Part shown: positions 1 to 64,000 of the stretch, piece by piece
How the letters are laid out: every line of letters starts with the position of its first letter
How positions within the stretch are numbered: position 1 is the first letter of the stretch
Assembly: GCF_004010195.1 (NCBI RefSeq)
Contig: NC_057756.1
Location: 4,532,413-4,596,412, forward strand
Length of the DNA stretch: 64,000 bases
DNA from: Chiloscyllium plagiosum
Lineage: Eukaryota
Direction of reading: 5' to 3'
Made by a program: the position numbers and the translations under genes
Notes under the pieces: generated by a model
Seen by the model: the letters and a program-made list of their open reading frames with translations, nothing else
The model's database searches: none
What the model was told of the DNA's origin: nothing

Positions 1-70
1 CTGCTGAGGACTGATCTTTCATCCTCAGAGAGGGGTAGGTCTGGAGGGATAGGAAAACACGGCAGGAATG
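1..70 (-). mobile_element. Penelope-like element ORF N-terminal fragment, continuing left of the window
   Basis: Minus strand reads ...CRVF-(frameshift)-IPPDLPLSEDERSVLS. This resembles the sequence expected just upstream of the GLxxIP...FFxxFRxxAYFF segment of the PLE copy at ~6860-6970. Confidence 0.6.
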
Positions 71-375
71 GGGGCTAGGACCTGGTGTGGGGCGGGAGCT
101 GAGTGTGGGGGCGGGATTAGGTCTGGGGGCGGGGACGGAGATCGGCGTGGGTGCGGGGTCGGGCGTGGTGATGGCGATAGGCGAAGGGGCGGGGTTAGAT
201 GTGGTGACGGAGATCGGCATGGGGGCGGGGTTAGGCATGCTGTCGGAGATCGACGAAAGGGCGGGGTTAGGCATGGTGACGGAGATCGTCGGAGATCGGC
301 GAAGGGGCGGGGTTAGGGTCGGAGATCGGCGAAAGGGCGGGGTTAGGGTCGGAGATCGGCGAAGGGGCGGGGTCG
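71..375. repeat. G-rich minisatellite with a 30-bp unit (GGAGATCGGCGAAGGGGCGGGGTTAGGGTC) and degenerate ~60-bp higher-order units
   Basis: Near-perfect units at 291-320, 321-350 and 351-374, with diverged copies at 100-290. Confidence 0.9.
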
Positions 376-3300
376 AAGATATTACCTATTAGGGTAAGTA
401 ACAAGGTCCCAATGAACGTTTGAAACTTCAGACACAATGGAACTTGGTTAATTAATCCCTCTCTGAAATAAAGCTCAAGGGCAAAGTAATCTTGAACTAG
501 ACCAGGGTTTGACAGTGGTAACACGATGGAGGCTAGAAAGCTGCACCATAATATGCAAGCAGGCTGGTTGCTGGTTAAGAAGGAAGTTCCAGACCTTCTT
601 CAACCACATACTTGCGAACATAACATTTATTCTCATCGGCCTGCAGCACCAAATAAAGAGGTTATCATGTTAAGAGACAACGGATCCTCTCAATATGTGA
701 TGCTGAAAGATGAAGAGTTCTGTACATCTAAAGGAATACTGCCAGAAATGAAACCAGCAACGGAAATTCATGTTAAGACAAGAAGTACTTAATTATGTAT
801 GTGTTAGTATCCGTTGAAGAGTGCAGAATTGATGGTAGGAGTTCTGGACAAACTCTCAGCTCCAGGAATTCAATTTGTTCTTGCCAATGATATAGTTGAT
901 TCACCCATAGGAGTGCTGCCTTCTGTGTTTGAAAAGCCAGGCAAATTAACTTTTGCAGAAGACATATCCTGAACTTTTTCCTGACTGTGAAGTAACGATG
1001 TCAAAAAGTCAACAGTTGAAATAAAAGAGACTAAAGAGAACAGATAAATAAAAGTCGAAGTGGACTTAGCAGAGACCTGTTTGGTCAGATGGTTGAGACA
1101 AGCCAGTAGCAGATCTATGACAATGCAGACATCTTTAGCTCAGACAAATTAACTTTGTTTCAGCAGAAAGATTAAAACTGAAAGCAACTGGATCAAAAGG
1201 CATATATAGAAAAAGAATCCAAGCATATTCCTGAATATTGTTATTCGTTACAATGGCGACTTAGTGGGGAAATGGAGGCCATCACATACCAGGGCAGTTG
1301 AGAAATATGCAGAAGTTCATCAAATCGTGTTGCCAGTGGGTTATAGAAACGAATAATTGTAGGTGACGCATGAGCCACCTTTTGAGGGTCAATTAGGTTT
1401 GATAAAAGCGCAGACTAAAGTACAAAAACATTTTTACTGACTTGGACTGCACAAGGATGGAGTTGAATTTTTCCAGACGTATCATTCATTTCAGGTAATT
1501 GGAAAACCACAGGCAGTAATAAAATCAGCACGAGTAATATCTATTCCAGTATTTGAGGAAATTCTTACAAGTCCCTTAATTGATTGTGTAGATCCGTTGC
1601 CTCATATAAAAAATTGGAAATTGTTATCAACAATGGATGGATCCACGAGATTTCCAGAGACCTCTCTATTTCACAATATTGCACTATCGATAGAGATAGA
1701 ATCAGATCAAGAGTCAAATTTCACATCAAAATTATTCAAGGAAGTTACGGACAGTTTAAGAATAAAACAATTCAAATCTGCTACATACTATCCAGAATCG
1801 CATGGAGCACTAAAAGATGACATCAGACATTAACGAGCACTTTGTGGACTTATAGTCAATACCATCCAGATGATTGTGATAAGGGAATTCCGTTTGTGCT
1901 TTCTGCGATCATAGATGCACGAATTGAATCGGCCAAATTCACTCAATTTGAATTAGACATGTGCCGTGAAGGGAGAGGACCATTAACATTGATTCTGGAG
2001 ATTTCTAAAGTCAGAAATCACGGACCACATATTTGGAACATGTGTCCAATTTTAGGGTAAAGCATTTGGACAGCATTTCAAAGTATCACAACATACAATG
2101 ACACAGGAAGTAAACAAGAAATCCGAAAATCGCAATTTTGCTATCGGGGATAAGCTATTAGTGTTACATCCAGAGATAGGTGAACTTTAATAGCATGGTT
2201 TCCTGTTTCTTATCAAGTCGTAAGGAAATTGAATAAGGTGAAAACAATTGAGTGACAGAAAAGAACTCAACGAATCAGTCATGTGAATATGTTCAAAAAG
2301 GTTTATTGGCAGGGGTGTAAATCAAGTGGATAATGTGTTATTGATTACAACACAACACAGAGAAAAGAACCAAGTTCAAAGGATTCCGATTTGGACATTT
2401 CTCAAATTAACTTGCACAATGAGAAAGTTAACAAAAACTGAGATAAATTATTGAGTTACCTTCCAGAGGAAAATTGAAACGACATGAAAGGGATAGTACT
2501 AATACATGGAGAGAAAAGTGGGAATAAGCTGGTAAGTACTAACCTGATTGTGCATGATATAGATACAGGAGATGCTGTTCTGTTTAAACAACATCGTTAT
2601 AGGCATAACCATGTAAAGCTGGCACGCGTTCAAAATGAGACAATGCATGATCTGAGATGATATAATCAAAGTGAGTTACAGAGACTGGAACTCACCCAGA
2701 GCAATGGTACCAAAACCTGATGGTGTGCAATGGTTATGCGTTCGCTACCGCAATGTCAATGCGGAAATAAAGACAATGTATATCCGATTCCCCTTGGAAG
2801 ACTGCGTTGACGACTTATGTTTCTCAGCTGGGCTTTCTCAGATGATACTGGAATGTAAATTTGACAGAAGTAGCAAAGGCGATGTCGCCTTTTGTATGAC
2901 TGAATGGACTGTATCAGTTTAAATTCATGTCATTTGACATGAAAAATACGCCAGCCACCTTTCAGAGACTAACCAATAAGGTTATTGCTGGATTATCCAA
3001 TTTTGTCAAGTATATTTTAGTGGTGATTTTTAGTCACACATGGAAAGAACATTGGCGACATTTGTCAGGCGTGTACCCACCAGATGCAAAAACCAAGGCA
3101 ATTGGAGGGTTTCCACACCATCGTCAAAAAGATCACTGCTATGTTTTCTGGGATTGAGCGGATGTTTTCGAATATTTGCACGAAATCTTAACAATATGGC
3201 TGCTCCGCTCTCTGAACTGCAAAAAAAACGCAAATAGTTTCAGTGGATAGTAGACTGTCAGAAGGCCATTTGACAGCCTGAAAGCTGTGGTAACCATTGC

Positions 3301-3754
3301 ACCAGTATTAGCCACAGCTGATTATGCAAAACAATTCAAGATGGCTGTCGATGTAAGTGATGTGGGTGTCGGTGCTGTGCTGTTGCAAGTATACAACCGC
3401 AAGATAGAAAGACCTAGTGGGCATTTCTCCAGGAAGTTAACCATTTGTGAGCAGAAATATTCCATGGCTGAGAAGACTTTGAACTTGGTTTTGGCATTAC
3501 AACATTTCAGTGTTCATGTTGCCAGCAACATATCTGAGGTAATCATACACATTGATCATAACACATTGACGGTTGTGTAGAAATTTAAGGGCAAAAATAC
3601 CTGACGGTTTAAATGGAGCTTGTTACAACAGCCATTCAACGACAAAACTGTGCATATGACAGGATAAGAAGACGTGGTTGCTGATGCGTTGCAGAGACCA
3701 GAATGAGAAATGGAGGCGTTTGTTGGCAGAGTATAACTGACAGAAACAGAATGT

Positions 3755-4380
3755 AATTCAAAGTGTGTGAGATGATTTGTAGATTGGGTGCTCGTTGTTG
3801 TAGTTCTGTTCGCCAAGCTGGGAATTTGTGTTGCAGACGTTTCGTCCCCCGTCTAGGTGACATCCGCAGTGCTTGGGAGCCTCCTGTGAAGCGCTTCTGT
3901 GTTGTTTCCTCTGGCATTTACAGTGGTTTGTCTCTGCCGCGTCCAGTTGTCAGTTCCAGCTGTCCGCTGCAGTGGCCGGTATATTGGGTCAAGGTCAATG
4001 TGTTTGTTGATAGAATCTGCGGATGAGTGCCATGCCTCTTGGAATTCCCTGGCTGTTCTCTGTTTGGTTTGTCCTATAATAATAGTGTTGTCCCAGTCGA
4101 ACACAAGCAGATGACAAACAACATGAGCCAGGGAATTCCAAGAGGCATGGCACTCGTCCACAGATTCTATCAACAAACACATCGACCTGGACCCAATATA
4201 CTGGCCACTGCAGCGGACAGCTGGAACTGACAACCGGAAGCGGCAGAGACAAACCACTGTAAATGCCAGAGGAAACAACACAGAAGCGCTTCACAGGAGG
4301 CTCCCAAGCACTGAGGATGTCACCTAGACAGGGGACGAAACGTCTGCAACACAAAATTCCCAGCTCGGCAAACAGAACCA
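3755..4380. mobile_element. Palindromic Penelope-like insertion: two inverted copies of the GIY-YIG C-terminus plus pLTR
   Basis: Arms ~3803-4054 and ~4126-4378 are near-perfect reverse complements. They encode FDWDNTIIIGQTKQRTAREFQEAWHSSADSINKHIDLDPIY. Flanked by the direct repeat AAACAGAATGT (3744-3754 and 4381-4391). Confidence 0.85.
4308..4347 (+). ncRNA. Minimal type I hammerhead ribozyme motif in a PLE pLTR
   Basis: GCA-CTGAGGA-tGTCaCC-tagaca-GGgGAC-GAAAC-GTC-TGC: both core boxes, stem II, a GUC site and a short GCA/TGC stem I. Confidence 0.75.
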
Positions 4381-4620
4381 AAACAGAATGTTATTGTGCA
4401 TGTTTCCATGTTTATGGTCAAAGCAAGTGCATGGTGTTTACGAGTACTGAAAAATTTTAAGAGGTTTCAAAATGAAGCATTCTTCGGGCATGGTGGCTCA
4501 TTTTTTTAAGGGGGTAGTGTGACTAAGCTGCTCCTTGAACAATGTTCTGCCATTCTTGCTTTTTTTTTCTTTTTCAGAGTGTTCGCAAATGACACAGACT
4601 CGGAAAATCCTGGGGTATAG

Positions 4621-6970
4621 CGTTTGAATGTCGAAGACTGTGGTGCTGGAAAAGCACAGCTAATTAGGCAGTATCAAAAGTGCAGGCGAATCGAAGTCTC
4701 GAGCAAAAGCCCTTTACCAGGAATTGGGGTTGTGCCTCAAGGGCGCTGAAAAATGAATGAAAAGGGGCGTGGTTGGGCTGAGCACAGCTGGAAATGCGAT
4801 CAGTAGTTGAAGGTGTAGGTGAAGCAATAGGTCGGAGAGAAGTGTGGAGTGGATAGGTGGGAAGGAAGGTAGAACAGCTGAAGAGACGGTTCCCTGTTGG
4901 AAGTTTGGATCTGGGATGAGGTTGGGAGGGGAAATGAGGAAACTGGCGAAATCCACATTGATACCGTGTCTTTGGAGGGTCCCAAGCCGGAAGACAAGGC
5001 GTTCATCTTCTAGGCTTCAGAGGAAGGGGGATGTTGGTGAATGAGGACTCGGACTTGCATGTCCTTGGCGGAGTGGAGTGGGGAATTAAAATGTTCAGCT
5101 ACAGGACAGTGATGTATGTTTATTGCATATGTCCCAGAGATGTTCTCTGAAATGCCCCGCAAGTTGGCCTCCTGCCTTGCTAACATCGAGAAGGCCACAT
5201 CGGGAGCAACGGACCCAGTAGATGACGTGGGTGGACGTCTAGTGTTGCATCTGGTAGGATTCTTTTCGGCCTTGGATGGAGGTAAGTGAAGTTGTGTGGG
5301 TGTAGGCTTGCACTCCTGGAAGGTGCTGGGAATGGAGGATGGATTGGTATGGACCGTGGACTTCACAACAGAGTCACGGAGAGACTGGTCGATACAGTGA
5401 AAATCCCTGGTTGTGGAATTTGTTTGTAGATGGCAGAAATGGCAGAGGATGATCCAATGTTTCAGGAAGTTGGTGGGATGGAAGATGAAGACCAGGGAGG
5501 TTCTGTGTTTGATGCAAATGGAGGTGTGGGGATCAAAGGCAGAGGTGCGGCAAGTGGAGGAGATGCTCTAGCGAGCATCATCGACCACGTGGGAGGGGAG
5601 TTTGTAGTCTTTCAATAACAGAGCCATCTTGCATGTTCTACGGTGAAATCTGTCCTCCTGGGAGCAGATGCAGTGGAGGCGAAGTATGTTGTATTATGGG
5701 ATAATGTTTTTATAGGAGACAGAGTGGAAGGACGTGTAGTCCAGTTAGCTGTCAGACTGGGTGGGTTTGTAGTAAATGACCGCATTAAGTAAGTTGCCAG
5801 AAATGGAGATGAAGAGGTCCAGGAAGTAGAGGAAGGTGTCCAACACAGTCCAGTTGAACTTGAGGTCGGTTGGAAGGTGTCAATAAAGTTAATGAACTGT
5901 TCAATCTTCTCGAGGGAGCACGACGTGGTGACAATGTAGTCATTGAGGAAAAGATGGGGAATTGGTGCAGCTGCAGAAAATGGGCACTTCCGTGTACACG
6001 GTGATGAGGTAGGCACAGCTGGGGCCCATGCCGGGACCCATGGCCACCCTGTTGCTCTGCAGATAGTGGATTCAAAGGAGAAAATGTTGAGACTGAGGAC
6101 CAGTTCAGCCCATCAAATGAGATTGTCATTGGAAGAGTACTGTTACTCAGCGTGAGAGGAAGAAACTACCGATTTCGAGGCCTACATCACAGTAGAAGAA
6201 TGTACATAATGACTCAATGTCCACATTGAAGATGAGGCGTTGAGGTCCAGGGCAACGAAAATCATGGAGGAGGTGGAGGACGTGTGTGGTGTCCCGAACA
6301 TAGGTGGGGAGTTCCTGAACCATGGCAGACAAATTGGCGTCAATATATGCAGAGATCGGTTTGGTGGGTCAGGAGCATTCTGACACAATGTGTCGACAGG
6401 GCAATGAGTTTTGCGAATTTTGGGCTGGACGTCGAATCGGGCAGTGCGGGGTTCCCGAACTATGAGGTTCGAGGCTGTGGGTGCGAGAGTCCCAGAGATA
6501 ATGGATGGTCTGGATATTATGCTTTGGTGATGGGAAGTGGCATTGCATTCAAGGGGGCAGTCAGAGGACGTGTCTACGTGTTGGCTTCTGGCTTCAGCAG
6601 TTCAGTAGTCGGTGTGCCAAACTACCACTGAGCCTCCCACTTGACTGCAGAATTGATTGTGATGTTGGTGTTGGAGCAGAGGGCGTGGAGGTCTGCACTT
6701 TGCGAGAGTGAAAGGTTGGAATACATGTTGAGGTGGTCAATGCTATGGCAGCAGTTGGAAATAAAGAGTTCCAGGACAGGTAAGAGATTAGCAAGGGGTG
6801 TCCAGGTGGAAGGAGTGTGTTGGAGGTGGGAAAATGGGCGCTCAGAAGTTGAGCGGGTGTCCTCATGAAAAAAGTAAGCAAGGCGGCGGAAATGGCCGAA
6901 GAAGTGTTTGATGTCGCAATGCATGTCAAATTCTTTGGTACAGGAATGTATTGGGATGACGATGAGGCCT
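4621..6970 (-). mobile_element. Decayed Penelope-like retroelement (RT + GIY-YIG + pLTR), minus copy
   Basis: Minus-strand peptides DIKHFFGHFRRLAYFF, VQELPTYVRDTTHVLHLLHDFRCPGPQRLIFNVDIESL and PVAEHFNSPLHSAKDMQV. pLTR at ~4621-4725. Confidence 0.85.
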
Positions 6971-8797
6971 GCTTCTGCCCCAGTGAACGTGTCTCTGCAT
7001 ATCTTGCCACCGTCCTGTCCCCCTTGGCGCAAGAATTCCCCACCTAGTTTCGGGGCACCACCCACCCCCTCCACGTCCTCCGTGACTTTCATTTCCTCAG
7101 CCCCCAACATTTCATCTTCCCCATGGATATCCAGTACCTGCACAGATCCATCCGCCATCTCAGAAGCTTTCAAATCATTTGTTTCCTTATCTCACGCCAA
7201 CCCAGCCAGTACCATTCCACTGGCATTCCCATTCAGTTGGCTGAACTGTTCCTCACATTCAACAACTTTTCCTGCAGAGATTTCCAATTCCTCCAGACCA
7301 AAGGGATAGCCATGGGCAACACATGGACCCAGCTATTGCCTGGCTCTTCGTCGGGTCGGTGGAATAGTCCATCTTTCACAGCTATATTGATTTCATTCCC
7401 CATCTTTTCCTCTGGTACATCGATGGCTGTGTCAGCACCACCTCGTCCTCCCACGAAGAGGCTGAGCAGTTGTCAACTTCACTAACACCTTCCACCCTGA
7501 CCACCGTTTAACCTGGAATTTCTCAAATTTCACCATCCCCTTCCTGAATCTCTCCATCTACAATTCCAACTACTGAGTCAACACGAAAATCTACTACAAA
7601 CCCACTGACTCCCACAGCTACCTCGACTACACCTCCTTTCACCCTGCCTCTTGTGAAAATGCTATCTCTTATTCTGAATTTCTCCAACTCCACCACATCT
7701 GCTCCTAACAGGACCAATTCCACCATAGAACATCCAAGCTGGCCTTGTTCTTCAAAGACTGCAAATTCCCCTCCCACATGGTCAACAATACCCTCCAGAG
7801 CAACCCCTCAACCTCACACACCTCCACCCTCGAGCGCTACCCCTGCAATTGCAAAAAGGACAGAACCACTTCATCCTCACCTTACACGCCACCAGACTCT
7901 GGATGCATTGCATCAACCTCCACCATTTCTGCCACCTACAAATAGACCCAGAAACAGAAACATATTCCCCACCAAACCCTTATCTGCGTATCAGAGAGAC
8001 CATTCCATCCACGAGTCCCTTGTTAGGTCCACGCTCCTCACCAACCCACCTTCCAATCCTGGCTCTTTATATTGCCACCGCAAGAAGTGCAGAACTATGC
8101 CCACACTTCCCTACTTACTCGGTCCTCGGCTCCAAAGTATCGTTTCACATCTAACAAACATTTACCTCTCCTTCCAAACACTTCAGCTTCTGAGTCCGTT
8201 GCTCCCAATGTGGCCTTCAAAGCATTTCTGATTACATCTCTTTGATACATGCAATTAACATCCCCACCGCCCTGTGGCCAAACACTTTGTTCCTCCTCCC
8301 AATCTGCCAAGAACATGCAAGTACAGGGCTGCCTCTATCGCCAAGCTCTAACCATCCGCAGCCTCGAGGAAAAACGCCTCATCTTCCACCTGAGTTCCTC
8401 CAAACACACGGGATCAATGTGGATTTCACGATCTTTCTCATTTCCCCTCCACCCACCTTACCACAGATCCAATCTCCCAACTCAGCAATGCCCTCTTGAA
8501 CTGTTCTACCCGCCTATCTTACTTCCAAACTATCCCGCTGCACCTTCCTGTCTGACCTATTACCTTCATCCCCATTTTCCACCTACTTCTCGCATTCCCA
8601 CCTACCTTCACTCCAGCCCCAGCCCATCCTATTCATCTGTCAGTCTCCTTGGGCCATAAGCCTCATTCCTGATGAAGGGCATAGGCTCAAAGTGGCAATT
8701 CGCCTGCTCCTTGGTTGCTGCCAGACCGGCTATGCTTTTCCAGCACCACACTCTTCGACTCTGAACTGCAGTATCTGCAGTTCTCACTTTCTCATTC
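6965..8797 (+). mobile_element. Decayed, 5'-truncated Penelope-like retroelement, plus copy, head-to-head with the minus copy
   Basis: ACFCPSERVSAYLATVLSPLAQEFPT, LAELFLTFNNF...QTKGIAMG and IRSLEEKRLIFHL. pLTR ATTCCTGATGAAGGGC...CCAGCACCACACTC at ~8665-8790. Confidence 0.85.
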
Positions 8798-10144
8798 TAG
8801 GGTGTTCGGGCCAGTCTATAATAGATAACAGTTACTGCATCAGGCTTTCACGTTAAAAAAGTGCACTTGCACAATGAAAGATGTATAGCCAGTTATCCCA
8901 GTTCAGCCCCCCGCTAATTTGATTTAGTTTTTAACGGTTTTATGAAAAAAACAACTTCTGTATCCAAAGAAGCAGGTTCAGGCTGATACTCTCTCTCTCT
9001 CTCTGACAGGTATACTGTAAGAATTTGTGTTTGATTTTACCTTTCGTGCCAAGGTGTGTTTATGGTGATTGTTGCAAATACTTGGAAGAACATCATTAAA
9101 ATGGAATGACCTGTTGGCTTTTCAGAGAGATTAAGTTCTTCAGTATTCTGTTTTCTGTTGTTTTTGTTTCATTCAGTAATCGTTAAAGTAAATGTTGTTT
9201 TGGTTAAAACTAAGTAGTATGGTTTGACCAGCTGATTCTCTCTTCCACTGTCCACTTTACACTTGCTTAAAACATCTAGCAAAGCTAGGGTCTGGGATAT
9301 ATGTTTGAAATGCTTTGAGCCATCTCAGCTGGTCCATGACATATGCCGCATTCATTTACACTAAAATTAGCAATTGCTGCTTAATCCAGGTTCACATTTC
9401 ACACTCAATTTTAACCATGTTAACGTATGTGCGCTGCTTGAAGAACACCAAACAAAAACACCTCACAAATATGCGTAGGAAACGTTTCTAGGAATACCAT
9501 GTCCCTCAGCTGAGAGTGCATGTGAAGTTGCTTGGGATAGCAGGAAATATGTAATTACTCTGTTGTTTTTGAATACGTGAATATTCTGAAGACAGTAAGA
9601 GGCTGTGGCATTCTTTTTTTTTTGACAGAGAGAGAATCCATTTCGCGACCATTGGACCTTTGTATTGTTTTTTTGTACAGATTTTATTTATTTCATCTCC
9701 CAATGTGTTAAATGAAAACAGAACACGTTGGAGTGGAAGCAACAAGTCTGGAATTATCTGTAAGGAGAGATACAGAGTGAATGTTTCGAGTCACATACAA
9801 GGAATACTCATGTCTGACCCCAGATATTAACTGCACTGCCCTCTCCATCGATGTTTCCAGTTCGGAAAAGTAATTGGACCACTATACATTATTATTTCTG
9901 ATTTCCATTATCTATTTTATTTTGCCTTTATTTTCGAAAAATGGTGATGTATTGGGAACTATCAGAGATGTCTAATGGAACAGTTTGAATACAAAGCGGA
10001 TTTTTTTTGAAAAGGAGGATACTACATCACGTTGCAAAAGTGTCACTGCATTTTGTTTATGATTCTTTACCATATTTCTTCTAATTATTTTTCTTCTTCA
10101 CGTCACAAAGAAACACACAAATTTTATACTTTGCACTTAAACAG

Positions 10145-10174
10145 AGAAGAAATTTCAACAAAAAGAAGACGAAG
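10145..10174 (+). CDS. Microexon 1 (30 nt, phase 1-1) of the B30.2 gene: xKKFQQKEDE
   Basis: ttttatactttgcacttaaacag| ... AAG|gtaagt. Open in the phase-1 frame. Confidence 0.75.
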
Positions 10175-10379
10175 GTAAGTACGTGTTTAAAATTTGCATT
10201 GATTCCCACCTCTATCACCATTACACGCACTGATTTCCAGATAACCGCAGTGTCTGTGAGAAATGTAAGTATTCTTTGAATATGATCTACTCTTATTGCA
10301 TTTTACATAAAAACTGTAGTTTTTTTTCTGTATCTTGAGTCTGTACAGAAATCTTTTCTTGCAGTCTATCCGATCTACT

Positions 10380-10645
10380 TTTTAAAATTTATTCATTCAT
10401 TTCGTGGGATGTCGGCGTCGCTGGCTGGCCAGCCTTCATTGCCCATCCCTAAACTGTACTTGAGAACGTGGTGGTGAGCTGCCTTTTTGAACTGCTGGAC
10501 TCTATTTGTTATTTGTTACTAACAATGCCATAAGGGAGACAATGCCAGGATTTATACTTAGTGACAATGAAGGAATGGCGATATATTTCCAAGTCATGAT
10601 GATGAGTGGCTTGGACGGGTACGTGAAGGTGGTGGTGTTCCAACG
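10380..10645 (-). mobile_element. LINE/SINE 3'-end-derived repeat fragment
   Basis: Shares GTGGTGAGCTGCCTTTTTGAAC...GGATGG...GGTGGTGGTGTTC with 40090-40280. Confidence 0.55.
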
Positions 10646-12931
10646 TATCTGTTGTAAACTGAAGTGGTCGTGATTTTGCACAGTGCTGTCAATCATATTG
10701 CGGTTAATATATGCCAGTCATATTACTGCTTCCTCAATCAGGACTCCCATTTAGTCGTCCTAGCTGTCAGGAAGACATCAGGAAACTTTCTGTCTTCATA
10801 TATGGAACGTGTCAGATATATTATTCTTGGTGTAGTGCGTACACAAGGATTATTTATTTCCTCCACCTGCAGCCTAACTAAGTCTTATAAAGTTCTATCA
10901 TAATTCCATGTGTTCACTGGTTTTACTTACAAAGTCATGTCCCATATGCCTTCTTAACAAGCATCGACTTGTCCTATTGCATTTAAGGTCCAGTTCACCT
11001 ATGCAATTCCTAGCGTGCTTCAATTGCCCGCAATGCCTTTTGCCTTGTCAGTCCCTGCAAAATGAGCTAATTCACTTTGTTTTTCATGTTTTTGTTAAAT
11101 TCAACTGACCAGTGTTCTACTCTTCTAAGTATTTTTTTATTTCTCATCCGGTAAATTAAGGCTTTTCTCTTCACTGTTTATCACACCACTGATCTTTGCA
11201 TCAGCTGGGAGCATTCTGATAAAACCTTTTACACACCTTTAGATATCAGTAATGTACACAACAATAATGCTCACCGTATCAAATCCAGTATTACGCCACT
11301 GGACACAGAGTTGCCGTCACGCAAAAGCAACATTCAACCATTTTCCTTCACATGCATACACAAAGCCAATTTAACGACGTCATGAACACACCTGCATGGT
11401 ATCTCTTAACAAAATACCTACTATATTGGCAATTGTAAATAACTGTTGAAACTAGGAAATATAATTTATGTGTTTACTTTTTACCTCAAAGAATGTTTTC
11501 ACCTCATACCAAAATCTAAACGACTAGATGGAAATTCGGACTGGATTACTCATTGATGGGCAGGAAAATTGCAGGAAAGAAGTGAACAGAAAACATTTTT
11601 TTTCATCTGTAGAGTTATGCAACAGCTGACTCTAATCTTTCGGAATTCCTTTGTCCCCCTCCAGAATTTAGAAAACTCCTGAAAACCATACAAGCATTTG
11701 ATTGGAAAGATACTAAATAATAATCTGATTTTAAATATTTAATCTTTAAACTAACCACAACAGCTCATTTTCACATGTAGAACACACTACCACAAAGAGG
11801 AGTTTAAGCAAGTAACACTTGCGAATTCGAGAAGAAGATAATTTACTGTACGAGCATGGATAACAACAGTTTTGTTTGCAAGTAGAATTTTAAATAGCAC
11901 GGTTAGAGCAGCATTTTGCTTGGACCAAACAGATGCAATAACAATCGATGTGATTTCTATTTCAAATTATGCATTCTAAGTTTTTTATGATACTGTGTAG
12001 TTTATGAGTGTTCCCGAGTGTTCTGAAGTATATATCAAAATGAAACAGGATTTCCTGGTTACTGTGAAAGGTGATATCAGTCACACCAGCCTGCATGACA
12101 TTGTGAGGGTTTGTAAAATCTCCTTCATCACACATTGATACCAACGCTTTGCAAATCTGCACTCTGTGCTTCTTTTGGCTGCAAGCATGAGTTTGCCTTA
12201 GCGACAGTGACAGAATGTAGCAAATGTTCATGGATGGAAGGTTAGTTGGTTGGAGGCTAGTTTCACGCTTAGTTTGTTCCTTCTCGGGGTTGGACATGTT
12301 GCAAATAAAATCTTGTTGAGTTTAGACAGTTATTCTGCAGTAAGTATTGATACCAATATGGAATAGTACTCATCAAGGATCTGAATAATGGAGAATTCCT
12401 GGATTTGTGTAAATTATGTGTTGCATCTATGAAGATTCAGTATATTATGAGGAAAGCATTCTTCGTTTCTGCACTAAAACACGATAATTACAAAAGAATT
12501 TGGAGGCACGAATCAACTGTTGTTTATGAATGAGTCCATAAACTTGATCGTGCAATTACCACTGAGACACCTTCTACCTGCAGATGTGTGCTGTATTTAG
12601 CTGTACATTAATTGTGCATTATGGGCACGTAGAGATAATGGCATTGTCTCACCGGATATGGCACTCTTGCCTGGTTAATGTGTTTGATGGCCAGGCCTTT
12701 GTTGTCATAACATGATTGTTGCATTCCTAATTATTCAGAATCAAACTGCAGTTGTGAATTACATTGTGACTGGAGTGTTAAGGAATTTGTAAATATCACA
12801 CGGTAATTTACATATTTCCTTGTGACTTTTGAGAAGAATTTGAAATATTTTATTATCACATTTGACTCGGTTAAAAATTATTATCAGAGCCTACTTTTTG
12901 CCAATTACTGTGAAATGTTATTAAACAACAG

Positions 12932-12958
12932 AAAAACAATCAAACGAAAAGAACAAAG
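12932..12958 (+). CDS. Microexon 2 (27 nt): EKQSNEKNK
   Basis: caacag| ... AAG|gtaaga. In frame, but the polypyrimidine tract is weak. Confidence 0.65.
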
Positions 12959-12971
12959 GTAAGATAATTCA

Positions 12972-13988
12972 ATATATTACTTTCTGACATTCAATTCATA
13001 TTTCTCTAGTTTACTGTTTATTTACCGTCTTTGTATGAAGTCCATATGATCATAATACATATGAGCAGAAATAACGCAGTCAGCCCAGTGCGAGCACTCA
13101 GCCATTCAATGATATGATATCTGACTTAAAAAGTATTAGTCCACTTTCTAGCCTATCCCTGTAACCCTTGATCACCTTGTTGATTAAAGACGAGTCTACG
13201 TCTACCTGGAGTACACTTGATGAACCAACCTCGACGCTCCTCCGTACGAAATATATTTCACAGGTTCAATAGCTTTCTCACTTCCTTCTCAAATGTGCAA
13301 CCCAATATACTAATGTAATAACTTGTAGTCTTAGACTCTCCGACAATGAGAAAAAAAACAGCACGAATGTTATATATTTCTAAAATGTCACCACATGATC
13401 ATCGATATGCAAGGAAAACAGGATGAACTTACTCGGGTCTCCTCAAAAGGCCTGTGTAGTTACTGTCAACCATGTTAAGCCGGTCTGGATTCCTATCAAT
13501 ACCAGATTACCTTCCCTTAGATAAGTGGAACGGAACTATGTCCCAGCTGTGGATGGAATCGATACTTCTGTAGTGGCATCAAAACCATTTGTGACCATTC
13601 CATTGAACTCACTATGAATCAAATAACATAATTCATTTGTATTGCCCATTTCTTGTTGAAATTGGATGGGTACTTTATTTGTGTGATTCATGAACGAAGA
13701 CTCCCAAATGCCTTTGCTATGTTCCTTGCTGGAGTGTTTACCCACTTAAATAATATTCAAATCTTGTATTATTTCCCTGCCAGAGTGCATAACCTAATAT
13801 TTCCCGTGTTATTTTCAACTTGCCAAGTGTTTGCAAATTCATTGTTCTCTTTCTCTCTCAATATATTACTGCCTGACATTAAAATCATATTTCTCTGGTT
13901 TACTGCTTATTTACCGCCTTTATATGAAGTCTATATGATCATAATACATTTGAGCAGAAATAAGGCAATCAGCCCAGTGCGAGCACTC
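12972..13988 (+). repeat. ~128-bp dispersed direct duplication (12972-13099 and 13861-13988)
   Basis: ATATATTAC...CAGCCCAGTGCGAGCACTC occurs twice with scattered substitutions. Confidence 0.9.
13045..13850 (-). mobile_element. Highly decayed CR1-like LINE 3' fragments
   Basis: Motifs resemble the better-preserved CR1 3' end at 42103-42783 (GCCATTCAATGATATGAT, CCTATCCCTGTAACCCTTGATC). Confidence 0.5.
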
Positions 13989-14154
13989 TCTTATAGAGAG
14001 AGAGAGAGAGAGAGATTCATAGAGAGTGTAAGCATTTACTTTTGCGGAAACTTCATGTCATCCTTAATGCATGCATTCCCAATGTTTTTTTTTGTATTTT
14101 ATTAAACTCATCAAAATTAATTACTGAGAATTTTCTTGGCGTCTTTTCTACTAG

Positions 14155-14181
14155 AAGTAGAGAAGGATTGCAAAGAGTCTG
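14155..14181 (+). CDS. Microexon 3 (27 nt): EVEKDCKES
   Basis: ttttcttggcgtcttttctactag| ... CTG|gtaaga. In frame. Confidence 0.8.
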
Positions 14182-14240
14182 GTAAGATGTTTAAGAAGAT
14201 TGAAAAATAATTGGGCTAGTTACGATTAAAAGCACTTATC

Positions 14241-14785
14241 GAGTCACAGAGTCATAGAGACATACAGCACAGAAACAGATATTTCTGTTCAAATTGTCCA
14301 CGCCAAGCACCATCCAAAAATAACCAAGTCCCATCTGCCTGATCATTGGCCATAACCTTCCAATTCTTTTCCATTCATATATTTATCCAAGTGCTATTTT
14401 AAACACTGTAATTGTACCCACATCCACCACTTCCTCATAACGTTAATTTCACACGAAAACCAACCTCTGTGTAAGAACTACTATTCGTCGTGTCTTGAAC
14501 TTAAAATCTCTCTCCGCTCACGTAACAAATGTGCCTACTAGTCTTTAAATATCATACAAACCAAAACACATGTATAATTAAGCCTAGCTACACTTCTCAT
14601 GATTTTGTTAACTTTGCGAAGGTCATCTCTCAACCTCATTCGCTTCTGTGAAAATAGACCCACTCTATGCAGTCTATACTTATCACTCAATTCCTATACC
14701 CAGCTACATCCCGTTAAATCTCTTATGAACCGTCGCCAACTATATCATATCTTTCCTGTAACAGACTCGAACTGTGAATGGTAGT
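14241..14785 (-). mobile_element. CR1-like LINE 3' end fragment
   Basis: Tail GAGTCACAGAGTCATAGAG and a body colinear with 32466-33000. Confidence 0.75.
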
Positions 14786-14821
14786 CATGTTGTGACGATA
14801 CCAGTTAGAATCTGGTGGACA

Positions 14822-14928
14822 AAGTCAGAAATCTCACGACAAACCTGATGAAGGAGTGGTGCTACGAAAGGTTGTGATGTTATGTAAGCCTGTTGGACTC
14901 TTACCTGGTGTCATGAGACTTCTGAGTT
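14822..14928 (+). mobile_element. Mini PLE-derived hairpin containing a hammerhead-like core
   Basis: CTGATGA (14845-14851) ... GAAA (14866-14869), enclosed by imperfect ~22-bp inverted repeats AAGTCAGAAATCTCACGAC / GTCATGAGACTTCTGAGTT. Confidence 0.55.
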
Positions 14929-16964
14929 CAACCACAATTGTTTGCAGTAGTCCAGAAGAAGTCTCATTAATGTGGTGTACAACATAATCATAAATTCCCA
15001 ACTTTATACTCAAAGGAGAGAGCAATGGATGCCAGCGTGCTAACCGCCTTTGAAACTGCCTATGAGATGCAATCTTCAAAATATTATGTTGTGCAATAAG
15101 ACCCAAGGCCCTCCATTAATTGTGTAACTCCTACCAATATTTGTTGTAACAAAATGCAATATCACACATTTATCCAGATTGAGTTACAGGCAGATATTTT
15201 CAGGAAATATACATCGTCTTGCTTTAAATGCTATTTAGACTTCAGAATTAACCTGAGTGTTTCTGCATTGGTTTGGCGTGTAAAGTCTCAAGTTTCACAG
15301 CAGAACACTTTGAATTCCATTAGATGTTTTGAGACTGCAGATAGTGAAGTTTTTTTTTTCTGATGCAGTAAAGCCCTAAAACGAAAAAGACGTTTTAAAA
15401 AAACAGTTTGCTTTTTCAAGGAGGATTCACAATTCTTCAGATATATATAGTATTATCAGCATTTAATGCCAACAAATTATGGTATTTCAGAAGGATTTCA
15501 AATGTAAATTCGAGAACAGTTGCAGTCTGAGCCAATGAGTGCAACCGTAGTGCGGGTAACATTTGAAATCACAGATATTGACACACCAATATGAAAGAAA
15601 TGGCAAGATATTTTTAAATTTAGGATCATGTGTGGCTCGGAAAAGTTGATGCAAGCTGTGACGCTTCAATGCATTAGATGATCCTGTCTTCCTAGCGATG
15701 CAGTTCTCAACTATGAAAGTTTCAGCCAATGTTGGACTCGTTAGGTTACACAAGTGTATTTTAGGGACGTTGAACATTACCGTCAACAAGCACCATCAGC
15801 AGTGCAATTGACGTCAACATGTGAAATACTGGTATGTCGATCAATCGGACTGCTCTGTATAGCTATGATTTGAAACCCGCTCACCAAACTTCCGAGTCAC
15901 TTAGTGTAGATTTGAAAATTTAAGTAAATCAATCAGTAGATATAATTAAATATTTAAATGAGTATATTGCTGCATTTTTTTATGTAACCACCCTGGCCAA
16001 TGTTTCTGTTTGAAACACGTTAGATGGGCTGATACATCTCTTCCTTCTTATTAGAGTAGTTTGATATAATGTGTTTGAAATCTATGCTGAGAAAATAAAT
16101 GTTGATGAATCGATGGTTTTACCTGACATTGCAGGAAACCATAAAATCTAAAAGGAACTTGGTTCGGTTGTTCTGAAAAGAATGTTCGTTTTGCAATGAG
16201 CTGAATGAATGAAGTAAAATAATTACAATGGGAAATTATCGTAAGATTTTCTGGGTAATCGTGGACAAAATTTGTAAATCTTTCCGAATATTGCAAGTTA
16301 CTTCTTTCTAATGACTTTTTTCTGCTGCAAACTGTTTCTTGAAATTGACAAGTACTGCAATGCGGCATTAATTTTAGGAAGTTGAAAAATGTAAACTACT
16401 TATGTCAAGAAATATCTTGACGTTTAAAGTCAACAACTGTCTGCACCTGCAGCAATAAATGTTAGATTCTTCATGTCCAGAGAGACTGAGTATCAGCATG
16501 GGTGTTATTTATTAATGTATAATTTGAAGAGCTTTCAAGATTAATGGGAAGTATAACATTTATTCTACATTTTTTTTGCCCACGAACAGAAACTATTGCT
16601 AAAAAGAAAATTTGTTCTGTTGAACTCTTATTAATTAGTCAATAAATTAATTAATGACTGTGGACCAAGACTAGATGTGGACAGTGTAGTTATTCTGTCA
16701 AAGGGGATTAACGTAAGTTTACTCGTGGAGAATGTTAATTTCATAATGACCATTCCAAAGGACAGTTTTCAATTCTAGAATTGTTAATTGGATATAAATT
16801 GCACGAATCGCTCTGAATTTTTTTTTGTGCAAGTCCTCAAAGGACATATCTGCGCTTCAGATGATCAATTGTTCTGTACACTTTTCTCCACCTGGGCATA
16901 AATTCCAACGTTTCTGCTGAAGTATTATCGGGTGCAATACGAATGAAGATATTTTCCTTTTCAG

Positions 16965-16991
16965 AAGAACAATTACGGAAGAACACAATTG
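16965..16991 (+). CDS. Microexon 4 (27 nt): EEQLRKNTI
   Basis: attttccttttcag| ... TTG|gtaaga. In frame. Confidence 0.8.
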
Positions 16992-17881
16992 GTAAGATTC
17001 AATTGTTACGACTTGGACACATTTGCTTTTCTCCTTCATTAACACAAATGGAAGATGTGAATCACTTTTTAAACATAAAGGAGTTGGAACATGATAAATA
17101 AATGTGCAAATATTCAAACCAAACATTTTGATATGCAAGAGTAATTACAGACAGTTAAGGATCCTATCACCATTGAATAATACATTACATTAGAGATACT
17201 TAGGACAATCGGTTCTGCACCAACAAAAAAATCATAGAAGGATGGAAGCTCTATTCACCCAAAATGTGTGCCAATTTTGGACCACAATACGGATGATAGG
17301 ATATGTAATCGTCTGTCCTCTGTCTAATTGATATATTCTGCTTTCATAGAATATGAGAACAAAATGCAATTGAAGGAATTTGGTCAGAAGTCTAGTAACG
17401 ACTACACTGCAGAAACAATCTTCGGAGATTAGAGTGTTACTGGATTTCCTGAATTCGTTTTGCAAGAAATGATGTCATCCAAACTAGAAATAGATAAGCT
17501 TTATTGTTTGAAGGGATATTTGCAAGCATTTAATCGAAATCCGATTTGTTAGGACGACCAAACTCAGTTAACATTATCAATTTGGAGGTACCAGAAGGTA
17601 AATCTTCTGGTACGTTAAACTGCATGCATATGCACGCGTACAAATATGATGAATGATTTCGGAGCAGGTATACCTTGTCATGTGTAAAGGTATCTGCATA
17701 AAGTGACAGATGATAAATTAAGGGACTGACGAGGATAATAAATTGAAATTCGAACAATTGAAATTGCGCTTAAGAATTGAACTCCTCCTATTTAACAAGT
17801 CCTAAATCTCCGCTGTGATATGCAGTGTATGCTAACCACTTTTTAACTTTCTACTATTTGAACTTTGCACTGTATTTCTAG

Positions 17882-17908
17882 AACTGGAAAACCTCAGAGC
17901 AAAGTGCA
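17882..17908 (+). CDS. Microexon 5 (27 nt): ELENLRAKC
   Basis: ctttgcactgtatttctag| ... GCA|gtaagt. In frame; paralogous to 34708-34734. Confidence 0.8.
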
Positions 17909-19589
17909 GTAAGTAACAGCTTAATGCAGGACAGGTGTGCAAACTAGTCTTTAGCATCCATATGAATGGAAGCGCATTGGCTGCACCTGATCCAAATACT
18001 TGAAGACACTATACAGTGGGAAGCTGTAGCAGTGCAGTGCTCTAAGCCAGAATGTTGAATTGCAAATTTCAAGCAGCATGCAACAACTAACTATGCTGTG
18101 TTGAAACTCATAACTTATTTTTGTTTAAGAACAAAACAAAAGCACTGTGTGATAAAATATTACCAGATATTCAACGGATGAGGCCATTAGGCGTAATTCA
18201 GAATAACATCAAACTTTAATCGTGGTTATGGATTTCTGCAAATAATGTAACGACCCGAGTGAGTTGTTTCAGCAGGTAAATCAGCAACAAATAAATACGT
18301 GTTGTGGAATAGCGTTAGACTACTTTGACTAATTAAAATCTTTGTTAGATTAATTTCTGACTCCAAGACAAATACGTTAAGAGGCGGTGGGAAACATAAC
18401 CCTGACAATATAGAGTAAGAGCATGTTCATCAATGATATGAAATAATCGACATAGTAAAATGTTTTAGAGCTATTCTAGTCCCTACGTTCCTCAGACAAA
18501 TGTTTAGTGTTATTCAGGAAGATGATATGTTAGGTTAAGTTAGAACTAGATGGTATGGGCAATGATTCATACTGATAAAAAAATGAAGGTATATGAAAGT
18601 TAGAATTTGCATGATTTTCAGAACTGGAATTTCCTTTCTTCCCGTTAGCTAGATGTATTGCCACACAAAGGCAATTGAACTCTGTCAAAAACGACCAGCT
18701 CATTTGCCACACATGTTATTTTCTGCATCCGTTTACAAACCGTGTAGCAGTTTAAGGCATATGAAAAAGACGTGCTGTTCAACCGTACAATCTATTTATG
18801 ACATTCAAATGAGTCATTGCAGATCTTCTTTCTTCAGCAAAATACTAGAAAGCAAACTCTGTCTGTTATGATATGTGAACTACCTTGGTTTCCAGCATCT
18901 GCAGTCATTGTTTTTACCTTTCAAGCTGTCGACCTCTTTCATGAGCATCCTCAGTAATTAAAGCTCCTCAACAATTTGTTTCAATTAGTACCAAGTATCC
19001 ACCACAGACATTTTGATGCAGTTTTCTTTTCTCGTTTCATTCACAATTAGTTCATTGATTATTAAGGAACATCACGTAGACTTCTTGAATTTCAGCCATA
19101 ACGAAGTTTATTTTTTCATGCATTTAATATGCTCCAAACTGTAACCAGAATATCCAAGTTTCAATCAGATGACCACTTTTTCTTCCATTAAGAAGGCCAT
19201 TTCGCTTTACTCTGGTATTGCAGTCTGATGCACTCCGTGAAACTCCTCATTGAGATAGTTTGAGTTGGCTAAATTACGATAGTGTTGCAAAGGCGGACCA
19301 TTCTGACCAATAAGACTGTTCCACTACCGATTAATGGGCGATCCGATTATGCCTCCAAACGCACAGCCCGTCTGCCTGCCATAAAACATATTTCAGATAA
19401 ATTATCGGTATAATACATGGTTGAATACGTTCTATTACCGCAGCTCCACTGATTAATAGGTAGGCATTTCTGTGGATATGTGACAATTGAATAAATACAA
19501 ATGTTAACTTAAATTAACTCGGTTACTTGTTAATTAGACACCACATCCACAAATGCTAGATTTCCCAGCGAGATAAACATCTATCAACT

Positions 19590-19950
19590 TTCATTTGTAT
19601 TCGTACACATTGACTGGAACAATTCATCCATCCTGGGACACACAAAACAAAGACATGCGCAAGAATTCCGAGATGCCTGGCATCCAATCCAGAACTCCAT
19701 TACCTAACATAGAGATTTGAATCCCATTTACCACCCACACAGAACAGAACAAGAAATGATATCACACATCACAGCAAACCAAGGCACATAAATAGCTAGT
19801 GGAACAAAACACCTAAGCTTCACCAGATTTTCTCTGATGATGTTACCTAGCATGGTGATGAAACATCTGAAAACAAACCCAACAGCTCAGCGAGAAAACA
19901 GTCAAAATTGTTCACAATCTGAGCTGCTGTCCTTCTCTAAAATCTCATAA
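19590..19950 (+). mobile_element. Penelope-like 3' fragment (GIY-YIG end plus pLTR with a degenerate hammerhead)
   Basis: DWNNSSILGHTKQRHAQEFRDAWH is similar to 3995-4100. CTGATGA-tgttacc-tagcat-ggtgat-GAAAC at 19834-19864. Confidence 0.75.
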
Positions 19951-20764
19951 ACATTCTGCTCGGGTCAGCTTCCTTATTCTTGTCAGAAAGACATTTTTTT
20001 AGAACATCGCCTCTCATTTGTTTAAACAGCAAATAATACTTAACGAAGACTAGAATGATTCAAGCCATTATTCTGCAGATTCTATCTGAACGCTTAATAG
20101 GAATTTTTTATCTCCATCACCTAAGTTTTCGGAAGTAGTGGATTCAAGATTCTGACAATATATAGATTCTCGCTCTTCCAATTCTCTTACTCAGCATTTT
20201 GTTTAACTCCACTCTGCCCCGCATATTTTCCAAGAACTTTGTTACTCCAAACCAGTACTATTTAGTGCTAAAATTGGTAGAAAATGCCCCTTTTATTAAC
20301 TGCTACATGTAAGATACAAAGACAACATAATGGGAGTTGGGAGGATGTATATACTAATGGACAGAAAGAATTTATTTCGTAATTAAGAACAAGGAGCAAA
20401 TTTGATCAAAGAGTTGTGCTTTTGTAAAGAGCTGTTAACACATTGTGTTTTTTTAAACAAATAAGGATGGATATATCTTTGAAATGAATCAATGTATATT
20501 TACACAGTATGCTTATATATATGTGAGTTAAGATACCATGAGGAACAGGCAGAAAAATGATGCACATACACACCACAAAATACTTAATATTATTTAGTAG
20601 TGGAGTCGTTATGTTGGGATGAATTGTTCTTTCCTGTTCCTAAGTCCACGAATCGTTTAATGTTACATTCCATTTGTGTCCTGTTAAATATATTGCCTTG
20701 AAATTGTCAATGCAGTCAATAATTACTATAACGTTAATAGTCGTCTTTTCTTTCAACGCCCAAG

Positions 20765-20797
20765 GCAATATAGTAACAAACTACACACTAAACAAAG
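20765..20797 (+). CDS. Microexon 6 (33 nt): SNIVTNYTLNK
   Basis: gtcttttctttcaacgcccaag| ... AAG|gttaat. In frame, but the donor is weaker. Confidence 0.5.
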
Positions 20798-21049
20798 GTT
20801 AATAATTTTGCATGATCAATCACCATCTGAGTAACCCTCAATTTCTCATCAACTGCCTGAAAGAGAATAAATGTCAGTTTAATCTGTGTCGATGCTGGTC
20901 TTGAAGACTTGCACAATAGTGAATTTTATAATTACTATCATTTTGTGTGGAATGTTTTGTACAAAACGTTTTGTGGCACTTCTGTTCGTTTTCTATGTTA
21001 TGCTGAGTATATCTCTGCGCATGAAACACTTAATTTGCATACAGCACGC

Positions 21050-21701
21050 TGTCATAAAGCTAGTCCTTTTTTTTCAAAGCTGTTCCTTGGCTCAATGAGA
21101 CTCTGTTGTTGGTTTTTCTCAGAGGAGTGATGAACCTGGCCAGGCTCCGATCAGTCTGGTTTGGCACAGAGATATGAAAAAGTTTGAGAGGCCTTTTTTA
21201 TTATACCTAAACAGATTACCTTCATGTCAAAGTGATCATGTTGTAGAAGTGAGCTGTATAAAGAAAGTGGAGTGGTCAGCTCTCTAGCTGAGCTGAACAG
21301 TTTAATTCAGTCTGAACTGATGATGATTTCAACATTGAGCTGTGTGGAAACTCTGCCTCACTACATCTTTCTGCCTTTTAACTTCAAGCCACAAGCATCT
21401 GTTCCATTTACATTGGCTTTCAAGGGAATTTGCTTATTGAGACTATTGTGTCTCTTCGCAAACAGCATAATTAAGTCCAGTTTGGATAGACTCTGTTCTT
21501 TAGGGGTTATTTATTCTGATCGTTGTTATTCAATGTGTCATTTTGAGAATAAGTATTTATCTGTTTTAAAATCCAGTCGTCAAACTAGCTAACTTATTCC
21601 AGGTAATGTTCACTGTACACTCACCAAAACAAATTGCAATGGTTATGGTCTGGAATTGTCTGCTGAAGAATGTTTTGAGTAGTCTGGCCTATTCCATAAT
21701 A
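21050..21701 (+). mobile_element. Probable solo LTR (gypsy family)
   Basis: TGTCATA...CCATAATA ends. The 3' third resembles the LTR ends at ~9200-9341 and ~61100-61243. No clear TSD. Confidence 0.55.
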
Positions 21702-21865
21702 GTGATTTCAGAAACAAAACTTCACACAGTATAACGTGTGCAAACTTGCCAGCTTATTTTAATATGGAAATTCTGCACAGTATTTAAAGTGCAGTGTAAA
21801 GAGATTTTAGAAGGAAAATTGCCACGGTGTACCTTCTGGTCTAAGCAACTTATAATAGTGCCATA

Positions 21866-21995
21866 GATTCCTGATGAAGGGCTGTTAACCGAAATGTCAA
21901 GTCTATTGCTCATTTGATGCTGCCTGACCTGCTGTGCTTTTCCAGCACCACATTTTAAACTCTGATCTCCAGCAGCTGTAGTCCTTCCTTTCTCC
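21866..21995 (+). mobile_element. Solo PLE pLTR fragment with a hammerhead-like core
   Basis: ATTCCTGATGAAGGGCTGTTAACCGAAATG...TTTCCAGCACCACA, matching 8665-8790. Confidence 0.75.
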
Positions 21996-22057
21996 AACAT
22001 TAATGGCAGCTACATCGAAAATTGTGAAGGTGCTGGTCATCTGAATTACATAGATAA

Positions 22058-25000
22058 CGTTACAGCACGGCGCTGAATACTTCTACTAATTCAACTAAAA
22101 ACCCAGAAAAGCTCACCTTGCCTCATAATGTGTTAAAATATGAGTGACAGAAACTCCCCAAATACCACCATTTAAAGAAAATAACATTAATTTATTTTTT
22201 AACTTTAAAAGTGAACACTAAACAACTCTAAGCCCCCCTTTCCTTAACTGTTTTTATCTGTGTCGAACTCAATAACAATATGCTGTTCCAGTAAGATACT
22301 TATTAAAAGTACAGCAACCTGATTTCAAACCCACACAGCAGCTGTCGTTTTCAACATCAGTCTTCTTCTGGCTGAATGATCTCTTAAATCTGTGTTGATG
22401 GCAGTTGTTATGTTAGATTTTTTCAAAATGCCTTTTTTTTATATCCACAAATCGAATCATTCCATTGTTTCGATATTTGCAATATAATAAATTCAAACTC
22501 GATTGAGATTTAGTATCCTGGTACATAATTTAAACTGTTAGGTTAAATTTGAATTGTTGTCAAAATAGCAACCAACTTAGGTATCCATTTCATAGCCAAA
22601 TGTTACATATATTCAATGTTCCAGTCCACTCTGAGACTGCTATCTAGTCATCATGGGTGATTGTCAGCTCTCAGTTCAGGACACCATTCCCTGTTGCTTA
22701 AAGGTACTCTCTCTATAACGACTTCTCCCTTAAGAAACAAAAACCATCATAATCGAAAGATTGACTTTATTTTGGTAATTCTTAATCCCATTAACATGAA
22801 TCACATAGGTCATTGATCTAAGTCCATATTAGTTTCTGCATACATGCATATATTACATTGGAATATGTTGAATGTTGTCTAAGTTTTCCTTTAAATCAGC
22901 CATGACGCATCTGCTATCACATTTTACGAATCGCAAAATTTACTATTCGTATATTAAATGTCTGTAACATAAGACTACAGCCAAATCATTTCATACGTTT
23001 TGCCTTTAGATAGCTCCAAGAATGTTAGAGGATTATGGTTTGTCTACACAGTTGTCTCTGACACATTGTTCGTAACGTAAACATTAAAATGTTGTAAGGC
23101 CAGTACCAAATTCTGTACTTTTTTGATGGTAAAGTATTTTCTCTGATCGTTGTTGAGTTTCTTTGAAGAGTAACAAATTGGCCATTCAGTTGCATCATCT
23201 TCCTGTAGCAGCGCAGCTCCAACTCTTATTTCGCCAGCATAGACTGCAGCTTGGAAGGATTTTAAAAAAAAAATAGTGCATCAAAAACTGATGCCGTCAT
23301 TAATACTGCTTTAAAATTCTCAAATACTTCCTGACATTCTTCTATGTCTTCTTCTTCAGTAAACGTTTTAAGCGGTGCCACCACGCTGCTGAAGTTGTAC
23401 AAATCCGCTTACTCACAAAAATCAATTCACCCCTGTCTTCATCTTTGATTGTGGAACTTCCTCAACAGCGTGTGTCTTGCCATTCATTGAGGTCATTCTT
23501 CCATGACTGATATTACGTCCCAAGAACGTCACCTGTGCCTTCGTGAATTCTGTTTTCTCTCAGTTTATTACCAGTTGTGCTTCACTTAATCGTACAAAGA
23601 GTTCTGCCAACTGTCTCATGTGACCTTTCCACGACTCACTAAGAATCACTACATTATCCAGATAAATTGCACAGTTTGTTAATCTAGCCATAATTCTGAA
23701 TGTTAATCTTTGGAATGTGGCTGGTGCGTTCTTCATTCCAAGTGGCATCACTTTGAATTAATGTAGCCCTTTTGGCTTTTCAATCGCAAACACTTCTTTC
23801 ACTTACTCTGATAAAAGTACCTGTCAATAACCACGCAGTAAATCCAACTTTGTGATATAGCTGGCTTGTTCAACGTTCTCTATACAGTACTCCAATCTTG
23901 GTATTGGGTATGACTGTGTAACGGCGTTGACCTTCCAGTTGTCCAAACAAATTCGTTGAGACCTCTCAGGTTTGGGAACTAACAAGATCAGCAAACTCCA
24001 CTCATTCTGATTCAGTTTGCTGACGTTGTCTCTGAGATTCGCATTCACTTTCTTGTGGAGCTGCGTGGTTTTGAAATGATTAATTCTATTAGGAATGTAG
24101 TTTTGTTGAAACAGCATTCCCCACTTCCACCTCATGCACAATAGTGTGAGTTCTCCCTCGTTTATTCCTTCATTTGCCCTCATTCTGCTGCAACAAACAT
24201 TTCAACTGGGTTCTTTGCTCCTCAGACAGATAGTTCATTAACTTATCCCATTCCTCAAGGACCTCCTCATTATTTACCGTATTTGGATTCACACCAAGCT
24301 TCCCAACATCTGGATTTGATTCCATAATCTGGGGGGCTGTAACTAACAGTTGTTTCTCCAGTTCCTGTCTATTGCAGGAAGGTTTCAAAATATTTGCATG
24401 ATGTAACTGATACAGTTCTCTTTTTTTTTCTATCTGGCATTATTACCATCTAGATTATCTGGCTGAGGTTTTTTTTTCTCAATTGGATAAGGACCACTAA
24501 AGCTGGCTTTGAAGTGATCTCTACTACTGGTAACAATGTTAACCCTGCATCCCCACAGGAAACTTCACAACTTTAGAGTATTTAATATGTCGCCTGTTCA
24601 GCTAACTTCCTAAATGATTTAATCTTTCCCTCATCTGAGATACATGATCCAAGTGTGAGTGCTCGACTTCAGTCCTGTCATTTTTTGTTTAATTAATTTC
24701 AAAGACCTTCTCACTTCATGTCCGAAAATTAGTGCAAAGGGAGTAAACCGAGTCGATTCGTTTGGGGCACCTCTAACTGCAAACAATGCGAAGGGGTGCC
24801 ATTATCCCATTCTTTCAGGTAATCCTGACAGGGCGCCACTTAATATGGTCTTCAGAGTCTATTGCCACTTTTCCAAAGCTCCATGGGGATCAGGATGGCA
24901 CACGTTTGATTTAATGCCTACGCTGTCCAAAACTTCTTTGAAGAGCCTAGTTTGAAAATAAGGCCCTTTGACTGAATCTGTCTGGGTAGCCCATACCGCG

Positions 25001-28000
25001 TGAAGACAGCTACTAACCCCTCTACCACTCTTGTTGCCTTCATGCTCCACAATGGAATTGTCACCAGAAATCTGGTAGACACATTCATTATGTTTAGAAA
25101 AAACGGTTTCTAGATTTAGTTTTAAGGAAGGGACCTACACAGTCAATCAGAATCCGTGTAAAAGGTTATTCGAATGTGGCAATTGCTCACAAACGTGCTG
25201 GTTTTATTACTGCTTGTGGCTTAGATACCATTGATGCATATGACATATCTGGCAACATTTCAACACATTCTTGAGCAGTACAGACAAATAGAAGATCTTT
25301 TGTTCCTTAGCCTGAGTGTTCCTCAAACCTAGGTGACCTCCTACTGTTAATTAATGTGCTACTCCTAATAATTTTCATCGGTATGCTACTGGTAGCACAA
25401 TCTAGTGCGCTTCCACCCATATCTCCTCCGCACTAAACTGCCATGATCTCCATTTTCGTCTTTCGAATCTATGTTTAAGATAATAAAATTCATAAACACA
25501 TTTGGATTTCTTTTCTGAGTATGCATCTATACATAGTCTTTCTGTTGTAAGTTCATTAGCCTTTCAGGACTAAACAGTTCTGCCTGACTTCTATCTGCTC
25601 AGGATTTTCCTCCAACATTACATCAAACACGTTTTCCACCAGTTTCAACTCCTTCGGCTTTCTCCTTAGTGTTTGCTTCTTGCTGTCACTTATAATAGTG
25701 GGATCTTGTTACTACACAGTCTGGAAGAATTCCAGGGATTTATTTTTTTCTTTTAAGTCGCAGTTCTCTGGTCTTCGTTTGGCTTCCCACTAAATCTTTC
25801 TCAAGAGCGAACTGCATTCCAGAAACTGACATGCTATCAATCTCTACCACTGTTAATTTCTCAGTCTTGATTTGGCTCTCCAACCTAATCTTACAGTGGG
25901 GAACGCTACATTTCAGTTTAGCTATTCGAAAAATGACTACTCTCTCAGGTAACATATCAGAAAGCGTGCAAATACGTTCATCTATTTCTAATAAACACTG
26001 ATTAAATCCCTCATCTCTCAAAATTGCAATATATTTTATTTTACACTGGTTCTTCCTGATTAAAGTTTACCCAAAGAGGCAAAGTCTTTATGCAGCTCAG
26101 GCACTAACACGATACCATGCCCCTGCCACATCTGTGCACTCTCTTTCAGTTCCTCAACTTTTCTTGGGGTTTCCTTTACTAATTTTACTAATGACAATGG
26201 CTTAGACTCTTTTACCACATTTTTTCCAACAGTGCCTTTCTTCAATATCCAGCACTGTGACTTTACATGACCATTCTTACCCCAGTGGAAACACCTGCAG
26301 ACCTTCACCTCTTTTTCAGCCATTTGGCGTCTTTCTTCACTTCTGGTAAACCATTACCAGCGTGTCCTACTCTTTGTTCTGCATTATAACGTCTCTACTC
26401 CCAGTTTCTATCCCCCACAGGAAGGAATTCGTTTGGAAGCTAATTTTTCCTGATACACTAGTGCATATGCATTCGCAATATCTGCCACTCCTCCCAATTT
26501 TTGAAGTTTCTGTTCATCACTGTGAACTCATCTCATCTTTGGAAGTGAGTTTTTTTTTTTAACTCCTCCAAAAGAATATTCTGTCTTAGAGCCCCATTGA
26601 TCTTAATTATTTTTAAGGTCCGGACACATTTCCAAAAATTGATGTTTAATTCTTTCGAACTCAACATATTGTCTGACCTAGTTCCTTCTTTATGATTCTG
26701 AAACGCTGTTTATATACTTCTGGTACCAATCCATAAGCACTCAAAATAGCGTGTTTCACATCTGCATAATCTCTTAATAGCTCATCTGAGAGCGCTCACT
26801 TGCCATGCCTACCAGCTTAATATGAACTAGCATTACCCATAAGGTCTCTGATCACTCCATCTACCGAGCCACTTTATCAAAATGTGGCGATACTTTAACA
26901 TATTTGCATTCATCGCGATCTTCTGTCTTCCTCTATTCATCCTGTTAATTGAATAATTCTCAAATTCTCTTTCGGTTTCTCTTTCTTCTCTCTCTGTTCT
27001 GATGTTACTTACCTTCTCTCTCTCTCTTTCTCATTCTCTCTCTTTCTCTTTCCTTATCTTCGAACTCCATATGCCTCCACTGCAATTTACTTTTTTCTAT
27101 CTCGACTTGTCTGTTTCTCTGATACATCTAAATGCTTGACGAACTCCATTACATTTTCAGCTTTCTCTTTGTCCCTGGTTAAATCCAGTTCAACCCAATT
27201 TGCTAATTCTGAAAGCATGCCTTCCTTTAACTTTATAAATTTCCTTAGCAAACTTTGAAAACTTCCTCAAACCCCAAAATCTCTTTAGCAATCTTAAGAG
27301 CTATTTCCCACACTTTTAATTTAGCCAACCACAGGTAACCGAAATTAAAGCAACTGTCGCACCTACGTTTTATTTGAAGATCTAGGACACTAATTGGAAT
27401 GTTTTAATCTGCCTGGGATCCTTCGTACGTCAAATCTGTGCAAATCTCAGACTGAATCTGTCTAAACCTCTCCGAACCTCGGACCCGAGCTCTGAACCGC
27501 TTTGGTATGGCAGTGATCCCTTCTGTTAAATAAACCAGGAAAGCTGACTTCGCCTTGTAATCTGTTAAATTACGAGTGACAGAGAACTCCCAAAATGCCA
27601 TTATTTAAAGAACACAACACCTTTTTTACTGTAAGCGTGAACATCAAACAACTTTTCACAACTCTAAGCTCGCGTTTTTAAACTGCTGTTCCAATAAGTT
27701 AGTTATTAAAATTACATCAACCTAATTTCAATACCACACCAGCGGCTGTTGTCTTTGACGTCTGTATTCTTCCAGCTGAAGATCTCCGTCTGTCATCTTC
27801 TTCCTTTGCTGTGAATATGTTTAGTATGAAAAGATACCTTTGAGAGAGAGTCTTTCTTAATGTTTTGGATCTGTGTTGATGCCAATAACTCTATCCGATT
27901 TTCAAAATGCCCTCCTATTTACACCCCCAACATCGGATCGTCTCATTGATTTGATGGTGGCAACACGATAAATTCAAACTCGCCTTGGTTTTAAGTATCC

Positions 28001-28214
28001 TGGAAAATAATTTAAAATAATTGGTTAAAATTGAATTGTTGTCAAAGCAGCAACCAACTCAGATATCCATTTCACAGTCAAATGTTGCATGTTTTCAATT
28101 TGCCAGTATAATCTGAGACTATTATCTAGTCATCACAGGTGCTTTTCAGCTCTCAGTTCAGGACAGCATTCATTCTCTCTGAAAGGTACAGTATACGTTT
28201 TCAAATTCATAACA
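22058..28214 (-). mobile_element. Near full-length decayed Gmr1-like gypsy element with both LTRs (~22058-22721 and ~27502-28214)
   Basis: The two LTRs align as direct repeats. gag YADVKHAILSAYGLVPEVY (~26715-26770), zinc knuckle CFHWGKNGHVKSQC, protease ILRDEG (~26010-26030), IN (~24700-25330), RT MPLGMKNAPATFQRL/YLDNVVI (23560-23751). PPT AAGGGAGAAG next to the 3' LTR. Confidence 0.9.
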
Positions 28215-28411
28215 ATATCAAAAGAGTTAACAGTCATCCAACATAAATTAAGGTTTTGGATACTGTTTGCGCTGAGGTCTGTGGAGTTGAAAATTCAGAA
28301 AACACTGAGTGTCATCTCATAAACGATTGAAAATTAGAGCTATGAAATTAGATACTGTATTTTTTTACTATTAACATGTTAACTGGAATAGTACATTGAT
28401 CCTCAAGTGTA

Positions 28412-28723
28412 CAGAGAAACCTCGATTATCTGAACGTGTTGGGTGGTCGTTCGGATAATTGACTATTTGGTTAATTGTTTCAATGCCTTTGGGGCTCGGA
28501 ATTTTCTGTTACGTCCTGTCCCCGTTCAGGAGACCAGGCATCAGCACACCACGCAGAGCCCCTGCCCCCACCTCCGCACCCAAACTCCATCCAACACTGC
28601 CCCCAGCCCCACCCCCAAACCCCATCCAACACGACCCCCTCGCCTGCCCCCACACCAGCCAACAAACCCCGTCCAAGACGGGGATATTCAGTAATTGACA
28701 TTCGGATAATTGAGTTTCCTCTG
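28412..28723. mobile_element. Tigger/pogo-like MITE
   Basis: 23-bp imperfect TIRs CAGAGAAACCTCGATTATCTGAA / TTCGGATAATTGAGTTTCCTCTG (19/23 match). TA on the left, ATA on the right. C-rich interior. Confidence 0.7.
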
Positions 28724-28975
28724 ATACTACTGAAGCTCTCTGGAGGCAAAAACATTGTTTGTTACTCCATTTCACCCATCGGATTATTCTCCATACTGAA
28801 AAATGAAAAGAAACGTTCATTTCTGTATCTTACAGTTTCTATTGAATGGTTTAGTTACACATGTTAAGTCAGACTATAACAATCAGCAGCACATTTAATG
28901 TGGCAGTTCAATGCACAATATGGACATGATTTCAAAACGTTTTCATTGAATAGAATTAATTTTTTTGGCGTTTAG

Positions 28976-29002
28976 AAAAAGATTTGGAAGAAAAAGACAT
29001 GG
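28976..29002 (+). CDS. Microexon 7 (27 nt): EKDLEEKDM
   Basis: tttttttggcgtttag| ... TGG|gtaaac. In frame. Confidence 0.75.
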
Positions 29003-29158
29003 GTAAACATAAAAGTTAAATTCGATAATGAAAGCATGCTTTTTGCATTTGAACGATCAGTGTTGGCTCGTAATGTAAAAGACCAGATCGGACAACACGG
29101 CACAATAGGGCCTGATATGTGCTATTTAGTAAGAAATTCAATATGACCTTTTCTTCAG

Positions 29159-29194
29159 AACTCGAGAAACTGAAGAAGCCAGGCAAAGATAAAG
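29159..29194 (+). CDS. Microexon 8 (36 nt): ELEKLKKPGKDK
   Basis: ccttttcttcag| ... AAG|gtacag. In frame; the ELE start is shared with exons 5, 10 and 12. Confidence 0.7.
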
Positions 29195-29369
29195 GTACAG
29201 ATGGTCTTCTCTCTATTTCTTATGATTGAAGCTTGATGATTCAGTTTGCTGGATATAAATCTCCAAGTCGTGTTTCGCTTGTTCAAACAATTATATGAAA
29301 TGTCGGTAGCAAGGCTAGCCTTCGTTAGTCTTCTCTTCTGAAGTTCCTGGTGAACCATAATTAATCATA

Positions 29370-29695
29370 AAATCTTGACAGTGTGGAAACAGACCCTTCA
29401 TGTCGACAAGTCCACACCGACCATCTGAAGAGTTTCCCAGCCAATCCCATTTCCCTACATTTACCCGTGACTCATGTACCTAAACTACATATACTATGGG
29501 CAATTTGGGATGTACAATTCATCTAACCTGCACATCTTTGGCTTGTGAAGAGAAACCGGAGCACCTGAAGGAAACCCACGCAGACACAGGGCGAATGTGC
29601 AAACTCTACACAGGCAGTCGCCCGAGGATTAAATCGAATCTGGCTCAATGCCGTTGTGCGGCAGTAGTGCTAACGACAGAGCCACAGTGCTGCTC
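29370..29695 (-). mobile_element. tRNA-derived SINE (HE1-like)
   Basis: Reverse complement of the 40365-40675 family. Confidence 0.85.
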
Positions 29696-31658
29696 AATTG
29701 TTTGAAAATTCGCCCAGCTGTTGATTAGGAAGAAGATTGCATATGTTTTGAACCATTGACAGCTAGGGAAGTATTGTGCTATAATTTCTGGATGTTGTGT
29801 TTTGAATGAGTACTTGAAGATTCTGAAGTTGACGAGTAATTGTTCACCTTGCCTTTTTAGAAGTTAGAGGAGCTGGAATTGCTGCATTCATGAGATAAAA
29901 GCAAGCATTTTGTGCATTATAGTAAATAGTAACGCAAAAGGAAGCCGATTAATTTCATAGGGGCCCGAATAATTATTCATATTGGAGTATTGGGTAATAA
30001 CAGCACTGGTTCCTTCTGTTCTTTTGCTTGTGGACATTGCTATCTCAGATGCAATTAACGCTAGGCGCCATTGAATCAGTACTGCTTCCTCCAAGTGATT
30101 TCAAAGGTAAAGTGTACTGATTCTTCCGATTAAGTGGACGTAATATGAAGTCACCAATAGGAAGTTCGCCTTCTCTTATTTGACTTGATGCAATTAGATT
30201 CCATGGCGCTTTGAGACAACGTTGAAGATTCCCAGATGCACATATGAACCAATTATATCTCAGTAATCTGCCACTGTCTGTCCTCGTTCCCCATATGTGG
30301 CCTGCTCAAGACTTATGACAATGATGGTGGTGTTTTCGCTATTATTTGTAATGTCGAATTTTGTGACTGATTTATGGCAGATTACTGCTTGCTTAGTCTA
30401 TCTGGCATTCTTTTCAACTTTGGCACTATGCTCCAGATGTCCGTAGGAAAGGTTTAGCTAATTGTAAATAGCTGTGTTTACCATTATTTCTCCTATCACC
30501 CACATTGATGTATTGTACTCAGATCAGTTTCATTGTTTTGAGACATTTTAATGATTTGATTCAACTGATGACCTTGCTGCATGATATCAGAGGAAACCTA
30601 ATATAAATTTTAGTAACGGGGTTAAGAATCACACGTGTGCTCGACCGTTTTCTAATGCAACTTTCATTGGCTAAAGGATGTCAGCCAACCAGAAGTTTTA
30701 TAGTGCCAATTCGCACCAATACAATTATCGATATTCTCCAAGCAAGTTCAGTTTCCAGGGGTACAGCCCAAAAGATTTTGACATGATTCCTTAGACTAGC
30801 GTTGCTACTGGTGAAATATTTCGAGTGCAAACTTTCCAACCGTGACCTGCCCTGAAAGAATATATGCAAGTTTACATTGAACCAAATCTCTCGATATAAA
30901 GTCAACAAAATCCGAATCAAATACACTGATCAAAAAGAAACAAACAAACAGATTTTTAAAATATATAACGGCATAGATAAATAACTGAATGAATGAATGT
31001 CTAAATTTGTTAACTTAAATAATTGATAGATTAATTAACGACTTATTACGTTAGTGAATTCCGAAATGAATAATCAGATACTTTACTGATCAAGCTTCGA
31101 TTATGACTCCAAATTGAATCCTTAATCAAAGATCTGTGTAGAAAATAATATCATCAATGAGCAAATAGAATGACAAGATGCGACTTTTGTGGACGAAACT
31201 ACGTCATGAAATCTGTTTAGAGCAACCAAAGGGATGGTTGATGATCCCACAAATGTAGAAATCCAAAAGGCTGTTCAAGTCTTGACATGATATTGTTTTA
31301 ACGATTTTACCACAGCAAAACAAAACAGCTACTAATTGAAAACCGTATGAAAACTATATGTTTGATCGCACTTTCCTTGTACAGACTATGCGTATTGTAT
31401 ATAATTAGATGTTCAACAGTGAAATGTGCCACAGAGGTTTTGCTTATTTTATGTGTTCAGGGGTTGTGACATGAGGGGAAAGCAAAAATAAATTAATGAA
31501 CTTCAAGATCAGAGGTAAAAATGCCTCGATGGAGCTTTCGGTATCTATTAAGATGAGGCACGACCTATGTGATAATGGAAAGTTTCAAATAGGGTTGAAA
31601 AGAATGGAATTTGAGATATATCTGACTTATTTTGATTGTCTAATCTTTTTTTTAAAAG

Positions 31659-31691
31659 ATGCAGTCATTGAGAAAGACAGTGATGACCATG
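31659..31691 (+). CDS. Microexon 9 (33 nt DAVIEKDSDDH, or 27 nt VIEKDSDDH from an acceptor at 31665)
   Basis: T-rich tract then aaaag|atgcag| ... ATG|gtatgt. Both acceptors are in frame. Confidence 0.7.
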
Positions 31692-31954
31692 GTATGTTCA
31701 CTTGTAGATGATTATGAAATTACATGAAAATATTACCCTGTACTGCCTTCGATCATGTCTTGCAACATGATGGGAAACAAATGCCTATGAACTTATGCTG
31801 CAACGATTCTAAAATTCTTAAAACTTTTTTTTTCATCAACTAAGAATCTCTAACACATGATCGCAGATATTTGGTTCCAACTATCTCAGAAGATATGTGC
31901 AACGGTTACACTGAATGAATTAAACATTATCAATGACTCCTAATCAATTAAACA

Positions 31955-32300
31955 ATGGCACAGTGACTCAGCAATTAACACTGTTGCCTCACAGCACCAG
32001 ATGTGGTTTCGAGTCTTGCCTTGGAAACTGCATGTTGGAGTTCCACATTCTCCCCGTGTTGGTGTGTGTTGATTCCATGTGCTCAAGTCTCTTCCCAGAG
32101 TTTAAAGATTTGAAGGTGAGGTGGATTGGCTATGCTAAATTGCTCCGTAGTGATATGCCAACTATGGGAGTCAGCCAAGGTGTTTTTGGGAATAGGGTCG
32201 CCGGTTTATTCTGTCAGGAATGTTCATCAGAGGATAAGTGCAGATTCATTGGACTGAATAACTTTTATTCTGCAGTACAGGAATCCTATGATTCTATGAA
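31955..32300 (+). mobile_element. Diverged tRNA-derived SINE
   Basis: TGGCACAGTGACTCAGCAATTAACACTGTTGCCTCACAGC head and TCCTATGATTCTATGA tail. Confidence 0.75.
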
Positions 32301-32465
32301 ATAGTTTTGAGAAACATGAGAATCCCAGGAAAGAAAACCCATAAATCCTCTGATGAACATTTCTGACAGAATAGACTCATAATCATTTCACTTTCCTGAA
32401 ACTGATTAGTGGAGAATGTAAACGTGTGGAAAAGCATATTAGGGAGATTCGTCAGCATGCCCAGT

Positions 32466-34345
32466 CAATAGAGTCATAGAGATGTACAGCATGGAAACAG
32501 ACACGTTGGTACAACTCATCCATTCCGACCAAATATCCCAACCCAATCTACTCCCACCTGCCAGCACCCGGCCCATATCCCTCCAAACTCTTCCTATTCA
32601 TATACCCAAACAACTGCCGCTCAAATGTTGCAATTGTACCAGCCTCCACCACTTCCTCTGGCAGCTCATTCCATCCGCTTACCATCCTCAGTGTGAAAAG
32701 GCTGCCCAGTAGGTCTCTTTTATATCTTTCCCCTCTCACCCTAAACCTATGCCCTCTAGTTCTAGTCTCCCCAACCCCAGGGAAAAGACTTTGCCCATTT
32801 ACCCGATCCATGCCCCTCATAATTTTGTAAACCTCTATAAGGTCACACCTCAGCCTCCGACACTCCAGGGAAAACAGCCCCTGCCTGTTCAGCCCCTGTC
32901 TAAAGTGCAACATCCTTGTGAATCTTTTCTGAATCCTTTCACGTTTCACAACCTCTTTCCGATAGGAAGGAGACCAGAATAGCATGTAATAATCCAACAG
33001 TGGCCTAACCAATGTCCTGCACAGCCGCAACATGACCTCTCAACTCCTGTACTCAATACTCTGACCAATGAAGGAAAGCATACCAAACACCTTCTTCACT
33101 ATCCTATCCACCTGCGATTCCACTTTCAAGGACCTATGAGCCTGCACTCCAAGGTCTCTTTGTTCACCAACACTCCCTGGGACCTTATCATTAAGTGTAT
33201 AAGTACTGCTAAGATTTGCTTTCCCAAAATGCAGCACCACGCAGTTTTCTGAATTAAACGTCATCAGCCACTTCTTAGCCCATTGGCCCATCTGGTCAAG
33301 ATCCTGTTGTAACCTGAGGTAACCCTCTTTGCTGTCCACTACACCTCCAATTTTGGTGTCATCTGCAAACTTACTAACTGTACCTCTTATGCTCACATCC
33401 AAATCATTTATATAAATGACAAAACGTTGAGGACCTAGCACCGATCCTTGTGGCACTCAACGGGTCACAGGCCTCCAGTCTGAAAAACAACCCTCCACCA
33501 CCACTCTCTGTCTTCTACCTTTGAGCCAGTTCTGTATCCAAATGGCGAGTTCTCCCTTTATTCTGTGAGATCTAACCTTGCTAATAAGTCTCCCATGGGG
33601 AAACTTGTCGAACGCCTTACTGAAGTCCAAATAGATCACTAATACCACTCTGCCCTCATCCATCCTCTTTGTTACTGCCTCAAAACATTCAATCAAGTTT
33701 TTGAGACATGGTTTCCCACGCACAAAGCCATGTTGACTATCCCTAATCAGTCCTTGCCTTTCCAAACACATCCTGTCCCTCAGGATTCCCTCTAACAACT
33801 TGCCCACCACCGACATCAAGCTCGCTGGTCTATATTTCCCTGGCTTGACCTTACCACTCTGCTTAAACAGTGGCACCACGTTAGCCAACCTCCAGTCTTC
33901 TGGCACCTCACCTGTGATTATCGATGTTACAAATATCTCGGCAAGAAACCCAGCAATCACTTCTCTAGCTTCTCACAGAGTTCTCGGGTACACCTGATCA
34001 GGTCCTGGGGTTGTAACCTCTTTTATGCTTTTCAAGACATCCAGCACTTTCTCGTCTGTAATATGGACATTTTGCAAGATGTCACCATCTATTTCCCTAC
34101 AGTTTATATCTTCCATATCCTTTTCCACGGTAAATTCTGATGCAAAATACTCATTTCGTATCTCCCCCATGTTCTGCTGCTTCACACAAACAGCGCGTTG
34201 CTGATATTTGAGGGGCCCTATTCTCTCCCTAGTTGCCCTTTTGTCCTTAATGTATTTGTAAAAACTCTTTGTATTCTCCTTAGAGAAGCTATCTCATGTC
34301 CCCGTTTTTCCCCCTTGATTTCCATCTTAAGTATACTCCTACTTT
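32466..34345 (-). mobile_element. 5'-truncated CR1 LINE (RT domain plus 3' end)
   Basis: ORFs with WRLANVVPLFK, QHGFVRGK, YLDFSKAFD, PQGSVLGP, KFADDTKIGG and RPLLDYYMLFWSP. Short tandem-repeat tail at 32466-32480. Confidence 0.95.
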
Positions 34346-34707
34346 GAATTTTCCGAGTTTCTGGATCAGATTATTTGTCTTTCAACCAAAATAAAGGTCT
34401 GGGCAGCAGACAATACTGTCATGTGAATTGTCTTGGTGAAATCAAGATTTGAGACGCATTATCAGAAACTCGACATCTGAACATAGTTATTTTCATGCTT
34501 ATAACGAGTATATCCGATGATCACTCATATACATACTTTCTTCAATGTTTCACGTCATTCACTGCCTTGATTAATAACAGCTAGCGTACGAAATAATTTT
34601 AAATTTAGCTCGTGGCAAGCTTGTCACCAAACTTGTGTGTTTTGATAGGAACAAACAAAAAACAAACGTTTCACTTTTCCTGATCTGTATATTTGTCTTT
34701 GTCGCAG

Positions 34708-34734
34708 AACTGGAAATACTACAAATCAAATACA
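34708..34734 (+). CDS. Microexon 10 (27 nt): ELEILQIKY
   Basis: atttgtctttgtcgcag| ... ACA|gtaagg. Duplicate-like of 17882-17908. Confidence 0.8.
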
Positions 34735-35159
34735 GTAAGGATCTTATTTGTCGATAAATGTTGTACATTTGAAGGATTGTTTTAACTGATTTCCGCAGTA
34801 TCGAATTTAAAACTCTAACTAATCTCATTTATGTTGATTTCTAGTCAGGTTCTAACAGAATGAATTATTGATTATCGTTATCGATGCCTGTTTAATTGAA
34901 ATTATCAGGAGGAAAATATTTGGTAATAATTGGTAGAGATTATATTTCGTCACACTTTGTTTTAATGGAATCAAAGCCTCGTCTTTTATTTTGCAAATTT
35001 CTAAATGGCTCTTTGCAGTATCTCTGTTTTTATGTTTCCTCGTTGTTTCTGTCTCATCACATTACCCATGATTACTATGTGAAAAAATTTACCTTTTTGC
35101 AGTCACCGCAATACAAAATGCTCATCGGCCTTTTTTTTCTTTTCTTGCGATTTCTTCAG

Positions 35160-35183
35160 TTGATGCCTGCATGAAGGTTCTGG
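35160..35183 (+). CDS. Microexon 11 (24 nt): IDACMKVL
   Basis: Long pyrimidine tract ...gatttcttcag| ... TGG|gtgagt. In frame. Confidence 0.8.
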
Positions 35184-36790
35184 GTGAGTTTGGATCTGAT
35201 TTTATCAGTCTTATATTTGACAATAAGTCTTGCTAACTGTTCTGTTAACAGGATTGCAAAACTGCAGAATATCCCAAACAACTTTACAAACAACCAAGTA
35301 CGATTGGAGCAAAAAGCCAAATAATGTGTGGGCCATTATGCCTAAAAAAAAGTGAACAAAAATCTGGAATGCTGAAATAATATTATTTTGCAAATGATAT
35401 TACTGCAGGGGTGTTATTGATAAAACATTGCAATCTGCAGCAGGATTAATGTTGTTCAACAAGATCAGTGCAAATAATTTGGAATCCAAAAGAAAAAAAG
35501 CAACAATGAAATTGTTGGAGCCTCAACAAAGACAAAAGTTCTATATTGGAAATTATCTCTTGGCAACTTTGCGAAGGAAATACTGATATCCACTTGTTGA
35601 AACACTATTGGAGTTTCAATGCATTCAGATTGAAAGAAAACAATTTGACAGACTTGAATGAACGTGGAAATATATTACAAAATATAGTGAAAGGATGGTA
35701 AAAATCTAATGGAAGTAAAGTGTCCCTTTTTGGAAATGAATACAAAATAAGTTTCATTTTATAATCCGTAATAGGTGACAGCTCTGTTCAAAGTGGATAA
35801 GCTGAAATACTGTCAGTATCATGGATACAAACTATTGAGTCTTGTCATGCAACCTTTTAACAGAGGAGCTAATCCAAATATGTTCATGCAAAATATTTAG
35901 ACCTTCTGTTCTAAAATTTGATTGTAAGATGAGTGTTTGTTTGGATCGCAGGCAAAGCTTACCTGACATTTTTAGACATAGAGCTGTGGTTTCACTTGTT
36001 CCCTGCGAAGGTGCCAAATAATCAACGCTCGAATAGAAGATGGTCTTTTCAGGGTTTCAGTGTTACAACCTAAGTGCCTTTATTCAGATTACATTCTTAT
36101 GTATTCTTATAGTCCCTTGAAACATGTAATTTCCAAATTTCAAGCCCACCCTTGCGCACACCAAGCGGCAGGGACCAAGCAATTGCAGCTTATTATTGTC
36201 ACAAAGACCCGGAACAAGCAGGTGGACATATAAAGAATTTCAAATTGCGAGAGACATTTAGCAGGGAATACATAAATATTTTCATACAATTTCATAAATA
36301 TAAGGTGTTTAGTGTCTCTGAAGGATATGTAACTAAAATTTATGCTGAAACTCCACCCTGCTAATTCGTGAAACTTGCGAAGAGATGAAATATTTGAAAA
36401 ATGCTCAGTCATGCAAACAGTATGCATGAAGTTTAAGTCAGAAAGAAATTTTCGTCAGAAAGAATCTCTAACAAAATTTATGGATTACAACTGTTAATCA
36501 TGTGTTCATGCCACAGACTTAGCAAGTTTTTCTCGCAATGTCCAGGGGTGCGGTTTCTTTCTTTGTAATTGGCATGAACTGGATGCAATTTGCGTCAAAT
36601 AGAAGTGGACAGATCAACATTCACTTTCTTACGTGTCACAAAGTTATTCCGGAGTGGAATGAGGATCAGGCCAGCGGTAAAAAAAAGCATCTGGTAATGA
36701 AATCATGGGAAAGATTAAACTGTGTTATTTATTTATCACTGGTGCTAATATGGTCCAAGGTAATCATAAAAATTTGCTATCTTCCTTCAG

Positions 36791-36826
36791 AGCTGGAGAA
36801 AAAACTTCGAGATTCAAGTAATGAAG
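36791..36826 (+). CDS. Microexon 12 (36 nt ELEKKLRDSSNE, or 27 nt ending at 36817)
   Basis: ctatcttccttcag| ... AAG|gtaggg. The alternative donor CAA|gtaatg is also in frame. Confidence 0.75.
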
Positions 36827-37319
36827 GTAGGGATGGAGTGCAGAATACAACTGTCTAGTATGAATAGAAAAGGTGCAGACGGTTCAACTGATTGATTCAA
36901 ATCTTGGAAAACATGATGCGAAGTGTCATCGCACTCCATATCTTTTTTTAACTGTCTGTGTTGGAATTGTAGACTTTATGACATTGAAACTTCTGCCAAT
37001 TGCTGTGCACCATCTTTCTTTGGCTGAGATATCGGTTGTCCTCCATATTGAATAACCTTGTTGGAAGCACAGGACATGACAAGAACGAAGAAACCATGCT
37101 GTACGATTGCAATGTCAAATACCAAAATGGATCAGCATCATTGGGATAGAGCAGTTCTGCTCTGCTAGAACATACTTTCGAGATGGAGTCTGCAGTCGGT
37201 CTTGAGGGAGCCAACAAGAGAAAAATGCATTCTTGGCTTCAATCTCACTGATATATTAGATATAGTCATACCTTCCCACGACAGCATTGGCTACAGTGAC
37301 CAGCAGCAAACTTCTTCTC

Positions 37320-37480
37320 ATATTAGACCAGGCTAAACCCCCTCAAAATATATTCAGAAGGTAGCCTAGCCTTAATTTTAAAGGTGAGTATAAGGTCTTG
37401 TGTTCTACATACATTCACACATATACGCACACATAAAATATGTATATATGAGCTACTACTGATTAACTGTTCCAAAATAT
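37320..37480 (-). mobile_element. Gypsy LTR 3'-end fragment
   Basis: GACCAGGCTAAACCCCCTCAAAATATATTCAGAAGGTAGCCTAG resembles 58640-58700 and the reverse complement of the LTR ends. Confidence 0.55.
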
Positions 37481-38129
37481 TAACATCCCATAAACAGAGA
37501 CTTGGTGAAGGCGATTTATGCAAAATAGACTACCTCATATGCAATTTTATCATCAGGGAGAGGACGCCATCTTTTTAGCTGTAGCAGATGAAGTAATAAA
37601 AACATTCACTTCCAGCTTCAAAACCAAAGCAATTGCAACAAGCTTAAAATAAATATCCTTGTTCTGTGTCATCTTGACTCCACCTGCTTTGACTGCTTCT
37701 ACCATCGCAATTATAAAGGAAACCCAAGGCCTCCCTGTCTGCTCAGCGTAGATTTGACCAGACAGCTAAGCACTCTTTCTCAACTTTCCTTCAAAGCCAT
37801 GGCATTATCAACTTCTTCAAGCCATGGCATTATCATACTGTGGAAGTAATCCCACCTTCACATTCAAAATAAACTCCATTGTGTTGTGTGGCATTGTAAC
37901 CATGCTAATTAGGAGACTGTGCGAATAGACCTACCAACTCAAGATCTGGCCTCCATGAAGCACTGTGACCCAATAACAGTCACAAAATCTTACTCCAACA
38001 CAGTTTGCCACCGCTTGGCCCGTATATTCCCCATTCAACCGTTCCCATCAAGGTAGGGTTCAATGCCAGTTCGTTGAAGATTGCCACCAGAATAGCAAGG
38101 ACGAACACCAGAAATATATATATATTAAT

Positions 38130-39915
38130 AAAGTATCAACATGATGAGGTTAGCTAACAGGATTAATTCCGTGTCAATCAGTCTAAGATGAAAGGGATAG
38201 TCAAAGCTAAGCAATATCACTAACAATGGATCAAATCTAAGATTTTCAGTCCTGTCACATGCAGTAGCGAGCTCTTACAGACAATTAAACAACTCAATGG
38301 AGGAAAAGGCTCTGCAAAAATCACCATCCTCAATGATGGGAGAACTCACCATATTGGTACAAAAGGTAATGGAGCAGAATTCGCAGCTATCTCTGTTCAG
38401 ATAACTCGAGTGGATGATCTCTCTCGACCTCACTCGTAATGCCCAGCAGCACAGGTGCCAGTCTTTCGCCAATTCCATTGACCCCACGTATTTTCAAGAA
38501 AAGTGTTGATGCACTGTATCCTGAGAAGTGTATCGGCTGACAACATGCTGACAAAAGTACTAAACATTTGTGTTCTGCAACATTCGTGCCCCTGGCCACG
38601 CTGTTTCAGCACGATTACAACACTGGCACATATGATTAAATGAAACTTTGCGCAGTTATGCCCTGCACATGACAAATTTCATGATAAATCCAACACGTTC
38701 AATTACTGCTTCGTCAGTCTGCATTTGAGCATCAGTAAATTGGTGGAAACTGTCATCATCAGAGCTACCGAGTAGCACCTGACCTTCTCCAATGGTCGCA
38801 TTTTTTTTTTCTGAAAAATGTGCCACGCTGTTTCTGAATTTATTATAACCTTCGGTAAAAAATGAACAAAGAACTCAATGCCACAAGACAGATGAGAGAG
38901 TGCCAGCCCTTATATCAAGATATACTTGACCAAGCATGGTATTAAGAAGCCCTATCAAAACCGAAATTAATGGGAAGCAGAGGGACACATTCGACTAGTG
39001 GGATCTTACCTCGCAAGATGGAATGATGGCTGTGGTCTTCTAAGGATGGTCATGACAGCTCCATCAAACATCTGCAGAAGTTCCTCAGGATAACTTTCTA
39101 TTTCCGACCACATTCCTCTACTATAAAAAATGACTTTCCGAGCATGCTAATATCAGAAATTTAGATATTCGCCGAATATTGCACTATATTCGGCAGCATT
39201 AACGATGCCTTCGACAAAGAAGCAACGTATTTTCAAATGCAAAATGACCTGAACCCTATCGAGGTTGAATTTGTGCCACACAAATGCCAGGCAATGATTA
39301 TCTCCAGCAAGAGACAATCGAAGTACTGATGTCTGGCATTCAATCTTGTTACCAACATTCAATGCTGAATTAATTGACGTAATGAGGATTAACATAGATC
39401 AAACACTCAGCTGGACTCGTCATATAAATACTGTAGCTACAAGAACAGGTAAAACGCTAGGAATATTGGAGCCAATAATGCAAGTCTTGAATCACCAAAA
39501 CCTGCCCACCTCTTCAATTTATATGTCAGGAATGCTTTGGGCTGGCCTGGATGAGTGTAGCGAAGCAACCTGCTTGATTGGCATCATACCAACAGCACAA
39601 ACTCCTGATCCGCCCAATGCTCGATAGCAGCAATGCGTACTATGGACAGAAATTGACCAAAGAGTCTGAGACAGCATCTTCCATATATGCAAATACTTCC
39701 ATCTCGAAGGATAAAGATAGGAGATATGTAGGATCACCACTACCTGCAATTAATCATACAAGTTACTCACCAACCTGATTGGAAATGCATTGTCTTTCCT
39801 TCACTGTTGCTGAGTGAAATACTTGCAATTCCATCCTCAAAAGCAGTATGAATCTACTTAAAACACATGAACTGAAATGGCTCAGGAAGGTAGTTCACGA
39901 AAAAGCTTACCAAGG
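38130..39915 (+). mobile_element. Heavily decayed CR1/L2-clade LINE ORF2 and 3' end
   Basis: Remnant IDQTLSWTRHINTVATRTGKTLGIL. The 3' end is complementary to the 10380/40090 repeat, and the region is homologous to minus-strand 50780-53030. Confidence 0.6.
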
Positions 39916-40364
39916 GAAAAGGGGAGCAAATGCTGGGACAAAAATGCAAAATACTGGAATATGTCAATAGTTTTGAGGAAATGTCACTCAATCTGAAACC
40001 CTAACTCTGATTTCTCTTCAGATATGCAGCCAGATCTGATGAGCTTTTCTGGCAATTTCTACTTTTGTCGCAGTGCTTGCTCCCTTTTCTCTTGGGAAAG
40101 TCATGGTGAGCTGCCTTCTTGAGCCACTGCAAATCAGCTGTTTTAAATTGAGCCACAATGGTTTTGAATATGGAATTGCAAGTATTTCGCCCAGGGACAG
40201 GAAGGGAAGACAATGCATTTCCAATCAGTATGGTGAGTAACTTGGATGGAAAATTGCAGGTCGTGATGTTCTTACGTATTTCACGAATATCTTATGTTTT
40301 TTGTATATATTATTCCCTCATGCAATTTGGGCATCATTAGCTGGCCAACTTTGTTCCTAAATGG

Positions 40365-40675
40365 GCGGCATGGTGGCACAGTGGTTAGCACTGCTGCCTC
40401 ACAGCGCCGGAGACTCGGGTTCAGTTCCCGCCTCAGGCGATTGACTGTGTGGAGTTTGCACGTTCTCCCCGTGTATGCGTAGGTTTCCTCCGGGTGCTCC
40501 GGTTTCCTCCCACAGTCCAAAGATGTGCAGGTCAGGTGAATTGGCCATGCTAAATTGCCCATAGTGTTAGGTAAGGCGTAAATGTAGGGGTATGGTTGGG
40601 TTGTGCTTCGGCAGGTCGGTGTGGACTTGTTGGGCCGAAGGGCCTGTTCCCATACTGTAATGTAATCTAATCTAA
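40365..40675 (+). mobile_element. Well-preserved tRNA-derived SINE (HE1-like)
   Basis: A box TGGCACAGTGG, B-box-like GGTTCAGTTCCC, conserved core GTGTGGAGTTTGCACGTTCTCCCCGTG...GGTTTCCTCCCACAGTCCAAAGA and TAATC-type tail. Confidence 0.9.
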
Positions 40676-41059
40676 ATAAAAATGGAACTAACTGCAGATA
40701 CCCTGAATCGGAGACAAACATAGAAACTTCTGAAAAACCTCAGCAGTTCTGACGAAGTGTCCCTGGGTCCAAAACGTTAACTCTGATTTCTCTATGTAGG
40801 TGCTGCCTGTTTCTATTTTTGTCTCTGAGTTGCAGCATCCACAGTTCTTTCAGTTTTTATTTCGAAACAAATGTTGAACTGCCAGTGACAATCACAAAGC
40901 ACACGTGAACTATATGCATAAATACATGGATAAAACATTTTGTTGCATTGTTTATCGATTTGGTTTTAATTCTTTTTCTCTCTTGTCTGATGCAAAGCCT
41001 GGCATTCAGTTACGAATTCTATCTCATTTCCTATTAGCAGCAACAGTGCTCTAATATAA

Positions 41060-41390
41060 TAGAATCTCTACAATGAGGAAACAGGCCAATTGGCCCAAAC
41101 GTTCTTCACCGATCCACCGAAGAGCATCCCACCCAGAACATATCCCATATTTCCCCTGACTAACGTGCCAAAATCACCCCATTCCTGTCCATCACAGGGA
41201 AATTTAGCATGACCTGCCCACTTAAATTACACATCTTTTGATTATAGTTGGAAATCGCAGCACCCAGAGGAAACTCAGCCAGACATGAGAAGAATGTGAA
41301 AACTTCACAACGTTGTCCGAGGTTAGAATGAAATGCGGGTTCCTGATGCATTGAGATAGCAGTGTGAACTGATGAGCCAACGTGCCTCCA
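41060..41390 (-). mobile_element. Diverged SINE of the same family
   Basis: Reverse-complement similarity to 40365-40675. Confidence 0.7.
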
Positions 41391-41894
41391 TCTTAACTGG
41401 ATGTTGCTCCACATTTACCAGCGAGTTAACAACCTGTCAAATTCCTATTTGGAATAGAAAATGGCAATCCCAGCAATATAATCGTCCTAATATCAAACTG
41501 TATTTTCTGGCAGTACCAGAAGGAAAAGACAATACATTCTGGTCCTTGGTTAATCATTTGTAAAGAAAAAGTTTCGGCCCCAAACGTCCATCAACGGGAA
41601 TAAATTTCTTCTGCTTTATTCACTGAATAGGTTGAACCTCACTTCTCCCAGCTATTCTTTCATAAGACAGTGGTTACACTCGAAATAAAAATGGTCATGT
41701 ATTGGGGTGCTTAATATTGCTACCTTTAAAGTCCATCGAAGAAAGCTGGAAAGTAGTTCATAAATTCTCAGTATACAGTTATCTTCAATGTTTACAGCTA
41801 CAGAATGAATCAATAATTATGTGGGAATGCAACTGTTACCTGAAAATATGGTCAAGAGGAGACACATGTCTTCCATCTTTTTACTGCCTTTGAT

Positions 41895-42865
41895 TTGCTA
41901 GCACTTGATCCATGTCCTTCCAAATCCTTCAAATGCATATATCAATACAGATTGTTTTTAAATGTAATTGTGCCAAACTCCACCACTTCCTCCAGCAGCA
42001 CATTCCATAACACAAATCCTTCTGCATGAAAAAACTTGCCCTTTAGGTCCCTTCTACATTTTTCCTCTCTCAAACAAAATCGTTGTCCTCTAGTTCTGGA
42101 CAATAGACAAGAGACAATAGGTGCAGGAGTAGGCCATTCTGCCCTTTAAGCCAGCGCCCCCACTCATTATGATCATGACTGATCATCCTCAATTAGTATC
42201 CTGTTCCTGCCTTACCCCCATACCTCTTGATTCCACTATCCTTAAGAGCTCTATCCAAATCTTTCTTTAAAGTATCCAGAAACGTAGCCTCCACAACCTT
42301 CTGTGGCAGAGCATTCCACGCACCCACCACTCTCTGAGTGATGAAGTTTCTCCTCAACTCTGTTCTAAATGGCCTACCCCTTATTTTTAAACTGTGTCCT
42401 CTGGTTCGGCACTCACCCATTCAGGGAAACATGCTTCCTGCCTCCAGAGTGTCCATCCTTTAATAATCTTATACATCTCAATTAGATCCCCTCTCAGCCT
42501 TCTAAACTCAAGGGTATACAAGCCCAGTCGCTCCAATCTTTCAACATAAGATAGTTCCACCATTCCGGGAATTGACCTCGTCAACCTACGCTGCACTCCC
42601 TCAATAGCCAGAATGCCTTTCCTCAAATATGGAGACCAAAACTGCACACAATATTCCAGGTGCGGTCTCACCAGGGCCCTGTATAGCTTCAGAACAACCT
42701 CTTTGATTCTATATTTAATTCCTCTTGTTATGAAGGCCAGCATGCTATTAGCTTTCTTCACTGCCTGCTGTACCTGCATGCTTGGACATCCCTACACCAG
42801 GTAAAAGTTCTTGTATATTTACCCTCTCCAAACTTCTCATGATTTTATACACCACTATAAAATCT
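41895..42865 (-). mobile_element. Nested CR1 fragments: a younger 3' end (42101-42783) inserted into an older 3' fragment
   Basis: LYRALVRPHLEYCVQFWSPYLRK and RTRGHSLKIRGRPF, with tail CAATAGACAAGAGACAATAG. The flanks are colinear with 32570-32840. Confidence 0.85.
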
Positions 42866-42879
42866 TGGAAAACACGAGT

Positions 42880-43208
42880 AGCAAAGTGGATCGCACTGCG
42901 GCCTCATAGCACCAGTGACCTGAGTGTGATTTGACCAAATCTGTGGACTTTGCACATTCTCCTTTTGTTTCCGTGGGTTTCCTTTGGGAGCTCCGATGCC
43001 CTCCCACAATACAAAGATATGCAGCTTAGGAGAATTTTAAATACTAAATTGCCCATAGTGCTCTGGGATGTGTAGGTTATGGACATTAGTTCGCAGTAAA
43101 TGAAGAATAATAGGGTAGGGTAATGGGTCAGGGTGGGTTACTCTTCGGATGTTCAGTATTGACATGCTGAGCTGAAGGGTCTTCCACAGTTTAGGGATTC
43201 TATTCCAT
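42880..43208 (+). mobile_element. Diverged SINE ending ~50 bp before microexon 13
   Basis: Core GTGGACTTTGCACATTCTCC...GGGTTTCC...CCCACAATACAAAGAT. Confidence 0.75.
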
Positions 43209-43255
43209 AATGAATTTGTACCCAAGGATGACTGTCACTCTTCTGTCCAATATAG

Positions 43256-43276
43256 ATTCACCAAAAAAAGATTCAG
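43256..43276 (+). CDS. Microexon 13 (21 nt): DSPKKDS
   Basis: ctcttctgtccaatatag| ... CAG|gtgagt. In frame. Confidence 0.8.
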
Positions 43277-43950
43277 GTGAGTGTACTCTTGGTATCAACA
43301 CGGAAGTAAGAAATCAGTTTTCAGTCATTGAACAAAAGCTTTTTGTTATAAACACAAAAAAGAAAACAAATACCTGTGGATGCTAGATACCTGAAACAAC
43401 AAAGTCACAATGTGTTGAAGAAGTGCAGCAGGTCTGGCTGTGTCTGTTCATAGTTCAACTTTTGAAACGAGTGGGCCTTCATCAAGACTCGATTTCTCCA
43501 ATACTGTCTGTTTTGTGTTTTACCCTTGGAATGTGAAGAGTGTTTCGAATGACAACGTTTCTTGAGATCGTTTTTGGAAACCTGAAGGAACAGAAACAAA
43601 AGACATGGATAGGCGAACGAACTGCGTGGCCTCTGACACGTCGGTATTGAGTTTTATCTGTCCTCTGAGTAGCTGGACGATGATTCGAGGTAGCTTTAAT
43701 TTTCATCTAATCATCTCTTCGGTGAGGTGGGACTTTTTTCTAAACTGAAAAGTCTGATAACTAAATTTGCTAGGTCAGATAACGTGTATCAGTCCGATAT
43801 TCATCAAGAATAATGTACAAAGAGACTGAATAGATACCTAGGCATCCACGGTACAAGTGGAACACTTGGTTTTGGCTCATGGATTTACAGGAAGGTGGTG
43901 TTTCTTCACTATTCACATTGAGCAATGTCTTCGAAGACAAGTTTGACCAA

Positions 43951-44039
43951 CTCTCAGTCGAGGAGGTTGAACAGTTCATCCACTACACTAACACCTTCCA
44001 CCCCGACCTCAAATTCACCTGGACAGTCTCGGACTCCTC
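43951..44039 (+). mobile_element. Isolated ~90-bp PLE RT fragment
   Basis: EEVEQFIHYTNTFHPDLKFTWTVSDSS matches 7455-7520 and the minus copy at 5845-5915. Confidence 0.75.
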
Positions 44040-44177
44040 ATTAAGATTTAGTCTCACAGGTTAAATATTGGAACGTTGGATTAATGAGATTTCATCTTAA
44101 CTCTGGGATATGTACAACAAATAAGTCCGCTGATTCTGCACTCCTGATAACCTTATCAAACAAACTCAACTCTTTAG

Positions 44178-44204
44178 ATTGGAATGACGCAAGTAAACAC
44201 AAAG
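44178..44204 (+). CDS. Microexon 14 (27 nt): DWNDASKHK, the pre-B30.2 linker exon
   Basis: caactctttag| ... AAG|gtaaga. A Trp at position 2 of a 27-nt exon just before B30.2 resembles butyrophilin linker exons. Confidence 0.85.
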
Positions 44205-45086
44205 GTAAGATATAATTCACTCTGCATCCCCGACCTTCAGTCACATAATCATACTTAGGAATCTATGATTTATCAGTAAAGTCAAAACTTAGGCTGCTAG
44301 TCGTACATTATTAGTGACTCACTACAAATATAATTTAGGGGAAACCATTTCAATGGGGAAAGGTGCGATTGTGGAAGTAATCATTACAACAGATGTTAAA
44401 TGAATGGACATTGAAACATGCCAAATAAAAATACTTCCTACAAGTGTAAAGGAGCACGGGAGGATAAAATATAGATGTTCCAAAAAGCTGTGGACTCCAT
44501 CGACTAGAAATTGACCTGGACAAGCCATATACAGAGACATGTACATGGTTATGCCAGAGAAACAGCCAAGACATGTGCACTTCTGTGATGAGAAAATGAC
44601 ATCCTGAATTCCAGTTAATGCAAGGTGCAAATAAATTATGTGAGAATGTTAACATTATCTAGGACAGAACAGATACATTTCCGATCACTCAATTCACCCA
44701 TTTCAAAATTAATTCCTTAGTTCAGCAATGTGACATGTGGTGTTCGACAGGATGCACCACAGAAATGCACATAGTGTACTTGGAATTCAATTGCAGCGTT
44801 CTCAGTGAAAAGAAACAAGTGCCTAGAAGTTCTCTCAGCTAAGATCAGGCTGACTCAGGTTTTTTTCTTTTTACCGAAGTCGCTTTGCTATAACTTTGGC
44901 AAAATCTTCTCAACCACTTCCAAAACTAAAAAGAATGGATGAAACATGGAATGGAGAGAAAGCAGACACATTCTGCTTGATATTTATTCTTCCCAGCAAT
45001 TAAAGTTTTCTTTGTCGTGAGCTCTTCGTAATTTAGTGAATAACAATGTTAAATTTCTCCCAGTAACTTGTGATTGTGTTTTGCAG

Positions 45087-45607
45087 TCCCGCTTTTCCTG
45101 GATATTGAGAGAGCTGATCCAAGATTCACTATTTCTAAGGACAATAAAAGTACAACTTGGAATGAGAAATCTCCAGTGACACCAGAAATGATGCTCAAGA
45201 AAATAGACAGTTGGACCATTTGGGCGAAGGACGGGGTTCCACCTGGAAAGCATTACTGGGAGGTGTTGATTAATGAAGGGACAGCTTGGACGGTTGGGGT
45301 GTCTCAGAAAATTGTGCCCATCACCAGGTTTCATAGAACCTCAGAGAAGGACGGTTACTGGGCAGTGTTGCTTTGGAATTTCAAGGATGGCATGGAAAAA
45401 TTGAGGTCAATGGGCATTTCAATGCTGCTAGTCCCCCTCGCCAAGATAGGAGTCTATGTAGACTACGATGCAGGTAGGGTATCTTTCTACAACCCAGAAA
45501 GTGAGGCGCTGCTGCACACTTTTAAAGCCCAGTTCACAGGCAATATTTTTCCTGTGTTCCAGCTCTGGGCCAGCTCTCGCCCTGATGGCTCGATCTCCAT
45601 TGTTTAG
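45087..45607 (+). CDS. Terminal exon encoding a B30.2 (PRY-SPRY) domain of a butyrophilin-like or TRIM-like protein
   Basis: tgtgttttgcag| phase-1 acceptor. PRY-like LFLDIERADPRFTISKDNKS; SPRY motifs GKHYWEV, WTVGV, GYWAV, KIGVYVDYDAGRVSFYN and HTFKAQFTGNIFPVF. Stop TAG at 45605-45607. Confidence 0.93.
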
Positions 45608-46463
45608 CTTGTAGACATGGAGCTCAGAGCAACAGAAGTAAGACGGTCTTTCGATCATCTTCCTTTGAAGCTAGTGCTTCAGAGCAGAAGACCTTGCACA
45701 GATTTTTTTTTTCCAGAACATTGTTCCCGCTGGACTTATAACTTCTTTGTTTACCGTTCGCTACACTTACAATGCACCAATGCTGTTCACCTCGATTACT
45801 AGCACTTTCAGATAAATTCCTCATTACTAATAGTTATCTGTGTTGAGAGACAGTCGACAAATTTTCAAGAACAGCCTCTTCTCTTTTTCATATGCGTTTT
45901 ATTTTTCATTCTCAACTAAACCATGTATTAATAACGAGAACATGAAGATGGACTAATATCAATATCCAAACATATGATTAGTCATCATGAACAAAACTTC
46001 AGATGATCAATATGTATGCTTCCCTCAAGTATCACAGGTGGAATTTAAATTAAATAATTAATAACAATGAAATGTCATGTTTAGCACAGACGTCTTAATG
46101 AGGACACTAATTGATTTGACTTAAATCATTGTCGACCACTGAAGACATACCTAAAATCTTGTATCACCTACGTCATCTCATACTCTTGTCCTTGTTGGGG
46201 GCGCAGGCGATTTTGCAAAATGTTTTCTTTGGTCTTAGTCAGTAGCCCAGAATTTGCGTGGAGCCAGCCGAATCAAGCTGTGCTGAGGTCTCCCAATGTT
46301 AACTAATTTTTGTGGACTTAGACTAATTCAAGTACTGCTGAGGTTAGAAATGCTTTTGCCTTTATTATAGTCTTAACTTGTGTTGCGTTACAACCAGTGG
46401 TTGGTAAGTTTTCCCATAATACAATTATCTGTTTCACATAATTATGCAAATGGGGGGGGGGGC

Positions 46464-46469
46464 AATAAA
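46464..46469 (+). promoter_or_regulatory. Candidate polyadenylation signal AATAAA
   Basis: Canonical hexamer ~860 nt after the stop. No transcript evidence. Confidence 0.25.
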
Positions 46470-49400
46470 TTCTAACTTGACATCAAGCACCACATCCCAT
46501 GGAAAAAGAAAACAGCTGAAACATTTTAAAAATTGTTACAAACTTTGAAGACTTCCTCCAGTTAAGCACAGGTCTTCGATTTCTCAGCAGGAGAAACCAC
46601 AACATTTCCAGCCAGTTCAGCCTTCTGAGATAGTTCTATCGCCACATCTTGCATAATTTGGAGCTTCTCTTTCCTTTAACTTCTCCAAAACACTTCACAA
46701 AGGGCATGAATAATCATCACATATGTGTTCAAGATAGAAATTGTGTTCAAAATTTAATCTACGTGCGATCAAAGAAGTTTGCATTTTATTGTTGACTTTA
46801 TTATAATCAGTAATACAAAGAATTTCATGGTAATTGAAATGCTTCCATAATCAGCTGCTATGTAAAATGAAAATATTAGAAATTAAATTATAAAATAACA
46901 CAAATCAATGACTTGTCGTTACTTGTAATGCAAGGATGAATGATGGTCACACTTGAAATTCAATTTAAATGTTCATTTTACCCAGTAAAACACGTGTACA
47001 ACAATCATTAATTGACACCAAAGGTTATCAGTGAAAATGTGTATCTGTATTCAGTAAATAGGATATGTCAATCAATGGTACGCCTGCTGCAGAAGCCAAA
47101 GGCTGGTGATGAAGTACTCTCTACCTTTACGTTATACACTAAAGTGGAATATTTAGACGATTGGAAGCTACTCAGGATTTCACTTGAATGTCAAAACTGA
47201 TATGACAGTAAAAGAAAATCGAGGAGGAAATGCAGACGTAGTACTATCCTGCTCATATCATATCCTGTTTTCCTTGTCCAAAATTGAGAGTGACAGTTGC
47301 CACTTACTCAAATCCAGGCAAAATAACATAATTTTCACAATTGTCGATTTGCATTGACTTGTTTGGTACTGCATTTCTTCATTCTAGAATGACATACTCG
47401 ATCTTACAATCCTTATGAAGAAAATATTTTCTGCGATTTCCTTGGCTCTGTTTCACAATTTGATTAAAAAGATCTGTTTGACAGAAAGGAATACAATTTA
47501 TTTGATATCTCAATAGAAAACCTGTAATTAAATTTCTCCAATTAAATTTTACAGCAAAGCTTCCCCACCAACCCCAAGACTGTCCTTCACCTTCGTGGTC
47601 CCATGTGTCCCTCGTCTCAATTTGCGTCTAAAAGATTAACAATAACATAATTCCAACGTACTTAGAAATCATTTTCAGTGGAAAAAAAAATTCTGAGATT
47701 GGCAATCCATAGCTTATTCTGAATAATAATTCATAACTTCAAGTTTTGTTGAAATCTGTCTCTTCATTTAAAATCGATTATGTTTTAATGTAATCTTTAA
47801 TATTTATTACTGGAAAGGCCAGAATTTTGAAATTACATGCTGAAATGTATGAAAAAAATGCAAGTCATTGACTAGTTCTGAGAAAGACTATGTACACATC
47901 AAATCGTTCATTATTTAGGAATCAAAATGTTCAGCAATTGCAGTGGAACGTTTAAAGGAATAAATCGACAACATTACCAACAAGGTTACATTGAAGAAAT
48001 TGTACTCTTACTCTTTTCCACGAAGTTGCGTTTTAATTAAAGAATGCAAGATTATTCTGTGATCAAGATACCAGTAGGAAGGCATACATTCAACAAGTCA
48101 GTAAATACCAAGAGATGGAAATGGAACGTATTAGACAAGGGATGCAGATCACGTCGTTCCAGGAAGAATTGTTTTATTCAGAGGCATGTAAGGAGTGATT
48201 GTACAACTTAATTTTGCAATCTTGAATGATTTTCTATTGCAATGTCAAATAAATCTGTTATGTTACTCTGGATTTTCTGGAAAATGTGAGTGAATGAACA
48301 ACGTTAAACTGAGTGTTAGCACAGTTGGATTATTTTTGATGTTCCTCATTCTGAAGCGGGATACATCTAAGTCAAAATGACACTGGTTCAAAATTCAAAA
48401 ACAAGCAAATTTTACTTTGTTGATTGGTCTCTGGATCATTAAATTTGAAACCAACATCTCAGCAGTACCTTCCAGTTTAAATTTGCCTTTGAGAAACATG
48501 GACAAATTCCAAGGAACGGAAAAGAATATTGAGGAAGAGTTTTCATGTTTACTCAAGGCAGTACTCTTTGGAACGTTATCTTTATTTATAATCAATACAG
48601 ATATGTGCTGAAGGTTATGAGTCGATGAGGGTGGGTGATGGATTGAACGAACGAAATGATCAAAAATCCTGCCTAAGCCGTCCAAAAGCTATAAAGAGAG
48701 AGTCATTGAGTCTTAGTGTCATATAGCATGGAACCAGACGATTTGGTCCAGAACAGAAAGCAGTATATAGATGGCAGAGTGCATTAATACAGTGTAAAAT
48801 CAAGAAGCGGATGATTGACTGCAGACAGGGGGGTCAGAAATAGACAGAGAGATGAGATTCAATGTTTGAAAGATAATAATAGTGAAAAGAGAGCAAGTGA
48901 TTTGAGGGCTGAAAGAAGCTGCCTTATGAAGACAGTGATTCAATGATTGCTTTTGGTTCCTGAAGACAATTTGTTATGTGCTCGTAAACATGATTAAACA
49001 CGAAATGTTTCTGATGAATACTGCATCTAAGCGAAAGTCATTCTGGATTTATAGGAGGACTGTGTTGACCCAAAATGACAGGATTACCAACCAAGTCTCT
49101 TAATTATTGTGGTGCAAGAGTTGATCACTATTCATTAAAAAAAAGTAGATACTCTTGCAACACTTTGGTAATATTTTAGTGTAATTTAGATTTCAGCAAA
49201 AAACATGTATCCTAAGTAGAGGTAGTGAAGTGCGGAGAAAAAAGCGTGGAAAGAGGTTTTTTTCTTAAATGTTGTATTGTTCCAACAATCGAAGGTGACA
49301 GCGCAGTAGGTAAATATGAATATCATATACTTTTAAAATAATATATTGAAACACCTCGGGCAGTCAATATCACACAGATTACAGACAATTGAGCTACCAG

Positions 49401-50779
49401 CTCTATCAGCCAGACAATAAGCAAATAAATCGAGCAAGACTGGTGAAGCTAAAGGACAGCTTTTTTATGATGAAAAATGCAATAAAACTTGCGTTGACAG
49501 AGAATGGACATGCAGTTCATAATCAGACAAAAACTTGAATTAATACAGACGTGATTAATAACATTCCAAACATACTTAGGGTGCTTGGCGATCTTTTATA
49601 TGGAAAAGGTACTATGAATGAAGGAGGTGCAAGTTGATGTGAAGTAATCGGTGTATTGAAATGAGTGAATATATATGAATGAATCAAGATGAGGGAAGAA
49701 TTTTGGGAAGTGAGAAGGGAAGTGTAGTATGATGCCAAGTAGTTTGTGTGCTTGAAGACGCATGGAAAATAAATGAGTCAGAAAATGTGCATAGCATGCT
49801 CAGAGCTAATTTTCCGTAAATTTAGAGATGACATTTACAGTTGGAATTTGGGACATTGGTACCTCATATTCACCACTCAGTCAACAGATTATGGCGTCTG
49901 GACAGCCTCACTATAGTAATAGGCCGGATGAACATAAGAAATGTGCAATGAAGTGAGAAAAAGTTTTAAAAATTCAATTTTCTGTTCGTATCATGGATTA
50001 CCTACGAGATTTGAATCAAAGAACATTTTAGCGTATTGCTCAATTGGCATCTGGAATTATTCCGAGTAATGACATAAAGGTAACCATTTGCACTCAACTC
50101 AGCAACTGTGGAATGAAAGCTAAGAGAATTCAAAACAAAATCTAAGTTAAAGATATAATAAGACCCTTGTGTTCAGTTTCAAATAGAGCGGAAGGTAAAC
50201 ACTGTCTACTACATTACCAGGAAAGTATAAAGAATTCCCGGAAATAATTTGACTACCTTCGAATTTACATTTCAGAGGTAGAGTCGTAGAGTTCTACAGT
50301 ATGTTTAGAGACCTTTTCTCCAACCAGATCATGCCAAACTAAATTAGAACTACCTCCCAGCGTGTGGCCCGCATCCCTCTAAACGTTTTCTATACGAATG
50401 TCTTTTACAATTAAAGTTCCATAACTGATTTTAAAAATGTTTCTGACATATAAAAATCAACAGAAATCTACAAGAAAGATTGCAGCTCAGGAGCAGTTGC
50501 AAGATCGACATTACGCTCAGTTCATGATCTTTTTTTTTAAATCTCGGAAGTCTCCTCCAATTTTCCAGCCTGAGTCTGCTGTCGGCTTTTCTCTTTGGTA
50601 AAATGTCGCCCTTGTGAAACTGTTCTGCTGCAGAAGCCGGAAAACTCGGGCATTCGGAATTGAAATATCTTTGTTTCCAAATAGTTACTCAGCCCAAAAA
50701 CTGCTAAAAGCAGAGAAACTTAGCCAAGCTCCTCCTGTTATTATCTAATCATGAATTTGGCGGGGCAGAAAAGTGTTTC

Positions 50780-53030
50780 TAGTAACTCAATACCAAGTTT
50801 TAAGCGTTTCACATAAAATGGCCAGAATTCGATCTGAAATGTAATTGATGTCCAGATTTGAAATTAGAGTGCCTGATAGCAAGTCCTGTATGGTATGTGA
50901 AATAGAGATCGCTTGGTAAGAATAGATACCAAGGAAAAAGCTACTGAATTCTCTGAGGTTCTCAGTGAGCTTATGGTCCAATATATCCTTTTCATGTCTG
51001 ATTTAACATCTATTGTATTTGGGGAAGAAGGAGTGACACAAAATAAGCTCTTTGTGGAGAGGCATTCGCCAATCAATGCATCAATAAGTTACTTCCACAA
51101 TGCAGTTTCGGGAATGTAAGTGGGTGATTGGCAACACGATGGCTTCCTTTTTTCTGCCAAGTCCAAAAATCGTGCAAATGGTCTGATGTCAGCGATTGTC
51201 AGGAAACTTTCTCTCGTTTCTTTCTTATAATTTCCTGCAGATTTTAAAAAGCCTTCCATCAAGCCTAATCACTAGAGTCATGCATTGTCACTCTCGGGGA
51301 AAAAATGCTCACACCTGACCTCAGTCCTCCAAAACACCCAGTGTTCCAGTCATCTATATTCCAACAGCAACTGCAACCTATTGACACTGGCATCAGTGTG
51401 AAGGTCGCGTGCATTTGGAAGAAACACAGAGTGGTGGATGTCACTATGCATTGATGAAGCATTGACACTAGGTTGATGACATAACTAAGTGCTGGAATGT
51501 TGTCGGCGAGTAGGGCATTGTTTATTGTTGGGCACCACGGATGAAGTTGGAAAGGAAGCACTGACCGTAAGGCTGTCCACAGAGAACAGAGAAAGTAGGA
51601 TGCATCAGGGCGAGATGATAATGATGTCTATGTGGATCTGTGCAGCTGACTGAGAAGATCTGAGAATGCAGCAATTATTTCCATTTTCTTCAGTAAATTT
51701 GCAATCTGGTCGGTATGTGAAAGCTTGAAGTAATTTAATGTAGCGTGGTGAATGCTCCTGGAAGTCAAAGTCTCTTCATAATGACAGTTGGCAATGGATC
51801 CAATAGGGTAATCATCTGTGGAGATCATTCAGGTGCATATTATGTGGTGTTCCTGCATGTTTCTGGATCAGTGGATACCTGAGAGTCAGCGTTTACTGAT
51901 TGAAAAATAACCTCGACATTATGCATATCATTCCATGGTTCCTATAGAGTTTTTTTTGAATACTGTGATGATAATACGGCATTTCTATTCCGAACTTAAT
52001 GTAATGCATAAATTAGAAGAATTTCACCTGATTGGACTTCTTCAAATTTATGATGCTAGACAGGCTGTTCTTGCAGAGTTGGGAAAACTACACTTTTGGA
52101 ATGACCTGTAAACCTCGATAATGTTATCATGAAGACGAGACTTGACTTGCAAACAATGCAGCTGGCTGAGGACAAATATGGTGTGGAGGGGAAGAGGAAT
52201 AATGATGAGAAATATGTAGAGAGACCTCACATGTATTACCTCACCAGTAAAGAAAACAATGATGGAGGCCAGAGATTAAAGCATTGGGATCATGAGATCT
52301 GGAGCATCCAAGGCAAAGAAGAAGTTTCAGCATGCGCTGAACTGTGGAAATATACTTTGGGAGGCAAACGTGACAGTCGGTGACATTATTCTGCTATCTA
52401 CATGCAAGTTCATGACAGACTCAAATAATGAACCCGATTCAGCAGCCCAGCAATTTCACTTCTTTCAAGGTGGATGAAATAATCATTTGGAAAAGCAGAG
52501 TGAAGCGGAGTTTGAAACGAATGTCTGCTTTGTCTCCTACACCCGATTTGTTTTCATCTGTCTCATCAGTTCCATATCTCCTAACGTAAATAATTGTCAC
52601 ACTCAATGGTAACTGCACAGTTTTCACCACCAGTGCAAACCATCAGACATGCATAAAATTTGGGCAACACCCAGAATTGGACATACAGATGCCAAACAAC
52701 ATTTGCCTCATTGGGTGCCATGGAATAACAATCTCAAATGGACGGAGGGGCTTGCCAAGTAATGTTGTCACTGGCTCATAATTCGATCCAGGTAATGGTT
52801 TATGGATTTGCCTTCAAATCTTACCAGGGAAGATCATAGAAATTGGTTGGAATGCAAGTCTAGAATTCAGATTCTAATTATAGCTAATGATGAAACTGTT
52901 GGTAGGGGAAAACTCCATCTTGTTCACTACTTTCTGTGATGGAAAGCATCTGCCATCCTTGCCAGGGCTGGCCTCCATGTGACTCGAAAATCCAGCATCA
53001 TGTTTTGACTCTTAACTGTCCACTGACAAA
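50780..53030 (-). mobile_element. Heavily decayed CR1/L2-clade LINE
   Basis: Segments are reverse-complement similar to 38130-39400, e.g. TTCTTAGGTCCAT-like and CAGCAAGTGCTG-like blocks. No intact ORF. Confidence 0.5.
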
Positions 53031-56000
53031 GTAGTGATCGGAAATATAGCTGGCCTAGCCAGTAACGCTGTCATCCTAGAACTGGATAAAGTAAAGCAGC
53101 AAATCAAACAACTGTGCTGATGTTGCAATCGCTGAATCTCCAATTTTTACTTTCATTCAAATTACCACTGAACATAAATAAAGCTGCACCATGCACGTAC
53201 TGTGGCATCATGAATATGTTTAAGGTTAATAATTGTACCGTAAAAAAATAGATTGTGTTCAAATAGTTTGAAGGCTGTCCCCATTACCATTTCAAGGCGC
53301 ACATAGATGGTTTTGACATTTGTCTACACTTCTGTTATATTCAAAAAGATCGACGCAATACTGGTCAAGACATCCAGCCACATGCCATTCTATCAAGAAC
53401 GTTAACCAGTCGATCCCTTAACAATAGCACAGTAGGAACTCACCGACATTTGTCGACTGCACTTTCTGAAAAATGATTTCGATTTTTCAGAAGAGCTAGT
53501 GCCGGTAATGCATGTGATTACTCCCACAAGCACTTCCTCCTCTGAGGGACAGACCAATGTGAATTGCAAATTAAAATGCTGGATCACAATCCAGAGAGTA
53601 ACGCTAATTCAACAACACCCCATTGACTGCAGCGATTACAAGAAGATTGTTCACCATCATTTCATTCAGAGATAATAGGAATCAGAAATAGAATCTTACT
53701 GTATGAATGTTGATACAATTGGATGAACAAACAGTTTAACATTTCAAAGAGCAATGTGGGACGTGTATGATAATTGATTTTGTGTGTGTGAATAGAGAAA
53801 GACATTGCTATCTAATCAAGATTACACGAGAGTGTGGCTTATTGAAACAAATGAAAAGAATATTCAAAACTAAGTTAAAATAAAGGAAAATAACATTGTC
53901 TCTTTATAATGAGGGCTATGTGATTTTATTTTAATTTTACTGATTGCTATTTCACCCACTATTACGATTGTTTGGCTTTACACAGCTATATGTTTTTAAG
54001 AGGTTTCAAGTGAAGTCCAGTCGGAAAGCGAATAAAGCAAACAGTTGGAGGGTCTTGGGTTCTTTTTTAAGTTGGAACAATAGAAGCAGCTTGAGTGGGT
54101 GTGGTCAAACACTCACAGAATCAATATTTTCAGTAAGCTTTCAGCAGTAGCTGCTAGCATTGTTAAAACAAACTGTCACATGTCTTTTTTGCTGTGGTTG
54201 AAAACTGGGATTCTCTCTCTGGAGTTTTCTGAGTTTGCCTTTTGCCAAGGGTGTGTTTGTGGAGTGTTACTTCGTTGGCATGCTTAATTAATAATAATTA
54301 TATTATATATTCTTCTGTTACATTTTACAATAAAGTCATGTCATACTAATTCCTTAATTATTTTATTATATTTTAGCTTTCATGGTAGAATAAAGTGTGT
54401 TTTGATTTAAATCCGGTAGTTTGCCTAATTGAATATCAACTGGAATGCAGCGCTTTATATTTACCTTTAAAGTGAGAAAATGTTAGGGCCTAGGCTATCC
54501 TCTGAATAGTTTACGATGGTGTTCTCAGTTCCAAATAACAAAGGCGACCACCGCCCACCACACTAAAGGGTACTAATGATGAGCAAATCCATCGTAGCTG
54601 AAGGACCAGTGACCATCTGTTGAAATGTGTCCAAGAGTTGCCTTTTGGCTTGCATTCGAGAAAGTGGCTAAACAAATGAAATGGCCAATGTGAATATTGT
54701 TGATCCAAATAATATTGGCAGGTTGAGCTAGTAAGGTCTTTGCATCAATATCAGAGGAGATATCTCGAGAGTATAATGAGACGAAAAATATCACCTTTAG
54801 TGCAGAGGTGTTACTAGATGCCAACAAAGTGTTCAAATGCACATTAAGTTTGAGCGGTTCAGCAAAGTAACTTTGATAGGTAGATGATGGCATTCAAAAT
54901 AAGTCAAACATGCAACGCTCTTAGACAATTATTTTGGAGTTCAAAACTCCACTTCCTTGGGTAGAAAGGATTAGTTTGGAAGATAAGAGAGTTAAAACGG
55001 CAGGATTAGCAGCGGAAAAGGCTGTGGATTATGTGTTGGTTCATCCATCAAAGTTTGGCTTCCGACGTCAATTTCAATCTGGGACAGTAATAGGTCGGAG
55101 AAAAAACGAAGTTCTCGGGTGGTAAGGGTAAAGGAGATCGAATTGACGATAGTAAAGCCAATTCACTACAAGGTAAAAGGGAAACCAGTGATGGGGGAAA
55201 GAAGTTAAAAATCTTAGGTGTTTTCACTGAGATAAATTCGACAACATGAATTCGCAGGGTTGGCGGTTAAGAAAAAATACTTTGGAAGAGGTTTACGGGA
55301 AAACTTGTTGAGCGAGTGTGACCTCGTAAATGACAAAGGAGAGCAAAGTGGAAGCTGAAAACTTGCACCAGAATGTACAAACTCATCAGGGGTTAGTGAG
55401 CAGTAAGAGTCACTCCATGTTAAAGAATTTATTTGTGAGGGTAAGTTAAACTCATTTTTTCCAAGAGCAGCAGGTTAAGAATTTTCAGAGTATGACAAAA
55501 GGCAATTTGAGATTCTGAGAGATTAGGAGATATGTAATTCGTCAGGATTATTGCCAGAGAATTTGGTAAAATGTGAAATTCTTGGTGAGAAAACATGTGC
55601 CATTATATACAGTGAGGTTGGATAATCCGGTGTCAAATTTTGAAGTCGTGGGATGAGTTATAGAAAGATTCTTAATTCCAACAGTTCAATCTGTCTTTGG
55701 TGATAATACAGCTGGATCACTGATAGATGTGAAGTCTACTTTGGAAAGCCAGGGAACAGAAGTAATAGAGCAACTGTGTCCTGGGACTTTTTCTGACTAT
55801 GTGGTAACCAGATCAGAAAGCCACAGGTTGAAGCAAGAGCAAAAATCAAACAACAGAAGTTAAGGAAGTTGAAGTTCATTTATCAGCGATTCTATTTGCT
55901 CAAATGGTTGAGAGAAAATAAGCAAAAACAAATAAAGGATGCAGTGGACATTTTTAGTTCAGTGAAAACAACTGAATGAGAACAGAAAGGTGAAAATTTA

Positions 56001-56139
56001 AAGAAATGTACCAAAATGCACACACTGAAAAAGTGTTTGGATGTAGCCCAAAATGTTACTTGCTTAAAATGACGTCTTCTTGAGGAAATGGAGATGATCA
56101 CGTATTCAGTGGAATGAGAAATGAGAAGTTCAGGATGTT

Positions 56140-56490
56140 CATGGGTGGTGTGGTGGTTCAGTAGTTAGCCATGCTTTCTCACAGCACCAGGGAACCGAAT
56201 TTGATTCCAGCTTCCGACGACTGTCTGTGTAGAGTTTGCACATTCTCTTTGTGTCAGTGCAGGTTTCATCTGGGTGCTCAGGCTTCCTCCCACAATCCGA
56301 AGATGTGCAAGTTGGGTGAATTGGGCATGGTTAATTGCCCATATTGATCTGGTGTGTGTATGTTAGGCGCAATACTCATGGGAAACGTGGACTAATACCT
56401 GAGGAGAATGGGTCTGTGTGGGATACTCTTTGGAGGATTGTTTTGGACCTTTTGGGCCTAATGACCTGTTTTCACACGGTAAGGATTCTG
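56140..56490 (+). mobile_element. SINE inserted in the gypsy integrase region
   Basis: Same family as 40365-40675. Confidence 0.8.
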
Positions 56491-58074
56491 TGGTTCTTTT
56501 ATTACCGGTTGGTTAAAGAAACAAAATGACAGTAGCACATGAGTTCACAGGAATTCACGAAAACTCAAGCTAAAACCCACAAAACATCTTTTTTTGCCTG
56601 AACTGCATGAGGATACGTTTCAATTTGGCCATACATGTCACACATATCAGATAATTTGAATACCTCAGGATCTGATAAAACCAACTCATACCCATTCCCG
56701 CATTTAGAGGACATTTTTGCAAGGGACTTAATTGACTACGTAGGTCCCCGATCTAAAACGAAAAAAAAGGAAATCAATCGCTGTTAACCATATTGGTTTT
56801 GTTCACGAGATGTCCAAAGGTCATTCCATTACGGAGCATCATAACTAAAAGCATTCTGGAAGATTTGTCCTTTTTATAAATACATACAGTTTATCTGCAG
56901 AGATGCAATCTGATTAGTGGGCAAATCCCACAATAAAATTATTCACGGAAGTCATAGTGAGCTTAGGGAAAACACGATTCAATCCGATTGCATACAATCC
57001 AGAATAGCACAGAACGGTGTCATCAAAATGTAAAGTTTATGTTGAAGTATTGGAAATACACAGGGGATTGTGATAAAAGAAATACATTTCTACTTTTTGC
57101 AATTAAGGGTCCATCAAATAAATTTACCAAATTAAATATTTATGTATTATTCTTAGCATGAATTGAGAGAACCACTGAAAGAAATTGGTGTGTTAGAATT
57201 CAGAAACCACATATTTGGAAACCACAAATTTTAGGGAAAGATTAATTCTGGCTGGTGAATTGGCTAGGCAACACCTAAAGGTAACACAGCCCGGGATATT
57301 AGAGTAAGCAGACAAGAAATCTGAAATTCTAGTTTTAGCTTTGTGAAAGCAATTTTAATTGGGCACTATAAAAACTAAAATAAATTGAATAAAGTGAATT
57401 ATTTGATAAGAAAGCCAAATAAAACGAAATCTCAGAGATTTGTTAACGAGAATATGCTGAAATGTTGTATTAATTGCACATGGAAACTAAAGGGGGACTG
57501 TTATTCATTACAAAGCTGAGTGAATAACCAAGGTAAAGTGATTCTGAATTTTACAATCCCCAAATTAAATTGCATAATAAAGAAGTCCTCAAAAATCAGA
57601 ATAAATTACTGAATTGCCTTCCAAAGAAAAATCGAGATGACCTGAAAGATTTATTCCAATCACTTGGGGAGATTTTTGAAAATACGTTTTGAAGTAGCAA
57701 TCTAATTACATAGGACATAGAATTAGGAAATGCAATTCCATGTAAGCAACATACATTTCGCCAAACCATCTAAACTTTGCAAAAGTTCAAAAATACATTG
57801 AATGCATGTTCAAAGACAATGTAATCAAAGTGAGTTACAGTGCATGAAGTTCACACATTGTAATGGTGCCAAAACAAAATGGTACACAATGATTACATGT
57901 GGACTATTGCAAAGTCATGCATTTGCAAAATCTGTTTCATGCCCCACCTCATGCCTGTAAAATTTGTTCGAGAAGGTTGGACAGGCAACCAATATTTTTA
58001 AATTGGATTTACTCCGAGGACCAAAAACAGTTTTGGTTTTTGGGACACCGAATGGACCAGGCCAATTTAAATAC

Positions 58075-58250
58075 ATGGAGAAAGTGAGGACTGCAGATGC
58101 TGGAGGTCACAGTTAATAGTGTAATGCTGGAAATGCACAGCCGATTAGGCAGCATCCAAGGAGCAGGAGAATTGATGTTTCAAAAGTCGATTCTCCAGAT
58201 CCTCAGATGCTGCCTGACCCGCTGTGCTATTCCAGCACCACACTCTCGAC
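58075..58250. mobile_element. PLE pLTR-derived inverted-repeat fragment inserted in the gypsy RT
   Basis: GTGTAATGCTGGAAATGCACAGCCGATTAGGCAGCATC (minus pLTR) followed by GATGCTGCCTGACCCGCTGTGCTATTCCAGCACCACAC (plus pLTR). Confidence 0.7.
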
Positions 58251-58631
58251 AATTTACATGCGCTCTATTTCAGATGCAAAATGCGGCAGCACATTTCAAA
58301 GACAAACTGATTTCTGCTTTGCCCAAGTTTGTCTTGTACGCCAATGAACTGGTGACCTTTAGTCACGCTTTGAAAGAAAATTTTCAGCATCCATTGGGAT
58401 TGTTCAATCCAATTGGGATGTTGGTCTGGTGATGAACCTGGCTAACAATCAGTTTGCAAAAGTCCAATTCTCATTCCAAGGCCATTTCGTTGAATATACA
58501 CAGATGGCTCCACGGATGTGAAGAAAAAGGTTATTGGGGAGGTTCCCCCAACATCGGCTAAGAGCGCAGAAATATGATTTGGGAATTAACTGTTGTTTTA
58601 GTTGGAAGTTGCAGTGTAATTGATCCTCCTG

Positions 58632-59207
58632 AGTTGCGCCAGGCCAGTCCCCCTCCAAACAGTTTAAGAAGGTAGGCCAGACCCTGACTTTTTCTTAATT
58701 TAAAGGCAGATGTAAATTAGATGTCACTGGATTGATGCAACTGGTCAAACCACTCAGCTTAGGAAAACTAAATTTGTTTTCGCATTACAGCTGAAACCCA
58801 GACAAAGAAAACAGAATTTAGAAGAACTTAACTATGTGGAAACCCAACCAACCCGAAATCGCAAATTAACGCAGGAGCCCTTCCAATACCCTCAACATCC
58901 CAAAATCACACCGCTTTGCAAATGGTAAATTCAAACTCAGCTTCTTACAGGTAGGAGAGATTGCCAAGAGAAGAGTCAGGCAAGAAACATCCATTGAAGT
59001 ATGGAAGTTTTTTCACAGTAACAGCTTATCTACTATCAGCAAATTCTAACAGCCTGCTAAAACAAACCAAACTAGATTTTTAAAAAAGCTAGGAGAACTC
59101 GCCAGTCCCTCACAGCCACATCCTGACAGATCAGCACCTCTGCCTTTATGACCCCTCTTGAAAATAAAATCACTAAATAACCTTGTTAAAGTGGCAACGT
59201 TCTCACA
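58632..59207 (-). mobile_element. Solo gypsy LTR inserted antisense in the RT/RH region
   Basis: Reverse complement resembles the LTR at 60750-61243 (CACATCTGCCTTTAA, GAGTGGTTTGAC, TTGCATCA). Ends ...CTCACA. Confidence 0.65.
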
Positions 59208-60747
59208 TAATGCTTGATTATTCAAAGAGCAGAAAGCCAAAGTGATCCGTGAACTGCCGGAATGAACTTGACAGCCTGACAGTTATGTTATCTACTCTTC
59301 AATGTTAGGTATACCTAATTATGCAAAGCCAATCAACGTGGCTAATGATGCCACTGATGTGTATGTTGGTGATGTGCTCTTGCAAGACGTTGACGAGAAG
59401 ATTGAAAGATATATTGGCTTTTCCTTTCAGAAAATTGAATAATCATCAACAGAATTGTTCCATGATTCAGAAGGAAACCTCGAGATTGCTGTGGCGTTGC
59501 AAAATTTCAACAATTATATTATGAACGACGTGTCTGATACAGTTGTATATTCTAATTCTAAACCCTTAACGTTTGCAGAAGAATCCAGGTTGTTTAGTGG
59601 ATCAGACTACACCAGCAAATCATTTGAAAATTATGATGTGGCAGGAGAGGCAGCGTATTTGCCTACGTGGTATCACAACTGGGATGACAGAAGGTAGCCT
59701 CACTCAGTGGCAGAAATAAAAGTTGGACTGAAATAGACTGTTGAATGAATGCTTGCTTGATTAAACCTAATGTAGTGTATATGTATTTTGTATTAATAAC
59801 GTAAAACTAAGGATTTCTTTTAAAATTGAGACATTTCTCATATTTGGTAGTTAATTTATCAACGGAGGCAATGTGACAAATCAGTGGCCTTACGAAGTTA
59901 TTTTGTACTTTTGTTTGAAAGAGGTTTTGACTTAGAGGTGTTGAGTCGCTTAGCAAGTCAGCCAGTAAAGTAATCAGCTAGAGTGGCTGCACTTCTTTTT
60001 TGATTTTTGAACAATAAATCCTGAGTGGGTTTGGTCAAGCTCCCACAGAATCAGGATTTTTAGTTAGCTTTCAGCAGAAGCGACTAGGGTTGTGAAAAAG
60101 TTCCCACAGGTCTCCTTGCCGCAGTTGAAAGCTGCAGTTTTTGCTCGGTGTCAGAGCTGACTTTTGAAGTTCTATACTCCACGACTGGAGAGCTGCATGT
60201 GAAACAATCTGTTGTCTGAATTTGAATTTTGCCAATTGTGTGTTTTAGATACTGGATATAATGGATCAGTTAATTAGTAATAGTTGGTCAATCATTCATC
60301 ATATGATGACATCTTTCATTTAGTCTATCTCAAACATATCACAGAGAAAATCTCTTCCTCTCCAGTCTTTGCCCTTCAGACACCATCTCGCAATACCTCT
60401 TTAGTCTGTTATAACCGCGCTGAGAGATCTGCAGGGTTTTCTTTGCACAATCTAAATAATGCTTTGCAAAGACGTCAAAAATCGTTATTCAACTGCAAAC
60501 CTCGTGAAAAATCAACTTGAAAATGTCTGGTATGTTGATTCAGGTTTCGAAAATCCATTTTCATAAGAAATTAAAAATTCTAGAGAGGATGCAGAAGAGA
60601 TTTATTAGATGGTTTCAGGCGATAACAGAGTGTAGTTTGAGGTCAAGGAGAAAAAATACTATTGCATCACAACGATGCTGTCACGTGAACAAGATATTTT
60701 TCCTTGTTTTCTTTTAATAAAGTTTGTAAAGGCAGAGATGCTGAGGT

Positions 60748-63265
60748 GTCTATAAAGACCGTGGTTTAAAATAGCAGTGGTGTGGCTAGTTCTCCCAGTT
60801 CAATATTTTTTCTCCTTTGTTTAGTTGTGTCAGCCAGAGAATCGGCTGAGAGCAAGAAAGTTTCATATTTCAGCATATGGTTCTTGTTTTTTTCTCTCTC
60901 TGTAATTTCTCTTACCTGTCAGAAACTGTGTTTGGTTTTACCTTTTGTCACGGCGTGTGTTGATGGGATGTTCCAGAAATTGAAGACCTCCTTATTGAAG
61001 TTATGGTGTCAGGAGAGTTAAGGTTTCCAATAGTTAGTTAAGTTATTCTAAACTATGTTTATTTTTGTTCGTGTTTCAAGTCTAGTGTTTAATCAAACAC
61101 TATTTTGCTTAAAGCCGAGTGGTTTGACTAATTGCATCACACCTTGAATATCCACGTCACATCTGCCTTTAAGATTCAAACTAAAGTTGCGATCTAGGCT
61201 ACCTTCGTGAAATGTTTGACAGGATCTGAACAGGTCCAAACCAGACTGGGGCCTCCTGTTAGGATTGATTCGATCTTTCCAGTTTGGGTTTCATGTCGTT
61301 GCAGTCAAAGGAATCGAGTAGTACATGCTAGTGTCTTTTGTTCGGGATGCTGAATTCGGTTGATTTAAACTGTGCTTGACGTATTTATGGCTCCTTACTG
61401 TCTCCAAGTGTTTGTAGTTTTGAAATAAGTGACTTTTTGGTTTTTACTAAAAGTAAGCAACGGAAAACTGTTGAAACTGACAGACAAACTGGAGTTGGAG
61501 TTGCATTGATCCATGAGGAAAAGCAATATAATTGCAGAAATAGGACGATATTCAAATTTGCTTGAAACGCTGTCGGAATCTATGTGAATAGCTAGAAGGC
61601 AATTGTAGATACGGCAGCTTGAACAAGAAAAAGAAATGAAACAGTTTGAATTATGGTCAAAGACATAGGAAAAAGAACAATAAAGAAAGGCCCAAGCAAA
61701 ACAAAAATAAAGCGGGGCGGAGTTTGAATCATAAATTGGAACTTAGACAGGACAGGACAACACGAGGACTGCAGTTCCACTTTGGTACCCTCCAGCCACA
61801 GGGATCAATGTTGATTTCAGCAGTTTCCTTATCACGCCTCCCCACCTTATCATAGATCCAACCCTCCAACTCGGCACCACCCTCTTGATCTGTCCTACCT
61901 GTCCATCTTGTGTCCCACCTATCCGCTCTACCTCCAATCCGATCTATCGCCATTACACCCACCTCCATCTAACTATTGCATCATCAGCTACCTCCCCCCT
62001 AGCCTGACCCCTCCCAGTTATCTCTCAGCTGTCCTGGGCCTCCCCAACATTCCTGGTGAAGAGCTGATGCTTGAAACGTCGACTCTTTTGTTCCTTGGAT
62101 GCTGCTTGACTGATTGTGCTATTCCAGCATCACACTATTTGACTTAAGCAGGAAAGCCAACCTGAAACATTGGAGGGGAACTTGAAAGGTATGCTTAGTG
62201 AGGAAGATAGTGAGGATGACCAAACTCATCGCAGTCAAAGGCCTGGTGGGGATCTCATTAAATATATGCAAGCATTGCCTAAATTTCATTAGAAGGGTGC
62301 AGAAGATATTTTCATCTCATTTGAGAAAATGACTAAAAAAATGAAGTAACCAGTGATTGTGTGGGTTTTGTTGATCCAAACAAAGTTGACATTAGACCTA
62401 ATTATGAATTTGCATTACTATCAGAACAGATAAGTTGGTACTATGTGGAGGAGAAGAAAGTCATCTTGAGTGCGTATGAAGACTAGAAACAACGTTTCAG
62501 GAACCTAAGGAAGGATTTTGGTTAAACAAATGTGAGTTAGAAAGGATCAAACAAAGAAATTTTGAAAGGGCATTAAAGTTAGATTAAACATAAGGAAACT
62601 ATAATTTTAGAGTTCAAAACCTAACTTTCTGAAATAGTGAGAACTCATGTGGAAGAGCAGAGTGTTAAAATGGTAAGGGCTAGCAGCTGAAATGCATGAG
62701 CATGAGTATGTTCATAAATCAAAATTCGCTTCCAACATCAATTTCAATCTGTGAGATACAGAAATTAAGAAAATGACAAATCCTCATGCAAGAAGTGAAA
62801 AGTAGATCTCGGTGAAGAAAATAAAGATATCTTACCAGAGCATAAACCTGAAACCAAGGAGGGGGAAGAGAAGTTAAAAAGCTTCAATCTTTTCAATGCA
62901 ATGAGTGGCCACATGAAATCATACTGTTGTTGGGTTAGAAGAAGTACTGGGAAGATGGAGTACGGAGAACAGGATCAGGCAGTAAAAGTGTTGAAGGGGA
63001 AAAGGAAAGCAAAGTAGAAGCTAAAAATCTGCACCATAATCGATAACCTGGTTGACGTTTGGTTAAGCAGGAAGGGCCGGATCTTCATAAACTATTTACT
63101 TGCGAAGGTAATTTTTACTCCTGTAAGCAAGGAGCATCACGTTATGATGTTACAGCATTAAGAGATGGGTCATGTTAATCTTTGATGTTGAAATATGGGG
63201 AGATATGCCAGTCAGAAAGACTATTTCTAGAAAATGTACTAGTTCATGAACTTCTTGGTGAGGTC
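60748..63265 (+). mobile_element. Truncated gypsy element: 5' LTR (~60748-61243), degenerate PBS, gag, start of protease
   Basis: CTGGGGCCTCCTGTTAGGAT after the LTR weakly resembles a tRNA-Pro PBS. gag remnants (FISFEKM, WVLLIQTKL, VILSAYE), knuckle-like FQCNE..HMKSYC and protease-like ALRDG (~63155). Confidence 0.8.
61755..62145 (+). mobile_element. PLE 3' fragment with pLTR, inserted in gag
   Basis: FHFGTLQPQG..VDF followed by a C-rich 3' region and ATTCCTGGTGAAGAGCTGATGCTTGAAACGTCGA. Confidence 0.8.
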
Positions 63266-63479
63266 ATTGGTATTGTTTCAGGACTCCTTTACAGTTCAAC
63301 AATGACTTACTCATTTTTTGCTGTGCAATACCGTGTCTAGGACAATGTAAATATTATATGGTTTCAGAATGTGCTTCACTGAGAAACTATTCAGCAAAGT
63401 TTCCATGATATCATTTTCTGGGACATATCTGCCCACTCGATTTGCCATTTGCCATGCAGCTTAAAATCTCCTCCAATTA

Positions 63480-63650
63480 TAGAACATCTACAGTGGAGAG
63501 ACATGCCCTTCAGCCCAACAAGTCCACACCGACCCTCCAAAGAGTAACCCACCCAGCCCCTTTCCCCAACGTTTACCCCTGACAAATGCACGTAACCTAC
63601 ACATCCCTGGGCACTACTGGCAATTTAGCACGGAAGATTCATCTAACCTT
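63480..63650 (-). mobile_element. SINE 3' half
   Basis: CCAACAAGTCCACACCGACC...GGCAATTTAGCACGG, the reverse complement of 40540-40660. Confidence 0.8.
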
Positions 63651-63869
63651 TGCTGCAGTGGTCTTCTGACAGCCTCTGGCTGCTAATTCCATTTTTCTCC
63701 TCGATACGAAATATTTACTAAGAGTGACCCATGGCTCCAATCCCAAAAGTGAATATTTGACTTTGTAATTTATTAACGTTTTTTCAATTATTGTTTTCTA
63801 AACTATGGTCATCCCTTTGTTTAGTCTTATAACATCAAAAACAAGCAAACGTATCTGAAAACATTTCCT

Positions 63870-64000
63870 AGTTCAAAGTTTGGGTGAAGATTTGTAGCTC
63901 GGGTGCTCGTTGTTGTGGTTCTGTTCGCCGAGCTGGAAATTTTTGTTGCAAACGTTTCGTCTCCTGTCTAGGTGACATCCTCAGTGCTTGGGAGACTCCT
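63870..64000 (-). mobile_element. PLE pLTR of the 3755-4380 family with an intact hammerhead motif (63948-63987), continuing beyond the window
   Basis: Near-identical to 3757-3885. Minus strand reads GCA-CTGAGGA-tgtcacctagacaggagac-GAAAC-GTT-TGC. Confidence 0.85.

What the first reader, a model, noticed from the sequence alone, without database searches (positions are those of the whole stretch)
10145..45607. Hidden array of ~14 symmetric microexons over 34 kb building a ~134-aa charged stalk onto a B30.2 domain
Seen: 14 AG...GT-bounded segments of 30, 27, 27, 27, 27, 33, 27, 36, 33, 27, 24, 36, 21 and 27 nt. All lengths are multiples of 3 and all are phase 1-1. They splice without stops to xKKFQQKEDE-EKQSNEKNK-EVEKDCKES-EEQLRKNTI-ELENLRAKC-SNIVTNYTLNK-EKDLEEKDM-ELEKLKKPGKDK-DAVIEKDSDDH-ELEILQIKY-IDACMKVL-ELEKKLRDSSNE-DSPKKDS-DWNDASKHK-VPLFLD...(B30.2). 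Known: butyrophilins link the TM segment to B30.2 through a few short phase-1 exons, and avian BG genes carry many 21-nt heptad exons. Inference: this is a BTN-like (or unusual TRIM-like) immune gene with a strongly expanded modular stalk. Any exon can be skipped in frame, so splicing could tune stalk length.
Basis: partly seen in the sequence, partly recalled or inferred. Interest (0 to 1): 0.85.

Follow-up and report, generated by a model that had tools for sequence, protein, structure and literature searches.

The report
Giant shark micro-exon coiled-coil gene end
The tiny exons look real and form only the last stretch of a very large shark gene that strings together well over a hundred mini-exons into a long helical rod capped by a B30.2 binding domain, a design related to, but distinct from, the butyrophilin and chicken BG immune genes.

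Summary
All 14 segments are present, AG/GT-bounded and phase 1-1, and splice stop-free into a B30.2 exon at 45087-45607. Twelve of 14 score well; 20765-20797 is doubtful. They are only the tail: about 123 such exons run at least 683 kb on the same strand (103 hits against 1-12 in five strand/phase controls). Most alternate 36 and 27 nt, three heptads per pair, giving a rod of at least 1,229 aa. The B30.2 belongs to a cartilaginous-fish clade apart from sampled BTNs and TRIMs. No BTN-type Ig exon was found upstream on the contig, nor a B-box (half of the candidates scored). So it is built like chicken BG or butyrophilin tails but is not shown to be a butyrophilin. The 5' end was not reached and no RNA evidence was obtained. 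Like-strand microexons occur up to 2.2 Mb upstream, so a gene with more exons than titin is not excluded. The scan has already reported this family on other DNA: two paralogues and an upstream part of this gene.

The parts
10145..10174 (+). microexon, 30 nt, phase 1-1
   Evidence: AG/GT, score 15.4
12932..12958 (+). microexon, 27 nt, phase 1-1
   Evidence: score 6.9, weak acceptor
14155..14181 (+). microexon, 27 nt, phase 1-1
   Evidence: score 9.5
16965..16991 (+). microexon, 27 nt, phase 1-1
   Evidence: score 8.3; aligns with skate XP_055510696
17882..17908 (+). microexon, 27 nt, phase 1-1
   Evidence: score 5.1; aligns with skate XP_055510696
20765..20797 (+). candidate microexon, 33 nt, phase 1-1 (doubtful)
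   Evidence: AG/GT and open frame, but score -1.1 with donor gttaat; no homologue support seen
28976..29002 (+). microexon, 27 nt, phase 1-1
   Evidence: score 7.7; 74% DNA identity to a rod exon 174 kb upstream of the window
29159..29194 (+). microexon, 36 nt, phase 1-1
   Evidence: score 7.3; resembles the 36-nt rod class
31659..31691 (+). microexon, 33 nt, phase 1-1
   Evidence: score 5.7; aligns with catshark XP_038668997
34708..34734 (+). microexon, 27 nt, phase 1-1
   Evidence: score 7.5; aligns with catshark XP_038668997; A>G variant at 34723 in DNA run X1
35160..35183 (+). microexon, 24 nt, phase 1-1
   Evidence: score 8.1; aligns with catshark XP_038668997
36791..36826 (+). microexon, 36 nt, phase 1-1
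   Evidence: score 15.1; aligns with catshark XP_038668997
43256..43276 (+). microexon, 21 nt, phase 1-1
   Evidence: score 9.1
44178..44204 (+). penultimate exon, 27 nt, W-containing, just before the B30.2
   Evidence: low score 1.9, but the W-x6-basic peptide recurs in skate, elephant shark and the C47:994k paralogue
45087..45607 (+). terminal coding exon, B30.2 (PRY-SPRY) domain, to the stop codon
   Evidence: Pfam SPRY E=4.9e-18; model pLDDT 69, Foldseek top hits TRIM11, TRIM7 and BTN2A1/3A1 B30.2 at 24-26% identity
46464..46469 (+). first AATAAA after the stop; candidate poly(A) signal
   Evidence: sequence only; untested

Best explanation
The window holds the 3' end of a very large cartilaginous-fish gene (bamboo-shark type genome). 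SHOWN from sequence: at least about 123 symmetric phase-1 microexons over 683 kb, mostly alternating 36 and 27 nt, end in a B30.2 exon. One 36+27 pair is 21 residues, three heptads, with L/I at a and L/C/A/K at d. INFERRED: the gene grew by tandem duplication of this register-preserving pair. Nearly every exon ends in G and starts with A, so the split codon stays Glu or Asp whatever the neighbour. The product is a parallel coiled-coil rod of at least 1,229 aa (about 180 nm at 0.15 nm per residue) with a B30.2 head on each chain. The 14 exons in this window form the less regular neck between rod and head. Most likely job: an Ig-less, RING-less intracellular zipper protein, soluble or anchored by an N-terminal segment not yet found, that acts as a long tether or scaffold. 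The rod would oligomerise and set a distance or bind cytoskeletal or trafficking partners, and the B30.2 heads would capture a protein ligand, as is described for the chicken BG10-like zipper protein and recalled for enterophilins. Splicing of single exons would make kinks in the rod or shorten the neck rather than simply tune length. The gene structure is about 0.9 likely; the location and function given here about 0.5.
For: Array: 38 + strand phase-1 candidates at score >=10 against 2-6 in five controls over 464 kb, scored with composition from other species. Leave-one-out second pass over 704 kb: 103 against 1-12. Alternation of 36 and 27 nt in 75 of 105 neighbours against 51.5 +/- 5.1 shuffled; last base G in 117 of 125 exons; junction E or D in 93 of 124. 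Hydrophobic fractions 0.77, 0.89, 0.82 and 0.52 at positions 2, 5, 9 and 12 of 44 36-nt exons and 0.79 at position 4 of 62 27-nt exons; Cys concentrated at the d positions; second codon position best kept (0.57 against 0.36 and 0.33); period 3.45 in a 321-aa stretch; no stop in 1,229 codons. Conservation: exons 9-13 align in order with catshark XP_038668997 (about 22 of 43 columns; 0 of 500 residue shuffles reach the score, exon-order p=0.01) and exons 2-5 with skate XP_055510696 (p=0.002 and 0.028). Family: 14 B30.2 rows from holocephalan, sharks and batoids form one clade, SH-aLRT 100, in a 50-row tree. None of 6 family models carries a Pfam Ig, RING or B-box domain. No BTN Ig exon on C47 0-8.5 Mb with all 138 candidates scored. 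For a cytosolic location: rod charge 23% K+R and 25% D+E against 14% and 17% in the signal-peptide-bearing salmonid proteins; 2 glycosylation sequons against 14 and 19 there.
Against: No transcript was seen. The first coding exon was not found, so location in the cell is inferred. Of 9 stalks compared, only 3 beat both shuffles, and one of these is a salmon protein outside the clade, so coiled-coil pattern alone can pass that test; the elephant-shark rods did not pass. Heptad periodicity in the window's own 134 aa is weak (power 0.56 against 3.61 in the rod). Three family models begin with a hydrophobic segment, and the elephant-shark model has fewer sequons than chance (2 against 9.5, p=0.004), which could fit secretion. 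The tree is the quick method, and its family rows were chosen by likeness to this exon.
Confidence: 0.55

Rival explanations
1. Same gene, but the protein is secreted: a signal peptide, a long disulfide-linked coiled coil and a C-terminal B30.2 recognition head, a collectin- or fibrinogen-like layout for mucus, egg case, jelly or plasma.
For: Skate, epaulette-shark and elephant-shark models start with a hydrophobic stretch (11-residue hydropathy 2.85-2.97). Cys fills 25% of one core position. Salmonid proteins of 1,342-1,997 aa have a signal-like start, a long coiled coil and PRY-SPRY without Ig or RING, and their Atlas cluster is the second feature hit of the catshark model, at 0.91.
Against: Reading back from an internal acceptor into the intron gives an equally hydrophobic false leader at 3 of 124 exons here, and the skate and epaulette leaders end in residues that fit such an acceptor. 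The salmonid B30.2 lies outside the clade. The elephant-shark N-terminal part has no match in this genome. Sequons in the rod are neither enriched nor clearly depleted (2 against 3.9-4.9).
Confidence: 0.22
2. One reading: a butyrophilin/BG-type membrane protein, Ig ectodomain plus TM far upstream, whose cytoplasmic heptad tail has expanded hugely before the B30.2.
For: Butyrophilins carry heptad repeats of variable number between TM and B30.2 (PMC12841164 and PMC4046983, passages). Two paralogues lie on C37 between the BTN/TRIM clusters. 21-nt one-heptad exons like those of BG occur upstream on the same strand at C47 2.40, 2.65 and 3.40 Mb.
Against: No BTN-type IgV/IgC match on C47 upstream of the gene; the only C47 matches are weak (27-29%) and 4 Mb downstream. 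No Ig hit from 18 BTN N-termini in 704 kb. None of 6 family models has Ig. The B30.2 is outside the BTN rows.
Confidence: 0.12
3. A TRIM-type E3 ligase with an abnormally long coiled coil.
For: Databases label several family models 'TRIM39-like', 'TRIM58', 'TRIM69-like' or 'A33-like'; the top fold match is TRIM11 B30.2.
Against: Those models have no RING or B-box. None of the 150 scored B-box matches is on C47 (150 of 312 candidates scored). No hit from 16 TRIM N-termini in 704 kb, although that test had no working positive control.
Confidence: 0.04
4. The segments are relics or chance AG..GT stretches, and only a short B30.2 transcript (or none) is made.
For: No RNA read was seen on the terminal exon in the runs laid (uninformative); splice scores of several exons are weak.
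Against: Strand and phase bias, 36/27 alternation, second-codon-position conservation, an intact 172-codon terminal exon and ordered conservation with catshark and skate.
Confidence: 0.07

Closest known systems
Chicken BG genes, including the BG10-like zipper protein (PMC4046983 and PMC5938342, passages read)
   Same: A long coiled coil spelled by a row of tiny exons whose first codon is split; Cys in the coil; exon number varies and tails are alternatively spliced.
   Different: BG has signal-IgV-TM, 13-36 exons of 21 (or 24) nt and no B30.2. Here there are at least about 123 exons, mainly 36+27 nt pairs, a terminal B30.2, and no BTN-type Ig exon found.
Butyrophilins (BTN/BTNL)
   Same: Short heptad exons before a terminal B30.2 exon; B30.2 fold, 24-25% identity to BTN2A1/3A1 structures.
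   Different: No IgV/IgC found on the contig upstream; rod over a thousand residues rather than a few heptads; B30.2 in a separate clade.
Database models of the same clade: Callorhinchus XP_042192744 (1,697 aa, 'nuclear-pore anchor-like'), Scyliorhinus XP_038668997, XP_038671249 and XP_038672306, Leucoraja XP_055510696, Narcine XP_069775384, Chiloscyllium GCC29436 and XP_043533989
   Same: Coiled coil plus the same B30.2 subfamily; shared neck peptides.
   Different: All are automatic predictions under misleading names and mostly short; one begins with LINE-derived sequence. The best identity to this window's B30.2 is 59%, which is the paralogue's orthologue, so this gene itself was not found among the proteins searched.
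Salmonid 'putative leucine-rich repeat-containing protein DDB_G0290503' (for example XP_029561334)
   Same: 1,300-2,000 aa coiled coil ending in PRY-SPRY, without Ig or RING.
   Different: Signal-like leader, lower charge, many sequons; B30.2 outside the shark clade; exon structure not examined.
Enterophilins (guinea-pig intestinal proteins)
   Same: Recalled, not read: extended leucine zipper plus B30.2 with no Ig or RING. A review table read says only that enterophilin-1 binds SNX1 and alters surface EGFR.
   Different: Recalled as much shorter. No sequence comparison was made and the original paper is not held.

Membership tests
Butyrophilin (BTN/BTNL) | Extracellular IgV (and IgC) exons upstream | tested here: not met
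   Elephant-shark BTN IgV-IgC query: 74 matches, 138 of 138 candidates scored, strong on C37, none on C47 before 8.5 Mb; none in 704 kb locally. A very divergent Ig exon or one in an assembly gap could be missed.
Butyrophilin (BTN/BTNL) | Single transmembrane exon | tested here: inconclusive
   5' end not reached; hydrophobic starts of database models may be intron read-through.
Butyrophilin (BTN/BTNL) | Short heptad exons followed by a terminal B30.2 exon | tested here: met
Butyrophilin (BTN/BTNL) | B30.2 groups with BTN B30.2 domains | tested here: not met
   Separate 14-row clade, SH-aLRT 100, against 9 BTN-labelled rows; quick tree, midpoint root.
Chicken BG | IgV plus TM | tested here: not met
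   No BTN-type IgV found; TM not testable without the 5' end.
Chicken BG | Tail of 21-nt one-heptad exons | tested here: not met
   3 of 125 called exons are 21 nt; 106 are 27 or 36 nt. Heptad coding itself is shared.
Chicken BG | No B30.2 domain | tested here: not met
   B30.2 exon present.
TRIM (RBCC) | RING and B-box upstream of the coiled coil | tested here: inconclusive
   No B-box on C47 among 150 scored of 312 candidates; 0 of 6 family models have RING or B-box; the local tblastn had no working positive control. Leans to not met.
TRIM (RBCC) | C-terminal PRY-SPRY | tested here: met
Neural SRRM3/4-type microexons | UGC motif just upstream of the acceptor | tested here: not met
   30 of 124 exons against 105 of 443 control acceptors. 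The motif definition is recalled.
Cartilaginous-fish coiled-coil/B30.2 microexon family (undescribed clade) | B30.2 in the clade plus an upstream phase-1 27/36-nt array | tested here: met
Cartilaginous-fish coiled-coil/B30.2 microexon family (undescribed clade) | Spliced transcript and protein | not testable with these tools
   No RNA holder was listed; family models are predictions whose RNA support I did not check.

The most novel reading that the evidence does not exclude
The array that ends in this window is one transcription unit reaching from about C47:2.4 Mb to 4.58 Mb: about 2.2 Mb and, at the measured 5.5 kb per exon, about 400 microexons. That would exceed titin's 363 exons, given as the largest number in PMC12198301, and encode a coiled-coil rod of several thousand residues with a B30.2 head. 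For: 6 of 12 short stretches sampled between 2.40 and 3.81 Mb hold + strand phase-1 microexons, none holds a non-repeat one on the - strand at the same score, and no other family B30.2 exon was found between 1.3 and 4.58 Mb. Against: two 27-nt patterns that hit the paralogues about every 80-100 kb give no hit between 3.19 and 3.89 Mb; 6 of 12 samples were empty; and an array exon at C37:20.06 Mb has no family B30.2 downstream, so headless arrays may exist.
Probability: 0.18. Interest if true: 0.88.

Novelty: new variant of a known kind. Interest (0 to 1): 0.62.

Why it matters
If the transcript exists, cartilaginous fishes have kept, since before the holocephalan-elasmobranch split, a family of very large proteins that annotation misses or mislabels because almost the whole coding sequence lies in 21-36-nt exons. 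The gene shows exon duplication working under two constraints at once, reading frame and coiled-coil register, with a two-exon, three-heptad unit rather than the one-heptad exon of chicken BG. That gives a direct test of whether splicing keeps the 36+27 pairs together. It adds a third B30.2 lineage beside butyrophilins and TRIMs, and it is a strong natural test case for how more than a hundred tiny exons without the neural UGC signal are recognised. At its upper bound it would be a contender for the most exon-rich gene known. The scan has already noted this family in five other windows; what is added here is the 3' end of the longest array, its minimum size, the clade test and the controlled absence of BTN Ig exons.

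Tried and rejected
RNA: no RNA holder was listed. Laying four runs on 28500-48400 gave no read on the B30.2 exon in about 2% of single-cell run X5, nothing at all from X6 and nothing there from X7; X1 is DNA, covering introns. Tissue is unknown, so this is no evidence either way.

5' end: not found. The array was still going at the end of the continuous DNA held, 639 kb upstream of the window. The elephant-shark N-terminal part found nothing in this genome or in the Atlas. Two whole-protein genome searches gave no answer. Two patterns were too loose to list this contig. A 21-nt pattern found only its two source exons.

Signal peptide in relatives: first taken as a sign of secretion, then discounted after 3 of 124 internal exons gave equally hydrophobic false leaders. 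Sequon counts were not decisive.

Extra exon candidates in the window were rejected or left open: 5258-5281, 40516-40530 and 42612-42659 lie in repeats, 45450-45473 is inside the B30.2 exon, and 10241-10264 and 17350-17382 score only 2.9 and 3.9. The identical 27-nt exon at -112408 and -87621 sits in a 4.9-kb, 99.96%-identical duplicate next to gaps and is treated as a probable assembly artefact. One overlapping 60-nt call was dropped before the count of 124. The third 21-nt call at C47:3.404 Mb uses a donor at the start of what looks like a SINE and was not counted (repeat type recalled).

Literature: seven searches of the open-access library listed no paper describing this family; subscription journals are not covered and no supplements were read.


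Full report
1. Observation. They join without a stop to a terminal exon at 45087-45607, which is Pfam SPRY at E=4.9e-18. A model of that exon (pLDDT 69) matches TRIM11, TRIM7 and BTN2A1/3A1 B30.2 structures about equally, at 24-26% identity. The splice weights are generic values from my own knowledge; the amino-acid weights come from other species' proteins. Exon 20765-20797 is doubtful (score -1.1). Exon 44178-44204 scores low, but its peptide recurs before the B30.2 in skate, elephant shark and a paralogue. None of the 14 overlaps repeated DNA, which covers 44% of the window.

2. The array is far larger than the window. The window lies at G000:C47:4,532,413-4,596,412 of a 3.56-Gb genome; near-identity of two paralogous B30.2 exons to Chiloscyllium proteins points to a bamboo shark. 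In 640 kb of upstream DNA the same kind of exon continues to the end of what I held. First pass over 464 kb: 38 candidates at score >=10 against 2-6 in controls. The final set has 125 calls; one overlapping call was dropped, and one exon is probably an assembly duplicate, leaving about 123. They span 683 kb, one per 5.5 kb, evenly (14-23 per 100 kb), with the largest gap 29 kb. The joined frame has 1,229 codons and no stop. This is a lower bound, as weak exons and about 15 kb of gaps are missed.

3. Anatomy. Of the 125 calls, 62 are 27 nt and 44 are 36 nt, and these alternate in 75 of 105 neighbour pairs against 51.5 +/- 5.1 when shuffled. A pair is 21 residues, three heptads. Hydrophobic residues fill positions 2, 5, 9 and 12 of the 36-nt exon (0.77, 0.89, 0.82, 0.52) and position 4 of the 27-nt exon (0.79). 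Cys occurs mainly at positions 5, 12 and 19 of the pair, the d positions. The second codon position is best kept between exons, and a 321-aa stretch peaks at period 3.45. The last base is G in 117 of 125 exons and the split codon is Glu or Asp at 93 of 124 junctions, so exons can be duplicated or shuffled with little change at the joint. The window's 134 aa are less regular (power 0.56 against 3.61) and hold Pro/Gly/Ser breaks: a neck, not rod proper. Skipping one 9- or 12-residue exon keeps the frame but turns the hydrophobic stripe by 206 or 154 degrees; a pair or a 21-nt exon turns it by 0. There is no excess of the upstream UGC motif recalled for neural microexons (30 of 124 against 105 of 443).

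4. Relatives. The closest proteins are all from cartilaginous fishes and are automatic models named TRIM-like, A33-like, butyrophilin-like or 'nuclear-pore anchor-like'. The six scanned have only SPRY/PRY as Pfam matches of note. Exons 9-13 align in order with catshark XP_038668997 (about 22 of 43 columns; compared from residue 120, since its start is LINE-derived), and exons 2-5 with skate XP_055510696. Of nine stalks tested, three beat both residue and exon-order shuffles: these two and a salmon protein outside the clade. Two more beat only the residue shuffle and four neither. In nine isoform pairs of family models the internal differences were blocks of 9 aa (four distinct), 6 aa, 7 aa and one 16-aa change at the start; two pairs had none. 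This fits single-exon skipping, but I did not check the RNA support of those models. A 50-row B30.2 tree (quick method, midpoint root, family rows chosen by likeness) places this exon, four paralogues and nine database rows in one clade with SH-aLRT 100, apart from BTN, TRIM and the salmonid coiled-coil proteins. Two searches found five family B30.2 exons in the genome, three on C47 and two on C37 (150 of 258 and 150 of 270 candidates scored), and 27-nt exon patterns hit upstream of the four paralogues on the right strand.

5. What is at the N-terminus. Not found. A butyrophilin IgV-IgC query gave 74 matches with all 138 candidates scored, strong on C37, and none on C47 before 8.5 Mb. No B-box match fell on C47 among 150 scored of 312. 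Eighteen BTN and 16 TRIM N-termini gave no hit in the 704 kb, the TRIM test without a working positive control. Hydrophobic leaders in three family models first suggested secretion, but 3 of 124 internal exons here give such leaders by reading into the intron. The rod is much more charged than the signal-bearing salmonid proteins and has few sequons, which leans towards a cytosolic protein without proving it.

6. How far upstream. Twelve stretches of 4-6 kb were sampled between C47 2.40 and 3.81 Mb. Six hold + strand phase-1 microexons: 33 nt at 3.80, 21 nt at 3.40, 2.65 and 2.40, and 27/36 nt at 3.19 and 3.10 Mb. Six do not, one being 58% N. A pattern adds 3.04 Mb. The 3.04-3.19 Mb exons resemble classes in our array. 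However, both patterns are silent between 3.19 and 3.89 Mb, where five or more hits each would be expected at the paralogues' rate. So either the gene has a 5' part with other exon classes, or several same-strand genes lie in tandem, some without a family B30.2. One gene of 2.2 Mb would have about 400 exons, more than titin's 363 (PMC12198301, one passage read). I put that at 0.18.

7. Expression. No RNA holder was listed, and the runs laid showed nothing on the terminal exon; this is uninformative. The DNA run shows an A>G variant at 34723 that changes CAA to CGA.

8. Mechanism. Shown: the exon array, its heptad code, the terminal B30.2, the clade, and the absence of detectable BTN Ig exons. 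Inferred: one spliced mRNA, a parallel coiled-coil oligomer at least about 180 nm long with B30.2 heads, grown by duplication of a three-heptad exon pair from a BTN/TRIM-type 3' module (two paralogues sit between BTN/TRIM clusters on C37). Best guess of function: an intracellular tether or scaffold (0.55). Rivals: secreted rod (0.22), Ig-TM butyrophilin (0.12), relic (0.07), TRIM (0.04).

9. Known systems. Chicken BG tails use 13-36 exons of 21 or 24 nt behind IgV-TM, and the BG10-like zipper protein regulates actin-myosin (PMC4046983, passages; PMC5938342, passages). Butyrophilins have a variable number of heptads between TM and B30.2 and occur in cartilaginous fishes (PMC12841164, passages). 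Enterophilins are recalled as leucine zipper plus B30.2; I read only a review table line and reference (PMC13749957). It works like these tails; it fails the Ig test for BTN and BG. Seven literature searches (listings only) showed no description of the family in the open-access library. No supplements were read.

10. Earlier notes of the scan. Five earlier findings describe this family on the same contig: one in the upstream part of this gene, which I had mapped before seeing it, and four at the two paralogues. They are not independent support.

Verdict: a real feature, a new variant of the BG/butyrophilin exon-built coiled-coil design; interest 0.62, held down by the lack of RNA evidence and of a 5' end.

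Noticed in passing
G000:C47 about 2.403, 2.651 and 3.401-3.403 Mb (L106, L105, L099), + strand: Pairs of 21-nt phase-1 microexons, one heptad each, like chicken BG tail exons; either the 5' part of this gene or separate heptad-exon genes.
   Followed up: partly
G000:C47 3.044, 3.10 and 3.187-3.188 Mb (L101, L102), + strand: 27/36-nt exons of the same classes as this array, with no family B30.2 exon found nearer than 4.58 Mb.
   Followed up: partly
G000:C37:20058418-20058451 (-): A 27-nt array-type exon downstream of the family B30.2 at C37:20.72 Mb, so it belongs to a further array whose terminal exon is unknown.
   Followed up: no
G000:C37 20.72-21.59 Mb (-) and 22.23-22.32 Mb (-): Two more family genes between BTN/TRIM clusters; pattern hits suggest the first may span up to 870 kb.
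   Followed up: partly
about 112 kb and 88 kb upstream of the window (L042, L039): A 4.9-kb stretch present twice at 99.96% identity beside assembly gaps, carrying one exon; probably an assembly duplicate.
   Followed up: yes
window 34723: A>G in DNA run X1 changes Gln to Arg in exon 34708-34734; the catshark model has Arg in the aligned column.
   Followed up: partly
window 10241-10264 and 17350-17382: Weak extra phase-1 candidates (scores 2.9 and 3.9); could be minor exons.
   Followed up: partly
P0250, P0255, P0258 (salmonids): Proteins of 1,342-1,997 aa with a signal-like leader, long coiled coil and PRY-SPRY, labelled 'leucine-rich repeat DDB_G0290503'; a parallel design outside the shark clade.
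   Followed up: partly
P0011 residues 63-119: The catshark RefSeq model starts with LINE-derived sequence, a sign that annotation fails on these genes.
   Followed up: yes
window 526-9319, 21050-28220, 32457-34344, 39721-43188, 54864-63234: Repeat-derived stretches (copies elsewhere in the region; retroelement-like ORF pieces at 1441-3580 and 32548-34293).
   Followed up: no
G000:C47 8.53-8.65 Mb: Three weak V-type Ig matches (27-29%), an unexamined small Ig-domain cluster.
   Followed up: no
G000:C37 17.9-18.9 and 27.5-34.4 Mb: Large clusters of butyrophilin-type Ig exons, B-boxes and B30.2 exons.
   Followed up: no
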